NCBI GenBank assembly: GCA_963664405.1
Contig: OY761158.1
Span: 2,880,001 to 2,944,000 of the forward strand
Direction: 5' to 3'
Origin: Thermoanaerobaculia bacterium
GTDB taxonomy: Bacteria > Acidobacteriota > Thermoanaerobaculia > Multivoradales > Multivoraceae
DNA length: 64,000 nucleotides
Both the position numbers and the translations under genes were made by a program. Below the pieces are notes generated by a model that did not search any database, was not told where the DNA came from, and saw only the letters and a list, made by a program, of their open reading frames with translations. Position 1 is the first letter of the stretch; the number at the start of each line of letters is the position of its first letter. This document shows, piece after piece, positions 1-64,000 of the stretch.

Positions 1-601
1 CACTGCAACAAGATAGCCCTCCACATATTGGCTTCGATTCTCTGTTATCTGATCTTCCTTCACCTCAGCAAGAGCACCTTCCTGAGCCTTGGCGGCGCAC
101 TCTTCTTTGCCCTACATCCCATTCATGCCGAGGTGGTGACCTCGATGACGAGCGCCTATGACCTCAGCGCGGTCTTCTTGCTCGGCTCGGTCTTGCTCTT
201 CTTCTATTTCGATGGCCGGCAGACCCTGCCGCGAGCGCGATGGGAGGCTCGTTTCTGGCTCACTTATCTCGGTTCCCTGGCTCTTGCTCTCCTTGCCTAC
301 TTCAGCTACGAGCTGACCCTCGCTTTACCCTTCTTGCTCGCCTCCTATGTCGTCCTGTTTCCCGGCAGGCCCAGTGGAGACGGGGACGCTGCAGCTAGGA
401 GGGCTCGCTATCTGTTGCTTGTGCCTTACTTTCTTGGCGTCGCCCTCTCTGCCAAGATGCTTGAGACATCTCGCCACCCCTTAAATAGAGTAGGGCGGAG
501 AGGTGAAACCTGATGTCTGAAGAGAGGAAGATGGAAGAGATGAGATCAGCAAGCACGTCCATTGCGGTCCGGGGCGAGGAGGAGGTTTCCCAGCTTCCCC
601 C

Positions 602-1036
602 GTGCGCCCAGCTGGGGTCCACGGAGACGCAGCAGCGGGCGCCATCTGGGCGCGGCCGAGCCCTGTGTTGGATCCTGAGGTGGCCGCCAAGCCAACGCGG
701 CGGACGTTCACGGCCGAGTACAAGCTGCGAATCCTCGAAGAAGTCGATCTGGCCACGCCTGGCGACATCGGCGCGATCCTGCGTCGCGAGGGATTGTACA
801 GCTCACACCTGACGGCCTGGCGCAGGGCACGCAGGACCGGCGCTCTGCGAAGGCTGGGCCGAAAGCGAGGGCGCAAGGCGAAGTCCGGCAATCCGCTGGC
901 CAAGAAGGTCGAGCAACTGGAAAAGGAGCTCTCCCGTACTCGCGAGGCGCTGCGCAAGGCAGAGCTGATCCTCGAAGTGCAGGGAAAAGTTGCCGGGCTG
1001 CTGGGCTTCAACCTCGAGGACGGGAGGAACTCCTGA
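602..1036 (+). CDS. IS3 OrfA (HTH transposase subunit); true start may be downstream
   Basis: RRTFTAEYKLRIL...LRREGLYSSHLTAWR HTH followed by a coiled coil. Confidence 0.85.
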   Translation: MRPAGVHGDAAAGAIWARPSPVLDPEVAAKPTRRTFTAEYKLRILEEVDLATPGDIGAILRREGLYSSHLTAWRRARRTGALRRLGRKRGRKAKSGNPLAKKVEQLEKELSRTREALRKAELILEVQGKVAGLLGFNLEDGRNS

Positions 1037-1050
1037 TCGCCGCCGCCGAG

Positions 1051-2040
1051 TTGGCGTTGCAGGTCGGCGTCAAGCCGTCCTGTATCGCTCTCGGCGTGGC
1101 ACGGGCGACCCTGTACCGTCGTCGGAAGCCAACTACCGGGCCGCAGCCCCGGCCAACACCCGCCCGGGCTCTGAGCGAGGACGAGTGCCAAGCCGTCCTG
1201 GACGTCCTGGACTCGCCTCGTTTCGTCGACCGTGCCCCCGCCGAGGTCGTCGCCACGCTCCTGGACGAGCAACGCTACCTCTGCTCGGAGAGGACCATGT
1301 ACCGCATCCTCGCTGCGCGAGCGCCGGTGCGCGAACGGCGTAACCAGCTTCGCCACCCCGACTACACCAAGCCGGAGCTGGTGGCGGCCGCCCCCAACGA
1401 AGTCTGGTCCTGGGATATCACCCGATTGCGGGGTCCTGAGAAGTGGAGCTACTACTACCTCTACGTCCTGCTCGACATCTTCAGCCGCTACGTCGTCGGC
1501 TGGATGCTCGCGCCCCGCGAGAACGCCAATCTCGCCGGTCGCCTCATCGAGGAGACCTGCTGCAAGCACGACGTCAAACCTGAGGTGCTCACCCTGCACA
1601 GCGATCGGGGCTCCCCGATGACCGCCAAGTGCACGGCTCAGCTGCTCGCCGATCTGGGACTCACTCAGTCGCTCAGCCGGCCCCAGGTCTGTGACGACAA
1701 CCCCTTCTCCGAGGCCCAGTTCAAGACTCTCAAGTACCACCCGAGCTTCCCCTCCCGATTCGCTAGCCAGGAGGCCGCCCAGGCTTTCTGCAGGACCTTC
1801 TTCCCTTGGTACAACACCGAGCACCGCCACGGTGGGATCGCCCACCTGACGCCTCACGGCGTCCACCACGGTCGAGCGGAGCAGGCCCTTGCCGCACGGC
1901 AAGTCACGCTCGATGGCGCCTTCCAAACTCACCCAGAACGCTTCCTCCGAGGGCGACCCATCGTCGCGCCTTTACCTGGAACCGTTTATATCAACCGGCC
2001 TCAGGATCCGCCGGCCTCGACCGAAGAGGACCTTCACTAA
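1051..2040 (+). CDS. IS3 OrfB DDE transposase (rve)
   Basis: WSWDIT, LHSDRGS, DNPFSEAQFKTLK, WYN..H.H motifs. Confidence 0.92.
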   Translation: MALQVGVKPSCIALGVARATLYRRRKPTTGPQPRPTPARALSEDECQAVLDVLDSPRFVDRAPAEVVATLLDEQRYLCSERTMYRILAARAPVRERRNQLRHPDYTKPELVAAAPNEVWSWDITRLRGPEKWSYYYLYVLLDIFSRYVVGWMLAPRENANLAGRLIEETCCKHDVKPEVLTLHSDRGSPMTAKCTAQLLADLGLTQSLSRPQVCDDNPFSEAQFKTLKYHPSFPSRFASQEAAQAFCRTFFPWYNTEHRHGGIAHLTPHGVHHGRAEQALAARQVTLDGAFQTHPERFLRGRPIVAPLPGTVYINRPQDPPASTEEDLH

Positions 2041-3107
2041 TTTATGACTCGAGGTGTCTCAAAGTTCTTGACAGGTTCCGTCGGGCTCTATCTCGGCGTT
2101 CGATACAGCCTCGAGTCGGTAGGAGTACGGGGCGGTTACGTTTCGGACTCTCCCTATCTGACCGTTCTCGCAAGTCTGCGGGCGCTCTATCGCTACGTCC
2201 GGCTACATCTTGTTCCCTTTCGGCTGAATGTGAATCCTGACTTAGGAGGTGGTCTGTATGCCGCGCATGAGGACATCCTGGAGAGCGCGGTAGCAAGTCT
2301 CTCGCTAGGAAACGGAAGAGTCCTGATTACACTCGGCCTACTCTGCGGAGTGGCTTACGTCTTGCGGAGGAGCTACAAGCGCGAACCGCTTTTTGCCTAT
2401 ATGACGCTGTGGTTTTTCGTTGCGCTCTTACCGGTCTCGAATTTCGTGCCCGGACCTTTGCTATTTGCCGAGAGATACGCCTACGTGGCTACACTCGGTT
2501 TTTCTTTTGTCCTTTGCTTGGCCATTCAAAGGGCTTGCGATCGATGGAGTCTGGGCCGGACTTTCAGTTGCAGCCTGGTAGTGGTCGTGTGTCTCTGCTA
2601 TACCGCGATAGTCCGCAATAGGAACACCCATTGGAAAGATCCGATCGCACTTTGGGAGGAGACAGTGCAGCGCTCAGCGGGAAGCTCTTTGGTACTGAAC
2701 AATCTGGCGCTCGCGTACTGGGAAGTCGGAAGGACTGACGAGGCTCTGGCCGTACTGAGGAGAGTGATCAGCGTGAATCCCGCATACGAGAGGGCCTACA
2801 ACAACTACGGGATGATCCTGGCCGACCGAGAAGAGTATCGTGAGGGTCTCCTTTTCTTCCTCAAAGCTACTGAGCTGAATCCGTCCTATGGTGACGCATA
2901 CTTGAATCTTGGTACGGCCCATCTGGCACTGGGCTTGTCCGAGGAGGCGGTGCCATTCTTGGAGCGTGCGGGTGAGCTGTTGCACCCGGAGGCAGGTGTC
3001 GACCGGCTCCTCGAGATGGCCCGTAGCGGGAGTGACGGAGGCGTTTGAGACCGCGATCCTAAAGATCGCGCCTCTTCTCAGCTGTCGAAGACCTGCTTGC
3101 CCATCAC

Positions 3108-5492
3108 CTAGGCGCAAGCGCTCACCATCAGGTAGGCGCTTGCTGCGATAAAGAAGTTGGTCTGGATGCCCAGCGCCATCGAGACCAGCACGGCGAGGAT
3201 CGAGGCGAGCACGCCGAAAGCACCGTTAATACCCCACATCCATGGCGCCGCGTCGCTCGCCATCGCCGTGGTGAGGCGCAGACCGATGGGAAAACAGAAA
3301 CCAAGGAGCAGCGAGACGGGCGCGGTCAGCGCTGTCACAGTTGCAACGCGCCCCGCGAGCTGCCAGCCGATGGTGGCATCGAGAACCGGCCCGATCAGCG
3401 CGGAGAGGGTGAGGATGGCGACGGCGATGGCGAGAGGCATTCGTCGATGCCAAGCGTTGCCGCGAAGAGTGAGGCGGTCCGAGATTGCGCTGCCGATTCC
3501 CGCGCACAGGATCATTGTCAGCAGGATCACGCTGTAGGCGTGGACCGGGTGGCCGAGATAGACCGCGAGGCGTTGTAGTAGGGCGATCTGAAGAGTCATG
3601 AATCCGTAGCCGATGCCCGCGAAGTAGCCGAAGGAGATAGCTGCTGCCGAGACCGAGAGTCGAGGCAGGGCACGAATTGCCAATGGCACGAAGATGATGC
3701 AGAGCACCAGCACAGTCGCAATCCCTAGCAGAAGAATGAGGGTCGCGGTGGCCCGCAAGTTGCCCCAGACTACGCCCGCCCCCCGCTCCGGGCCCACAGC
3801 TCACGCTTCAGGTGGAAGCGACCCAACTTGAGCATATTGAAGAAGTAAGGCCGCTCGTCTGTTGGCGCGGTGAAATCCAGGTCTTTGTCAAAGGTGGCTC
3901 GGCTCAGCTCGTCGTCGCTTCTTCTGGAGACGATCGCTTCGAGGCGAGCGTCCGGGATGGGATGTCCCGGTACGATGAGAGGCTTGAACTCATAACGTTG
4001 GATCGCGTCATCGATTCTCTCGAGGTCGTCTGCCGAGAAAGGCGATGGAGACATGAGCAAGGTCGCTACCTTCCCGCTCATCACCATCAAAATGTTCTCT
4101 TGGGGGTTTTCGACGCCCGCATCCAACAGGGTCGCGACGCAGAGTGAGAGCAGTCGGCTGGTCTCCGATGCGTTGGCCGGCGAGAAGCAGCGCGAGGTGC
4201 TGAGAACCCCGTGTGGCTTGAGTCGGGCGAGGAAGACCCTCCAGGCCTCGAGGGTATAGAGTGCATTTTCGCTCAGCGCGTAGGCACCTGCTCCGGTCGC
4301 CGCCCAGGTGTCGACTAGAGACATCTGGAGCACATCGAAGCGCTGGTCGCTGCGAGTGAGGTACGAGCGCGCCTCGTCGTGAACGAGACGGACTTCTTCT
4401 CGCTCTGCAATCCGCGTGTAATCGCGGTGGCTCTCTCTCAACACATCGATGAAGATGCGGTTGAGCTCGATGGCAGTGACCGAAGTGGCGCCGACCCAGA
4501 TCGCCGAGAGAATGTCGCGGCCGCCACCCGCTCCGATGATGCCGACGTCCCCTGAGCGTAGTTGGTAGGGCAGGGCCGTGACGTCGTATTGCACCCAGTG
4601 GAGGCTTTCCGGGTTTCCGTCCCACTGCGTGAGCGGCGTACCGGCCTCACCGTCGATGTTCATGAAGACCATGTCAACGGTGAGATCTGAGGGGTAACGA
4701 CCCGGGCCCCAGTAAAGGGGTGTCAGGTTCGTCGCGGGGCGACTAATGAGCACATAGGAATGGCTGTTCCACACCGCGCTCTCCACTTGATCTGTGTCGA
4801 TGGGAACTCCCCTGGTATAGGCGACCTCGATAGGGCGATCGAGCGAGAGGTGTCCGAGTGTCGTGATCGCCAACAGGCCAACGGTTGCGGGAGCCGCCCA
4901 CCGCCAACGACTTGGGCCCGCGAACCGTGCCAAAGCAACACCTCCCGCGGCGGCCAGCGTGCCGGCGACAAGCAGTGCCGACATCATGTCGAGCACTCGG
5001 AGCAGTGGGACCAGGAGGGCGCAGCCTGTAGCGGCGCCGACCAGGTCGGCAGCGTAGAGCCTGCCGATCGATCCGCCGAGTCGGGTGAGCGCGATCGTTA
5101 TGACCGCGCCGGATTGCAGGAAGGGGATCGTCACTAGAACGGTGGTGATGATAAGAGGCCGGATCTCAGCATCGAGAGCTCGACCAGCGGTGGGATCTCG
5201 AGCCGCATCAGATAGAGATGGGTCAGCGGGATCGCCACCGCGAAAGCACAGGAAGGTGCCACGCCGCGTGTCTTGCGGATTCGCCGGCCAAGCGAGATCC
5301 AGCTAGAAAGACGAGCACCGCCCCACCAGCGCCTCCGAGCATGGCGAGAGAGAGCGCCAAGAAGGAGAGGTGGTACCAGGTCAGGACGGAGAGCAGACGG
5401 GCATCGAGGAGCTCGAGGAGCAGCGTCGACAGCGTCGTCAGGAAAAGCCCGAGTCCGAGCCAGCGCCCTTCGATGGATCGGGGTTCCGTCAC
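3108..5492 (-). pseudogene. Spermidine-synthase-like SAM-dependent membrane protein, split into at least three frames
   Basis: Fragments 5223-5492 (TM helices), 3770-5134 (IIGAGGGRD SAM motif, DEARSYL, ENALYTLEA) and 3108-3797 (TMs, WMWGINGAFGV). Confidence 0.75.
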
Positions 5493-5517
5493 TGTCAATC
5501 GCTCGAGAGAGGAGCTC

Positions 5518-6495
5518 CTACGCCGCTGTGAGAGCCGACAACTTGTCGCGGACGATGGCTTCAGCCTCCGACATGATCCGGTCAATCAGCTCTTTGCAAG
5601 TGGGGATGTCGTGAATCAAGCCGGCCACCATGCCGCAGGAGTAGGCACCTGCGTCCATCTCGCCGTCGATGAACACACGGGGGTAGACACCCGAGACGTT
5701 TTCCATGATGTCCTCGAACTTGAGGTCGGTGCCGAGCCTCCTCTCCTTTTCGAGCAGAGCTTCGACTCCTGCGTTGGTGAGGACCCGCTCGGTGTTGCGC
5801 AGGGGCCGCATGATGAGTCGAGTGTCGAGCTCGGACGCCGCGACTAGTGTTTGCTTTACATTCTCATGCACCGGAGCTTCCTTGGTGGCGATGAAGCGAG
5901 TGCCCATATTCATCCCTTCAGCTCCCAGGGCCATGGCGGCAACCAGGGATCGGCCGTCTGCCATTCCGCCCGACGCGACGAAGGGGATGTCCAGCTCGTC
6001 GGCAGCACGCGGGAGAAGGATGAAGTTGGGAATGTCGTCTTCGCCCGGGTGGCCGCCGCATTCGAAGCCGTCGACCGAGACGGCGTCACAGCCGATGGCC
6101 TGCGCTTTCAAGGAGTGGCGCACCGCGGTGCATTTGTGGATGATCTTGATTCCAGCTTCCTTTAGGGGCGGCAGGAGTCTGGCCGGGTTGTTGCCCGCGG
6201 TCTCGACGATCTTCACGCCGCTGGCGATGATGGCGTCGACGAGCCCCGGATAGTCGGGCGGCGTCACTGCCGGCAGGAGCGTCAGATTGACTCCAATGGG
6301 CTTATCGGTCATGCCCTTACAGCGTTCGATCTCGTTGGCGAGCTTTTCGGGTGTTCCCTGGGTGAGGCCGGTGATGATGCCTAGACCTCCAGCGTTGGAG
6401 ACGGCTGCCGCCATCTCCGCCAATCCCACCTGATGCATTCCGCCCTGGATGATGGGATGCTCGATGCCAAAGAGCTCGGTGATTCGCGTTTTCAT
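5518..6495 (-). CDS. Nitronate monooxygenase family flavin oxidoreductase
   Basis: IEHPIIQGGM, ECGGHPG, ASGGMADGR, MGTRF. Confidence 0.92.
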   Translation of the reverse strand: MKTRITELFGIEHPIIQGGMHQVGLAEMAAAVSNAGGLGIITGLTQGTPEKLANEIERCKGMTDKPIGVNLTLLPAVTPPDYPGLVDAIIASGVKIVETAGNNPARLLPPLKEAGIKIIHKCTAVRHSLKAQAIGCDAVSVDGFECGGHPGEDDIPNFILLPRAADELDIPFVASGGMADGRSLVAAMALGAEGMNMGTRFIATKEAPVHENVKQTLVAASELDTRLIMRPLRNTERVLTNAGVEALLEKERRLGTDLKFEDIMENVSGVYPRVFIDGEMDAGAYSCGMVAGLIHDIPTCKELIDRIMSEAEAIVRDKLSALTAA

Positions 6496-7199
6496 CTATT
6501 GCTCTCCCGGTGTGTTCCGAAGTTCGATCTCGCCATGCTAACCCGGAAGCCTCCTGCGGCCCAGTAGTGGGGTTCGGAACGAGATTCGATGCAGGGCTGG
6601 AGGTTCTGGCGAAGGGCCGAAACGATACCCGCGGCCGGAGAACAAGAAAGAGTTCTTCAAGGCGGTGGATGGTCCCCGCTGAATGCGTGAATCGTGGTAC
6701 TGCTTTCTCGACGAGCCCACTACGGGCCTCGACCCCCAAGCGAAACACAATCTCTGGGCTCTAGAGCCCCCAAGCACCGAGGGATGAGACCACTTCATAG
6801 GCCCCGGAATCAATGCGGTGTCGTAGTTCTGGGTGAGGTGCGACAGCACAGATCGAGCTCTGAGCCGCTGATCCCACGGGCGACGGGTATGATGTCGCCA
6901 GGTCAATGGCTCAAGAAGCTGGCACTCGCCTCGGCCACTACGGCCATTGCGCCAACGCGGCCCGGGCGAAGCGCAGGAGGTCTGCGGGGTGCGACTGGTC
7001 GAGGACCCGGACCCGGAGGTGGGTTCCAGAGAGTCGATCGGCGAGCGATTGAGCGATTCACAGCGAGCCCTCCGATCCGAGGTGCTCTCCCGCGAGGTGA
7101 CCACCCGAATGTTGAAACCAGCGGTGTGCGTAAGGGAGGCCGCATGTGTAGCAGAATTTCTTCTATTTTGCTTAGTTAGCTGTCTAATTTAGAGTAATA

Positions 7200-8357
7200 T
7201 TGCCAGGTATGTACTCACGATTGCTGGCTACGCCCCGTCAATCGATCTTTCTGTTCGGGCCGCGAGGTACTGGGAAGTCGACGTGGATTCGCGATCGGTT
7301 TCCGGATGCTACGACCTACGATCTGCTGGACACTGGGGAGGCCCTTCGCCTGACCAGAGACCCAGGTTCAGTCTATCGAGAGCTTTCCCACTTGCCGCCG
7401 GAGAGCTGGGTGGTCGTCGATGAGGTTCAGAAAGTTCCGGCACTTCTCGACGAGGTGCATCGCCTGATCGAGGGGCATCGGCTCAGGTTCGTTCTGTCGG
7501 GCTCCAGCGCGCGCAAGATCCGTCGCGGCGGTGCGAACCTTCTGGCCGGCCGAGCCATTACAACGTCTCTCTTTGCGTTGGTCTCTGCAGAAAGGGACTT
7601 CGAGCTGGATATAGATCTCGCTCTTCGCTACGGCTCGCTGCCCATGGCGGTGACCACCGATGATCCCGCGGGCTACCTCAGAACCTATGTGGAGACCTAT
7701 CTTGATCAGGAGATCCGGGCGGAAGCGTTGACCCGGAACCTCGGCGCGTTCTCTCGCTTCCTTGAAATCGCCGCACGCCAGAACGGGCAGGTCACAAACG
7801 CCTCAGGAATCAGTCGCGATGCCGGCGTCAGCCGGAGCACGGTGCAGAGCCACTTCGAGATCTTGGTGGATACCTTGATCGGTTCCTGGTTGCCGGCTTG
7901 GAAGCTCAAATCGGCCACCAAACAGGTGCAGCAGAGTAAGTTCTTCTTTTTCGACCCTGGCGTGGCGCGGGCCCTGACGGGTCGGCAGGCGTATCCACCC
8001 ACCCCGGAGGAGTTGGGACCCTTGCTCGAGACGCTGGTGCTGCATGAGCTCCGGGCTTTTCTGAGCTACACGCGCCGCGCCTATCCCGTGTATTTCTGGC
8101 GCACCTACGACGGTGCAGAGGTCGATCTCTTGCTAGAAACGATCGACGGTTTCGTGGCGATCGAGGTCAAATCGAGCACTCGTTGGGAGAAACGCTTCAA
8201 TCGCGGATTGCGGCGGTTACGAAGCGAGCTCGGGGACACCCGCACGATCTGTTTCGGCGTCTATCTCGGCGAACGGGTCGCGCTTTGGGACGACGTCAGA
8301 GTGATGCCGGTGCTCGACTTCCTTGAGCAGCTCTGGGACGAGGAGATCGTGCGGTGA
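7200..8357 (+). CDS. AAA+ ATPase with C-terminal DUF4143 / PD-(D/E)xK-like domain
   Basis: Walker A GPRGTGKS, Walker B VVVDEVQK, SGSS, EVDLL...AIEVKS. Confidence 0.88.
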   Translation: MPGMYSRLLATPRQSIFLFGPRGTGKSTWIRDRFPDATTYDLLDTGEALRLTRDPGSVYRELSHLPPESWVVVDEVQKVPALLDEVHRLIEGHRLRFVLSGSSARKIRRGGANLLAGRAITTSLFALVSAERDFELDIDLALRYGSLPMAVTTDDPAGYLRTYVETYLDQEIRAEALTRNLGAFSRFLEIAARQNGQVTNASGISRDAGVSRSTVQSHFEILVDTLIGSWLPAWKLKSATKQVQQSKFFFFDPGVARALTGRQAYPPTPEELGPLLETLVLHELRAFLSYTRRAYPVYFWRTYDGAEVDLLLETIDGFVAIEVKSSTRWEKRFNRGLRRLRSELGDTRTICFGVYLGERVALWDDVRVMPVLDFLEQLWDEEIVR

Positions 8358-8868
8358 ACGAAGTGGAGTCGGCGCAATTGAGCTGCCAAAGCTCCTCCGG
8401 GCAGGAGGAGCTTCGACAACGAGGTCCCAATGCTCCGCCAACTCTTTGAAATATTCGGCGCCGCAGATACCGGCGAAGAGTCGCCCAGCATGAGCTGGTG
8501 CGCTTGGCCATCCCGCGCCGCACATATACCCAGAGCCAGATGGACTACCTCATCGAGGTCATCCTGTTCTGGGCTGGTCGCCAAGGCGTAGCTGGCGTCG
8601 CGATCACGAGCGCTCCCGATGTGCTGCGCCATTTCAGCGCTCACTTCCGAGGGGTCTGAGGTGCGGCCAGTGAAGCCGTGCTGGCGATTCTGTTCAAGGA
8701 GCCTCAGCGAAATAACGGTCTCCTCGAGGAGGCCGTGGCTGCGGAGGACTCCGGCGAAAGTTCCTGCCGAGCCGAGCGTCGAGTAGATCGCTGTCACGGC
8801 GGCCAGCGTCCAGACCCAGAGTCGTCGCTCGCGGGTAGAAGCGAAGAGCGGTCCGGCCAAGCGTTCTC

Positions 8869-10554
8869 CTAGCGGGCGATCAGCATCGTCACGCGTTGCG
8901 GCTCGGTCCCCGGAGGCTGCTTCGGGGCCCCGTGGGCGTTGCGGGAGGTGAAGGGTTGGTGCATGAGGATGTCCTGCCTTCCGTCCTTGTTGAGATCCAC
9001 GAGCCAGGTGTACTCCTCGTCGTGCAGCGCGACCTTCACCTTCGTGGGCTGCTCGGCGAAGAGGCTACTCTCCGGCACACCGGCGAAGACGTGAAGCTCG
9101 GTGAATTCCGCTTCGAGCAACAGGTCGGAGCGGCCGTCTCCGGTCACGTCGCCGATGAGGAGAGTTCGGTTGAAGGCGCGCGGCCAGGTACCCTGCTGGG
9201 TGCGGTGCTGGTGCGCTCGGCCGCGAAGGACGATGTCCAAGGGCACCCAGCCCGGCTCTCGATGACTGGGTGCGCCGTCCAGGGCGATCCTGCGTACGGC
9301 ATCGGGTTGGTCGCCTAGGATGCCTGTTCCGAGGTCGTAGAGCTCGAGACTCAACCAGACGTCGTCGCCCATCGCGCCCTTGATCTGCTTCCAGAGGCTG
9401 CGTTCCAGATATCTGGGTTGGATAGCGGTGAACATCAGTGCAACGTGATCGCCGCCGAGTCGGTGTCGGTCCATCGTGAACTGGATACGCCCCTCCGCTC
9501 GAGCCTCGGCGCCGACCTCGCCCGAGAATGCGGTTCCACCGTCGGGCGCGGGTTCGCCGAAGTGCACCTGCCAGGCCGAACGCTTTTTGGATGGGCGCCG
9601 CCCGTCGAGCGAGAAGATCACCATGTCAGCCGTGCCGTCGCCATTCACGTCGGCGAGCGAGTGCAGCACTCTCCCAGCCATGTCTCCGGTCGCGAGCGAG
9701 AAGACGTCGTCGGAGTCGAAGGGCACCTCGGTCGTGAGGGTCTCGGCCTCTGGGAAGAACGTCCCGCCCTCCTCCTGGAAGTGAACTTCGAAGTGGTCCT
9801 CGCTCCAGAACGCCAGATCGCGCCGACCGTCTCGGTCGAGGTCCACTTCGTGGATGCGGCTCACGCTCCACGGGTCGTACCGGTAGCCGTCGGCTCCAAG
9901 GATCCCGCTCAAGTCCGTCGGTGCACCGAGCTGCAGCGCATCGGCGAACCTGCCGCCCGCCGTTTGAACGAACACCCGGAAGCCTCTCTTATCGGGCACT
10001 ACGAGATCGTCGCGGCCGTCGCCGTTCACGTCACGCGTCAGATCCACGTGCGGGACTTCGTCATCCCGCGGCGGTGCGAAGCTCGAGGCCACGTCTACGA
10101 GGTCGCGCGGCCTTCCCGATCGGAGATCCAGCCAGCTCAGGCGACCCAGCGGGAGCTCCGAGGAGGAGGGGCCTTCGTAGGTGAGGATACGGTCGCGTCC
10201 GGCGATGTTGGCGACGTCGACAAAGAGCACCTGGGGGCGAAGAGCTAGGTCGTGGCTCCGGACCCACGCGCCGTCCCGAAAGCCGTATACGTGTAGGTGA
10301 CGATCGCCGCTGTCGTCGGCGCTCACGACGGCCAGTTCCGCGACGGGACCCCCGAGCAGGAAGCCGGTCATGACCGTCTGGCGTTTCGCGGCGCCGAGGG
10401 TGACCTCGTAGCGGTCGAAGCGGGCTTCTACTTGCTGTGCGCGGGCCGGCATGGTCCACCCGAAGAACGCGAGTCCCACGAGCGCTAGTCGGGTGGCCGA
10501 GGAACGCGGTATGAGCTGCCTCGAAATCGCTGCTTCGGTCGCTGGCGTCTGCAT
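8869..10554 (-). CDS. Secreted FG-GAP/VCBS repeat protein
   Basis: Signal peptide; repeated DVNGDGRDDL, DLDRDGRRDL, DVTGDGRSDL, DLNKDGRQDI. Confidence 0.85.
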   Translation of the reverse strand: MQTPATEAAISRQLIPRSSATRLALVGLAFFGWTMPARAQQVEARFDRYEVTLGAAKRQTVMTGFLLGGPVAELAVVSADDSGDRHLHVYGFRDGAWVRSHDLALRPQVLFVDVANIAGRDRILTYEGPSSSELPLGRLSWLDLRSGRPRDLVDVASSFAPPRDDEVPHVDLTRDVNGDGRDDLVVPDKRGFRVFVQTAGGRFADALQLGAPTDLSGILGADGYRYDPWSVSRIHEVDLDRDGRRDLAFWSEDHFEVHFQEEGGTFFPEAETLTTEVPFDSDDVFSLATGDMAGRVLHSLADVNGDGTADMVIFSLDGRRPSKKRSAWQVHFGEPAPDGGTAFSGEVGAEARAEGRIQFTMDRHRLGGDHVALMFTAIQPRYLERSLWKQIKGAMGDDVWLSLELYDLGTGILGDQPDAVRRIALDGAPSHREPGWVPLDIVLRGRAHQHRTQQGTWPRAFNRTLLIGDVTGDGRSDLLLEAEFTELHVFAGVPESSLFAEQPTKVKVALHDEEYTWLVDLNKDGRQDILMHQPFTSRNAHGAPKQPPGTEPQRVTMLIAR

Positions 10555-11273
10555 CGTCTCCCGCTCTTAGGCGCCCTCGGTACTTGTAATGGGCTCTGAG
10601 GGTTGTGGCCAGAGCGAGGTACGTGCCACCGATCCGCGAGGCCAGAACCGTCGTTATCGATTGCTGCGCCGGCAATCTGGCAGGGGCAGGTCGACTGCAT
10701 GAGGATTCGTCTATACATGTGGTGATCGATCTTGTACGTCAGATGTACATGTTCGATCTCGGTACCCATGAGGGGCGTCGCGACGCCACCTTTTCAATAT
10801 TCGGCTGGCAGTGCGACACGAAGGAGGAATCTGATGACCTGATCGAAAGACAGAGATAGGAGACCTCTGGGTCTCGAAGGCCGGCGGGTGAGAGTCCCGC
10901 CCGGGGAGTTGTCGGTACACCCCGGTAGCCGCCGGAGCAGTCGATGCGGGTGACCGTCCGGCTGAAGCCTCCGGAAGATCTGGATTAAGTCCAGAGGGCA
11001 AAGGTGCAGGCCGCAACGTGAGTGAACCCTGAGAAGGCCCCGAAAGTTACTCGCTGGAGCCGACCCTCCTGCCATAAGGGGAAGGCCGCCGCTCGGCGGA
11101 GGAGCAACCGACCGTTGAATCCGTCGAATCCAGCCGGGGTAGTGGGGGTGGCATGTACCGAAGGTCTTTGAGGCAACGTGTGAGACCCAGATCGGTGGCG
11201 GGTTGCGACCGCCAACCGGGAAGGCGTAAAAGGTCGTTCTCGGGCCGGTGTGGGAGTCGGAGGGGCTCGAAGT

Positions 11274-12598
11274 GTGCGCCAGGCAGCGCGTTGATCGGGA
11301 GGGTTTGAGTCCCTCCGGCGCTCGGATGAGGGGCGTCGTATCCAAAAGCGGGGGTAATGCCTCGCTGGCCGAAGAGGGAGACAGGTATGGAGAGCTCTAA
11401 ACGGGCACGAAAGGGAAACCTGGAAACAGCCAAGGGCGACCTGAAGCCGTCTCTCGTGAGACTTCGGAGGGCAGGGTGCTCACCGCGAGGTGAGATCCGA
11501 AGGGCTTGCGGAGAAGTACCGGGCCGTAGTCGATGGGGGCCACCCCGAAGACGAACCGGTCGGCCAAAGGTGGGACAAGGTCGAGCCTGCAGTTTGGAGG
11601 CGAAGGCGTTTCTCATTCACCCACCGCACCAAGGTGTTTGCGGACGGCACGGTACGGAAGATCAGCGTGTGACCCTGGGAGAGCTCGGACGCGGACCTGA
11701 GGGATTTCTTCGGGAGCGTTGATCACGAGAAGCTCTTGACGCTCGTGGCCCAACGGGTTTCGGACGGTCGGGTGCTGAGGGTTTTGCGCTCAGTACTCAA
11801 AGCCGGGAGCTACGGGGAGGGTCGCCTGTTTCCGACCGAGCGTGGGACTCCGCAGGGCGGGGTCGTATCGCCCTTGCTGAGCAACATTCTTCTGACTCCT
11901 TTTGATCAGGAGATGCGACGCAGAGGGTTTCGACTCACGCGGTATGCCGACGACTGGGTCCTCACTTCTTCGACCGTGGCTGAGGCTCGTAGAGCCTTGG
12001 CTGTGGCGACGAGGATCTTGGAGCGGCTCGGTGTCACAATGAATCCGCAGAAGACACGGATCGTGCAAGTGAAGTTTGGTTTCGAGTTTCTCGGGTACAA
12101 GATCAAGCTCGGCAAGCAGCTTCGGCTGCCGCGGGCGAAGATCCGCAGCGGTGCCCTTTCGGGCGCCCTGTATGCCTACCCGACTCAGAAGTCGATCCAG
12201 CATTTCAAGCAGCAGATTCGTGGCCGAACGCGGCGGAAGGCACCGGTTACCACCGAGCAGCTGATCGAAGACCTGAATCCGGTCCTGCGTGGATGGGGGC
12301 ACTACTACAAACGTGCCCACGTCCGAAGGCTCTTCCACCAGCTCGACGCATGGGTGGTGCGGCGCCTCTGGTCGCACCGTCACAAGCGCTGGCGTTGCAA
12401 GGGGTGGGACAGCCTGCCCCGCACCCGGCTGTACGGCGAGATGGGCTTGGTGAACCTTGTCGGTCTGATTCCTTCCATCGACTCCTCCCCTAAGGGGGCG
12501 TCTTCGTGAAAGCCGGATGCGGGAAATCTGCACGTCCGGTTTGAGCGGCGGACGGAGGCTAGCCCGTGGGTGAGTGCGGGCGCCTCCTCCGACCCGAC
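11274..12598 (+). mobile_element. Group II intron, inner member, internally deleted
   Basis: 5' GTGCG at 11274; EBS1 acttcg (11461-11466) pairs with the upstream cgaagt; DV aagccggatgcgggaaatctgcacgtccggttt; ends gacccgAC at 12598. Confidence 0.88.
11688..12509 (+). pseudogene. 5'-truncated group II intron reverse transcriptase/maturase (RT3-7 + X, no endonuclease domain)
   Basis: DADLRDFFGSVDH, GTPQGGVVSPLLSNI, RYADD, FEFLGY, LNPVLRGWGHYY; RT0-2 absent. Confidence 0.88.
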
Positions 12599-13215
12599 AC
12601 TGATGAAGCCGGGTAACTCCGGTGGAGGGAAGGAGCCCTAGTTCTGGTGCGCTTTGGAAGGAGAAGGAGACCGGGATTGACGCAAAGTCTAGGAACCGAA
12701 TGAGTCAAACGACTCCGGAAGAAGCTCTGTGACAAGACCAAGCGAGAGGACGGTACAAGCTCCGATCGCAAGGAGCCGCCCGGCTAGATCGGGACCGAGG
12801 GGATCGACTCGCGAATGCCTCGTCGTGAAGCCAGTCCGGGAGCCGTGTGCGGGAGAACCGCAAGTACGGTTCGATGAGAGGCGGCGGGAAACGGAGCCAA
12901 GGTCTGGACAGTGAGGCACTCGCAACCGAAAGGGCGAGAAACAGACGGGCCTGACCTACAGCCACCGCGCCCGCCGTCGACTCCACCTTCGGGCCGTCCA
13001 TCCATCGTCGAGCTCGGGGAACGTAAGGATCGGTGTTATGGCCGGGTCCCTTTTCGGGTTCCGCAGAGGAATCGAAGTCCTCCCGTATCACCTCGAAGTC
13101 CTTGACTTTTCTTTCCAAGTTGCTGAGCGTTGCGCTCTCGTAGTGGCATGGGCGTAGACTAGCCTCACTCTCAGCCGACTCGAAATCTCGAAGGTCCATC
13201 AATGAGGAGGTCCAG

Positions 13216-14319
13216 ATGAGGTCGTTCGAATCTTTGTCTTTCGGCGCGTACAGAGCCGGCGCGCTCGCGGCGGCCGTCTTGGTGGCCGGCTCGCACGCGA
13301 GCTGGGCTCAGGCGGATGGCATCGCCCGCACGTCCAGCGGCCGGCCCGACTTCTCGGGCACCTACAACGCCGCGACGCTGACGCCGCTGGTTCGGCCCGT
13401 AGAGCTCGGTGATCGGCTCAGCCTGACCGATGAGGAGGCTGAGGTCATCGCCAAGCGCAAGGCCGAGGTTTACGCGGCCGATCTGGCGCCGAGCGATCCC
13501 AACAGGGAAGCGCCGCCGGTAGGTGGTACACGTGTCTTCGACACCGATATCAGCCAGAGTGCCTGCGGCGGCAGCGGTGGCTACAACGCCTTCTTCATGG
13601 ACAAGGGCGATCTCTCGCTGAAGATCGACGGGGAGTGGCGCACTTCGATTCTCGTCGAGCCGCGCAACGGGCAGCTGCCGAAGAGGACGCCCGAGGCCCG
13701 GGCGCGCTCTGCCGAGACGGCCCGCCGCTTCGGTCGTCCGAACACCGGCACCGCGTGGTGGATAGACGAAGAGAGCGGTCCCTACGACGACATGGAAGAT
13801 CGTCCCGCCGCCGAGCGCTGTCTGCTCGGCTTCACCGGTGCGACCCCGACCTTCCCCGCCCTCTACAACAACCACAAGCAGATCGTGCAGACCGACGACT
13901 CCCTCATGATCCTCATCGAGATGGTGCACGATGCGCGAATCGTGCGCCTGAGCTCGAATGGGCGTGCCGAAGCGCACCCGCCGACCCAGATCAAGAAGTG
14001 GCTCGGCGACTCGATCGGCTGGTGGGAGGGCGATACGCTGGTGGTCGAAAGCACCAACTTCCTTCCCGGTTCGCAGGGCCGCGGCGGCTCCGAGAAGATG
14101 ACCGTCACCGAGCGTTTCACGAAGCTAGAGGACGGCGACATTCTCTACCGCTTCACGGTCGACGACCCGACCGTCTGGAGCGAACCGTGGACGGGTGAGT
14201 ACATCTGGAGGGCGACCGGCGAGCGCGTCTATGAGTACGCGTGCCACGAGGGCAACTACGCCATGGGCAACATCATGCGTGGCGCTCGTCTGCTCGAGCG
14301 GGAGGCGCTATCAGAATAG
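13216..14319 (+). CDS. Conserved secreted hypothetical protein
   Basis: Signal peptide, GRPDFSG, WLGDSIGWWEGDTLVV, YEYACHEGN; RBS gaggagg upstream. Confidence 0.8.
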   Translation: MRSFESLSFGAYRAGALAAAVLVAGSHASWAQADGIARTSSGRPDFSGTYNAATLTPLVRPVELGDRLSLTDEEAEVIAKRKAEVYAADLAPSDPNREAPPVGGTRVFDTDISQSACGGSGGYNAFFMDKGDLSLKIDGEWRTSILVEPRNGQLPKRTPEARARSAETARRFGRPNTGTAWWIDEESGPYDDMEDRPAAERCLLGFTGATPTFPALYNNHKQIVQTDDSLMILIEMVHDARIVRLSSNGRAEAHPPTQIKKWLGDSIGWWEGDTLVVESTNFLPGSQGRGGSEKMTVTERFTKLEDGDILYRFTVDDPTVWSEPWTGEYIWRATGERVYEYACHEGNYAMGNIMRGARLLEREALSE

Positions 14320-14533
14320 GACGCTCAGGTGGCAGTGCGACGTCGGCAGAGCAACGAGACACCCTCAGCGGAGCATGTCGAGTACGTCGACTTCGCCGTC
14401 GTCGTCAGTGGCATCCAAGTAGACCTGGATCTGGTCAATCGATAACTTGCGCCCGATAAGTAGCACTGACCACCAGCGTCGGAACACGACAGCGTACCCC
14501 TAGAGTAAGCGACATTCCCAGTGGAGTAGCGCT

Positions 14534-16020
14534 CTAGAATCCAGACTTTGAAGTCTTCAGGTGGCTTCCACCAGGAGAGCTCTCGGGGGCTTTCAGGGAA
14601 AACGAATATACGGTTGCCTCGTGAAACGCGAATTGAAGCCGGGCCCGCTTCGCCCTGATCCCGTCCAGTGCATTATCGTCCAGCCACCGCACGTCCGCGT
14701 CCGATACCGTACTCGTCAGCGGCTCGCTTTCAGCTAACACCTGGTTCGCCTCGCCCAGAACACGCACTACGAGTTTGCCTCCGTTTGCGATATCCGCCGA
14801 CACTCGGAGCGAAGCCTTCCCGTCAAAGACAGGCGCTGTCGTTACCGTCGCCGGCTCCGCCACGTCCGACGCTTTGTACCCGGCGAAACCGTCGGGACGC
14901 AGCGTCGCCAAGCAGAGAGACCCGTTTCGCCAGCTAGTGTGAAGCCCGTCGCTCCCACCATAGTACAAGCGAATTTCGTTCTCCAGGAAGACCGGATACG
15001 CCGCAGGGTACACGCAACCCCAGTCATAATCGCCTTCTTCATCACTATTGGGGATAAGCGGGGTTCCGGGAAGAACACGGTGCCACGTCTTTGTGTCCGG
15101 ACTCCACGTCAACTCTGCCCAGACCCGGTCCGTATCCTGATCGTGAATGGCCAGCAGGCCGATATACACACCGCCGTGATAGAAGACGGGCATCGCGTAG
15201 GTCTGATGGTTCGCGTCCAACCCCTCCAAAACAACCTGAGTCTTCTCCCAATTCAGGAAATCGGCGCTCGACGTCCATGCAACCTGACGCCCCAATGGTT
15301 TTCCCCATTCGCGAGTTATCCCTACATACCTTCCCAGTGTTGGCGCCCAGAAGGCGTTATTGTGAGTGTCGCCTGCGCTATCTGCTTCGGGACAGGCTAT
15401 GGCCGGACCCCAATGGATACCGTTGGCAGAAAACGCTACCGAGAGGATCTCAGACTTGAGAAAGGCCTTGTAGCGACGATTCGGATCGGGATCCCGAAGG
15501 TCTTTTAAAATCCCTGTACCATGAGGCCCTTCCTGAAGTGCGTAAGTATCTCCGCCGCCCCGCCACAGAATATTGTTGGCCTTGCTCCCCTCGTATTCGA
15601 CAAGCCCCAACTCGGGCTTGACCCAAGTTATGCCGTCTTTCGAAGTGGCATAGCAGATCGCCATTTCCCGGTTGCGAGGCGGTCTATATTTTAGTTCTCT
15701 TCGCTGTTCGAGGGTCATCCCCTTTGCGGAATGGTCAACGACAAAGGGCTGTACCAGGACTTGTATATTTGTTCCTCGTCGTCGTAAATGACGTTGGCAT
15801 AGAGGTTGTCGAAGCGCTTCTCCCACGGTTTATCCTCACCGAACAGAGGATTGCCGCCATACTTCTCGACGGTCCCAAGAGTGAGCTCCGCGTTCTGCGC
15901 ATCTTCCACAATCCGAGCATCAAGCAGGAGATACCGCCGCTGCTCCAACTCCTCCGCAAAACTGGAAGAGCCATACACCAGACCGGCCAAGAGCATGCAG
16001 TGCAGTCGTTTCATCGACAT
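14534..16020 (-). pseudogene. Secreted beta-propeller glycoside-hydrolase-like protein with one frameshift at ~15745
   Basis: N-frame (signal peptide, GGNPLF...KPWE) joins C-frame with Asp-box-like SKDGITW, SANGIHW, SPDTKTW and LRPDGF. Confidence 0.65.
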
Positions 16021-16196
16021 CAGTCAACATCCTTCCCAAAAGGTCGGCATTGACGATCTACGCCGGCCTGTCGTAGCCAGATGTCCGTGTCATCGTCGGA
16101 CCGATGGCGTGACGACGTGACGAATTCAGCCGAGAGCGTCACAATCTCGAGTCCTTGTCCATCAGCTAAAGCGAACATCTAGGAACCACACGCAAA

Positions 16197-17093
16197 CTAG
16201 AATGGATCTTTCCGCGTAATCTTGAAAACGTACGCGTTGTCGCAGGGCTTCTCGTTCGGCACCTCGACTTCCAAGCCTTCCCGGGTCATGGACCAGTTCA
16301 ATTCCTTGTCGATGCCCAGCATTCTGACGGATTCGATCTCGCCGGGGTAGAGTCTCTTTATGGACTTGAAGCTCGACGTCCGATCCTGGTCAAACCGGAT
16401 TATGGCTTTCTCTTCGGGCATTCCAAGGAAGGTGGCATAGAGGAGGTTTCCCCGGCAGGTGAACCGGATGTCGTCGGCCGTATACTCTACCTCGTGGTGT
16501 TCACTGAACGTTCCTGCCGATTCCATCTCTGTCGGTCCTTCCCCGTAGGATACCCAGGGCATGGTTTCGAATACGGCTTCGCCGTTTATTTTCAGCCACG
16601 CTCCCATCCCCTCTAAACATTTCTTTGCGCCATCGGGGATGGATCCGTCGGCTTTGGGGCCCACATTGAGCAGGAGGTATTCCCCGGTAATGTCCCGCAT
16701 GGGCCCCATCTTGGCCGAATTCCATTCATTGACCTTGCTGTCCCACATGGAAAAGCCGTCGTGGTGCTCGGCAACCGGCCCGGCAAAGCGCGCTCCGGAA
16801 GACTTAAAGATCTCCGCCCACTCGTCGGCATCGAACTTTTCCGCTTTGAACATGGGGATGAAGTCCTTGTAGCCGAATTCCGACACCGGTCCATAGGTCT
16901 TTTCGTGATGCTCGGCTTGGTTGTTGCCGGATCGATAGATGTTATGGGGATACCAGGTACCGTTGGGGCCGCAGGCGGGCACCGAGTAAATGCCCCAATG
17001 GGTGTAGATGCCGAACTTGTCATCCCGAAGCCACTTTGGTGTGATGTGGTTCCGCAATGATGCCCAGCTGGGCTCGTATGTTGCCATGGCCAT
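16197..17093 (-). pseudogene. GH29 alpha-L-fucosidase with an in-frame internal deletion
   Basis: KFGIYTHWGIYSVP, AEHHDGFSMWDS, LLLNVGPKADG; only 298 aa, with the central WFD-containing segment missing. Confidence 0.8.
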
Positions 17094-17489
17094 TGCTCCT
17101 ATTGTCTGGTCAACCTTGAGGGGTGAGCGAATGTAATCGCTGCCATCAAGTTAAGATCTTCATGCTGCCTTGTCTGGGCATTGTCACGTTAACGAATCCT
17201 ATCCGGCAATAGTCCCATCGGCTCCTACAACGGCGTCGACACCTTCACCCAGACCAGCGGCGATGTCACAGCGACGGTGCGCTCGCTGCAGGCCCCCGAC
17301 TCGTTTGACGTGATCGATTGCTTTGATGGTTGCGAGAATAGGTCGAGGTACTTCGTGGCGGAGGTCGGCCTCGATGAATAGCCGGCGGGGATTCGCAGCC
17401 GAGGGGCGGGACGTGTCTCGCCCCGAACGCCACGAGATCCCGTATGTGGTGCCAGCGCCGAGCGACGACTGAAAGGAGGAGCGAGAAGC

Positions 17490-17565
17490 TGGTAGCGCAT
17501 ACGGGATTCGAACCCGTGTTACCGGCGTGAGAGGCCGGCGTCCTAGACCCCTAGACGAATGCGCC
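17490..17565 (-). tRNA. tRNA-Glu (anticodon CTC)
   Basis: GGCGCATTCGTCTAGGGGTCTAGGACGCCGGCCT-CTC-ACGCCGGTAACACGGGTTCGAATCCCGTATGCGCTACCA; cloverleaf, TTCGAA T-loop, encoded CCA. Confidence 0.97.
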
Positions 17566-17648
17566 CAAGTAACAACCAGCGGCGCAAAGTAGCATAGATT
17601 CGTGCCGCCCTTCAAGCAAGAGCGACGCTTGGACTTGCAGCCACGGAT

Positions 17649-18375
17649 GTGAACTTGCGCAGCTTCCTTCCGCTGGCGGTCGTACTGGTCCTCGCCGCAC
17701 TGCTGTGGGCGCCGTCCCTCCTCGGCGACTTCGTCTACGACGATCACTACCTCATCGTCGACAGCCCGGCCGTGCGCAGCTCCGGCCAGGTAACGGCGGC
17801 TTTCACCCGCGACTACTAACGGCCAGCGCGACCCACATCGCGGCCTCGGCTACTACAGGCCGGTCACCCTTCTCAGCCATTGGGCCGATTGGGCGATGCG
17901 GGGAGCCTGGCCTTTCGGACACCACCTCACCAGTCTTCTTCTACATCTGTTAGCGATCTCCCTTCTCTACGTCTTCGTTTTCGAAACTTTCGGCCGGCAC
18001 CCTCTCGCGCTACTAGGAGGCGCCTCTTCTCGAGTTCTCGCTGCACGTCCCTTTCCTGCTTCTCGGCGATCACCTGCGGAACCTTCTGCTGCCGCCGCTG
18101 GGAATCCTCCTCGAGCCCCCGGTAGGCCGGCTGCCCTGGTTGCTCGACCTCGGTAGCCTGGCGCTCTGTGGCCTCGCTCTCGCCCGCCTGCCCGATCGCA
18201 AGGTCGCCGGATGGGGCGCTGTCTGGCTGGTCACCCACCTGCCGATTCCCGGGCTCGTTGGCCTCGAGAGTGTGGTCGATGACCGCTTCCGCTACCCTCC
18301 TTCAATCGGCTTTTCTGGTGGTGGCGGCGTGGATCGAGACCTATCTGGAGCAGCGTCGTGCTCCTGGCCGCGCGA
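17649..18375 (+). pseudogene. Degenerate duplicate of the TMTC-like gene at 23474
   Basis: Near-identical stretches (e.g. gacttcgtctacgacgatcactacct); frameshift at tactaac; ~320-bp internal deletion; no TPR tail. Confidence 0.85.
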
Positions 18376-18837
18376 CGAGTGGGTCGGGCGCCACGTAGGC
18401 ATCTGCCCCCCTCGAGAGCGACAGGCTTCCCGGCGCCCAAAGAACAACGCTATCCCTTCCCCTAGATCGAATCATGCCAGATGACGCTACTTCAGGTACC
18501 ATGCCTGCGCGGAACGCATCGCTGCACTTTTCTTCAGGTGCAGTGGGAGCGCTATCCCGATGGGAGCAGGGGAAGACACGAATGGATCATAAATGCCATC
18601 AGGCGGGGCTTTTCGCCCACGCCTACGCCGGACCTCAGCGAATCTGCAGACACTTGGAGCTCTCGTACTGTACGACCTCCACGAGAACAGCGGGTCTCAC
18701 TTGGAGAGATCCTCATCTATTGAGCCCGCATGACAGGGAGGGAAGTCAATGAGCAATATTAGGATGCCTATCAAAAAAGGTGAGCAAGAATCGTCTATCC
18801 ACGCGAGCCGCTATCCCCTCTTACAGCAAGACACACG

Positions 18838-19743
18838 ATGAAAGATTCCAGCCATCCTGTTGACGAAACCAACATAACGACCGCGCTGTTGCTAGCTGCG
18901 GGCACTGGATCTCGCCTGCGACCCTTGACCCTCGACTCGCCTAAGTGCCTTACAGAAGTTGGTGGAAACACTATTCTTGGCCGATTGGTGAATAGTCTCC
19001 GCTCGCAGGGCATTACGCGACTGGTCGTAGTAACGGGATATCTTGACCATTGTGTTCGCGAGTTTCTCCAAGACCATGCGGCCGATATGAAGATTGATTA
19101 CGTCTTCAACACAATCTATCAAACGACCAATAATATCTACTCCCTGTGGCTTGCACGACACGCGATGCAGGATCCATTCGTGCTATTAGAGAGTGATTTG
19201 GTGTTTGAGGAGTCAATGCTAGCGGGCATGCTAACGGCAGACAAAATCGCAGTTTCACAGCTTCTGCCATGGATGAATGGCACAACTGTCGAGCTCGATG
19301 ATCAGGATCGCGTCGCAGCTTTCCACGCCTCAGGCAGCGTGAGGAGCTCGCTCAAGTATAAGACCGTCAACATCTACAGTCTGTCCTTGTTGAGTTGGCG
19401 ACAGATCACAGAGCGATTGGATCTCTATGTCGGTGAAGGTCGCGTAGGTGAGTATTATGAAGCAGTGTTTGCCGAGATGGTGGCCGAGAGAGTGCTCGCG
19501 TTCGACGCCGTCTTCTTTGACAAAGATCGATGGTACGAAGTCGATAGCGTAATGGATCTCGACAATGCAGAGAAGATATTTGGTGCCTCTCCTCGGGCCC
19601 CACATTCTGAGCGATTGTTTCAGCCCCTGGGGGTTGATATTGCAGAGTCCGTGCCCGTAGCGGAGCCGCCCCTGCCTAGCGTGTACCCCCCGCGCAGCCA
19701 GCTGCGCGCGCACCGGCAGCGACCAACTCTGCCACATGAGTAG
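18838..19743 (+). CDS. LicC-like phospho-aminoalcohol cytidylyltransferase (NTP transferase)
   Basis: LLAAGTGSRLRPLT..PKCL, TNNIYSLWLA, ESDLVF, WYEVD. Confidence 0.85.
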   Translation: MKDSSHPVDETNITTALLLAAGTGSRLRPLTLDSPKCLTEVGGNTILGRLVNSLRSQGITRLVVVTGYLDHCVREFLQDHAADMKIDYVFNTIYQTTNNIYSLWLARHAMQDPFVLLESDLVFEESMLAGMLTADKIAVSQLLPWMNGTTVELDDQDRVAAFHASGSVRSSLKYKTVNIYSLSLLSWRQITERLDLYVGEGRVGEYYEAVFAEMVAERVLAFDAVFFDKDRWYEVDSVMDLDNAEKIFGASPRAPHSERLFQPLGVDIAESVPVAEPPLPSVYPPRSQLRAHRQRPTLPHE

Positions 19744-20866
19744 GAAGATTCAATTAGTCCAGAGTGACGAGCGAATCACTAGGGAACGCCAATACACATC
19801 ACTAGCCACGGATCATGGTGGATACTGGCGGCATGGTTTCGTTGATCATGCCTACCTCTATAATCTGTATTTTCCACCGCCGCGGTTCTTCGAGCTTCTC
19901 ACCACCCAGATTCACGAGCTGGTCCTAAACTACCCGGTAGGACAGGGTGTACTGGCCGAGCTGGTCGGTGACCTCATCGGCCAATCGCCGGAGAGAATTG
20001 TTGTTGGCAACGGGGCCGCAGAGCTTATCAAGATCCTCTCGGCGCACATCGCTGACACCCTAATTGTGCCCGTTCCGTCGTTCAATGAATATGTGAACGC
20101 TGCCTCAGCGGGAAAGGTCGTTGAAAGTGGCCTCCCATGTCCTTCATTCCAACTGGACGTGGACAAGTTTGCAGCTGAGGCCGCTCACTGCGAGGCTGAT
20201 GTCGCAGTGGTGGTGACCCCCAATAACCCGACGTCATTGCTGGTACCCAAGGCCGAGCTTATCCACCTGCTGGAGAAGTTGGCCGGCCATGACTGTATGT
20301 TGATCGTCGATGAATCCTTTATTGACTTTTCACCGAAGCCCGAGGAAGCAACGTTGGAACCGGAGATAGCCCACTACCCTAACCTCGCGATCTTCAAGAG
20401 CCTGAGTAAGGCCTATGGTATCTGTGGCCTGCGGATCGGTTACATGCTTACAGCCAATGCCGACTTTGCCGTGAAGGTGCGCCGGGGCCTGTCGATCTGG
20501 AATCTTAACGGGCTAGCCGAGGCTTTTCTGCGCGAAGCACCTACCTATCGCGGAGAGTTCAAGACCAGCTGCGCCAAAGTGCGAGCTGATCGGGATCGTT
20601 TCTATGAAGAGTTGTGCACCATCGAGGGATTGTCTGTTTACCCGCCGGCTGCCAACTATATCTTTTGTCGGGTTCCCGACCATGCTCCTCTCGGACCTGA
20701 GATCGCCAGGCGATTGTTTGTAGATCATCATGTGTACATTAAGGACTGCGAGGGCAAGACCATGCCCGACGGGAGCCGATATCTTCGTATTGCGAGCCGG
20801 ACTCAAAGTGAGAATGGGAGGCTGGTGAAGGTACTTGGGGAGATCGTCGGAGCTAAGAGCGCGTGA
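19736..20866 (+). CDS. PLP-dependent class I/II enzyme (HisC/CobD-like aminotransferase or phospho-amino-acid decarboxylase)
   Basis: GNGAAELI, PNNPT, VDESFIDF, KSLSKAYGICGLRIGY. Confidence 0.88.
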   Translation: MSRKIQLVQSDERITRERQYTSLATDHGGYWRHGFVDHAYLYNLYFPPPRFFELLTTQIHELVLNYPVGQGVLAELVGDLIGQSPERIVVGNGAAELIKILSAHIADTLIVPVPSFNEYVNAASAGKVVESGLPCPSFQLDVDKFAAEAAHCEADVAVVVTPNNPTSLLVPKAELIHLLEKLAGHDCMLIVDESFIDFSPKPEEATLEPEIAHYPNLAIFKSLSKAYGICGLRIGYMLTANADFAVKVRRGLSIWNLNGLAEAFLREAPTYRGEFKTSCAKVRADRDRFYEELCTIEGLSVYPPAANYIFCRVPDHAPLGPEIARRLFVDHHVYIKDCEGKTMPDGSRYLRIASRTQSENGRLVKVLGEIVGAKSA

Positions 20867-21570
20867 CTGCCGGAGGACAGGGACCGACCTGGGAGGAGAC
20901 TCCCGTGGAGACAGGCAAGGCGGAAGATCAACTTCATCTCTTTGGAGAGACCGGCTTTTTTGGCGAGCGCGATGCCGCACTAAGCCACCTGAGAGATGCG
21001 GATGAGATCTTGTTCGCAGAGGGCGTGGACTATTGCATCATGTTTGGCACTCTCCTGGGCTTATTGCGGCATGATGGCTTGATCCCGTGGGATGACGATC
21101 TGGACATCATCATTTTCGACATCGACAAATTCGAGACACGGTGCCGGTCCCAGTTCGAAGAGAGAGGGTATGTTGTTTATCAGGATATTCGGACTATTGC
21201 CGGGAAGGAAAAGCGCTGTGGATACCGAATTCACGCCGAAGACGGTATTGCAGTTCCCGGGCAAACATGGAAGTTCCCTTGGCTCGGTGTGTGGGAGCCG
21301 GAGATAAACAACAGGACCATGACCTTGCCACCGGAGGAGTTCGTGTACTCACTCGAAGATTTCCAACCCGTACAGAGGAGCGCCTTTCTTGATTTCTCAG
21401 TGAGTATTCCCCGGCACTCGGGAGAGATAGTGAAACAGTATTACGGCAGCGATTGCCTGCAAGTCTGCGTGTTGCACAGCCTGGACCACCGGCATTACAG
21501 GCCTACTGGCTATCCTTCCACGAAGTTCCCTTTGGAAGATGTTCTGCGCTACCTGGAACGGAACACCTAG
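20863..21570 (+). CDS. LicD-family phosphotransferase
   Basis: FGTLLGLLRHDGLIPWDDDLDI signature. Confidence 0.88.
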   Translation: MTAGGQGPTWEETPVETGKAEDQLHLFGETGFFGERDAALSHLRDADEILFAEGVDYCIMFGTLLGLLRHDGLIPWDDDLDIIIFDIDKFETRCRSQFEERGYVVYQDIRTIAGKEKRCGYRIHAEDGIAVPGQTWKFPWLGVWEPEINNRTMTLPPEEFVYSLEDFQPVQRSAFLDFSVSIPRHSGEIVKQYYGSDCLQVCVLHSLDHRHYRPTGYPSTKFPLEDVLRYLERNT

Positions 21571-21687
21571 GGGTCGGACGATCATCGAGGTTTGAATGCC
21601 GACCCAGTCGGCTCCCATCATGTGCCTCCTCTCCTTTGCCGAAAAGCGTCGCGGACATACGATGCTTCTAGATAAGAGAGAATCGCG

Positions 21688-22422
21688 TTGAAGCAGCGGA
21701 ACGGAACTCCACCCATCCAAGGCGAGACCCTGAAGAGGGAAGCGGCCTACCCCAACCTCGCAAAGAAAGCGAGCGACGGGATGTACTGCTATGTTGTCCA
21801 ACGCCGAATATCATGGCATATAGCTCTATTCTGCGTGCGTAGAGGTATATCCGCCAATACTGCGACCGGGATTGACATGGTCCTGGCGATTCTCGCTGCG
21901 TGGAGCTTATCTCAGGGCCACTACATTTCGGGCGCCATCTTGATCCAACTGTTCGGTCTGTGGTCGTGTGTCGACGGAGAGATCGCGCGGTTGACGAAGA
22001 GGGCAAGCAGAAAGGGGGATCTTTACGACACCATGACGGATCGATCGGCGGAGCTGCTTATTTTCGCTGGTATGCTTTATGCGATGTCGGTGGCTTCCAC
22101 CAACCGTCCTTGGGGAGCTCTGTTCTTTTGCTACATCGGGATGGTCTTTCTCATCACAGCATCTTCCGAGAAATTTCGCTCCGTATACCAGAGAAACTAT
22201 CCGAAGGGCGAATACGAGCCATTATTCAATTGGCTTTGTTCAGGGAGCGATACACGATTCCTTTATCTCGCCGCCGCAATCATCGGGTATGTAATAACGG
22301 GGAATGCTGCGATCATCGAGTGGCTGCTAGTAGGTTTGTCCTCATTGCTCGGTGTCAACTTTTTGTTCCGGATGTGGAAGATATCGACGCTTGCGACAGA
22401 AGATAATGAGAGACCGGACTGA
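21688..22422 (+). CDS. CDP-alcohol phosphatidyltransferase family membrane protein
   Basis: ISANTAT and SCVDGEIAR...S..G.LYD..TDR; first Asp of the motif replaced by Ser. Confidence 0.8.
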   Translation: MKQRNGTPPIQGETLKREAAYPNLAKKASDGMYCYVVQRRISWHIALFCVRRGISANTATGIDMVLAILAAWSLSQGHYISGAILIQLFGLWSCVDGEIARLTKRASRKGDLYDTMTDRSAELLIFAGMLYAMSVASTNRPWGALFFCYIGMVFLITASSEKFRSVYQRNYPKGEYEPLFNWLCSGSDTRFLYLAAAIIGYVITGNAAIIEWLLVGLSSLLGVNFLFRMWKISTLATEDNERPD

Positions 22423-22437
22423 AGGCCATTCACGAAG

Positions 22438-23133
22438 ATGGCGAAGCAGATCTACCCGTCTCTTCAGAGCCTTCTGGCAGAGCTCGAGGAGAGCTGCCTC
22501 TTACTTGCGCGACATGGGGAGACAGATTGGAATGCAGCGAATATTGTTCAGGGGCAGCAGGATCGTCCTCTGAGCCGCAAAGGGTATGAGCAGAGGAAGA
22601 ACCTGTTCTATCTATTGCGGCCGATTTCTCTGAAGCGAATAGTTTGCAGCACGCTGCAGAGGACCATCGAGACGGCAATGCCACTCAGTCTCGAGAAAGG
22701 TATAGCGATCGAGCAGAGGCACGAGCTCGACGAAGTGAGATTGGGCGTTTTCGAGGGACAACATAAGGAGGAGTTTTCCGATGAGTTTTCGAGGAGCTGT
22801 TACCGGTGTTTCCTAGAGGACGAGATAAACATTGCCCTTCCCGGGGGTGGAGAAAGTCTCAGAATGGTCGACAAGCGAGTGCGGAAGGCGGTGGGTAGTT
22901 TTATGGGAGGCTTGAGAGAGTCCGGCCATTCGTTGGTTGTCGGGCATCGCAATGTGAACAAGATGATTGTTAAGAGCCTCTTGGGTCTAAGCTTCGAGGA
23001 GGGATACCGGGTGGAGCATAGGAATGCCTGTCTTTACATCTTCGCTCCAGGGAGAGCTGAGATGTTCATGATGGAGGTGCCGAGTCCTCAAGAGCCTACC
23101 GAAGTGAGGTGTGGATATGAGAGAAGCGGTTAA
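22438..23133 (+). CDS. Histidine phosphatase family protein
   Basis: ARHGETDWN, GGESL, VVGH. Confidence 0.88.
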   Translation: MAKQIYPSLQSLLAELEESCLLLARHGETDWNAANIVQGQQDRPLSRKGYEQRKNLFYLLRPISLKRIVCSTLQRTIETAMPLSLEKGIAIEQRHELDEVRLGVFEGQHKEEFSDEFSRSCYRCFLEDEINIALPGGGESLRMVDKRVRKAVGSFMGGLRESGHSLVVGHRNVNKMIVKSLLGLSFEEGYRVEHRNACLYIFAPGRAEMFMMEVPSPQEPTEVRCGYERSG

Positions 23134-23473
23134 GCGACGGCGACGTCCTTTTTTTGTGGAGGACAGGGAGCCTGTGGGGTTTCGAACTTAGGCTGCCGCG
23201 CACCGCAATCCTCTCGATGGCTCTCCTCGCCCTCCCCGCACGGGCTCAGGAGGTGGCCCGGAGCCTGCGGCCTCAGATGTGGGAACGACGGCCCAGTAGG
23301 CTCCTCCGGTAGAGGAGATAGCCCCACATAAGATGACCTGTGCGGAGAGCGTAACGATTGTCTCGTTTTGGACAGGATCGCTGGCGGCCGGTTGCGCGGC
23401 GAGAGAACGTCTTTTAGCATGGGCTCGTGCGAGCGCGACGCGGGTGCTGCCTACTCCCTAGGCGGCCGCGGGC

Positions 23474-24991
23474 ATGAAGGAGCGGAGCTACCTTCCACTC
23501 GCGGTCGTACTGCTTCTCGCCGCACTGCTTTGGGCGCCGTCGCTCCTCGGGGACTTCGTCTACGACGATCACTACCTGATCGTCGACAACCCGGTGGTTC
23601 GGAGCTCAGACCAGGTGGTGGCGGCCTTCACGCGCGATTACTACGGTCAGCGCGACCCCCAGCGCGGACTCGGTTACTACCGACCGATCACCCTGCTCAG
23701 TCACTGGCTCGACTGGTCGATCTGGAAGGCGGCTCCCTTCGGACACCACCTCAGCAGCCTGCTGCTCCATCTGCTGGCTACGGCCCTTCTCTATTTCTTC
23801 GTTGCCGAGACCTTCGGTCGACCTGCGCTCGCGCTTCTGACGACGACGATCTTTGCTCTTCATCCGACAAAGGCGGCGAGTGTCGCTTTCGTATCGGCTC
23901 GAGTGGACGTGCTCGCCGGTGTTTTCGTGCTCTCTGCCTTGCTGTGCTGCACGCGCAATCGCTGGGGAGCACCCGCCTTTTACGCTCTCGGGCTTCTCAG
24001 CAAGGAGATGGCGGTGACGCTACCGGCGCTGCTGTTCTGGCGACTGCACGACAGGGGCCGTCGCAGGTGGCTGGCGACCCTGGTGTCGACGGGCGCGGTC
24101 TTGATCGTGATCGCACTCCTGCGTTGGGCGGTGCTCGGGCACCTGTCTCGGCCGGGGGCGCCGCTCCTGGAGATCTCACCTCACGTCCCCTTCTTGCTCC
24201 TCGGCGATCATCTGCGGAACTTCATGCTGCCGCCTCTCGGGATCTTGCTCGAGCCTCCGCTCAGCCGGCTACCATGGCTCGTCGACTTCGCTTGCCTCGC
24301 CCTCTACGTTCTCGCTCTCGCTCGTCTGCCCGATCGTAAGGTCGCCGGCTGGGGAGCCGTCTGGCTCGTCACCCATCTGCCGATACTCGGGCTGGTCGGT
24401 CTCGAGACCGTAGTCGACGATCGCTTTCTCTATCTCCCCTCGATCGGTTTTTCGCTGGTGGCGGCGGCTTGGATCGAGACCTATCTCGAGCGACGCCACG
24501 CTTCCGGACGCAATAGGGCGGTGCTCGTCGCGGTGGTGCTGCTCGCCTTGATCCTTGCCCCGATGGCGCTGACGCGGGAGATCTACTGGCACGACGATCT
24601 GACCCTCTTCAGCGCCGCGCTCGAGACCCAACCGGACTCGACCGATTTTCATCTCAAGCGTGGTCTCGCCCTGGTTGAGAGAGGGAGACTCGACGAGGCG
24701 GAGGGCGACTTCCGCACCGGCCTGCAGCTCGCTGACTCAGACACGGAAATCGCCTCCTGGCTTCGGCGAAATATCGCCGACACCTACCTCGCGCGAGGCC
24801 GGCTCGAAGAGGCCGAAGAATGGTACAAGCAGGCTGTCGAGCACCGACCCGACTACTGCAACGCCCACCTGGGGCTCGCCCTTCTGCTCGAGCGTGATGG
24901 CCGCAACGAAGAAGCGCGATCTCACTTCGCCCAAGCACTGTCGTGCCCCGAGAGTGCCCCGGTCGCTTCTCGCCACTTGAAGGGCGGTTAG
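23474..24991 (+). CDS. TMTC-like GT-C membrane protein with TPRs
   Basis: DFVYDD, YYRP, FALHP, SKE, RFLYLPS, C-terminal TPRs. Confidence 0.85.
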   Translation: MKERSYLPLAVVLLLAALLWAPSLLGDFVYDDHYLIVDNPVVRSSDQVVAAFTRDYYGQRDPQRGLGYYRPITLLSHWLDWSIWKAAPFGHHLSSLLLHLLATALLYFFVAETFGRPALALLTTTIFALHPTKAASVAFVSARVDVLAGVFVLSALLCCTRNRWGAPAFYALGLLSKEMAVTLPALLFWRLHDRGRRRWLATLVSTGAVLIVIALLRWAVLGHLSRPGAPLLEISPHVPFLLLGDHLRNFMLPPLGILLEPPLSRLPWLVDFACLALYVLALARLPDRKVAGWGAVWLVTHLPILGLVGLETVVDDRFLYLPSIGFSLVAAAWIETYLERRHASGRNRAVLVAVVLLALILAPMALTREIYWHDDLTLFSAALETQPDSTDFHLKRGLALVERGRLDEAEGDFRTGLQLADSDTEIASWLRRNIADTYLARGRLEEAEEWYKQAVEHRPDYCNAHLGLALLLERDGRNEEARSHFAQALSCPESAPVASRHLKGG

Positions 24992-25776
24992 CCGATCGGC
25001 GCGAGAAAGTCGCTCACCGCTCGAGCGAAGTCAGCGGGTTGATCCAGGAAGGGCCAGTGGCCGGCCGGTGCAATTGCACAGAGAGCGACGCCTTCGCGCT
25101 GCAGAAGGGCTCTCGAGTGCTCTCCGGTCCCCCCTGGGGAGCCGTAGATATAGAGAGTCGGAATGGGGAGCGTCGCGAGACGGGGGGCCATGATCTCGTC
25201 TTTCGAGACCTCCACGAGCTCGATCCCGTTGCGCTTGAAGGCACGCGCGTCGCAGAGACTGAGGCTTTTCGCATATCCAGCGAGCATCTCGTTTGCACGA
25301 CCCTCCAGCTCGACCTCGACGACCATGTTCTCGAATTGGCTGTCGACGCTCTCATCGTCGCTGAAGGCGGCCGCTCGAAGGCTGTAGGTACAGTCATCGA
25401 GACTGATATTGCCTTCGATGTCGAGAAAACCATCGATCTCCTCTTCAGCTCTCTCACACAGGAAGGTGCCGATCACGCCGCCCAAGGAGTGGCCGGCGAT
25501 CACGGTGCGCTGCCCGGTGGTCTGGGGAAGTAGAGACAGCAGCAATTCGGTGTGGTCGTCGAGGCTGGCGGGAGGGGATGGGCCTGGGGTGCGACCGTAC
25601 CCGAGCAGGTCGGGTATCACGTGGTCCCAGTCCGCTAATGCGGGCCGGCTCAGAAGGTTTTCGAAGCAGAGGCCCGACTCGCCCAGACCGTGGATCCAGA
25701 GCACGGTTCCGCGAGGGCTTCGTCGCCGCAGCCGACGGCTCCAGATTCCGTTCTCGAGACCTTGTGTAACGCCCAT
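24988..25776 (-). CDS. Alpha/beta hydrolase
   Basis: IHGLG, PDLLGYG, GHSLGG nucleophile elbow, AGHWP. Confidence 0.88.
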   Translation of the reverse strand: MGVTQGLENGIWSRRLRRRSPRGTVLWIHGLGESGLCFENLLSRPALADWDHVIPDLLGYGRTPGPSPPASLDDHTELLLSLLPQTTGQRTVIAGHSLGGVIGTFLCERAEEEIDGFLDIEGNISLDDCTYSLRAAAFSDDESVDSQFENMVVEVELEGRANEMLAGYAKSLSLCDARAFKRNGIELVEVSKDEIMAPRLATLPIPTLYIYGSPGGTGEHSRALLQREGVALCAIAPAGHWPFLDQPADFARAVSDFLAPIG

Positions 25777-25878
25777 TCGAGAACGAAGAGTGTACGCTGC
25801 CGATGGAAGTGCAGCTACGATGGAAACTGGCATACGATCGGCGCGGCAGACAGTGTGGAGTGGAGGGAGGAGGAAGCG

Positions 25879-26634
25879 ATGGCCGCTGAGCTGTTTGATT
25901 TTCAGGGAAAGGTGGTGCTGGTCACCGGGGGAAGCCGCGGCCTCGGCCGACAGATGGCGGTTGCTTTCGCTCGCTCGGGGGCCGACGTTGCCGTGACCAG
26001 TCGCAAGATCGAGGCCTGCGAGGAGGTCGCCGCCGAAATCGAGGCCCTCGGCCGCCAGGCCCTGGCCGTCGCCTCCCACGTCGGACACTGGGACGAGCTT
26101 GATGGGCTCGTGGACGCTGTCTATGACCGCTTCGGGCGCCTCGACGTGCTGGTGAATAACGCCGGTATGTCTCCCCTCTATCCTTCGCTCGAGGAGGTTT
26201 CGGAGGATCTGTTCGACAAGGTGATAGCGGTCAACCTCAAGGGGCCTTTTCGGCTGAGTGCGCTGGTTGGAAGCCGCATGGCAGCGGGGGATGGTGGTTG
26301 TATTTTGAACATTTCGAGCAACGCGGCCGTGCACCCCAGCCCGGCGGCCGAGCCCTATGGCAGCGCCAAGGCCGGCCTCAACGCTCTGACACGCTCCCTT
26401 GCCTTCGCCTACGGGCCGAAGGTGAGAGTGAACTGCATCCAGGCCGGGCCGTTCTTCACCGACGTCTCCCGGCACTGGAACATGGAGGCGTTCGAAGGCC
26501 GCGCCAAGGAAAGTATCGCGTTGCAGCGAGGCGGGGACCCCTCCGAGATCGTGGGCGCCGCCCTGTATCTGTGCAGTTCCGCCGCGAGCTTTACCACCGG
26601 TGCGATTCTGCCGGTGGATGGCGGAGGTCGCTGA
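25879..26634 (+). CDS. Short-chain dehydrogenase/reductase
   Basis: TGGSRGLG, NNAG, YGSAK; strong RBS ggaggagg. Confidence 0.93.
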   Translation: MAAELFDFQGKVVLVTGGSRGLGRQMAVAFARSGADVAVTSRKIEACEEVAAEIEALGRQALAVASHVGHWDELDGLVDAVYDRFGRLDVLVNNAGMSPLYPSLEEVSEDLFDKVIAVNLKGPFRLSALVGSRMAAGDGGCILNISSNAAVHPSPAAEPYGSAKAGLNALTRSLAFAYGPKVRVNCIQAGPFFTDVSRHWNMEAFEGRAKESIALQRGGDPSEIVGAALYLCSSAASFTTGAILPVDGGGR

Positions 26635-26639
26635 GGAAG

Positions 26640-26742
26640 AAGTAAACAGTGATCAGTCATCAGTAGACAGTCGAGAGGTAAGTAGGACTGCTTACTGCTT
26701 ACTCCTTACTCCTTACTCCTATACGCCTTACTTCTCCACTTC
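26640..26742. repeat. Heptamer tandem repeats between convergent genes
   Basis: cagtgat-cagtcat-cagtaga-cagtcga, then ctgctta-ctgctta-ctcctta-ctcctta. Confidence 0.75.
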
Positions 26743-26743
26743 T

Positions 26744-27493
26744 TCACCTCCCTCCCTCACCTAGGGAGGCCAGAAGGAAGCGGAGCTCGCGGTCGGTTTC
26801 GTTTGGGTCCACTACGGTCGCGGCCACTTCTTCGCGGAGGAGCGCGCCGAAGCGCTTGCGGAGGCGGTGGACCGCTACTTTGACTGCTGATTCGCTCATG
26901 TCCAGCTCTGCGGCGACTTCTTTGTAAGTGACGCCGTCACCGTCTCCGGTAAGGAAGACCGCGAGGCGGCGGGATCGCTCGGGGCTTGGGGAGTTGGCGA
27001 TCTCCTCTTGGAGACGCCCCTGGGTGCGCTCCAGAACTTCGAGTGCCCATCGTTTCTCGAAAACCCGATCAGGGCTCCCCTCGGGCTCGGCTTCGAGGCT
27101 GTAGCGCTCTTCGGCGCCCTCGAGGTCTAGTGAGAGGGCTTCCTGCCCCCCACCTCTCTTCTTAGCCTTGGCGCGATCGCTCTCGTCAGCAAGATAGAAC
27201 TTGAGGGCCGTCAACAAGAAGGAACGAAACCGCCCTCGCTCACGATCTGCCGCCTTGAGAGTGCGCTTCTCCAGGAGGTGCGAAAAGAACCCTTGGGCGA
27301 GGTCCTGCGCCCGGTCTGAATCGGCGCCACGGCGGCGAATGAAGGCGTAGACGGGGTACCAGTAGCCCTCGCAGAGTCCGCCTAGAGCGTCGTGAAAACG
27401 GGGGCTCTGGGTATTGCCTGCCGCGATGACCATGCTCCACTGTGTGGTGAGAAAGCGATTGCGTCCGCGCTGAGGGGGCCTAGGTTGTTCCAC
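26744..27493 (-). CDS. ECF sigma factor of the FxTTxWS N-terminal type
   Basis: FLTTQWSMV, YWYPVYAFIRR, GRFRSFL, C-terminal HTH VKVAVHRLR. Confidence 0.88.
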   Translation of the reverse strand: MEQPRPPQRGRNRFLTTQWSMVIAAGNTQSPRFHDALGGLCEGYWYPVYAFIRRRGADSDRAQDLAQGFFSHLLEKRTLKAADRERGRFRSFLLTALKFYLADESDRAKAKKRGGGQEALSLDLEGAEERYSLEAEPEGSPDRVFEKRWALEVLERTQGRLQEEIANSPSPERSRRLAVFLTGDGDGVTYKEVAAELDMSESAVKVAVHRLRKRFGALLREEVAATVVDPNETDRELRFLLASLGEGGR

Positions 27494-27601
27494 GACAGCC
27501 AGAGCCTACACCCGTTGGTCGAAGCAGGGCGTTGAGGCTGATGCCTGAGATGAAAGTGGGGAGAAACGCGGGCGCGGCTGGGTGGCACCGAGCGCGGCTA
27601 A

Positions 27602-29077
27602 CTAGGGGTCAGCTGAAAAGTCTGCGGCACGGAGGTAGTTCGCTTCTTGCTTGAGGTCGGCCTCGGTCAGGGGGTGCTCGGCGAGCCAGCCGTCGGGAAA
27701 GTGAATGTGCAGAGAGTCGCTGCCCCCATCGAGCCTCAGGTAGGGGAGAGGTACTTCAGCCCGGCTTCGTTGAAGAAGGGCGGCGATACGTAGCAGTATG
27801 GCCAGCCGCAGCCATGAGGCCGGCTTCTCTTCGAACCGAGAGATCGGCAGCTTCCGCCGATGTGCCTGGACCAGGGTGGCGACCATCTCCTGCTCGCGCA
27901 GAGAGAACCCCGGCAGATCCGCGTTGGCGATGATGTAGCCGCCGTGCTTGTGGTAGTGGGCGTGGGCGATGTCGAGGCCGATCTCATGCAGTCTTGCCGC
28001 CCATCCCAGAACCTGTTGAGACTGTTCGTCGTCGAGCTTCCACGTCTCTCTAGCCTCTTCGAGTAGGTGGAGTGCCGTTGCTTCGACTCGCGCGGAGTGC
28101 TCGCGATCGAGGTGATAGCGCGCCGACAGGGCCTCTACGGTGCGACTGCGGGTGTCTTCGTGCCGAATGCGGCCCAGGAGGTCGTAAAGAACCCCCTCCC
28201 GAAGGGCGCCATCCGCCACTTCCATCTGCTCTACGCCGAGTGCGTCGAAGACTGCTTCGAGGATGACGACGCCGCCGGCGAAGACCGGCTCTCGCTCCGC
28301 GCTGAGGCCGGGTATCTCGAGGGCACTGGCCGAGCCTGCTGCGAGCAGCGCCTTGCGGAGCTTGCGAATAGCTGCTCGAGGTATGCCCTCCTCGGCATAT
28401 CCGGCCTCGCGCACGATTCGCCCGATGGCTCGGATGGTCCCCGAGGACCCCGCTGCTTCGGTCCAGCCGGCGTTGCGGAACCGAGCCTCGACAGGCTCGA
28501 GCTCCTGAAGCGCCATGATATGCGCACGCTGCCAGCTCTTCTTGTCTATGCGCCCGTCCGAAAAGTACTTCCGACTCAGAGCGACACAGCCCATATAGAG
28601 GCTCTCCATGACCAGAGGCTGCGACTGCTCGCCGACGATGAGCTCGGTGCTACCGCCCCCGATGTCGACGACGAGTCGGCGACCGTCGCCGTCACCGAGA
28701 CTACGAGCGACGCCGAGAAAGACGAGCCTCGCCTCCTCGATCCCGGAGATCACTGCGATCGGATGTCCCAGAGCTTCTTGTGCGTCTCTGAGGAAGTTAT
28801 TTCGATTGCGGGCGCGGCGGAGGGTATTGGTCGCCACGACTCGCACATTGCTCGCCGGGATGTTCCGAAGGCGTTGCCCGAATCGCTGTAAGCATTCGAT
28901 CGCGCGCTCCTGGGTCTCGCTCGAGAGTACGCCCTTCCGGTCGAGACCCGCGGCGAGGCGCACCATCTCACGGTCGCGATCGAGCGTTTCGAGCTCGCCC
29001 CGTGCGATGCGGGCAACCACCATGTGAAAGCTGTTGGAGCCCAGATCTACGGCCGCTACGGAAGGGCGAAGGCTCAC
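27602..29077 (-). CDS. ppx: Exopolyphosphatase Ppx/GppA
   Basis: VDLGSNSFH, ISGIEEA, DIGGGSTE, ALREG, C-terminal HD-like LHEIG. Confidence 0.92.
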   Translation of the reverse strand: MSLRPSVAAVDLGSNSFHMVVARIARGELETLDRDREMVRLAAGLDRKGVLSSETQERAIECLQRFGQRLRNIPASNVRVVATNTLRRARNRNNFLRDAQEALGHPIAVISGIEEARLVFLGVARSLGDGDGRRLVVDIGGGSTELIVGEQSQPLVMESLYMGCVALSRKYFSDGRIDKKSWQRAHIMALQELEPVEARFRNAGWTEAAGSSGTIRAIGRIVREAGYAEEGIPRAAIRKLRKALLAAGSASALEIPGLSAEREPVFAGGVVILEAVFDALGVEQMEVADGALREGVLYDLLGRIRHEDTRSRTVEALSARYHLDREHSARVEATALHLLEEARETWKLDDEQSQQVLGWAARLHEIGLDIAHAHYHKHGGYIIANADLPGFSLREQEMVATLVQAHRRKLPISRFEEKPASWLRLAILLRIAALLQRSRAEVPLPYLRLDGGSDSLHIHFPDGWLAEHPLTEADLKQEANYLRAADFSADP

Positions 29078-29388
29078 TCGAGCCTCCGATAGAGGGCAAC
29101 GTTCACAGCTCCCGAAGAGCGCCGCCTGCGTGGCAGGCTCCTAGCTTCTCCCATTGGGGTCAGATGGTAGCCGAGCGCGGGGCCAGACGCCACGACTCGT
29201 CGCTGAGTCGGTGGCGCGCGCGGCCTGTCCGCACCGTCGGTGCGCCCTCGCTTGGTCGTAACTGACTAGAAGACAGAGACTTGCGCCGCTCGTTACCGTC
29301 CGATTTGGTATCCTTGTCGGCTAGGCTTGAACGCTTCACCGTCTGCGGGGCTCTTCTTGCCCCGATTGCGCTGTCTCGAGAAACCACC

Positions 29389-31297
29389 GTGACCCTGATT
29401 GCAATTGGCTCCCTCCTCGCCGCCGCGATCTCCAGCGCCCTTGCCGGCTATACCTGGAGTCGACGCGCGACCCGAGGCGCCACCTGCTTCACGGGTCTTG
29501 TCGTTTGCATTGCCGGCTGGTGTCTTGCGAGCGCGGGAGGGAGTGTCAGTCCGTCTTTGGAGGCGAAGCTGCTGTGGTCGCAGATAGCTTGTTCCAGCGT
29601 TGCGGTGGGGTCCCTTGTTTGGCTCTTCTTCGCGCTCGAGCACGCTGCCGCTCCGACTATCGCAGAGCGGAAGAGCCTTCTTCTTCTGTTCTTGGTCCCT
29701 TCGGCTACGGTCGCTCTGGTTTGGACCAACTCGATGCACGGTCTGATCTGGGGTGGCGCGTCGATGAGCTCGCCGGACCAGCTGCTTGCCACACCTGGGC
29801 CATGGCTCGTCTGGGCCCATATTCCCTACTCGGTGGCGCTGATCGTGGCCGGACAAGGGGTCCTTATCGCTCACGGTCTTCGTTCTTCCGCCGAGTACCG
29901 ATTGCGCTCCGCGATTCTGACCGTGGCTGCAGCGGTCCCTCTGGTCGTAGGAGCCGCCTTTTTCGGGTCGGCTGCTGCTTCGGGTGCGGACCCGACTCCC
30001 CTCGCTTTCAGCATCGCTACCTTGATCATGGCCTGGGCTCTTTTTTCACGACGCTTTGCGGGCCTTGGGCCATTGGCCTACGAAGCGGTCTTTCGATCCA
30101 TGGGTGACGCCTTGTTTCTCGTCGACGAGAGTGACCGTGTCGTGATGATGAACCCGGAAGCGAGCGCCAGGAGCGGCAAGACGCTCGAGGAGGTTGTTGG
30201 CAAGCCGGTGAGTGAAGTCATCAAACCTTGGAGCGAGGCTCTCGATCATCTCGCGGAGTCGACCCGAGGAAGAGTCGCAGCGGTCCTCGACGAGGAGGGC
30301 GAGACGCGCCAGCTCGAGGTGCGTGTGTTCCCGCTGAACGACTGGAAGGGTGGCTTCCGAGGGAGGGTCTTTGTCAGTCAGGACGTGACCGAGCAGAGTG
30401 CCTTCAGCAAGCTCGAAGAAATGGCCTATCGCGATTTTCTCACCGGGTTGCTCAATCGCAGGGCCTTCTACGAGGAAGCGGAAAAGGCGGTGGTCGTCGC
30501 CCGCCGACGCAGCGACAAGTTCGCCATGGTCCTTCTCGATCTCGACGGCTTCAAGGATGTGAATGACCGCCACGGCCACGCGGCCGGCGATCTTCTGCTC
30601 CAGCGCGTGGCCACACGCCTACATGACGAGCTGCGGAGGGAAGACACTGTTGGCCGGTTGGGCGGCGACGAGTTCGGCGTGATTCTCCAAGACTGCACGA
30701 CCGAGTTCGCTGCGAATACGGTTCATCGCTTGGTTCTGGCGATCAAGAGTCGCCCGTTCGAGATCAAGGAGACGATGGTAGATCTCGATGTGAGCGCCGG
30801 AGTCGCGCTGTTCCCGGAGGCGGGTGACCAAGTCGAAGTCCTGGTGAGCCGGGCCGATGCCGCCATGTATCAAGCCAAGCAGGGCATCGGGGGAATCTGT
30901 TTCTTCGACCCCGAGGGGGACGAGCTCAGCGAGGAGCTCTTGCAGTTGGAATCGGAGATGCGAGACGCCCTCACCAACGAGGAGATGGAGTTTCGCTATC
31001 AGCCCATCTGCAATACGGCGACCGGTGAGGCGGTCGGGGTCGAAGCCTTGGTACGGTGGCGCCATCCCGTCAACGGCATCACCCTCCCAGACGCATTCCT
31101 TTCGAAGTTCAAACAGCGGGGCCTTGCCGTCGATCTCGATAGCCACGTGCTGCGCCGCGTTCTCGAGCAAGTGGCCGAGAGCTCGCTCTCGGTTGCGGTG
31201 AATCTTTCAAGTCAGACCGCCGTCGACGTCGATTTGCCGATCCGGGTCAAGAATCTACTGCGAGCTACCGGTGTCGAACCGCGTCGACTCATACTCG
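29389..31297 (+). pseudogene. 7TM-PAS-GGDEF-EAL protein with the EAL domain truncated by IS6 (reading frame runs on into the IS to 31692)
   Basis: N-terminal TMs, PAS, DFLTGLLNR, GGDEF, YQPI, EALVRW, then IS6 sequence. Confidence 0.85.
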
Positions 31298-32101
31298 GGT
31301 TCTGTCAACTTATCCAAGACGAAGTGGAGTTGTGGCTCGTTCGCGGGCTGCTTGTCTCGGACTCACGCACACGTCACCTGCCGCCAGACACCGAACGAGC
31401 GATCTCGCAGCGTCCTGTGGTTGGCAGAGTTGACGAGGTGCCGGCCAACGCGGAACAGGTTCCGGATGACTCCGTGAGCGGAGAGGAATCGTTGCGCATG
31501 GCCGGGCGATTTGAAGCGGCGCATCTGTCGCTCCCGCTGCCGGGTCGGCTGGTGGGAGACCTCGGCTCGGTTGTTGGCGTACTGCCTCGTGTCGTGCCTG
31601 ACGGAGGGCATGGTGGTCCGATGGGCTGCGCCGTAGCTCCTCAGTTTGTCAGTCACCAGGCGAACCGGCTCTGCGCCTTGGCCCTTCAATAGCTTGCGGA
31701 AGAAGCGTTCCGCTGCTTTCCGATCTCGGCGTGGCTGCACGAGGATGTCGATCACATCGCCGTCCTGGTCGACTGCACGCCAGAGATACTTCCGCCTCCC
31801 CTGGATCGTCACGAAGAGCTCGTCGAGGTACCAGGTATCGCCGAGGCGGCCTTGTCGCCGCTTCAGCGTGCGGGCGTACTCACCACCGAACTTCCTGCAC
31901 CACTGGCGGATCGTCTCGTAGGAGACCGTGATCCCCCGCTCCGCCAGGAGATCCTCGACGTCTCGGAAGCTCAGGCAGAACCGATGATAGAGCCAAACGG
32001 CATGACCGATGATCTCGGCCGGGAAGCGATGGCCTCGGTAGCTGGATTCGCTGTTGTTCATGGGCCAACTCTGGCAGCCCGGGGCTCAAGTTGACAGTAC
32101 C
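31298..32101 (-). mobile_element. IS6-family insertion sequence (804 bp)
   Basis: IRs ggttctgtcaactt and aagttgacagtacc (13/14 match); no target duplication visible. Confidence 0.92.
31363..32061 (-). CDS. IS6-family transposase
   Basis: GHRFPAEII, WYLDE, YLWRAVD, VTDKLRSY, NNRAEVSH. Confidence 0.95.
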   Translation of the reverse strand: MNNSESSYRGHRFPAEIIGHAVWLYHRFCLSFRDVEDLLAERGITVSYETIRQWCRKFGGEYARTLKRRQGRLGDTWYLDELFVTIQGRRKYLWRAVDQDGDVIDILVQPRRDRKAAERFFRKLLKGQGAEPVRLVTDKLRSYGAAHRTTMPSVRHDTRQYANNRAEVSHQPTRQRERQMRRFKSPGHAQRFLSAHGVIRNLFRVGRHLVNSANHRTLRDRSFGVWRQVTCA

Positions 32102-32266
32102 CTGCGACGACCCCCCAGATATCGCCAGGCTCTGCCGTCTGCGTGGGTGTACCGTAGGTCGAGACTCCAGGACGCCAGCGCGCAGAAGAAGTAGGAGCCG
32201 AGCAGTTAGTATTGATAGTTGGTTACACCTTTACGCCTAATTGATATATTGGTAGATTCATTAGCG

Positions 32267-32539
32267 ATGGCGCTCAATCTCAAGAACAAAGAAGTGGAAG
32301 AGCTGGCTGCCGAGGTGGCCGAGTTGGCCGGCGAAACGAAGACAGAGGCCATACGGCGGGCGCTGGCGGAGCGCCGCGAGCGGATCGAGTTTCATGTCCG
32401 TGACCAGTCCCGAGCCGGCAGCTTTATGAACTATCTCGAGCACGAAGTGTGGCCTCGCGTCGATCCCGCGAAGTTGGGCACCGCGATCCGGAAAGAGGAG
32501 ATTGAACAGATCCTCGGTTACGGGCCCGACGGCGTATGA
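32267..32539 (+). CDS. vapB: VapB-type antitoxin
   Basis: MALNLKN...ETKTEAIRRAL; 4-bp ATGA overlap with the PIN gene. Confidence 0.82.
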   Translation: MALNLKNKEVEELAAEVAELAGETKTEAIRRALAERRERIEFHVRDQSRAGSFMNYLEHEVWPRVDPAKLGTAIRKEEIEQILGYGPDGV

Positions 32540-32922
32540 TCGTCGATAGCTCAGTCATCCTGTCTCTCGTGCTACGTGAGCCGGTGTCCCAGGAGCTCCT
32601 GGCTAAACTGGCGGCGACCTCGTCCATCGCTATCGGAGCGCCGACTCTTGCAGAGGCCAGCCTTGTCATTCGGGGCCGATTGAACGTCGACCCTGTGCCG
32701 ATTCTGGATCGGTTCTTGCGCGATTTTCAGGTCACGGTCGTCAGCTTCACCGAGGCGCACTGGCGCGAAGCCGCCGATGCGTTCGCGCGCTATGGCAAGG
32801 GGCGTAACGCCGCAGCGCTCAATTTTGGCGATTGCATGTCCTACGCCGTCGCCAGGTTGGCTGACGTGCCGCTTCTCTTCGTTGGCGACGACTTCAGTCG
32901 AACCGATATCGCGGTGGCCTGA
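32536..32922 (+). CDS. vapC: VapC PIN-domain toxin
   Basis: MIVDSS, LNFGDCMSYA, LLFVGDDF. Confidence 0.92.
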   Translation: MIVDSSVILSLVLREPVSQELLAKLAATSSIAIGAPTLAEASLVIRGRLNVDPVPILDRFLRDFQVTVVSFTEAHWREAADAFARYGKGRNAAALNFGDCMSYAVARLADVPLLFVGDDFSRTDIAVA

Positions 32923-32968
32923 GCGCGAAACCGGGCCGGACGAAGTTGCGATCGTGGACTACCACTGA
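32923..32968 (+). pseudogene. C-terminal remnant of a HigB toxin
   Basis: Encodes ...GPDEVAIVDYH*, the HigB C-terminal signature, directly upstream of higA. Confidence 0.65.
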
Positions 32969-32979
32969 GGGCATCCACC

Positions 32980-33294
32980 ATGGTTCGCATTCCAACCCAT
33001 CGCGCACCCACCCATCCCGGAGAGATGCTGCTCGAGGAGTTCCTCAAGCCCCTGGAGCTCACCCAAAGCGAGCTTGCCGAGAAGATCCATGTGCCCTACC
33101 AGCGGATCAACGAGTTGGTGAACGGGAAGCGTGGCATCACGCCGGCCACAGCCTTGCGGCTGGCGAAGTTCTTCGGCATGTCCGCCGGTTTCTGGATGAA
33201 CCTCCAACTACGCTGGGATCTCTTTCACGCGCAACGAGCGGAGGCGGAAGCGCTGAAGAGAATCAGGAAGATCCGGCGGCCAGTGGAAGTGTGA
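32980..33294 (+). CDS. higA: HigA antitoxin (HTH Xre)
   Basis: PTHPGEML.EEFL, GKRGITPATALRLA, FWMNLQ. Confidence 0.92.
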   Translation: MVRIPTHRAPTHPGEMLLEEFLKPLELTQSELAEKIHVPYQRINELVNGKRGITPATALRLAKFFGMSAGFWMNLQLRWDLFHAQRAEAEALKRIRKIRRPVEV

Positions 33295-33300
33295 TGAGAC

Positions 33301-34548
33301 CTACTGCGCCATGCGGAGCCGTATGCCGAAGACCCAGATCGAGTCTTCGGTGGGGTTGAGTGCCGGGTCGAGGAGCAGCTGGATGTCGGGAGTGAGGACG
33401 ATCTGGTCGGCAAGAGAGATGCGGTAGAAGACCTCGAGGCCGAGCTGCTCGTCGAGCCCCGGGTCGTAGGTCGCATCGTTGGGGTCGCCCCAGTTGACGC
33501 CGAAAGCGAGAAGGTCGCGGCCCGGTACCGTCTCGTAACCGACACCGGCACTGAGCGAGGTCTCGAGGCGAGCGCCGCCGTCGTCGGCCCAGCCGACCTT
33601 GACGAAGGGTGTCCACCGCTCCTTCACCGGGCGGGTGTAGCCGAGATTGAGGCCCCAGCCCTCAGGTAGGCCACGCCGCACTCTCCGGTCCATGTGCCAG
33701 AGGGTGAGGTGGACGTTGTCTTTGAAGATGCGGTCCCGCGAGGTGGTGAAACCCACTTCGACGGACTTGAAGTACTCAGCATCGTCGAAGAAGGTGTCGA
33801 AGGTCTCGAGCGGGTCGGTGGGGTCGGAGTTGGCGTCGCCGAGGCCGGCGATGAGATAGACCTGATCAGTGAGCATCGCTCCCGCCGCGACACCGAGAAA
33901 GGCGTCGTTGGGGATCTCGAGGGTGAGGCCACCGGTACCGAAGGCGAAATTCATGAATTGGGTGAAGGGGCTGCCGAGAGGGGAGATATCGACATAGTCG
34001 CGGATGTCGAGCAGCCCGCCGTAAATGGAGACGCGTCCGCCGGCGAGACGCTGGCGCCAGTAGAAGTTGGTGAGTCGGGTCCCCTGGTTGCTGAAGGGTG
34101 CCTGGAACGTGCCGACGTTGCCGATCTCCAGGCTGAATGAGTTAGGCGTGCCGGCCGTGTAGCGGTGGCGGTCTTCGACCTTCCACACCAGAGCTCCGCT
34201 GTTCGCCGAACCGCGCCCGGTGAGCTCCCACGAGCCCATGAAGCGGGCGATGCCGCTGCCAGCTTCGTCGCGTCCGAGACTCTCGTCGGAAGAGAGGTAG
34301 GCGCCGGTATAGTCGAAGCCGAAAGAAAAGCCTGTCCTCTCCTTGAGGTCCTTCTTGTAGTCGAACCAGCGGTCGAGAAACTCCAGCCGCCCCAGCGGCT
34401 CGCTGGGCTCGGCGTCGTCCTCGAGTTGGGTCTCGACCGAGTCGGGGCCACCGAAATTGGGTGGTTTCGCCGCGTCAGAATCCCCCTGGGCCGGAAGCCG
34501 CGCAGGCAGCGCGATGAGGGCGACAAGGGCCCACGAGCTCCGGCTCAC
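33301..34548 (-). CDS. OprB-like carbohydrate-selective porin
   Basis: Signal peptide, beta-strand pattern, EVFYR...LTPDIQ...FGIRLR C-terminus; GTG start overlaps the upstream stop. Confidence 0.75.
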   Translation of the reverse strand: MSRSSWALVALIALPARLPAQGDSDAAKPPNFGGPDSVETQLEDDAEPSEPLGRLEFLDRWFDYKKDLKERTGFSFGFDYTGAYLSSDESLGRDEAGSGIARFMGSWELTGRGSANSGALVWKVEDRHRYTAGTPNSFSLEIGNVGTFQAPFSNQGTRLTNFYWRQRLAGGRVSIYGGLLDIRDYVDISPLGSPFTQFMNFAFGTGGLTLEIPNDAFLGVAAGAMLTDQVYLIAGLGDANSDPTDPLETFDTFFDDAEYFKSVEVGFTTSRDRIFKDNVHLTLWHMDRRVRRGLPEGWGLNLGYTRPVKERWTPFVKVGWADDGGARLETSLSAGVGYETVPGRDLLAFGVNWGDPNDATYDPGLDEQLGLEVFYRISLADQIVLTPDIQLLLDPALNPTEDSIWVFGIRLRMAQ

Positions 34549-35542
34549 TTCTTCCCCCAAGGGAGCTTGATCACTGGAGCGACCGAGAACGAGAGCTGCC
34601 ATTTCGGGCCGAACAGGTCGGGGGCCTCGACGAAGTACCAGATCTGGCCGCTGAACTTCCACGGGATACCCCCCATGAAGGCGGTCTTGGAGAGGCCGGT
34701 GGCGAGCGGCAGGGTCCAGTCTTCGGTGTCGTGGTTGAAGGAAAAGGTGGGGCCGGCGGCGATCTGCCAGCCCTTGGGCATTGAGATGGCGTAGAAGTAC
34801 TGCCCGCCGGTGACGTCGACGTTGTTGCGGCCGCCGATGTCCCAGGACTGGGTGATGAGCGCGCCGAAAACACCCCACTTGGTGATCTTTCCGAGGGCGA
34901 ACTCGGGCCCCGCCGTCCACTCGCCCTCGAGGTCCTTGTCGGTTGCAGAGGGGATGCCCCCGACCATTCCGGCAAAGTAGAGGATGCCCGACGGCAGGGT
35001 CTTGCCGTAGGCCACGTCGAAGCCGATATTCCCCAGGTTGACGCCCGCATCCACGAAGTCGAAGCCCACCCTCGGAAAAGGGGCGCTGGAGTGACACCCG
35101 TCAACGACGGGAGGGGCTGCTTGAAGTGGATCGGGATCGCCGGCCGTATCAAGAGGTTCCCTCCGCTCTTCAGGGGGTACGGCAGGCCAGGCTGGAAGAG
35201 GTAAGTGAGGCCGGGCTCGTCATCGGCACCTGGGAGCTTGCCGTCGAATTGGACGAAGTCGAGGCGGCTGGTCAGAGAGGCGGTGGCCCCGGCCGGGTTC
35301 GACAGCTCTTTCGCGATCTCGTCGGCGGTCTTTTCGGCGGCCGGCGGTGCCGTTGCCAGTCCCCCCAGCTCGACCGGGAAGAGAGTCGAAAGCCGCTCGA
35401 AGCCGGGTGCGAGAGTTTCCGTCGCGTTCTCGCCGGCGGTCGCCGGGGCGATCGCAAGGAGGAGTGACAGAGCGCATGCAAACCCGAGCGTGGGGGCTTG
35501 GTTATAAGCGCGTCGCTGTTTCGTCACTGTTTCTCCCTTCAT
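34545..35542 (-). pseudogene. Outer-membrane beta-barrel-like hypothetical protein with a frameshift at ~35075
   Basis: N-frame signal peptide and ADEIAKELSNP; C-frame LGNIGFD...WTAGP...FGPKWQLSF. Confidence 0.6.
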
Positions 35543-35761
35543 GGCCGCGACCGACGAAGGTCGGCGAAACTCCAGACTCTATCGTGTTCCTTCACTCAAA
35601 TCCTCGCTCAGGCATCACGGTCGTGCTTGCCATCTGGCGCCACGCAGCAGTGGTCGCCGGCTAGCAGTGAGAGCTACTTGTCGCCAATCACTCGGCGTTG
35701 TCGGCGGCTGCCGGCTCGTTGTTATAACATCCGTGATAACATAGAGATGGAGGTTTTACGC

Positions 35762-35989
35762 ATGCTCGAGCTCAAAGTACGCAAGGTCGGAAACTCTCTA
35801 GGGATGGTGTTGCCGCGAGAAGCTGCGAGTCGCTTGCGCGTCACCGCTGGAGACAGTGTATTTCTCTGCGAGACTCCCGAGGGGGGCTATGTCATCACCT
35901 CCTACGATCCCGACTTCCAAACAAAGATGGAGAAAGCCGAGGGGATCATGGACCGCTACCGCAACACCCTGCGTGCCCTCTCCAAGTGA
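35762..35989 (+). CDS. AbrB/MazE-type antitoxin
   Basis: LKVRKVGNSLGMVLP...YRNTLRALSK; RBS ggagg. Confidence 0.88.
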   Translation: MLELKVRKVGNSLGMVLPREAASRLRVTAGDSVFLCETPEGGYVITSYDPDFQTKMEKAEGIMDRYRNTLRALSK

Positions 35990-36384
35990 GTGATCCGATT
36001 TGGCTGGAAGAGCGCGAGATTCGGGCGATCCACGACTTCCAGTTGTCGGAGCACGGTGGCGCTTCAGGGATTCGCGACATCGGTCTGTTGCAATCCGCCC
36101 TCGCTCGACCGAAGCAGCTACACGCATACGAGGCGCCCGACATCCCGGCCCGGGCCGCGGCGACCACTGCTGGGATCGTGCGCAACCACCCGTTCGTCGA
36201 TGGCAACAAACGCACCGGTTTCGTTGCCGGCGTCCTTTTCCTGGAACTGAACGGCCTCCGTTTCACCGCTGAGGAGGCCGAAGCGACTCGAGCGGTATTG
36301 GATCTGGCTTCGGGCAGCTGGGACGAGGGCCACTATGCCGCGTGGTTGCGGATGAAAACGGAGAAGGCAGCCGGCACCGGTTAG
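35986..36384 (+). CDS. doc: Doc (Fic-family) toxin
   Basis: GIRDIGLLQSALARP and HPFVDGNKRT. Confidence 0.92.
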   Translation: MSDPIWLEEREIRAIHDFQLSEHGGASGIRDIGLLQSALARPKQLHAYEAPDIPARAAATTAGIVRNHPFVDGNKRTGFVAGVLFLELNGLRFTAEEAEATRAVLDLASGSWDEGHYAAWLRMKTEKAAGTG

Positions 36385-36469
36385 TCCCTGTTGATGGCTG
36401 CGAGAAAGCGCATCCCGTTGGCTGCGAGCGCAGTTTCCGGGATGGAGTGAGCTGAGGGCTTCGCGACCG

Positions 36470-36690
36470 CGGGAAAGCTAGGCCTTCTTCAGGAAGGGCG
36501 GCATCATCCCGCCGGAACGGCGGTCCGGGTGCGTGGTCCCGGCGGCGTGTTTGCGGTCGGAAGAGATGCGTGAGTCGGTGTAGGGCTTTGCAGTGCGGGC
36601 TCTGCTCTGATAGAGCAGGCCGACCAGAGACGGCGAGAGCCCGGGAAAGCGAAGTAGAAAACGCCCCGGGCTCTGCCCCAAACCGCAGCA
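36470..36690 (+). ncRNA. Candidate structured non-coding motif in the IS21 leader
   Basis: Hairpins ccttc/gaagg, ccgccg-gaa-cggcgg, ctgctct-gat-agagcag and agagcccggg/cccgggctct; motif blocks shared with the MITE at 50262-52110. Confidence 0.5.
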
Positions 36691-36747
36691 TTAGCTGCGC
36701 TTGCAGTATGGCAGAGAGTCGGGGTCGTCGTCGAATGGGAGGCGACG

Positions 36748-37143
36748 ATGCGACCGGACTACCGACTCTTCGACTGTGCTCGATGCCGTCGGCGTATCTC
36801 GCTGTGCTCGCACTGTGACCGTGGCCAGCGTTACTGCCGGGCTTGTGCTCTGGTGGCTCGTCGGGAATCGACTCGGGCGGCCGGCCATCGGTACCAGCGA
36901 AGCCTCCGAGGTCGGCATTGTCATGCCGCCCGTCAGGCCCGCTACCGTCGGCGCCAGCGCGAGCGGGCAGAGAAAGTGACGCATCAGGGTACCCCAGGCG
37001 GTACTTCGGGGAGGACACTGTGTCGGATCGAGACTCCGAGGCGCGAAGTGCGCTACGACCCGAGGAATCCGCGATGCATGCAGTGTGGAGAGGCCTGCCG
37101 AGAGTTTGTGCGAACGAGCTTTCGTCGTTGCCGACGGAGATAG
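36748..37143 (+). CDS. Small basic Cys-rich (putative Zn-finger) accessory protein of the IS21 element
   Basis: CARC, CSHCDRGQRYCRAC, Arg-rich helix, CMQC; RBS ggagg. Confidence 0.75.
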   Translation: MRPDYRLFDCARCRRRISLCSHCDRGQRYCRACALVARRESTRAAGHRYQRSLRGRHCHAARQARYRRRQRERAEKVTHQGTPGGTSGRTLCRIETPRREVRYDPRNPRCMQCGEACREFVRTSFRRCRRR

Positions 37144-37147
37144 GGGC

Positions 37148-38656
37148 GTGATCGACGCACAGCTGCGCGGGGAGATCCGTCGTCTGTTCCTGGTCGAGAA
37201 GTGGAAAGTCGGCACGATCGCTCGACAGCTACAGCTGCACCCCTCAACCGTGCGCCGGGCGCTGGAGAAGTCCGGCGTGCTACCCCAGCAGCGACGAGGG
37301 AGGATGATCGATCCTTACCTGCCGTTCATCGAGCAGGTGCTCGGGACCTACCCACGACTGCCGGCGAGCCGTCTCTACACCATGGTGGTGGAGCGCGGCT
37401 ATCCAGGAGGCCCGGATCAGTTTCGCCACCTGGTGGCCTCGATGCGACCGAAGCCCCAGCGCGAGGCGTTTCTCTCGCTGCGCATGCTGCCAGGAGAGCA
37501 GGCGCAGGTCGACTGGGGCCACTTCGGTCGGCTCCGCGTCGGCCGGGCACATCGTCGGCTCTATGCCTTCGTCTTCGTGCTGTCGTTCTCGCGCACGGTC
37601 TTCGTGCACTTCACCCTCGACACTCGTCTCGAAACCTTCTTGCACGCTCACCAGCTGGCCTTCCACTACGTCGACGGCGTCGTCAGGACCGTTCTGTACG
37701 ACAACCTGCGAACCGCGGTGATCGAGCGGCAGGGAACCGCGGTGCGCTTCCATCCCGTGCTGCTCGATTTCGCCAGCCACTACGGCTTCCTTCCCACCGT
37801 CGCCGCGGTGGCTCGGGGAAATGAGAAAGGCCGCGTCGAGCGCGCAATCCGCTTCCTGCGAAGCTCGTTCTTCGGCGCCCGAACGGTGAGCGATTTGGAT
37901 CGTCTGAATCGGCAGGTCCTGGAATGGTGCCAGAGGTCGCAGCGCAGACCCTGGCCGCAGGACCGACAGCGAACCGTGAAAAGCGCCCTGGCCCAGGAAC
38001 GACCTCGACTGCTTGAGCTTCCCGGAGACGACTTCGAAACCGACCTGCGACTGGAGATCAAGGTCAGAAAGACGCCGATCGTGCGCTTCGACCTCAACGA
38101 CTACTCGGTGCCGCACAGTCATGTGCAGAGGACCGTCACGCTCCTCGCCAGCGAGCATCGGGTGCGGATCCTCGATGGCCAGGAGCTCCTCGCCGAGCAC
38201 CCTCGCTCGTACTCCCGGGGCGAGCAGATCCTCGATCCTCAACACCTCGAGGAGCTCCTCGCTCACAAACGCAGGGCCCGACGACACCGGGGCTTCCATC
38301 GGCTGTTTTCCGCTGTGCCTCGATGCGAAGAGCTGATGCAGCAGCTCGCCGAGCGAGGCGAGAACCTCGGAACGCAGACCGCCGGCCTGCTCCGACTCCT
38401 GCGCCAGTACGGCCCCCAGCGACTCGACAAAGCCGTGCGCGAAGCGCTCCTGAACCACGCACCGCGATTCCAGTCCGTCCGGCTCCTACTCGAACGGCAC
38501 CAGCGCGGCCTCGGTCAGCCCCCGGCTTTACCGGTGCCGCTCAGCCAGGAGCTCCAACAGCGAGATCTCTCCGTGAGACCGCACAACCTCGAGGACTACG
38601 ACCAACTTGGAGGCAACGACGATGGCCCGACCCAGGAAGAGTCCAACGATCCCTGA
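37148..38656 (+). CDS. istA: IS21 transposase IstA
   Basis: HTH, PGEQAQVDWG, LYDN, KGRVER, VRFDLNDYSVP. Confidence 0.95.
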   Translation: MIDAQLRGEIRRLFLVEKWKVGTIARQLQLHPSTVRRALEKSGVLPQQRRGRMIDPYLPFIEQVLGTYPRLPASRLYTMVVERGYPGGPDQFRHLVASMRPKPQREAFLSLRMLPGEQAQVDWGHFGRLRVGRAHRRLYAFVFVLSFSRTVFVHFTLDTRLETFLHAHQLAFHYVDGVVRTVLYDNLRTAVIERQGTAVRFHPVLLDFASHYGFLPTVAAVARGNEKGRVERAIRFLRSSFFGARTVSDLDRLNRQVLEWCQRSQRRPWPQDRQRTVKSALAQERPRLLELPGDDFETDLRLEIKVRKTPIVRFDLNDYSVPHSHVQRTVTLLASEHRVRILDGQELLAEHPRSYSRGEQILDPQHLEELLAHKRRARRHRGFHRLFSAVPRCEELMQQLAERGENLGTQTAGLLRLLRQYGPQRLDKAVREALLNHAPRFQSVRLLLERHQRGLGQPPALPVPLSQELQQRDLSVRPHNLEDYDQLGGNDDGPTQEESNDP

Positions 38657-39416
38657 CGAACCACTACGAGAGCTCGCCCGATCCCTCGGCTTCTACGCCC
38701 TCGTCGACGACTGGGGCACCTACCGAGAACAGCCCTGGCTCGAACAGCTGCTGCGCAAAGAAGAGGCCGAGCGCAAACGGCGCAGCCTCGAACGGCGCAT
38801 CCGCACCAGCCGCGTCGGGCTCTTCAAGAGCATCGCCGACTTCGACTTCTCCTGGCCCCAGCGCATCGACCGCGAGCAGATCCAGGATCTGCTCACCCTC
38901 CAATTCCTCGACGACATCACCAACGTCATCCTCCTCGGACCCAACGGTGTCGGCAAGACCATGATTGCCAAGAACCTCCTCTACCAGGCGCTGCAACGAG
39001 GGGCCACCGCCAGCTTCGTCACCGCCTCCGACATGCTCAACGATCTCGCCGTCCAGGAAACCCCCTCGGCGCTCCAGAGAAGGCTCTCCAAATACACCCG
39101 ACCCTCGCTTTTGGCAATCGATGAGCTCGGCTATCTCTCCTACGACCACCGCCACGCGGATCTCCTCTTCGAGGTCGTCTCCAGGAGATACGGCAACAAG
39201 CCCATTCTTCTCACCACCAACAAGCCCTTCGCCGAATGGGCCGAGGTCTTTCCCAACGCCTCCTGCGTCGTCACTCTCGTCGATCGACTCACCCACCACG
39301 CCGAGATCGTCAAGATCGAGGCTAACTCCTATCGCCGCAAGGAGGCCAAGGAGGCTGCTGAAAAAAAGGCCAAGGACCGCGCCAAAAGGCGGAGCGCAGC
39401 ACGACGACGCTCATGA
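38622..39416 (+). CDS. istB: IS21 AAA+ helper ATPase IstB
   Basis: DFDFSW, GPNGVGKT, LLAIDELGY, TTN, VDRLTHH, SYR. Confidence 0.95.
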   Translation: MARPRKSPTIPDEPLRELARSLGFYALVDDWGTYREQPWLEQLLRKEEAERKRRSLERRIRTSRVGLFKSIADFDFSWPQRIDREQIQDLLTLQFLDDITNVILLGPNGVGKTMIAKNLLYQALQRGATASFVTASDMLNDLAVQETPSALQRRLSKYTRPSLLAIDELGYLSYDHRHADLLFEVVSRRYGNKPILLTTNKPFAEWAEVFPNASCVVTLVDRLTHHAEIVKIEANSYRRKEAKEAAEKKAKDRAKRRSAARRRS

Positions 39417-39769
39417 CCCGAAGCCACTATCGGCGCCAGCTCCTCCGCCTCTATCGACTCCTTCCCGACACCCCGCACCGCTTCCACCACGGCGACCGCG
39501 TCATCGTCGACCAGCTCTTCGACCAAGACCTGCCTCTCACCGTCCTCCAGGCCGCCCTCCTCCTCGGCTCCGCCCGACGCGCATGCCGAGATCCGCGCCT
39601 ACCAAAGCTCCAGCCCATCCGATCCCTCGCCTACTTTCTCCCCATCCTCCGAGAACTCCCCACGACGCCACCCCCCGAGGGGTACCTCGACTATCTGCGC
39701 CACACCCTGAGTCACGCCTCGCGGGGACAAAAAACCGACTCGCAGCCAACTAAGTGCGCTTTCTCGTAG
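39413..39769 (+). CDS. Fourth ORF of the IS21 element, unknown function
   Basis: ATGA overlap with the istB stop; LYRLLPDTP...IRSLAYFLP; ends inside the right IR. Confidence 0.7.
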   Translation: MTRSHYRRQLLRLYRLLPDTPHRFHHGDRVIVDQLFDQDLPLTVLQAALLLGSARRACRDPRLPKLQPIRSLAYFLPILRELPTTPPPEGYLDYLRHTLSHASRGQKTDSQPTKCAFS

Positions 39770-39989
39770 CCGGTAACAGTCCCCAAGAGAAAGCCAAGGC
39801 TCTGGCCAGGGCCCTCGAGTGCCACCCGGAGTCATGGGGTTCGTCTCGGCGAGGCCACCGCGCAAGTGCTGGGCCTGGCAGCGCTCATCGAGGCCAGGAC
39901 CGCTGCGGGAAGAGAGAAGGATCTGGCGGCTCTTCCGGTGTTGCGTCGAACCCTCGAGCTCATAGGTGAAAGAAGAGTCAAGGACGTCG

Positions 39990-40340
39990 CTACAGAGTGT
40001 TCTTGTAGATCTTGCCGTCCTTCATGATCACCCGCATGGTCTCGATGCCGTCTCGTGGTGGCGCATCAGACCACTTTTCGTTACCGCCAATGGCACTAAT
40101 GTCTTCGAGCGGATTGCCATCCACCAGCAGAATGTCCGCATAGGCGCCCGCCTCTATGACACCGAGCTTGCCCTCATAGTAGGGGTTCAGCACATCACCG
40201 GACAGAGCGACGATCTCTCCGTTCACTGACGTCATGGATTTGAGCGCGAAGAAATTGCCAAGGAATTTCGCGGACAAGAAGATCTCGTGATCCGTCTGTT
40301 TCTTGCAGGAGGCGATACCCTCCACACAGTCCGAGCGGAA
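39990..40340 (-). pseudogene. C-terminal fragment of a metal-dependent amidohydrolase
   Basis: LGVIEAGAYADILLVDGNPLEDI...VIMKDGKIYKNTL; N-terminus absent. Confidence 0.75.
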
Positions 40341-40577
40341 TCCGAACTTCGGTTTCGTAGCATTGACATGCTTGATGAAGTCCACAAAGGCAGCCTGCGC
40401 GGTCGCCGCCTTTCGTGCCGATGCGGGGCTCGAGCTGATAGCTTCAATCTTGCCCAGCTCCGGCGAAAACGCGTGCATGTTCCTTCCGGCGCTGGACCGG
40501 CGTGCCTCCCAGCGCCTTCCGGGCTAGAGGCCACTCGACCTGATCACCACCGCCGCGTGCCGCCTGAGACTCGACGC

Positions 40578-40976
40578 CTACGACAGAGTGGGTACGAGCT
40601 CGGCGTCGATGATGCGTCGATCGTGGGTGAGCAGCGTCGCCCCGTGAACCTTGGCCGTTGCCACCAGAATCCCATCCGCCGGATCACGATGGAAAGTGTC
40701 TGGTAGAGCGGCCACTTCCGAGGCGACCGCCGGCGTGATCGAGAGCAGACGCACCAAGGGCGCGGCTGTCGCCTTCTCGAGCCATTCGCGGATCGGCAAG
40801 GCCAGCCGGATCCTGCCCAGACTGGCCAGGGTCGCAACCTCCCAGAGGGTGATGTCGGATACCAACAGGGGCTCGTCCTCGCGCTCTCCTTCGACCACCC
40901 TCCGCTGCGCATCGGAGAGCCGCGAGCCATCGCTGAACCACCACAGCAGCACGTGGGTGTCGAGTACGTAGCTCAC
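40578..40976 (-). CDS. vapC: VapC/PIN toxin
   Basis: VLDTHVLLWW, SDITLWEV, HRDPADGILVATA, LLTHD. Confidence 0.9.
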   Translation of the reverse strand: MSYVLDTHVLLWWFSDGSRLSDAQRRVVEGEREDEPLLVSDITLWEVATLASLGRIRLALPIREWLEKATAAPLVRLLSITPAVASEVAALPDTFHRDPADGILVATAKVHGATLLTHDRRIIDAELVPTLS

Positions 40977-41221
40977 GATTCGTGTGACTCGGCCAACGAC
41001 TCCCAAGCCGACTCCGGCAGAACCGGCTCCACGATGTCGCCAAGCACCTCGACCGACCCGGCGAGGGTGTCCTGGGGGTGCTCCGCCTCCGATACCGCAG
41101 GTACGACTCGTGCCACCGGTTTGCCGCGTTTGAGGACGACCAGACTCTCCCCGGTCTCAGCCACTTGGTCGAGAAGCGCCAGACAGCGGGCTTTGAATTC
41201 CGAGGCGTTGATGGTCACCAT
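40973..41221 (-). CDS. Phd/YefM antitoxin
   Basis: INASEFKARCLALLD...KRGKPVARVVP; GTGA overlap with the toxin. Confidence 0.9.
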   Translation of the reverse strand: MVTINASEFKARCLALLDQVAETGESLVVLKRGKPVARVVPAVSEAEHPQDTLAGSVEVLGDIVEPVLPESAWESLAESHES

Positions 41222-41309
41222 TTGACTAGTCTATGTGACCAGTCATAAGGGGTGTGTGAAAATAGTCAATTAATTGACAATTTGCACATCCCGAAACTTG
41301 TGTGAGTGC

Positions 41310-42119
41310 TCAGACGTTACGGTGAAGTACCGCCGGCGGCCCAATGCCGCCCTCTCGAAAGGCGATCAGCGCGCGCTCGGTAATGTCTCCGCCGAAAGCC
41401 TTCTCGAGCCGCGCGTCCTGAACGTAGGCCTTGGCCCGCAGGCGGATGGCGAAGTAGCTGTCTTCGATCTCTTCGCTGATGACCACCGCCCAGGGGCGAT
41501 TCAGGTTGACGAAGCGACTGGTCGTGGTCACCTCGCTGAGTAGGCGGCGGGCTTCGGCGATGTCCTGGTCGACGCCGATGAAAAGGTCGACCTGAATCAT
41601 CATGTCGATCGCGCCGGCATTGGCGGAGGCCACCGATTCGGTGAGGAACTTGCCGTTGGGAATGGTGATCTGGGTGTCGTCGAGAGTCATCATGCGAACC
41701 GAGCGCAAACCCAGATGGGTAATCTCGCCGTAGTAGCCCTCGAAGCTCACTCGGTCTCCCACCTGGAAGGGGCGATCGAAGAGGATCATCACTCCGGCCA
41801 ATAGAGATGCGGCAAGATCCTTGGAGGCGAAACCGATGGCGACGGCCATGGTGCCGCCGACGGCGAAGAGCACCTGCTCGTTGATCTCGAAGAGAGTAAG
41901 AATCGCGGTCGCGATGCCGCCAACGAGAATCCCGAAACGTAAGAAGGAGGCGGTCTGCTGGATCAGCAGCCGACGATCGGGAAAGCGTTCGCCAAGGCTC
42001 AGCGCCCGCCTCGCCAGCCAGCGTGTCACCAGCATGGTGACGACAACGATCAACACCGAGTACGGGGCGCCCTCGGGCTTGATGAACTGAAGCAGCTGCG
42101 TTGTTTCTTCCGGCATCAC
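41310..42119 (-). CDS. Small MscS mechanosensitive channel
   Basis: Three TMs, AIGFASKD, RPFQVGDRV, G.RS, IPN. Confidence 0.9.
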   Translation of the reverse strand: MMPEETTQLLQFIKPEGAPYSVLIVVVTMLVTRWLARRALSLGERFPDRRLLIQQTASFLRFGILVGGIATAILTLFEINEQVLFAVGGTMAVAIGFASKDLAASLLAGVMILFDRPFQVGDRVSFEGYYGEITHLGLRSVRMMTLDDTQITIPNGKFLTESVASANAGAIDMMIQVDLFIGVDQDIAEARRLLSEVTTTSRFVNLNRPWAVVISEEIEDSYFAIRLRAKAYVQDARLEKAFGGDITERALIAFREGGIGPPAVLHRNV

Positions 42120-42125
42120 AGCACC

Positions 42126-44699
42126 TCAAGCGATGAGGACGTTGCGGCGGCGAAGCAACCTGAGGATGGTTGTGTACCAGTGAGTGCTGAGGAAAAAGAG
42201 CTGATCCTCGAGCCCGAGCACACCGGTATCCAGCAGACGAGTGAGCCGCGACTCTACGAGCCCTCTGGGGTAGGCCGTGACCGTCGCCGCGTCTCCCAAG
42301 CTGAGAGTCCCGTGCCGGGCTACCGCCGCTAGTAGATACAGGGCCTCGTCGCCGCTGTCCTCCAACTCGGTCTCGGAGGGCGAGAGAAAAGGGCGTACGC
42401 GCAGAACTCGCTCTTCGACCTGTTCCAGGGAGCGTAGAAAGTAGTGGAGAGCGACACTCGGGTTGCCCGCACAGAAATCCCAGAGTAGGTCCATATAGGC
42501 CTTGCGCCCCTCTCGGCTGCGCGCGTCGGCGTCTTCTGCGCTCAGTCCCTCTCCCATCAACGAGGCGAAGCTGACCTCGAAGCCGGCCGCTTCGATGCGG
42601 CGATCGAGGAGGGCAGCCATCTGGTCCTGGGTCCATGGGTCGAGGATGACGACCTTGCGTACGAAGGCAAGGTCCTTGCGCGCTGCCCAGAGGTGGTTCC
42701 AGGCTAGTTTTTCCATCGAGAAGAGCCAGAAGACCTCGTCGCGGGTCTCGTCGACGACAGTAGAGAGCTCGGCCAGAGAGTGGTAGCCGTTGACGGTGGC
42801 GAGAAAGAGGTTCTCAGCCGCCTCGAGGACGACGATTTTGCGCTCGCCGGCGCGCAGGCCTTCGATCAGCGAGTCGATCTCGCCGTTCGCTTGCGGATCG
42901 GAGAGCAGCTGCTCGGAGAGCCAGGGCACAAGCTGTCCGCTTTCGGCGAGCCGTTGGTTGAGGCGGATGCGTGTCTCCGAGGGCTCCGCCGCGCAGAAAA
43001 GGTCGACCCAGGCGCCCTTGCCGATGCCGTCGTCTCCCGCCAGCAGGATGCTTCGGCCGCGGCCGCCTTCGCGCCAGCTCTCCAGCGTCTCCTGTGTCTC
43101 CTCGAGGTTCGCGACATGGCCGAGGCTGAGAAGGTCCTCTGCTTTCACCTTCTCATCGAGCGCCTCGCAAAGCTCGGCTGGGAGCTCTGAAACTTTGGCA
43201 CCGGCGTGCCCTCGACGCTCGATCTCCCGCTCGATGCGTCGTCGCAGGACGTAGCCGGTGACCTGACGAGTCCGAGAGAAGCCCGAGGCGACATCGCGCA
43301 GTATAGTAAGCGCAGCGTGGTAGAGGAGCCACCCGAAATAAACCGGCGCGAGAAATTTTCCGACGCGATTGCCCCGACCCTTGCGAGCGAGCGAAGCCAT
43401 GGTTCCCGATGCGTCGATAGCCAAACATGCGTCGGCAAGCTCGTCGCGCCAGCTGATGAGAACTGCCAGTAGGACCCCGAAGAGAAGTGCGAGGGCCATC
43501 GATTGCAACCAGGTGAAGAGAACGCCCCAGCCAAGGCGGAAACGATAGACCTGGAGCACCGCGGTCAGCAGCATGCCGACCAGTAGCACTCTCCGCACCC
43601 CAAGCTCCAATCGTTCTTGCATCGCGGGGGAGAAGTCGAGGTGGGCGCGCTCGCCCATCGCCGTGATGACGCGCACGACAACGTCGCGGGCGAGCCGGTA
43701 GAAGCCGTAGGCTGCCGCTAGGATGAGAAGAGGTACAACCAGCGGAGTACCCGTCACCGAGGGTCCGAGAGCCCACCGGATCGCGGCGACCGAAAGCAGG
43801 AAGAGGCCCCACGGAGCCAGTGTCTCGAGTGTCGATGCGAGGCCCTGGAAGAGATGAGCGCGACGGGAGCTCGCAACGCGCTCCAGCCAGCCCCTAATGC
43901 CCTCGATGCCGCTTTGGCGGTAGCGCTGGAGTAGCCTCCAGGCGAGAAAAACCAACACCAGGCGCAGGAAGACGCCGCCGAAGGCCGCCGCTGCATACAC
44001 GTTTCGCAATCCGCGAGCGACTGTGCGAAGACCCTCTCGCGTACGCCGGAGCTGAATTCTGGTGATCAGCCCAACGACCTCGACCTCGAGGCGTATCGCC
44101 GCAGTGGACTCCGGTGAGAAGAGGAGGAGCTGCCGCTGACGGTTGTGCGGGAGGAGGAAGAGCGTCGATTCGCGGAGCTCCCACAACATTCCGGCGATGT
44201 CGACCTCGCGCTCGATCGAATCTCTTCGGAGGTCCCTCTCGAGTTGGCGGAGGCTCTCTCGCGCTTCCGCTTCTTCCTGCCGGCGAGCCTGCCGCCGCTC
44301 TTGATCTGCCCCCTCGGCCTCGTCCTCCGAAGAGAGGAGCCGCCGGCTCTCCGTTCGACGGGCCTTCGGAACCTCGGAGCGGGCCGCGGCTCGGTCGAGG
44401 GCTTCGTCCAACTTATCGATCGCGCCGCGTACAAGCGTCACGCAACGCTCGTAGACAGCGCTGATCTCTTCGCTGCGTGCTTCGGCGGCATCGAACTGTT
44501 CCTCGAGGGCCTCGACTTCCTGGATCCGGCTTTCGCTCGCTCGCTCCTCCCGTTCTTCGCGAGCTCTCCAATCGGTTTCGAGACTCGCCATCGTCTCGAG
44601 CGTCGAGCTCGTCGTCGGCTCGCTCTGGGCGGCTGCGGGGCTCGCGCTCGTTAGCGCGGTAACGGCGAGAGCAAGGGTTGGTGCAGAGAGGTATCGCAT
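42126..44699 (-). CDS. Large membrane protein: signal peptide, coiled coil, multi-TM, P-loop/AAA-like domain and winged-helix-like C-terminus
   Basis: MRYLSAPTLALAV signal, acidic coiled coil, TMs, LAGDDGIGKG, IVVLEAAENLF, GNP motif. Confidence 0.7.
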   Translation of the reverse strand: MRYLSAPTLALAVTALTSASPAAAQSEPTTSSTLETMASLETDWRAREEREERASESRIQEVEALEEQFDAAEARSEEISAVYERCVTLVRGAIDKLDEALDRAAARSEVPKARRTESRRLLSSEDEAEGADQERRQARRQEEAEARESLRQLERDLRRDSIEREVDIAGMLWELRESTLFLLPHNRQRQLLLFSPESTAAIRLEVEVVGLITRIQLRRTREGLRTVARGLRNVYAAAAFGGVFLRLVLVFLAWRLLQRYRQSGIEGIRGWLERVASSRRAHLFQGLASTLETLAPWGLFLLSVAAIRWALGPSVTGTPLVVPLLILAAAYGFYRLARDVVVRVITAMGERAHLDFSPAMQERLELGVRRVLLVGMLLTAVLQVYRFRLGWGVLFTWLQSMALALLFGVLLAVLISWRDELADACLAIDASGTMASLARKGRGNRVGKFLAPVYFGWLLYHAALTILRDVASGFSRTRQVTGYVLRRRIEREIERRGHAGAKVSELPAELCEALDEKVKAEDLLSLGHVANLEETQETLESWREGGRGRSILLAGDDGIGKGAWVDLFCAAEPSETRIRLNQRLAESGQLVPWLSEQLLSDPQANGEIDSLIEGLRAGERKIVVLEAAENLFLATVNGYHSLAELSTVVDETRDEVFWLFSMEKLAWNHLWAARKDLAFVRKVVILDPWTQDQMAALLDRRIEAAGFEVSFASLMGEGLSAEDADARSREGRKAYMDLLWDFCAGNPSVALHYFLRSLEQVEERVLRVRPFLSPSETELEDSGDEALYLLAAVARHGTLSLGDAATVTAYPRGLVESRLTRLLDTGVLGLEDQLFFLSTHWYTTILRLLRRRNVLIA

Positions 44700-44804
44700 C
44701 AGAAGGAGGCGGACCAAGCAGGCTGGGAGACAGCCTTCCGTGTCGTGTCGCTGTACACTGTCTTTGTTCCGAGATGTGATTCTAACCTCGACCGAGACTA
44801 GAGA

Positions 44805-47254
44805 GTGCTTCGTCATCGACTTCGCCGCTCGCAGTGCGGTTCCGCGCCGCTTCTCGCAGTGCTCTGGCTGGCCTTGGCCGCCGGTCCGCTCTTGGCGCAA
44901 GCCCCGGCGGAAGAGTCTCCCGAGCCGGTAGCGGCGAGCGAAACAGCCGGTATCGGCCTCGAGGGGATCGCCACCGAAGCGGAAGAGACTCTCGCGGAGC
45001 TGGCGGAGTTGCAGTCCGATGCGGATACCACTGACGAAGTCGCGTCGATTCAGGAGACTCTGGACGAGTTCGATCGTGAGATCTCAGAAGATCTGGTTCG
45101 GAGCAGCGCGGTACCGCTGGCGGGCCTTTCCCGCGCCGAGCTCGCCGACCTGCGCGATCGATGGGACCAGGCTGGGGATATCCATCGCGAGACGCAAGAC
45201 GATCTCACCGATCTCGCCGCCGCGCTCACCGAGGCGAAGGAGCGTCTCGTCGAGCTCGAGGGCCTATGGAGCGAGACAGGAGCCTCGGAGGAAGTGCTGC
45301 TGGGCCCTCCCGGTCCGCGACAGAGGGTCGCCGACGTGCTCTCCGACATCGGATCTCTCGACTCCGAGATCGCCGAGCACCTGGAGCCGATCCTCATCCT
45401 GCAAGACCTGGTCAGTCAGAGGCTGCTGACCGTAAGGGGTACCTGGATCGCATCGGTACCATGCAGGTCCAGTCGTTCAGGACGCTGTTTACGCTCAGTG
45501 GCCCGCCTCTCTGGCAGGTGACCCGGACGGGGGCTCCCGCTCTGGAGCAGGTCGCCAGATCCTGGCAGCGAAGTAGCGATCGAGTCGGGGGCTGGTACAG
45601 GACCTACAGCAACCGGGTGGCCCTGCAAGGGCTCATTCTCCTGGCGCTCACTGTCTTGTTCTTCAGGACCCATCGCAGCCTGAGCGGGGGTACCGAGGCA
45701 GCCGATGAGGTCGGCACTTTCCTGTTTTCTCGTCCGGCCTCGACTGCACTCTTGATTGCTTTGATCCTCGGCATTTGGATCTACCCTGAGCGCCCGCAGG
45801 CGGTCCTCGCCGTCATCATCATTGTCGCCCTCGCTCCCCTGCTCCAATTGCTCTCCGGTTTGTTGCAGGGGCGCATGCTCACTGCCGTCCGTCTTCTCTT
45901 CGGACTCGTGCTGTTGCAGCAAATCGCCTCGCTGATCGGAAACGAGTTTCTGGTCGGTAGGTACATGTTGTTGCTGGAGTCGGTTGGAGGCCTGACGGTC
46001 GTGATCTGGTTTCGGCGCGGGTACCGTAATCTCGCCGGTGAAGCCGAGGGCGCGGGCGCCTGGCACGCGCTGTCGCGTCTGCTTCCAATCGCCGCGCTGA
46101 GCTTCGCTGTCGCTGTAGTCGCGAATCTCGTCGGCGCCGTTCGCCTTGCGGCATTCCTGAGCAACGGGGTCCTGCTCAGCCTTTGGACCGCCTCCGCCTA
46201 CTTTCTTGCGGGGACGGCAGTCGCCGCGCTGCTTCGCTTCCTCGCGCGGGGTGGCCTGGGAAGCTTCTTCAGGAGCGTGGCAAGGCGAAGACGGGCGATC
46301 GAGGACGGGGCGGGAAGGTTGGCCCATTTCGCTGCGATGGTGCTGTGGCTCCGCTCGCTGCTGGCGGCTTTCGACTTCTACGACCCCGCCGTCGGGTGGG
46401 CTGTGCAGATCTTCACGGCGCCCGTGAGCGTGGGAGAGCTCGAGATCTCGGCGAGCCGGGTCGGCTCGCTGGTCGGGATCTTTATCTTGTCCCTGGTTCT
46501 CGCCCGGGTAGTAGGTGTGGTTCTCGACGAGGAGATTTTTTCCCGCCTGCGCCTGCCGCGTGGAATCCCAGGTGCGGTCTCGATGATGAGCCGCTACTTC
46601 ATCGTCGGGCTCGGCTTCGTCGCCGGCCTGTCGGCGGCGGGTATCGACCTCAGCAACTTCGGCCTCGCTGCCGGTGCGCTCGGCGTGGGGATCGGATTTG
46701 GCCTGCAAGGCGTCATCGCGAATTTTGTCTCTGGCCTGATCCTGGCCGTCGAGCGCCCGATTCAGGCGGGCGACACGATTGAAGTAGGGCCTTTGCTGGG
46801 GAGGGTGACCGACATCGGGGTCAGGGCGAGTAAGGTGCGAACCTTCGAGGGTGCCGAGGTCATCGTCCCCAACAGCAATCTGCTCTCGAACGACTTGATC
46901 AATTGGACCCTCTCTGACGAGCGCCGGCGGCTGGAGCTACCCGTCCGGGTCGCATACGGCACCGATCCTCATCGAGTCATCCGGATCTTAGAGGGTGTAG
47001 CCGCGCAGCACCCCGAGATCCTCGACGATCCGCCACCGCGAGCTCTCTTTGACGGCTTCGGCGACAACAGCCTCGATTTTCGGCTGCACGGTTGGGTGCC
47101 CTTCGGAAAGGGCGTGGTCACGAGTAGTGAGGTCGCTCTCGGAATGCACGACGCGCTGAAGAAGGCGGGGATCGAGATCCCGGTTCCTCGTCGCGACGTA
47201 GAGCTGCGATCACCGCAAGCCGGTGAAGCGCTGGCTCCCGAGCAACGGGACTAA
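44805..47254 (+). pseudogene. Large MscK-like MscS-family channel with a frameshift at ~45438
   Basis: Signal peptide and coiled coil in one frame; TMs, GALGVGIGFGLQ, ERPIQAGD, VPNS, VAYGTD in the other; one added G in the gggg run joins them. Confidence 0.8.
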
Positions 47255-48744
47255 CCCTCCCGTTCCTCTTGGCCGACGGTGAGGCTGTAGGCGATGTAGT
47301 ACTTGAAGATGTTGCTGACGTACTGCACCGTTTCGCGTCCGATCTCTTTGGCCGCCACGATCTCGACGTTGCGGAACCAGAGATCCGGGTCGTAGCCCTC
47401 TTCCTCCGCCTTCTTGCGAAGCGAGCGAACGCGGGAAGGGCCGGCGTTGTAGCTGGCGAAGGCGAAGAGATGGCGGTTGAGGTCGTCCATCTCGCCCTCG
47501 GGAAAGTAGCGGTCCAAGATGAAACGCAGGTACTTGACACCCGCGTGGATGTTGTTCTCGAGGATCTCGATCTCTGGGATGCCCACGTTGGGGTCGGCTG
47601 CCGTGCTGCGTAGGAGCTGCATGACTCCGACGGCGCCGGCGGAACTGACCGCGCTCTGGTCGAGCCCCGACTCCTGATAGCCCTGAGCGGCGACCAACAG
47701 CCAATCGAACTCGTACTCTCCCGAGTACTGCTGAAAGAGGCCGACCATGCCCCGCAGCCGCTCCAGGTCTTCAGGAGCGCCCGCGTTCTTGGCCCACTTG
47801 GTGCTCTGGAAGTAGCGCTTGAAGAGGATATTTCCCATCAGGGTCCCCTTCTTGTTGTCATCGATGAATTCGTTGACGGCGGCGGCGAGCTGCGGGCTGT
47901 CTTTGCGAAACATCAAGCCGATCTCCCCGCCGGAGCGCAGGACCAGATCGGAGTGAACTTCGAGCCCGTCGAGCACCTCGGTCCAGAGGTCGGTGAGGTA
48001 GTCGTCGGCGACTGTAACGCCGAGAAGGCCCGAGGCCACCATCTCGAGCAGGTCCTCGGTCTCCAACTGCTCCTCGGCTTGGCGAATCACCACCGGATCG
48101 AGACCGCGCTCGCGGAGAGACTCATTGAGGCGCTGGAGACTGTCGAAGTAGCTGCTCGAGGCCCGAACCCAGACTTCCTGACCGGCGAGGTCGTCGAGAC
48201 TCGCGATGGCCGGCGCCTTGGGGCCGGTGACGATGACCTCGTCGACGCCCTTGTAGGACGGAGTCGAGAAGTCGACGAGCTCCTGACGCTCGGGAGTGAT
48301 GGTCAGGTTGGCTGAGGCGACGTCCCCGAGGCCCTCCCGCAAAGCCGGGATCAATCGATCGCGGCGAGTGGGGATGAAGACGATGTGTACCTTGAGGTAT
48401 CGGGTGCCAAGGTCTTTGTTGAGCTTCTCCTCGAACCTTGTCAGGCTTTCATAACTGATGCCCTTGGGTGTGGGGCCGTCAAAGAAGAAGTTGGTGTTGT
48501 TGTAGGTCACCAGCGCACGGATGACCCGGCGCTCGACCATGCCGTCCAGATCCCCGGTCCAAGCCTCATTCATTCCGGCCAGAGCCTCGGGGACTGCTCG
48601 CTCGCCGGCTTGCTCGCCGGCCTGAGCGCCGCCGACGGCCGCCATCGCGCTCTCTTCGCCGCCACCGCAGCCGAGCAGGGCCAGGATAAGGAAGGCTGGC
48701 CACAGACCTGCGCGTTTGAACTGACTCCCGGCGGGGCCCCTCAC
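47251..48744 (-). CDS. mltF: MltF-like lytic transglycosylase (SBP + SLT), lipoprotein
   Basis: LALLGC lipobox, WTGDLDGM, YQES catalytic Glu, GVMQL, ASYNAGP, ETVQYV. Confidence 0.88.
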   Translation of the reverse strand: MRGPAGSQFKRAGLWPAFLILALLGCGGGEESAMAAVGGAQAGEQAGERAVPEALAGMNEAWTGDLDGMVERRVIRALVTYNNTNFFFDGPTPKGISYESLTRFEEKLNKDLGTRYLKVHIVFIPTRRDRLIPALREGLGDVASANLTITPERQELVDFSTPSYKGVDEVIVTGPKAPAIASLDDLAGQEVWVRASSSYFDSLQRLNESLRERGLDPVVIRQAEEQLETEDLLEMVASGLLGVTVADDYLTDLWTEVLDGLEVHSDLVLRSGGEIGLMFRKDSPQLAAAVNEFIDDNKKGTLMGNILFKRYFQSTKWAKNAGAPEDLERLRGMVGLFQQYSGEYEFDWLLVAAQGYQESGLDQSAVSSAGAVGVMQLLRSTAADPNVGIPEIEILENNIHAGVKYLRFILDRYFPEGEMDDLNRHLFAFASYNAGPSRVRSLRKKAEEEGYDPDLWFRNVEIVAAKEIGRETVQYVSNIFKYYIAYSLTVGQEEREG

Positions 48745-48793
48745 GCAGCTCAGCTTAGCAGGTCGAAGGCTTCTGGCTTACACTCAGGGTCCG

Positions 48794-49909
48794 ATGTCCA
48801 TCAAGATCCGTGTCGGCCTGCTCTTCGGTGGCAAGTCCCCTGAGCACGAGGTCTCGCTTCAGTCGGCGAGAAACATTCTCGAGGCCATCGACCAAGAAAA
48901 GTACGAGGTCGTTCTGATCGGCATCGACCGCGCAGGGCAGTGGTTGCTGAACGAGGGTGCCGCTCTGCTCTTGCCGGAGAGCACCGGTGAGAGCTTGATG
49001 CCGGAAGCCGGCAAGGGGGGCGCGCCAGTGACGCTGATCCCCGAAGGAAGAGGTCAGTTGCTGCGCTCCTCAGGTCCGCAGCCGAGTGGGGCGCTCGACG
49101 TCGTCTTTCCCGTTCTACACGGGCCGATGGGAGAGGACGGCACGGTTCAAGGGCTGCTCAAGCTCGCCGATGTGCCCTTCGTTGGAGCCGACGTCCTCGG
49201 CTCTGCGGTAGGCATGGACAAAGACGTGATGAAGCGACTGCTGAGAGATGCGGGCGTCCCCTCCCCCCGCTTCTTGGTGGCGGATCGGCGCCGTGCCGCG
49301 GACGTCGACTTCGAAGCCGTACGTGGTGAGCTCGGCGCTCCGGTTTTCGTCAAGCCGGCGAACATGGGCTCGTCGGTGGGGGTGAGCAAGGTATCGGACG
49401 AAGCGGACTTCGAAGCGGCGCTCGACGAGGCATTCCGCTACGACCACAAGGTGCTCATTGAAGAGAACGTCGAGGGGCGGGAGCTCGAGTGCGCGGTGCT
49501 AGGCAACGATTCCCCGATCGCCTCGGTGCCGGGAGAGATCCTTCCTCAGCAGGAGTTCTACTCCTATGAAGCCAAGTACGTGGACGAAGAGGGCGCGCTT
49601 CTGGAGATTCCGGCGATGCTCGACGAAGCGTCCGTGCGCGCGGTGCAGAAGATGGCGATTCGGGCTTTCCAGGTGCTCTGTTGTGAGGGCATGGCTCGGG
49701 TCGACTTCTTTCTGCTCGAGGACGGCCGACCGTTGGTCAACGAGATCAACACTATCCCTGGCTTCACCAAGATCAGTATGTACCCGATGTTGTGGGAGGC
49801 GAGCGGGATCCCATATTCTGAGCTCATCGACCGACTGATTCAGCTGGCAATCGAGCGTCACGGGCGTTCTCGAGAGCTTCAGACCTCGTACGGGCCGGCG
49901 GTGCCCTGA
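48794..49909 (+). CDS. ddl: D-alanine--D-alanine ligase
   Basis: FGGKSPEHEVS, LHGPMGEDG, KPANMGSSVG, NEINTIPG, SMYP. Confidence 0.96.
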   Translation: MSIKIRVGLLFGGKSPEHEVSLQSARNILEAIDQEKYEVVLIGIDRAGQWLLNEGAALLLPESTGESLMPEAGKGGAPVTLIPEGRGQLLRSSGPQPSGALDVVFPVLHGPMGEDGTVQGLLKLADVPFVGADVLGSAVGMDKDVMKRLLRDAGVPSPRFLVADRRRAADVDFEAVRGELGAPVFVKPANMGSSVGVSKVSDEADFEAALDEAFRYDHKVLIEENVEGRELECAVLGNDSPIASVPGEILPQQEFYSYEAKYVDEEGALLEIPAMLDEASVRAVQKMAIRAFQVLCCEGMARVDFFLLEDGRPLVNEINTIPGFTKISMYPMLWEASGIPYSELIDRLIQLAIERHGRSRELQTSYGPAVP

Positions 49910-50610
49910 CGCGCTCCTGACGGTGTGAGAGCATAGTGCGCAATCTCGGCTGCGGATAAAGGGGTAGTTTGGTGAATGGGGTAGTGCACCTGGGGTGCCT
50001 GGGTCGGTTGTTTCGAGCGCGTCGGTGCGGCGCGTCAGGCGCGAGGCGCGATCTGTGAAGACTCCAGATCGCCGGTCCGCGGCTCGTACAGCACGTCGCA
50101 ACCAGGTGCGCTACTGGGTAGCCGGAGAGTCTCGCTCCCGCCTCGCTTTCAGCAGGGATCAGTCGTGGATGGGGGTTTTCATCCTCACTCCCGATCCTGC
50201 TTTGCCCGGCACCAGTATTGAGGTGGAGATTGGCGAGGGCGAATCAGCCAAGATCGCCGAGTGAGAGTGAGCACGATAATCGATGGCGGTCCGATCACGA
50301 TAAGTGATGGTCGCGTAGCCTTTTGAAGGACTTAGCCGAAGCTGCGTTTCGCTGCCACTTGCCTCAGACGGTCTTGTTCACAGTATTTGATGGCGATTCG
50401 AGGAAACCCGATCACGTTGTCTGGTGGGAATGGGTGTTCCGTTCAAGGTATCTGAGGGCGCAACCAGGGGCCCAAGCGCGATGGAAGCTCGGCGAACCGC
50501 CTCGATCGCCCATCAGATAGCGTGCCGTTCATCCCATCGCTGCGTATCAGCCCTCGTTCAGCGTGATCAGCGAAAGAACAAGTATGGACTGCGCGTCAGG
50601 CCCCGACGGC

Positions 50611-51974
50611 GGATGTGTCCCGTTTTTTGTGGAAATGGGTTCAGGCGTAGTCCTCCGAGTCGTCTTTTGCTAAATCCTACCGTTTACGCGGCCCTCTCAA
50701 CCTCGAGCAGGAGCTGAAGCGCCCGGTAGCCGTTAATCCTTCGCAGGTGTATCTGCCCGAAGGCGACGAGCCCCCAGAGGAGCGTGACGCCGGCAGCCTC
50801 GGTGGCAAAGGAGCCCTGGGTTTTAGTGCGGCGACGAAACTCGCGGTTCAGGTTCTCCAGAGCGTTGGTCGTGCGCACCGAACTCCACAGCGATTTGGGG
50901 AGCTCGTAGAAGGTCAGTAGCTGGAACCCTGCCTCCTCAAGGCTGCGAGCCACCGCCGGGACTAGTCGCGACCACTTGGTGACGAACGCCGCGTAGGCCT
51001 TGCGGGCCTGTGCCGCGTCCTCGGCTCGTACGATCGAGTGCCAGTCACGCCGCAGCTCGTCGTGTGCGTGCACCGGGCAGTGTTTCTTCAGATTCTCCCA
51101 CTTGTGTTGGACGCAGCGCTGGACTTTGACCTCAGGCCAAGCCTTCAGCGCCGCGGCCAGCCCTTTGTGGCCATCCGTGACCAGGTAGCGCGGAGCCTGA
51201 AGACCTCGGGCCTTCAGATCCTCGATCAGCCACTTCCAGTGCTCGGCGGCCTCGCTCGCGGCTAAACGTAAGGCCACCAGCACCTTGGTGCCGTCCGGAG
51301 TCACACCCAGCACCACCAGCACCGGTACCGAGACCACTCGACGGGCCAAGCGGACCTTCAGGTGAAAGCCATCGAGAAACAGAAGCACGTAGGACTCCTC
51401 CGACAGATCGCGCTCACTCCAGCGAGCAAAAAGCTCCTTCAGCCGAGACACCACACGCGAAACTGCGCTCTTGGACAGGTGCTCCTCACCCAGCAGCGGA
51501 GCCAATGCCTTCTTGATCCGGCGGCTGTTAGCGCCAGCCAGATACGCACCCAGGATCGCGTCATCGACCTCCTGCGTACGACGAGCGTAACGCGGCACGA
51601 TCGCACTGCGAAACTCTACGCTGGCCCCATCCTCGCCGACTAGCCGTCCTCGTGGAATGTCCAGTTCCTTCGACCCACACGCCGTCGTGATCAGACGACG
51701 CTGCTTGCCGTTGCGATAGCCCGCACGCTCGCCTGAACGCTCGTAGGCGCTGCAGCCCAGCGCCTCGGACAGCTCTTCCTCGAGTGTGATCTCGATCGCC
51801 GCACGAACACGCTCGCGTAACAACGAACGAATGTCCTGACGGAAGCGTGCAGCTTCCCCTTCCTCGTTGATATTCTCCACCATGGCGTAATCCTCCGTTC
51901 GCCCTAACCGGCGATGTGTTTGACCACTAGGAGGTTACGCCATTCTCAATTTCCACAGCATTCGGGACGGATCC
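50611..51974 (-). mobile_element. IS256-family insertion sequence nested in the MITE
   Basis: Imperfect IRs ggatgtgtcccg...tgtggaaat and atttccaca...cgggacggatcc; 8-bp DR ccgacggc (50603-50610 / 51975-51982). Confidence 0.92.
50684..51883 (-). CDS. IS256-family (Mutator-like) transposase
   Basis: YRNG, LFLDG, VTDGHKGL, QRCVQH, RTTNALENLNREFRRRT. Confidence 0.95.
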   Translation of the reverse strand: MVENINEEGEAARFRQDIRSLLRERVRAAIEITLEEELSEALGCSAYERSGERAGYRNGKQRRLITTACGSKELDIPRGRLVGEDGASVEFRSAIVPRYARRTQEVDDAILGAYLAGANSRRIKKALAPLLGEEHLSKSAVSRVVSRLKELFARWSERDLSEESYVLLFLDGFHLKVRLARRVVSVPVLVVLGVTPDGTKVLVALRLAASEAAEHWKWLIEDLKARGLQAPRYLVTDGHKGLAAALKAWPEVKVQRCVQHKWENLKKHCPVHAHDELRRDWHSIVRAEDAAQARKAYAAFVTKWSRLVPAVARSLEEAGFQLLTFYELPKSLWSSVRTTNALENLNREFRRRTKTQGSFATEAAGVTLLWGLVAFGQIHLRRINGYRALQLLLEVERAA

Positions 51975-52559
51975 CCGACGGCCCGCCTTCGGCGGGGATG
52001 ATGCCGACGGACCTAGTCTTGAGCACACTACTTGAGGGACCAAACACCCTTCCCTCACCTACCGTGCTCAGAATGGCCAACATTCCCATCGATTATCGTG
52101 CTCACTCTCAGCCGAGGGGGTTGTAGCCCGTCGCGTCCGCATCGCTCCTGGTCTTGGAAGACTCGGCAGCTCCGGCATGGGGGTGCGTTATCTCACTCCG
52201 GAAGAGCCGGTCTCCAAGGCGGAAGGAGAGACGGCTTCACTCGCGGGTGCAGTATCTTCGGAGCCGGGCGTTTTCTGCCTCTCGCTGGACATCGATCCGC
52301 GTTTGCTTGGCGCCTACGGCCGTGCGCTGCAGCTCGGAGGCCTCTTCGTTCCGACCCCGGTGCCGCCGTCGGTTGGGGAAGAAGTGACGATTGAGCTCCA
52401 GCCGCGAGGTGAGGATCAGCGACCGATTCGAGCCAGGGCCACCGTCGTGCAGACGTTGCTGCCGGGCCAGGAGCTGGGGCACCTTCCGGCGGGAATGGCT
52501 GTGACCTTCCATCAGCCCGAAGAAGTGCTCAATCGCGTTCGGCCTCACCTCGAGCTCTA

Positions 52560-52715
52560 GCCCCAAGAGAACGCGCCTGCGGCCCGTTCTCCGGCCCATC
52601 CCTACCTGAGAACCACTCGCCTGCTACGCAGGCTCCTCGCCCCAGAGTACGCGCCTGCGGCCCGTTCTCTGGCCCATCCCCACCTAAGAATTACTCGCCT
52701 GCTACGCAGGCTCCT
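52560..52715. repeat. Two ~78-bp tandem units with a REP-like palindrome
   Basis: acgcgcctgcggcccgttctc.ggcccatccc.acct.agaa..actcgcctgctacgcaggctcct, twice. Confidence 0.85.
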
Positions 52716-52792
52716 AGGCTACACTTCCGGGTGTAGGACTGCTACGCGACACTGGACCGCGGACGATCTGTCCACGGAAGGAGTCTTTCCTC

Positions 52793-55241
52793 TTGAGCGA
52801 CGAAGAGACTCGCGAGGGGCACCGAGGCGACGAGAGTCCGACCCGGTCCTGGGCCGAGCGCCGTAGTGGTGGCGCGGCCGCGAAAGAGCTCATCGGCAAT
52901 TATCGCCTGCTTCAGAGGTTGGGCGAGGGCGGGATGGGCGAAGTCTGGGAGGCCCAGCAGGAGAAGCCGGTGCGCCGGCGCGTTGCCCTCAAGCTGGTCA
53001 AGCGGGGCATGGACACGGCGGAGTTCCTGGCCCGCTTCGAGTCGGAGCGCCAGGCGCTCGCGCTGATGGATCACCCAGCGATCGCCCGCGTTTTCGATGG
53101 CGGGGCGACCGAGCATGGGAGGCCCTATTTCGTTATGGAGTTCGTCAAGGGGATGCCCCTGACCCACTACTGTGACGAGCATCGCCTCACGACTCGAGAG
53201 CGGCTCGAGCTCTTTGTCGAGATCTGTAGCGGTGTGCAGCACGCCCACCAGAAAGGGATCGTTCACCGCGACCTCAAGCCGTCGAACATCCTGGTGATGA
53301 TCCGGGACCAGGAGCAGGCTCCCAAGATCATTGACTTCGGCGTAGCCAAAGCGATCGACCAACCTCTCACAGAAGATGCTCTGTTCACCCGGCTCGGCCA
53401 GTGGGTGGGCACGCCGGACTACATGAGCCCGGAACAGACCGGTGTTGGAGGCTTGGATATCGATACCCGTTCCGACGTTTACTCCCTCGGAGTGGTCCTT
53501 TACGAGCTGCTGATCGGCACCAGGCCGCTCGAAACAAGCAGCGCCCATGTTTCGGGCTACGACGAAGTACGCCGAGTGATCCGCGAGGTAGAGCCTCCCA
53601 CTCCCAGCGCGAAGCTGATGGGAATGGGCGTGGATGCCGCAGCCGTGGCTGAGCGCCGACGGACAGACGTGTCGTCGCTGTCTCGGCGGCTGCGGGGAGA
53701 TCTCGACTGGATCTCGATGAAGGCCCTGGAAAAAGATCGTCGGCGTCGTTATCAGACCGCGAGCGAGTTGGCTCTCGAGATCGAGCGTCATCTTCGCGAC
53801 GAACCGGTACTCGCTCGTCCCCCGAGTCTCACTTATCGAGTCCAGAAGATGGCACGTCGGCACCGGGTCGGCGTCGTTTTTGTCCACTATGATGGCGGTC
53901 CTCCTGTTGACCTTTGCCGTGGCCATGGGCTTTCAGGCGCAGAGAACGACTCGGGAGCGCGATCGTGCCAACCGTGAGGCGGAGACGGCGAGCCGGGTCT
54001 CGGAGTTCCTCGTCGAGCTCTTCGAGCTCTCCGACCCCAACCAATCTTTGGGCGAGATCATCACCGCGCGCGAGATCCTGGATCATGGAGCTCGTCGCAT
54101 TGAAAGCGATCTCGAGGGAGAGCCGCAGGTGCAGGCGAAACTGGGCCACACCATCGGTCGCGTCTATGCGAGCCTGGGGCTGTACGGGCAGGCCCGTCCA
54201 CTACTCGAAGACGCGGTTGGAGTCAGCGAGGCGGTCCACGGCCGAAGCCACGAAGAAACCGGAGCATCACTGCGCAGCCTTGCGATAGTGACTTGGCAGC
54301 TGGGCGAGACCGCGAGAGCCAGGGAGCTAGCCTTGGAAGCGCTGCAGATCCATGAGGAGACTCTCGGCTCCGAACATCTGGAGGTGGGGAAGAGCCTGCA
54401 GACTCTAGGATGGATCCTGGGTGATCTAGGCCTTCACGATGAGCAGGAGTTGGTTCTTCAGCGGGCCTTGGGCATCCACCAGAGGCAGCTTGGCCTGGGC
54501 CACGAGGACACTGCCGAGGTAGGTTCCGACCTTGGCGTCCTTGCCGCGGCGCAAGGCGACTACGCCCGTGCCGAGGAGTACTTCGAGGCTGCTGTGGTGG
54601 TAACTCGCAACCGTTTCGGCCAAGAGCACCCCAAAGTAGTGAAGCACCTGTCACAGCTCGCGGGGAACTACTTCAGCCAGGCAAGGATCGAAGATGCGCT
54701 CGCCACGACCGAACAGGTCGTCGCTGCCCAGGAACGGATCTACGGCGGTTCCCATCCTGACGTGGCGGCCAGCCTGAACAACCTTGGTGCGATCCTCCAT
54801 GTTGCGGGGCGGTTGGACGAAGCGGAGCCCCACTACCGACGTTCCTTGGAGATCTGGGAAGAGAGGCTCGGTGCTGAGCATTCTCGGACCGGCACCGCGG
54901 TGGCGAATCTTGCAGAGTTGTCCCGCGACAGAGGAGAGCTGGCGGCGGCGGACCTTCTTTTCGAGCGGGCGGTGCGCATCAAAGAGGATGCCGAGGGGCC
55001 CGAGTTGGCGTACGTTCTTGGTGAGTGGGGGTTCAACCAGCTGCAGCAGAAAGACGCCGCCCGCGCAGAGGCGCTCTTTTCACGCGCTCTCGAAACGTTG
55101 GAGAGTCGCGGCGGGCTGGGGCACCCTTTCGGAGCGCGCATTATCGCCGGATACACGCAGTTGTTACGCGAAACCGGCCGCGCCTCCGAGGTGGAAGCGC
55201 TGGAGAATCGCGCTCGGTCGGCGGCGCAGGAGGGTGGCTGA
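52793..55241 (+). CDS. Ser/Thr protein kinase with TM and TPR sensor domain; frameshift at ~53880
   Basis: GEGGMGEV, VALK, HRDLKPSN, DFG, GTPDYMSPE; TPR frame 53880-55241; the break lies in a T5 run. Confidence 0.85.
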
Positions 55242-55471
55242 GCGGCGGCGTGTCTAGACAGACAGGGAGACCTGGCTCTCCGTCAGCCCAAGGTGGGCGG
55301 CGATCGCCCGCAGGTTCGGACCAGAGTCCGGGGCTCGGTTCGCAGGCTCGACCGCAGCCGTACGGCGGTCGGCCGGGAAGCTGTACGCTGGCTGAGACCC
55401 AGCAGCGCAGGACATCATGAGCTGCGCCGGGAACGAACGCAAGCAGAGTAGGCCGCTGATAGCATCTTCGG

Positions 55472-56131
55472 GTGAAGCCCCCAATTCGACTATTTCTGGT
55501 TCGTCACGGCCAAGTAGCGGCCAATCGAGAGCTGCGTTATGTGGGCCGCAGTGACCAGAGCCTTACCGAGGTGGGGCGCGGCCAGGCGATGAATCTAGCG
55601 GCCGCCTTCGAAGGTCTTCCGGTCTCACGTATCGTCTCGAGTCCGCTGCAGCGGGCGATGGCTACGGCGGAGAGCATCGCAGATACGGTTGGCATTAGGG
55701 TCGTGTGTGACGATCGTCTCCGCGAGCAATCTTTCGGCGAGTGGGAGGGCCTATCGCGCCAGGAAGTGGAGGAGCGTTCGGAGGAAGATCGGGCGAGGCT
55801 GAAGTCGTGGGAAGGAGATCCCAGCGTCGCTCCTCCAGGCGGGGATTCCCTGGTCTCAGTGCAGGAGAGAGCGGTGGCTTTGGCGGATGAGCTCCGCGAC
55901 GAAGCTGTTGTCGGCGAACGGCCCTGGGTGGTGCTTGTCAGTCACGTTGGCCCTATCAAAGCTCTTCTGGCCGCCAGCCTCGACATCTCACTGGTCTCGG
56001 TCCGGCGAATCTTCCTCGACCCGGGCACAGTGAGTGTGGTCGATTGGAGTGACCGCTCGATCGTACGCCTCTGTAATAGCTACGGTCCCTCGGGCTGGGG
56101 AAGTGCACGATGGATGCAACAGGGGGGTTAG
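55472..56131 (+). CDS. Histidine phosphatase family protein
   Basis: LVRHGQ, SSPLQRA, LREQSFGEWEG, VSH. Confidence 0.88.
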   Translation: MKPPIRLFLVRHGQVAANRELRYVGRSDQSLTEVGRGQAMNLAAAFEGLPVSRIVSSPLQRAMATAESIADTVGIRVVCDDRLREQSFGEWEGLSRQEVEERSEEDRARLKSWEGDPSVAPPGGDSLVSVQERAVALADELRDEAVVGERPWVVLVSHVGPIKALLAASLDISLVSVRRIFLDPGTVSVVDWSDRSIVRLCNSYGPSGWGSARWMQQGG

Positions 56132-56245
56132 AGGTCCTAAGCACGCTTGGAGCCTTGCGCCTCGGTTCCCGCCTCTGGTAGAAACATCTTCCGCTCGGGC
56201 GGTGATCTCTGCCGCCCAACTCTCAAACTCGAAAGCAGGTCCGCC

Positions 56246-57769
56246 ATGTCCAAGCCCACTGGCTCCGAGCTAATGGAACGCATCGTTGCCGTCGCCAAGA
56301 GGCGTGGCTTCATTTTCCCTGCCTCCGAGATCTACGGCGGCATCAACGGGTTCTGGGACTACGGGCCGCTCGGCACCCAGCTCAAGAACAATCTACGCGA
56401 CGCCTGGTGGCAAGATATGGTCGAGTGTCCCCCACTCGGGCCTGATGGCGATCCACTGAGCATCGTCGGTCTGGACTCGGCCATTATTCAGAACCCGCGC
56501 ACCTGGGAGGCGAGCGGACATGTGGGCGGATTCAGCGATCCGATGGTCGACTGCCGTGAGACCAAGAAGCGCTATCGCGCTGATCACCTGCTCGTTCTCT
56601 GTTGTACCGAAGGAGTGCCCGGCGCTCCCGGCTTCTGCTATCAAGAGGGAGATCCGGAGCCCGCATTGAAAACTGCCGGCAAGGCTCTCAAGAGAAAGGT
56701 CGCAATCGAGGACTGTTCCAGCGTGCCCTTTCTCGAGCTTCCCGAAGAGGCTAGAGAGACGGTTTACGCTCCCGGAGCCTCCGCGCCAGGAACTCTCACG
56801 GAGCCGCGACAGTTCAATCTGATGTTCCGCACCTTCGTCGGGGCGGCGAGCGGTGACGAGAACATTGCCTACTTGCGGCCCGAGACAGCCCAGGGCATCT
56901 TCCTCAACTATCGAAACGTTCTCGACACCACCCGTGTGCGTGTGCCTTTCGGCATCGCGCAGATCGGAAAGGCTTTTCGGAACGAGGTTACGCCTCGCAA
57001 CTACATCTTCCGCAGCCGCGAGTTCGAGCAGATGGAGATGGAGTGGTTCTGCCTGCCGCAAGAGGCTGGGCAATGGCTCGAGTACTGGACCCACCAGCGG
57101 ATGGAGTGGTGGAAGTCGGTGGGTGTCGGAGAGGAGAGCCTCACGCTACGTCGCCACGACCGCGACGAGCTGGCGCACTACGCAAAGTCGGGTGAGGGAA
57201 CCTACGACGTGGAGTATCGCTATCCGTTCACTGCCCCGGGGTTCGGCGAGCTGGAGGGGATCGCGCACCGCGGCTGCTTCGATCTCGAGCAGCACCAGAG
57301 CGCCAGCCAGACGAAGATGGAGTATTTCGATGTCGAGAGTCGGGATCGTTACCTGCCCCACGTCATCGAGCCGGCCGCCGGTCTGAGTCGGGGGGTGCTC
57401 GCACTTCTATGCGAGGCCTATGATGTCGACGAGAGTCGGCCTTCTCCAGAGATCATGCGCTTTCTGCCTCGCTTGGCTCCGATCAAAGCCGGTATCTTCC
57501 CACTGGTGGCCAAGAAGGGCATGCCCGAAGTCGCGCAAAGTCTGTTTCTCGATGTACGCCGTCGCTACACGGCGCAGCTCGACGTCAAGCAATCGATCGG
57601 CAAACGTTACGCTCGCATGGACGAAGCGGGAACACCGTTCTGTTTCACGGTGGATGGGCAGACCTTGGAGGATCAAACCCTCACCGTGCGCGACCGAGAC
57701 ACCGGCGATCAGGAGCGCATCTCGGTCGAAGCAGTGCTTCCCTACCTTGCCGAGAAGCTCGGTCCCTGA
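56246..57769 (+). CDS. glyQS: Glycine--tRNA ligase, alpha2 type
   Basis: KRRGF, DYGPLG, LRPETAQG, GKAFRNE, FRSREFEQME, C-terminal anticodon domain SIGKRYARMDEAG. Confidence 0.95.
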   Translation: MSKPTGSELMERIVAVAKRRGFIFPASEIYGGINGFWDYGPLGTQLKNNLRDAWWQDMVECPPLGPDGDPLSIVGLDSAIIQNPRTWEASGHVGGFSDPMVDCRETKKRYRADHLLVLCCTEGVPGAPGFCYQEGDPEPALKTAGKALKRKVAIEDCSSVPFLELPEEARETVYAPGASAPGTLTEPRQFNLMFRTFVGAASGDENIAYLRPETAQGIFLNYRNVLDTTRVRVPFGIAQIGKAFRNEVTPRNYIFRSREFEQMEMEWFCLPQEAGQWLEYWTHQRMEWWKSVGVGEESLTLRRHDRDELAHYAKSGEGTYDVEYRYPFTAPGFGELEGIAHRGCFDLEQHQSASQTKMEYFDVESRDRYLPHVIEPAAGLSRGVLALLCEAYDVDESRPSPEIMRFLPRLAPIKAGIFPLVAKKGMPEVAQSLFLDVRRRYTAQLDVKQSIGKRYARMDEAGTPFCFTVDGQTLEDQTLTVRDRDTGDQERISVEAVLPYLAEKLGP

Positions 57770-57857
57770 ATCGGTCCTCTCAGCGGCCCCCGGGCTGCGT
57801 GACTCGGAGAACGCCGAGTTGACGCGAAACGTCACCCGTAGGTGCCAATTCTGATCT

Positions 57858-57881
57858 GGCCCCCGTCAAGATGACGGGGCC
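57858..57881. terminator. GC-rich hairpin downstream of glyQS
   Basis: ggcccccgtca-aga-tgacggggcc; weak U-tract. Confidence 0.4.
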
Positions 57882-58122
57882 AATACTTTCGAGCTGGGGC
57901 TGGGAGAGATAGGGGTTGGAGGGAAGAGGTTCCGCAGATTAGGGATGGTATGTGTTGGTTTGCCCCTGTTGCAGGGGATGGTGGCGGAAATAGAGGGAAA
58001 TCTTATGAGGAAAGGAAAAATCAAAGATTGCGGAACCTCTCCTTTTTGAATTGCCTCCGTTGTTGGAAAATAGTAAAGCAAGAAGTGTGCCATTGCAAGT
58101 GAAAAGTTTCACAAGCTGGCGC

Positions 58123-59370
58123 TCATCCGCGCGGCTCGCCAACCTTTCGGATCTGCAGGAGGGCCGCGAGCTGGAACGCCAACGAGAGCCAGAAGACCCA
58201 GCGGAGAGGCGCCAGGTCGGCGAGTAGGCCCGCTCCTAAGTAGCCCAAGGCTCCGACCAGTTCTGAGGAGGCATTGGTAGCGCCGATCCGCATCGCGCGG
58301 TTCTGTTCATCGCCGAACTCGAGTACCAGATTCTGACCGGCCAACATGAATCCCGAGGCGCCGAATGAAACAAGGAAGAACACTGCGTAGGCGGCCCACA
58401 GCACTCCAGTGGTGAGAACGAGGGCATTTCCGGCCATCCAGACACATAGACCGGCCAGAAAGACGATCCGGAAGCCGCGATGATCGGCGAGGAGGCCCCA
58501 GATCATCGCCCCCGCCGCGTTGGCCAGGGTGAAGACGATGGTGAAGGTGGCAAGGCGAGAGCCGGAGAGCTCGTAGCGCTGACCGACATAGAGGATGTAG
58601 AAGGGAATGCTCGAGCGCCCGGCAGTGCCCAGCAGGCGAGCGGCGAAGAAGCGCTTGAACCCCGGCTCGCCCGCGAGTAGCGCTGGGATGCTCTTGAGAC
58701 GTGCCACAAAAGGGGTTGCAGGTTGCGGGTTGAGGGTGGCTGTCTCGTGAATGGTCGCGAAGGCCACCAGGCCGAGACTGGTTAGAACGAATGCGAGCAG
58801 GAACGTCCAGCCGTAGCCGGCGGGAAAAGGGCTGCGGTCGACGATCCAACCCCCAAGGGCAGACACAAAGAGAAGAGTGATGCCCGAAGTCGCGTTGCGC
58901 AGTCCGAGAAGGCGCCCCCGCTTCATCGGTGGGATCACCTTGGAAATGATGAAGTTGAAGCTGACGTTCTGCAGCCCACTGGCGAGTCCCCACATGCCGA
59001 TTACAATCCAGACGGCCACCAGGGCGTGACGGCGGGGGACGAAGAAGGCGGTGAGTGAGAGAAGAAGTATCTGCGAGCGCATCAGGGCGCCGAAACTGAC
59101 CGCAAGCCTCTTGACGTATGTGCGGCGCTCGACCATCCAGGCTGCTAGGTAGGGCGAGACCGACATTCCGAGACTCTGCAGCGCCCTGGCGATGCCGATG
59201 GCGGAGTTGTTGCCGGCAAGCAGGCTCAGGTAGGCGGGGAGGAAGGTTGGCGCCTGGAGCAGCCTAAAACCTGTCTGGCCGAGAAGGCCGTGAATGAGGA
59301 GGGCGGTGAAGTTACGACGGAGGTGGGGGTCTTTCTCGGGGCTCCGCTTGGGTGTCGAGGGTGGAGGCAC
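58123..59370 (-). CDS. MFS transporter
   Basis: About 12 TMs, RGRLLG, GLLADHRG. Confidence 0.85.
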   Translation of the reverse strand: MPPPSTPKRSPEKDPHLRRNFTALLIHGLLGQTGFRLLQAPTFLPAYLSLLAGNNSAIGIARALQSLGMSVSPYLAAWMVERRTYVKRLAVSFGALMRSQILLLSLTAFFVPRRHALVAVWIVIGMWGLASGLQNVSFNFIISKVIPPMKRGRLLGLRNATSGITLLFVSALGGWIVDRSPFPAGYGWTFLLAFVLTSLGLVAFATIHETATLNPQPATPFVARLKSIPALLAGEPGFKRFFAARLLGTAGRSSIPFYILYVGQRYELSGSRLATFTIVFTLANAAGAMIWGLLADHRGFRIVFLAGLCVWMAGNALVLTTGVLWAAYAVFFLVSFGASGFMLAGQNLVLEFGDEQNRAMRIGATNASSELVGALGYLGAGLLADLAPLRWVFWLSLAFQLAALLQIRKVGEPRG

Positions 59371-59433
59371 GGGCGCATTGTATGTTCCTCAGATCGAGCC
59401 GCCGGGCGAGCTCCGGTGCGATAGGGTCTGCCG

Positions 59434-59754
59434 ATGGCAGACGGCTCGAGCGATCGTTGGCAGACGATCTACGCCGTTGTGCTCCGAATTCCGGCCGGCA
59501 AGGTCGCGAACTATGGGCAGGTCGCCAGCGTTGCCGGGCTAAAGGGAGGTGCCCGTCAGGTGGGGTATGCCCTGCATGCCCTCGAGGATGGCAGCAACGT
59601 GCCCTGGCACCGCGTCCTCAACGCCCGGGGAGAGGTCAGCCCGCGCGCGACCCCAGGTTGGGAAGGTCTCCAGCGCAAGCTGCTCGAAGCCGAGGGAGTC
59701 CGCTTCGACGAGCATGGCCGCGTCGACCTGGCGCGCGATCGCTGGGAGCCCTGA
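59434..59754 (+). CDS. Alkyltransferase-like (ATL/MGMT-family) protein
   Basis: IPAGKVANYGQVA, ARQVG, PWHRV (Trp replaces the catalytic Cys). Confidence 0.9.
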   Translation: MADGSSDRWQTIYAVVLRIPAGKVANYGQVASVAGLKGGARQVGYALHALEDGSNVPWHRVLNARGEVSPRATPGWEGLQRKLLEAEGVRFDEHGRVDLARDRWEP

Positions 59755-60059
59755 TCCGGTGCCGGGGCCGCCCCCTGGGCGGTCCCCCCGGAAGCGGCCT
59801 ACGGCCCTGCCCTACCAGCGCCCGGTTTCCCGGCTCACTCTGACCCAATAGCTCGAAGGCTTCGGATATAGTTGGCTGTCGGTTCGATTCGGGCGTGGAG
59901 CGCCCCGTGACAGGTGCACGAGGGAGATCAAGCATGAGCAAAGGACCAGAGCCCGCTTCGAGTGTCGGGATCGAGGACCTCGCGGCCCGGCGCCTTATCA
60001 GCGCGCAGGACTACAACGAGCTGAGGGTCGCCGCGAGAACCGCCTGATCGGGGCCCCGG

Positions 60060-60941
60060 CTATCGATTCTCTTCCTCTTCGAGAGCGGTCTCGAGCTCCA
60101 AGAGGCGGCGCTCAACCGTCTTCATCCGGTGCTCCACTTGCTCCCAATCCATGGTCTGAATTCGCTTCAGGCGGCCCCTCCACTCGTCGCTGTCGAAGTA
60201 TTCGTTGAGGTGCTCCAGGGTCTCCTCCAGGTCCTCGTACCGGGGGACGTGGATCTGGGTCAGCTGGCGTAACTGCGGATCGTCCGGACCCAGTTGCTCA
60301 AGGTGGAGTGCCTTCGGTCCGTCTTCGCTGAGCATGAAGGCGCGGTGGCCCTGGAGTAGATCTTTAGTGAGGTCGACCACCATTCGCGAGCTCTGCTCGA
60401 CGCCCACTTGGAGGGTGATCTCTTCTTCGTCTCTCCAAACGCCCAATGAGACCTCTGAATCAGGCTCGGTGGCGTTGACTGCTCTTGACAGCTCAGTAGA
60501 GGCTGCGATTGGAGCGCCGCCGGCGGCCATGATGATGTCGCCGACTCGGATTCCCGCCCGCTCGGCTGGGGTTCCATCGAGGACCTTTGAGACCATGACT
60601 CCTTTTTCGGGAGGTACGCCGAAGTGCTCGCGCAGCTCGGGTGTCAGAGCCAGGAGCTGGACCCCGATGAATCGGCGGTGGCCAGCGAAGTCGAGGTAGC
60701 GCAGCTGCGTGCCGGCGTTGCCGGCATCCTTCAACCAAGTCAAACCGTGATGCTGCAGAGTATCTGTATTGCCGTCCTCGTCGACAAAGACCGCGGTGAC
60801 GAGTGCGCCCGGCTGACCGGGTACGCCCGTCTGAACTTCGATTCGCTTGCGGACCTGGCGCTCTTGGGCGTAGAAGGGGTCGGGCAGGCCGACGAGGGAA
60901 AGAAGAAATATCGACCACGAAATCTTGGAGTTGATACGCAT
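60060..60941 (-). CDS. Secreted PDZ-domain protein
   Basis: Signal peptide, FIGVQL..LTPELREHFG, PAERAGIRVGDII. Confidence 0.85.
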   Translation of the reverse strand: MRINSKISWSIFLLSLVGLPDPFYAQERQVRKRIEVQTGVPGQPGALVTAVFVDEDGNTDTLQHHGLTWLKDAGNAGTQLRYLDFAGHRRFIGVQLLALTPELREHFGVPPEKGVMVSKVLDGTPAERAGIRVGDIIMAAGGAPIAASTELSRAVNATEPDSEVSLGVWRDEEEITLQVGVEQSSRMVVDLTKDLLQGHRAFMLSEDGPKALHLEQLGPDDPQLRQLTQIHVPRYEDLEETLEHLNEYFDSDEWRGRLKRIQTMDWEQVEHRMKTVERRLLELETALEEEENR

Positions 60942-60958
60942 AGCGAGGTCCTCGTTGA

Positions 60959-61378
60959 CTACTGCGGGAAGCGATAGGAGACTGGAATCGATTTGCCTTC
61001 GCGCCCTTGCGATAGCTCTTGCAGGTCGAGAACGAAATCGACCTCGCCTCCACCTTCCACTCCGACGATCGGTTGTGACTCGGCCACGAAACGGCGAAGC
61101 TGTCGCAGCTCGGCCTCGAGATCTCTGTACTCATGCTGCATCGATTCGACGCGCTGTCGAGCCACTTGCTCCTGCTCTTGGGCGATCCTCTGGCGCCAGG
61201 CCAAGGGGGCGGCAATGAGAAGGACCGCGGCGACGAGCCCGAACGCTAAGAGGGGCATGGGTGACCTTCTCCGTTGGGAGCGTTCCTCGATTCGCGCCAG
61301 CACTCTGGTTTTGAAACCGGGTGAGGCCTCCGCTCTAGGAGTCCGGCGCAGAAGTGTGCGTAGGTCTTGGTCGTTCAT
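60959..61378 (-). CDS. Putative membrane anti-sigma factor
   Basis: ATGA overlap with the sigma gene, ASPGF..RVL, single TM, coiled coil. Confidence 0.7.
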   Translation of the reverse strand: MNDQDLRTLLRRTPRAEASPGFKTRVLARIEERSQRRRSPMPLLAFGLVAAVLLIAAPLAWRQRIAQEQEQVARQRVESMQHEYRDLEAELRQLRRFVAESQPIVGVEGGGEVDFVLDLQELSQGREGKSIPVSYRFPQ

Positions 61379-61968
61379 CGTGCATCTCCGAGCCAATAAG
61401 GCGCGAGCAGCGTTTTCAGTTTCTCTCGGCCGCGACTTATTCGCGACTTGACGGTCCCTTCGCGGCAGCCGAGTGCCGTGGCGATCTCGCGGTAGGAGAG
61501 TCCCTCGATCTCTCGTAGCACTAGGGGAGCGCGGTAGCGCAGAGGCAGCTGCGAAAGTGCCCAGTCCACCTCCCGCGTTGCTTCGTTGCTCATAGCCAGA
61601 CGGTGGGGGGTTGGTGGTGGAGGGCGCATCTCGCCCTTGACCTGCCCCGAGAGCACTCGCCACCGCTTGGCGCGGCGCTGTTCCGAGCGCAAGAGGTTGA
61701 CGGCGATGCGGAGCAGATAGGACAACAGTTGCCCTTGCTCTTGGTAGTAAGAGGACTTCTGGTAAAGACGAAGAAACGCCTCCTGAGCGAGCTCTTCGGC
61801 GCGATCTCGGTCTCGTGTGAGGCGGGTCAGGTAGTTCACGACTCCGTGTTTGTGGCGGTCGATGAGGTCCCCGAAGGCATCTTTGTCGCCTTCCTTGACG
61901 CGGAACATGAGCGAGGCGTCGCTCTCGACGGCGACACCGATAGCAGGACTGGCTATTCCCACGTTCAC
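61375..61968 (-). CDS. ECF sigma-70 factor (start approximate)
   Basis: D..LM..V..GD..AF, AEELAQEAF, EGLSYREIA..LG...GTVKSRI.RGR. Confidence 0.9.
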   Translation of the reverse strand: MNVGIASPAIGVAVESDASLMFRVKEGDKDAFGDLIDRHKHGVVNYLTRLTRDRDRAEELAQEAFLRLYQKSSYYQEQGQLLSYLLRIAVNLLRSEQRRAKRWRVLSGQVKGEMRPPPPTPHRLAMSNEATREVDWALSQLPLRYRAPLVLREIEGLSYREIATALGCREGTVKSRISRGREKLKTLLAPYWLGDAR

Positions 61969-62063
61969 ACCGACTTCCTCACAGAGACAGTAACGCGTGG
62001 GAGTCGAGAAGGTTCCAGCGGAGTCCCAACTTCTTTCAGCAGCCACTATGATGGTCTCCGCTC

Positions 62064-63878
62064 ATGGCAGAGACCGGACTCCCCGACCTGCGCTCCTTTC
62101 TCGGCGAGCTTCGCGCCCGCGGCGATGTGGCAGAGATAGAAGCGCCCGTCAGCGCCCACCTGGAGCTTGCCGAGATCCATCGGCGAGTGATCGCTGCGGG
62201 CGGGCCGGCGCTCTTGTTCAAGAACGTCGGCGGTGCGTCGTACCCTTGTGTGACCAACCTCTTCGGCACCGCCGATCGGGCCATGTTGGCCTTCGGCGAG
62301 CGACCGTTCCGGTTGATTCGCAGGCTTGTCGAGGTTGCCCAGGAGCTTGCACCGCCAAGTGCCGCGAAGCTTTGGCAGGCTCGCGACATCGCCGCTGACG
62401 CCCTGCGCATCGGTACACGCAGGACTCGACATGCCCCGGTGCTCGAAGTGGTCGAGCGTGATCCCGATCTGGGGCGCTTGCCGGCGCTGACCAGTTGGCC
62501 GGAGGATGGGGGCCCCTTTCTCACCCTCCCTCTGGTGTACACCGAGCACCCCGAAAACGGCAGTCACAACCTCGGGATCTACCGGATGCAGATCCATGAC
62601 CGCCGGTCCACCGGCATGCACTGGCAGATTGGTAAGGGCGGCGCCTTTCACCATGCGCTTGCCGAGGCTCGTGAAGAGAGTCTGCCGGTGACCGTCTTTC
62701 TCGGAGGACCCCCTGCGCTCATACTCTCGGCAATCGCCCCCCTTCCGGAGAATCTTCCGGAGTTGATGTTGGCCTCTCTTCTGGTGGGGCGGCGGCTCGG
62801 TATGAAGGAGGGAGCCGGCCCTCATCGCTTGGTCGCCGATGCCGAATTCGCTCTAGTGGGTCGGGTGCCGCAGGGGTTGCGTAAGCCCGAGGGACCCTTT
62901 GGCGACCATTACGGCTATTACTCTCTGCAGCACGACTATCCGGTCTTCGAGACTGAGCTGATCGCTCATCGTCGAGACGCGATCTACCCGGCGACCGTGG
63001 TTGGGAAGCCGCGCCAGGAGGATTTCTTCATCGGTGATTTGCTGCAGGACCTACTCTCTCCCCTTTTCCCGCTGGTGATGCCGGGAGTGGAGTCTTTGTG
63101 GTCCTATGGCGAGACCGGCTATCACGCGCTCGCCGCGGCGGTCGTCCGCCAGCGTTACAAGCGGGAGGCGCTCACCTCAGCTTGGCGAATCCTCGGTGAG
63201 GGCCAGCTCTCGCTGACGAAGTTTCTTCTGGTCACCGATCGATCCGTAGACCTGCGCGACTTTCGAGCCACGCTGCAGCACATTCTCGAAAGAACGCGCC
63301 CGCAGACCGATCTCTACATCTTGGCGAACACGTCGATGGACACTCTCGACTACTCCGGAATCGAGGTCAACGAGGGATCGAAAGGAGTTCTCTTCGGATT
63401 GGGCGAGCCGGTCCGAGACCTTCCGCGACAGCTACCCGACGGTGAGCCGCCGTCAGGGGTGCGGCGGGTCGAGGTCTTTTGTCCAGGGTGCCTGGTTGTC
63501 GAGGGGCCGGCGAAGGCCGAGGAGCCGGATCTGGGCTCCCGAGTCGCCTCTCATCCGGCCTTCCGAGAGTGGCCCTTGATCGTGCTCAGTGACGAAGCTC
63601 GGCGTACTGCGCAAAGCTCGATCAACTTTCTATGGACCACCTTCACTCGCTTCGAGCCCGCCAGGGACGTTTGCGCCCGAGAGCGCCGCCTCGAGGGTAA
63701 TCACGTCGCCTTCGAGCCGCCTCTGGTGCTCGATGCGCGACTCCGCGAGGGTTTTCCGGCCGAGCTCGTGTGCAGCCCGGAGATCGCCGAGCTGGTCAGC
63801 CGTCGATGGTCGGAGTACTTCCCCGACGGCATGGAGATGGGAGATTCCGACTCCGCTCACCTAACCCGGGCGGACTAG
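62064..63878 (+). CDS. UbiD-family prFMN-dependent decarboxylase
   Basis: NLGIYRMQ, PEGPFGDHYGYY, GKPRQED, DTLDY. Confidence 0.92.
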   Translation: MAETGLPDLRSFLGELRARGDVAEIEAPVSAHLELAEIHRRVIAAGGPALLFKNVGGASYPCVTNLFGTADRAMLAFGERPFRLIRRLVEVAQELAPPSAAKLWQARDIAADALRIGTRRTRHAPVLEVVERDPDLGRLPALTSWPEDGGPFLTLPLVYTEHPENGSHNLGIYRMQIHDRRSTGMHWQIGKGGAFHHALAEAREESLPVTVFLGGPPALILSAIAPLPENLPELMLASLLVGRRLGMKEGAGPHRLVADAEFALVGRVPQGLRKPEGPFGDHYGYYSLQHDYPVFETELIAHRRDAIYPATVVGKPRQEDFFIGDLLQDLLSPLFPLVMPGVESLWSYGETGYHALAAAVVRQRYKREALTSAWRILGEGQLSLTKFLLVTDRSVDLRDFRATLQHILERTRPQTDLYILANTSMDTLDYSGIEVNEGSKGVLFGLGEPVRDLPRQLPDGEPPSGVRRVEVFCPGCLVVEGPAKAEEPDLGSRVASHPAFREWPLIVLSDEARRTAQSSINFLWTTFTRFEPARDVCARERRLEGNHVAFEPPLVLDARLREGFPAELVCSPEIAELVSRRWSEYFPDGMEMGDSDSAHLTRAD

Positions 63879-64000
63879 GGCGAGCCAGGCGGCCACGGCC
63901 CCGAGGGCAGGCAGCGCAAAGAGCAATGGGACGCGAAGCTGGGGAGCTCGCTTGATCAGCACCACGATGCCGCCGAAGATCAGCCAGATCAGGATCTTCA

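Follow-up and report, generated by a model that had tools for sequence, protein, structure and literature searches.

A previously undescribed box and hairpin inside transposon ends looks more like a DNA-level transposition signal than a leader RNA

Introduction

Accessory cis-acting sites bound by proteins other than the transposase lie inside one end of several transposons, such as the IHF site of IS10, the DnaA box of the IS50 outside end, and the HU/IHF sites and enhancer of Mu, and they aid transposition or set asymmetry. The lambda nut site (boxA plus boxB) works at the RNA level, in the sense transcript of its operon. In the IS200/IS605 and REP/RAYT systems, a single-stranded DNA hairpin with an adjoining short conserved sequence near the end is recognised as a structure; these systems use HUH (Y1) transposases and carry hairpins at both ends. 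For IS21, excerpts of PMC10122671 describe ends that consist of repeated IstA sites (L1/L2 and R1/R2), which are subterminal, oriented units inside both termini, bound by IstA and variable between lineages, together with a -10 box in the left terminal inverted repeat (TIR) and a reported target duplication of 5 bp. A further architecture is that of the single-strand initiation signals ssiA/ssiB of plasmid RSF1010 and of G4-type phage origins, in which a conserved single-stranded 5' tail enters a hairpin whose first C-G pair is important and which has a CCGAAGG-type mini-hairpin cap. Passages of PMC13037366 and PMC8567376 report that, on ssiA, the RepB' primase touches C1-C6 and the C7-G27 pair, and passages of PMC3201870 and PMC13037366 describe d(GNA) loops closed by C-G as exceptionally stable DNA mini-hairpins.

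Here we compare with these systems a box and hairpin found twice in a 64,000-nucleotide stretch of a Thermoanaerobaculia genome (the window). The motif lies inside transposon ends and is a real, previously undescribed feature of them.

Results

An IS21 element and a MITE share a box and hairpin

The first host of the motif is an IS21-family element (type A) with IstA, a downstream IstB, TG..CA ends, TIRs and a 5-bp duplication:

36384..36388 (left copy) and 39779-39783 (right copy), no strand: target-site duplication GTCCC, read directly
36389..39778, plus strand: four-ORF IS21-family element 'type A' of 3390 bp, with TG..CA termini and imperfect 41-nt TIRs (80%)
36502..36509, plus strand: type A box CATCATCC, its ATCATC starting 113 nt inside the left terminus
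36509..36523, plus strand: type A hairpin CCGCCG-GAA-CGGCGG, DNA fold centroid -7.4 kcal/mol, its first C being the last base of the box
36748..37143, plus strand: ORF1, 131 aa, Cys-/Arg-rich, without a Pfam or NCBIfam family
37085..38656, plus strand: IstA transposase, start codon uncertain (NF033546 244.8 bits, cut-off 160; rve, Mu-transpos_C_2)
38607..39416, plus strand: IstB AAA+ helper (PF01695, 211 bits)
39413..39769, plus strand: ORF4, 118 aa, no known family, its 3' end entering the right TIR

The genome holds 21 full-length copies of type A, one near-full copy and fragments; read with the boundary shifted by one base, the full-length copies are flanked by duplications of 5 bp (18/21), 6 bp (one copy) or none (two copies). 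The second host is a MITE, being small, ORF-less and multicopy, with TIRs, duplications and ends as in an autonomous type, and in the window it is interrupted by an IS256-family element:

50262..52110, minus strand: MITE, 477-479 bp without its insert, a type-C-like derivative carrying IS256, 25-nt TIRs
50611..51974, minus strand: IS256-family element, 1364 bp (PF00872, 294 bits), 8 nt beyond the MITE hairpin
51975-51982 and 50603-50610: 8-bp IS256 duplication GCCGTCGG, which starts at the last stem base
51982..51996, minus strand: MITE hairpin CCCGCC-GAA-GGCGGG, read from sequence and folded
51996..52003, minus strand: MITE box CATCATCC, its ATCATC starting 109 nt inside the MITE terminus

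Fifteen MITE copies were found, eight empty and seven with IS256 at the same site, each with its own flanking duplication (mostly 5-7 bp, shorter in two copies). The other four of the 11 IS256 copies lie elsewhere, and their 8-bp duplications are unrelated. The MITE is a derivative of a third element type, type C, found elsewhere in the genome: its ends align with those of type C over 133 nt on the left and 51 nt on the right. Type C carries the box too, and the similarity breaks off immediately past the hairpin. Type C encodes an IS481-like transposase and an AAA_22 ATPase. Its hairpin has degenerated, with one G-G mismatch, but five near-identical copies of the element are present.

The 12-mer CGGCATCATCCC occurs at 36499-36510 (plus strand) and 52006-51995 (minus strand), the sole two matches in the window at ≤1 mismatch. 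This count alone is not significant (0.47 matches expected in the window; 11/100 shuffles gave ≥2), and both copies continue directly into a hairpin whose perfect 6-bp stem is all GC and whose loop is GAA, as the initial annotation had described. In a local alignment of the IS21 leader with an IS256-free MITE copy, set against 300 shuffles, no shared segment other than box plus hairpin rose above chance (score 34; best shuffle 30; 0/300 reached 34). The sequence before the box, CTAGG included, was aligned equally well in 94/300 shuffles, and the sequence after the hairpin was equalled or bettered in 287/300; the shared blocks GCGTGGTCC/GCGCAGTCC, which had also been proposed, thus lack support, and the 'weaker later blocks' are chance. 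Two further proposals hold: the motif is conserved although the ends of type A and of the MITE are unrelated to each other, and the MITE retains it without any ORF of its own. Rfam covariance models, run over both strands of 35500-53000, returned nothing at E ≤ 1, so the motif belongs to no Rfam family. For 36-nt windows of types A, B and C, folding energies were no better than those of shuffles.

The motif points inward from the nearest terminus

Copies of the motif were found in about 20 element lineages (Acidobacteriota, Planctomycetota, Multivoradales MAGs), and metagenomes added at least 63 loci. It sits at one element end only and always points inward from the nearest terminus. In types A, B and C and in L039-L042, L049, L057, L065 and L084 it occupies the left end, on the sense strand; in L037 (two copies), L038 (three copies) and L053, which form one IS21 lineage, it occupies the right end, antisense and just past ORF4. 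L203 has the layout of L037, and its sequence beyond the third box matches that of L037. Of the 63 metagenome loci, 20 carry the class I signature, GTGACC repeats upstream of the box; in the loci we assign to this class the motif is downstream of the operon, antisense and adjoining the right terminus. The leader position given in the initial annotation is therefore not universal. Extra ATCATC boxes within -150..+172 of the 63 metagenome motifs number 74 on the box strand vs 4 on the opposite strand; some lineages carry two or three tandem box-hairpin units per end, and some arrays include boxes without hairpins.

Inward orientation at whichever end bears the motif, tandem copies in some lineages and GC-rich stems would fit an insulator or terminator that blocks transcription from the flanks, shielding the element from outside activation or antisense transcripts. 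We nevertheless consider this role highly improbable: an intrinsic-terminator scan found no site at the motif, neither strand has a T-run after the hairpin, conservation is highest in the 5' box, which a terminator does not need, and only one end is equipped.

In this genome, all 42 model matches at E ≤ 0.01 fall inside type A or MITE copies; by simple counting, 98 of the 4483 ATCATC boxes lead into a perfect hairpin, 49 of them in type A, type B or MITE copies. Many intergenic copies outside mobile elements, the mark of REP/BIME sequences, were not found in this genome. We therefore give hardly any credence to the idea that the motif has no function of its own and is a REP-like small palindromic repeat, captured or hitch-hiking. 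In genome G279 a tandem pair follows a host-like gene (702 aa) at two paralogous loci with no IS21 genes nearby, which would fit this idea, but the stretch has end-like sequence and in our reading looks like the relic of an IS end; the position and orientation relative to the terminus, conserved across phyla, and the compensatory stem changes described below also argue against it.

The box is invariant and the stem covaries

ATCATC is invariant in 14/14 aligned lineages, and ATCATC with the first C-G pair in 15/15. One stem alignment, itself fitted to the model, has 98.9% of its 87 cells paired, with double changes at 4/6 pairs and one-sided changes at none, and its covariation score was matched by 0/500 shuffles. 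Two approaches outside that alignment agree: structure-naive MAFFT/RNAalifold on 14 sequences returned the same helix, with compensatory changes in 3/4 of its pairs, and a metagenome pattern scan that left two stem pairs unconstrained found them Watson-Crick in 76/88 and 74/88 matches. The covariation that the initial annotation had put forward as a check is thus present. A GNA loop with a C-G closing pair was tallied by eye in 14/22 instances; among secondary copies, which were not pattern-selected, 10/12 have GNA/C-G loops and 12/12 have C-G closure.

Could the box be a further transposase-binding repeat (an L3-type site), its palindrome incidental or a separate operator? IS21 ends consist of such repeats, ATCATC forms same-strand arrays, and the terminal repeat of B, L039, L040 and L137 itself includes GATCATC or GATCAC (examples TGTCGGCGATCATC and GTCAATGATCATCAGG, vs box context TTCAACATCATCC). 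We find this improbable all the same, as the same box accompanies differing terminal repeats (GATGGCTGCGAG in type A, GAGCACGATAATCGATGG in type C and the MITE, GTGACCCA in class I) and transposases of different families, conservation of the box extends to the hairpin and its first C-G pair, and the terminal repeats lack such a hairpin. With the IS21 L and R repeats the motif shares a subterminal, oriented and repeated layout, but it sits at one end, is constant across lineages, also serves elements with another transposase family, and has a hairpin.

A stronger contender, though still an unlikely one, is a leader RNA, in which the box and hairpin would form the 5' part of an inward transcript started in the TIR and control mRNA stability, attenuation or translation, perhaps bound by the Arg-rich zinc-ribbon ORF1 protein in a nut boxA-boxB-like architecture. 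In most lineages the motif precedes ORF1 on the sense strand, where the -10 box in the left TIR of IS21 (excerpts of PMC10122671) means that it is probably also transcribed; the ORF1 protein is rich in Cys and Arg; changes in the stem are compensatory; and the few imperfect pairs in copies judged genuine, seen in L207, L208, L037b and a single secondary copy, read G-T on the box strand, never A-C. Like nut, it is a linear box beside a small hairpin with a variable stem and purine-rich loop near the operon start; unlike nut, it is antisense and downstream of the genes in one lineage and is retained by a MITE. That the motif is antisense and downstream of the operon in L037, L038, L053 and class I loci, and kept and amplified in an ORF-less MITE, speaks against a leader RNA, as do triloops predominantly of the DNA mini-hairpin type, boxes without hairpins in some arrays, the lack of an Rfam match at E ≤ 1, and the absence of the box from 72/80 ORF1 loci.

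The gene that tracks the motif is ORF4

A search of genome contigs returned 256 relatives of ORF1 (the type A and type B proteins are 40% identical), and the box is present in only 8/80 ORF1 loci, which undoes the proposed tie to the Cys-rich ORF. Nor is the motif specific to an IS21 subfamily, as had been suggested, given the IS481-like transposase and AAA_22 ATPase of the MITE's parent type. What survives is the link to IS21-type elements with accessory ORFs, except that the gene tracking the motif is ORF4, not ORF1. ORF4, homologous across types A, B and C, has a homologue in 5/5 genomes holding motif-bearing ORF1 elements vs 0/5 proteobacterial genomes with motif-less ORF1 elements, a co-occurrence confounded by phylogeny and partly by how the loci were found; in L065 (four copies), L084 and L057 it lies ~2.9 kb downstream of the motif. 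Among the measured motif-bearing types (A, B, C, L037, L038, L040-L042, L049, L053; L039 had no ORF called) it is 96-179 aa long, vs 222-501 aa in motif-less L044, L045, L047, L048 and L052. The long forms include weak wHTH matches in L044 and L052 and an IstB fusion in L044; HTH_36 matches among them are weak (E 0.004-0.05), with PF13730 on 4/58 long homologues.

The ORF4 model has five helices (pLDDT 83), and a fold comparison gave no significant match. As to a DnaD-like, replication-organiser identity for ORF4, a structure comparison (VIA) gave Z 5.7-5.8 to two DnaD-domain chains, amid many AAA-lid matches at Z ≤6.9, and solved structures gave no sequence match. A match to the Pfam RepB primase C-terminal helical domain was sub-threshold and not significant (3/15 members, best E 0.022). 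No HUH protein or primase is encoded among the element genes.

Discussion

The motif looks more like a DNA-level transposition signal than a leader RNA, and we tentatively favour, at somewhat less than even confidence, a cis-acting transposon-end module that would be read as DNA, probably as a single-strand hairpin. Several observations point this way: orientation is set by the nearest terminus and not by genes; the motif is kept in a gene-less MITE, which kept moving (seven copies) with a 1.36-kb IS256 inserted 8 nt beyond the hairpin; it is common to elements with unrelated transposases, ATPases and terminal repeats; boxes form same-strand arrays; the stem covaries and carries GNA triloops; and the motif is confined to elements in this genome and co-occurs with ORF4. 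The single-strand DNA structure or accessory-protein site offered in the initial annotation is compatible with these data; its RNA-associated or RNA-guided system found no support, as the copies are identical and the flanks match neither loop nor box.

Counting against the DNA-level reading are the sense-strand location of the motif between the left TIR and the first ORF in most lineages, where it is probably transcribed, the need for a single-stranded state, the degenerate hairpin of type C, the unremarkable folding energies, the confounded ORF4 co-occurrence and the presence of ORF4 also in some motif-less elements.

The motif has an ssi-type architecture, with invariant ATCATC, an invariant first C-G pair and CCGNAGG caps, which we take as a likeness of architecture only: its place is a transposon end instead of an oriV, its box has an unrelated sequence, a priming role would be hypothetical, the element has no primase gene, and the sole protein link is the non-significant ORF4/RepB_primase_C match. 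It resembles the IS10, IS50 and Mu host-factor sites as an accessory cis site inside one end, but those sites are double-stranded consensus sequences and have no covarying hairpin. As a set the boxes match none of them; compared by eye with TTATCCACA, they agree at 5-8 of 9 positions, and the DnaA-critical half falls in the variable stem. The likeness to IS200/IS605 and REP/RAYT ends lies in a hairpin with an adjoining conserved sequence, whereas the elements studied here use DDE transposases and AAA+ helpers.

Beyond the anatomy, conservation, covariation and distribution described above, what we infer for the favoured DNA-level module concerns binding, the single-stranded state and the step served. 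The module comprises one or more same-strand ATCATCC boxes 40-125 nt inside one terminus and pointing inward, the main box entering a GC hairpin with a C(GNA)G triloop. A protein may recognise the single-stranded box plus the first C-G pair of the hairpin when the non-transferred strand, which has its 5' end at the terminus, is unpaired; since a 6-bp stem is too short for cruciform extrusion, the single-stranded state would have to come from replication or transcription. The likeliest partner would be either the short ORF4 protein, a putative nucleic-acid binder whose gene accompanies that of the ATPase, or a host factor. Such a module would single out one end of the element for some transposition step other than transposase binding.

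A box running into a GC hairpin is common to two mobile elements

The module analysed here, an ATCATC box that runs into a small GC hairpin with a GAA/GNA loop, lies inside transposon ends, and two elements of the window carry it:

36389-39778: type A, an IS21-family element with TG..CA ends, 41-nt imperfect terminal inverted repeats (TIRs) and four ORFs
ORF1 of type A: Cys/Arg-rich, without family
IstA of type A: NF033546, 244.8 bits
IstB of type A: PF01695
ORF4 of type A: 118 aa, without family
50262-52110, minus strand: MITE carrying an IS256-family element, 477-479 bp without the insert
50611-51974: the IS256-family element in the MITE, with an 8-bp duplication, GCCGTCGG

We found exactly two matches to CGGCATCATCCC in the window, one in the IS21 leader and one in the MITE, where the initial annotation had placed them. 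Two matches are by themselves not unusual (11/100 shuffles also gave two); both copies lead into a GC stem of six perfect base pairs that closes a GAA loop, and when the leader was aligned with an IS256-free MITE copy, this box and hairpin formed the sole segment above chance (0/300 shuffles as good), which bears out the core of the original observation. The similarity that had been proposed around it dissolved into background: the sequence shared ahead of the box, including CTAGG, was no better than shuffles (94/300 as good), and neither were the ‘weaker later blocks’ past the hairpin (287/300 as good). The motif had no Rfam match, in line with its proposed novelty.

Copies in the source genome and the parentage of the MITE

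The source genome, a single 6.78-Mb contig assigned to Acidobacteriota, holds 21 full copies of type A, one near-full copy and fragments; a 5-bp duplication was present at 18 of the 21 full copies, and that of the window copy is GTCCC. Directly upstream of this copy lie a MazE-like ORF and a Fic/Doc-domain ORF (35498-36384), the stop codon of the latter falling 4 nt before the insertion point. Another Acidobacteriota MAG (G164; L034, L054) carries type A with a 100% identical ORF1, an identical box-hairpin and an equally scoring ORF4, together with a type-C-like element, which points to recent transfer or close kinship.

Two further four-ORF types are present. Type B (3326 bp; six full copies, one diverged, one interrupted) belongs to IS21 and shares ORF1 (40% identity) and ORF4 with type A; its box, CAGCATCATCG, is followed by a 7-bp stem, with ATCATC from nt 71. 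Type C (3560 bp; five copies, L002 at G000:C1:537661-541220, outside the window, being one) encodes an IS481-like transposase and an AAA_22 (ExeA-like) ATPase, together with a distinct Cys/HTH ORF1; its ORF4 shares 34-35% identity with the A and B versions. Its box is CCGGCATCATCC, with ATCATC from nt 113, a distance equal to that of type A, and its hairpin is degenerate.

The MITE matches the ends of type C over 133 nt on its left and 51 nt on its right, so that it derives from a type-C-like element, and type C is its likely mobiliser; the similarity at the left end stops directly past the hairpin. There are 15 MITE copies in the genome, eight empty and seven with IS256 at the same site and with the same internal 8-bp duplication, while the four remaining IS256 copies occupy unrelated sites. 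The identical site and duplication imply a single IS256 insertion, after which the composite was mobilised via the MITE ends; since the inner duplications are shared and the outer ones differ, the 1.85-kb MITE::IS256 composite was amplified as a unit. The MITE thus kept moving with 1.36 kb placed 8 nt past the hairpin, which argues that the module needs nothing at a fixed inner distance. Outside the window, an empty MITE and a composite also stand head to tail with one G between them (G000:C1:3800330-3802657), an arrangement that resembles the abutted-end junctions of IS21 tandems.

The stem covaries and the loop follows a DNA mini-hairpin rule

In a model-fitted alignment of 15 instances, a procedure biased towards structure, 98.9% of 87 cells were paired, both-sided changes occurred in four of six pairs and one-sided changes in none, the first pair was C-G in 15/15, and the observed score was reached by 0/500 shuffles. 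The expected covariation held up when structure-naive MAFFT and RNAalifold (14 lineages) returned the same helix, with compensatory changes in three of four pairs. Two stem pairs left free in the metagenome pattern were Watson-Crick in 76/88 and 74/88 of the matches listed, one of these positions being mainly A-T or G-C among them; most of the non-Watson-Crick matches look like chance matches in coding sequence. Among copies judged genuine, the imperfect pairs were G-T on the box strand (n=4, too few to test) and never A-C. Outside these elements, about 1% of ATCATC boxes in the source genome are followed by a perfect hairpin. That the module is a functionless palindrome hitch-hiking in the ends we consider highly improbable.

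By eye, 14 of 22 instances have a GNA loop closed by C-G; in secondary copies, which were selected by no pattern, this combination appears in 10/12 and the C-G closure in 12/12. GNA loops closed by C-G are the rule for very stable DNA mini-hairpins (PMC3201870, PMC13037366).

Several other structures and signals were considered and set aside. An outer helix around the box is present in the MITE and not conserved in other lineages, and MFE folds of 13 leaders gave no consistent long-range partner for the box. A small outward ORF from ATGATG on the opposite strand would, translated by eye, span 9 codons in type A, 20 in type B and 18 in the element L039, stays open across the terminus in L038 and the MITE, and loses one or both ATG in the variants TATTATCC and TATCATCC. 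A DnaA box or IHF site was rejected on by-eye comparison, the decisive part of the DnaA box falling in the variable stem.

Distribution across genomes and metagenomes

Searching the phylum with an ORF4 profile gave matches in 25 of 401 genomes, source genome included, and 20 elements were retrieved. The ORF1 profile found 256 relatives in genome contigs of many phyla, of which 80 were kept; CATCATC lay within 500 nt upstream in only eight of these 80 loci, none of the eight being proteobacterial. A first covariance model built on seven lineages recovered more instances. The second gave 42 matches at E ≤ 0.01 in the source genome, all within type A or MITE copies, and, among 150 other genomes of the phylum, genuine matches in G083, G015 and G068. 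Seven weaker single matches from the phylum scan were inspected, L142, in an unpublished genome, being left out: L137 is genuine, and L138-L141, L143 and L144 were dropped by eye as chance matches in coding-like sequence. A pattern scan of metagenomes returned at least 120 stretches, of which 80 loci with 88 matches were listed. Altogether, the motif was found in Acidobacteriota and in MAGs that bear the labels Planctomycetota, Thermoanaerobaculia (L084, in a genome flagged as unpublished) and Candidatus Multivoradales.

In one genome (G279), two paralogous loci (L164 8147-8210, L165 6177-6240) each have a tandem box-hairpin pair ~140 nt 3' of a host-like gene (702 aa), with IS21 genes absent nearby and end-like sequence adjoining; the arrangement suggests a relic IS end carried by a 2.2-kb duplication.

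The proteobacterial ORF1-type IS21 elements (L101, L125, L117) are without the CATCATCC module and have instead, ~250-320 nt upstream of ORF1, a 13-15-bp hairpin with a conserved GGAGCCCGGAGGGCGACTG in its loop. A long second hairpin (CCCCGGGCTCTGCC ... GGCAGAGAGTCGGGG; 36654-36724), preceded by GTAGAAAAC, also stands just 5' of ORF1 in type A, and in elements of many phyla ORF1 is preceded by counterparts that differ in stem sequence, have loops like TGGCGGTC or TGGCAGTT and follow an upstream TGTGTAGAAA or TGTAAGAAG. It is terminator-like in a minus-strand scan, and the 160 nt upstream of ORF1 at 54 distinct loci folded better on the minus strand (35 vs. 19, Wilcoxon p 0.0015, relatedness not controlled); this hairpin may be an antisense RNA or a terminator.

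The module occupies one end and points inward

At the left end and on the sense strand, the module was found in types A, B and C, the MITE and the loci L039-L042, L049, L057, L065 and L084, with ATCATC starting about 60-113 nt from the terminus where this is known (A, B, C, MITE, L039, L040-L042). In a second lineage of IS21 elements (L037, L038, L053) it lies at the right end on the opposite strand, directly past the ORF4 stop, as two or three tandem units; L203 shares this layout: beyond its third box it matches the corresponding part of L037, which runs antisense to the ORF4 3' end. GTGACC repeats upstream of the box, a mark of this right-end lineage, occur at 20/63 metagenome loci among the matches listed. 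No element was seen with the module at both ends; L038, whose left terminus was not located, has none in 4.9 kb upstream. Extra ATCATC boxes at the 63 metagenome loci, among the matches listed, lie on the box strand far more often than opposite (74 vs. 4), some with a hairpin of their own and some without. Upstream of IstA, L053 encodes a ParB-like protein (515-2086; ParB_N + HTH_ParB, E about 1e-5); the ORF at this position in L038 (1585-2691) had no Pfam match. The first ORF of L053 is a different Cys/Arg-rich one.

These observations bear on whether the module is read as DNA or as RNA. A leader RNA would suit the place of the module between the left TIR and ORF1 in most lineages, and the IS21 left TIR carries a −10 box (PMC10122671). 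A sigma-70 promoter scan of 36300-36800 gave no site. Contigs from three metatranscriptome runs and one DNA run included two short exact RNA contigs (one in istB, one at an IS256 end) and none over either motif. A DNA module fits better than a leader RNA on several counts: the fixed inward orientation at whichever end bears the module, its restriction to one end, the fact that the MITE keeps it at the inner border of its conserved end, its independence of transposase family and terminal repeats, and finally the arrays of boxes on one strand, the strictly Watson-Crick stems and the triloops of DNA type. We therefore favour, tentatively, a cis-acting module of the transposon end that is read as DNA, and regard a leader RNA as unlikely. 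An extra transposase-binding repeat, in elements that share the module across transposase families, appears improbable, and an insulator against transcription entering the element, to which the constant inward direction is also relevant, more improbable still. No support was found for an RNA-guided system, and the idea that variable loops match target sites failed at the flanks of the 21 type A and 15 MITE copies, which hold no box, hairpin or common motif.

ORF4 accompanies the module

ORF4 is the only protein common to types A, B and C and the right-end lineage. Genomes with motif-bearing elements that were found via ORF1, and not via ORF4, had an ORF4 homologue in 5/5 cases, vs. 0/5 for proteobacterial genomes with motif-less ORF1 elements. 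L065 (four copies), L084 and L057 have it ~2.9 kb further downstream than the motif; the other motif-bearing ORF1 loci (L071, L074, L099) are deleted, interrupted or relic copies. ORF4 measures 96-179 aa in motif-bearing types where measured. It also occurs in motif-less elements, and is long (222-501 aa) in L044, L045, L047, L048 and L052, two of which (L044 and L052) match a wHTH weakly; long homologues (224-295 aa) are common in the protein collection, PF13730 being present on 4/58. In L044 (G230, residues 1-501), IstB, the weak wHTH and the ORF4 domain share one 501-aa frame, a natural fusion suggestive of ORF4 acting together with the ATPase.

The AlphaFold model of ORF4 is a confident five-helix bundle (pLDDT 83). 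ORF4 had no Pfam/NCBIfam family, no PDB sequence match and no Foldseek match at E ≤ 0.001, fell into unnamed clusters only in the protein atlas, and had no significant neighbour in the VIA structure comparison (Z ≤ 6.9). Weak hints of DnaD-like domains (Z 5.7-5.8) and of the C-terminal helical domain of RepB primase (3/15 members, E 0.02) stayed below any threshold. The association of ORF4 with the motif is confounded by phylogeny and makes ORF4 a candidate binder of the module, a lead and not proof.

Discussion

The motif would count among the accessory sites that act in cis at the ends of mobile elements, or among the structured single-strand signals there. Since the stem sequence is free and the box and first C-G pair are fixed, the recognised form is probably a folded single strand, and the strand recognised would be the non-transferred one, whose 5' end lies at the terminus. 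Among described architectures, the ssi signal of RSF1010 comes nearest: a single-stranded 5' tail of six bases leads into a hairpin with a CCGAAGG cap, and RepB' primase contacts both the tail and the first C-G pair (PMC13037366, PMC8567376).

By analogy, the box-hairpin could be an ssi-kind priming or primosome-loading signal within one end of DDE transposons, a speculative proposal that we hold to be improbable as it stands. A fork entering at the terminus would displace the non-transferred (box) strand, on which the box and mini-hairpin, 40-125 nt inside the end, would fold and attract an activity that primes or loads helicase, supplied by the host primosome or, through the short ORF4 as adaptor, by the ATPase of the element (AAA_22 or the DnaC-like loader IstB). 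The terminus would then be copied as part of the first lagging-strand fragment, whose primer would be extended outward over it. The geometry fits such a site, as the displaced strand is the box strand and a primer just inside the end extends outward. If true, priming would explain the one-end location and constant inward direction of the motif, why the MITE must keep it, its independence of transposase family and its DNA-type C(GNA)G caps.

IS21 serves as a structural model of how a transposase works with a dedicated AAA+ helper, and to our knowledge no cis requirements of IS21 have been described past the terminal L1/L2 and R1/R2 repeats. In the literature searched, with subscription-only papers and ISfinder notes outside its range, we found no prior description of the motif or of ORF1/ORF4 in IS21 elements. 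The covariance model flags these elements and MITEs in Acidobacteriota and soil metagenomes, with about six weak single matches in coding-like sequence set aside by eye among the 150 genomes scanned. The module itself, at about 25 nt and with compensatory variants available in nature, lends itself to experiment. The finding adds to IS21 ends a second, structure-dependent cis element, which is common to IS21-type and IS481-like/AAA_22 elements, is kept by a MITE and travels with an uncharacterised accessory protein. A structured cis element and accessory protein shared in this way argue for a transposition step beyond the transposase-plus-ATPase picture, for which end asymmetry, element replication, immunity or regulation are candidates.
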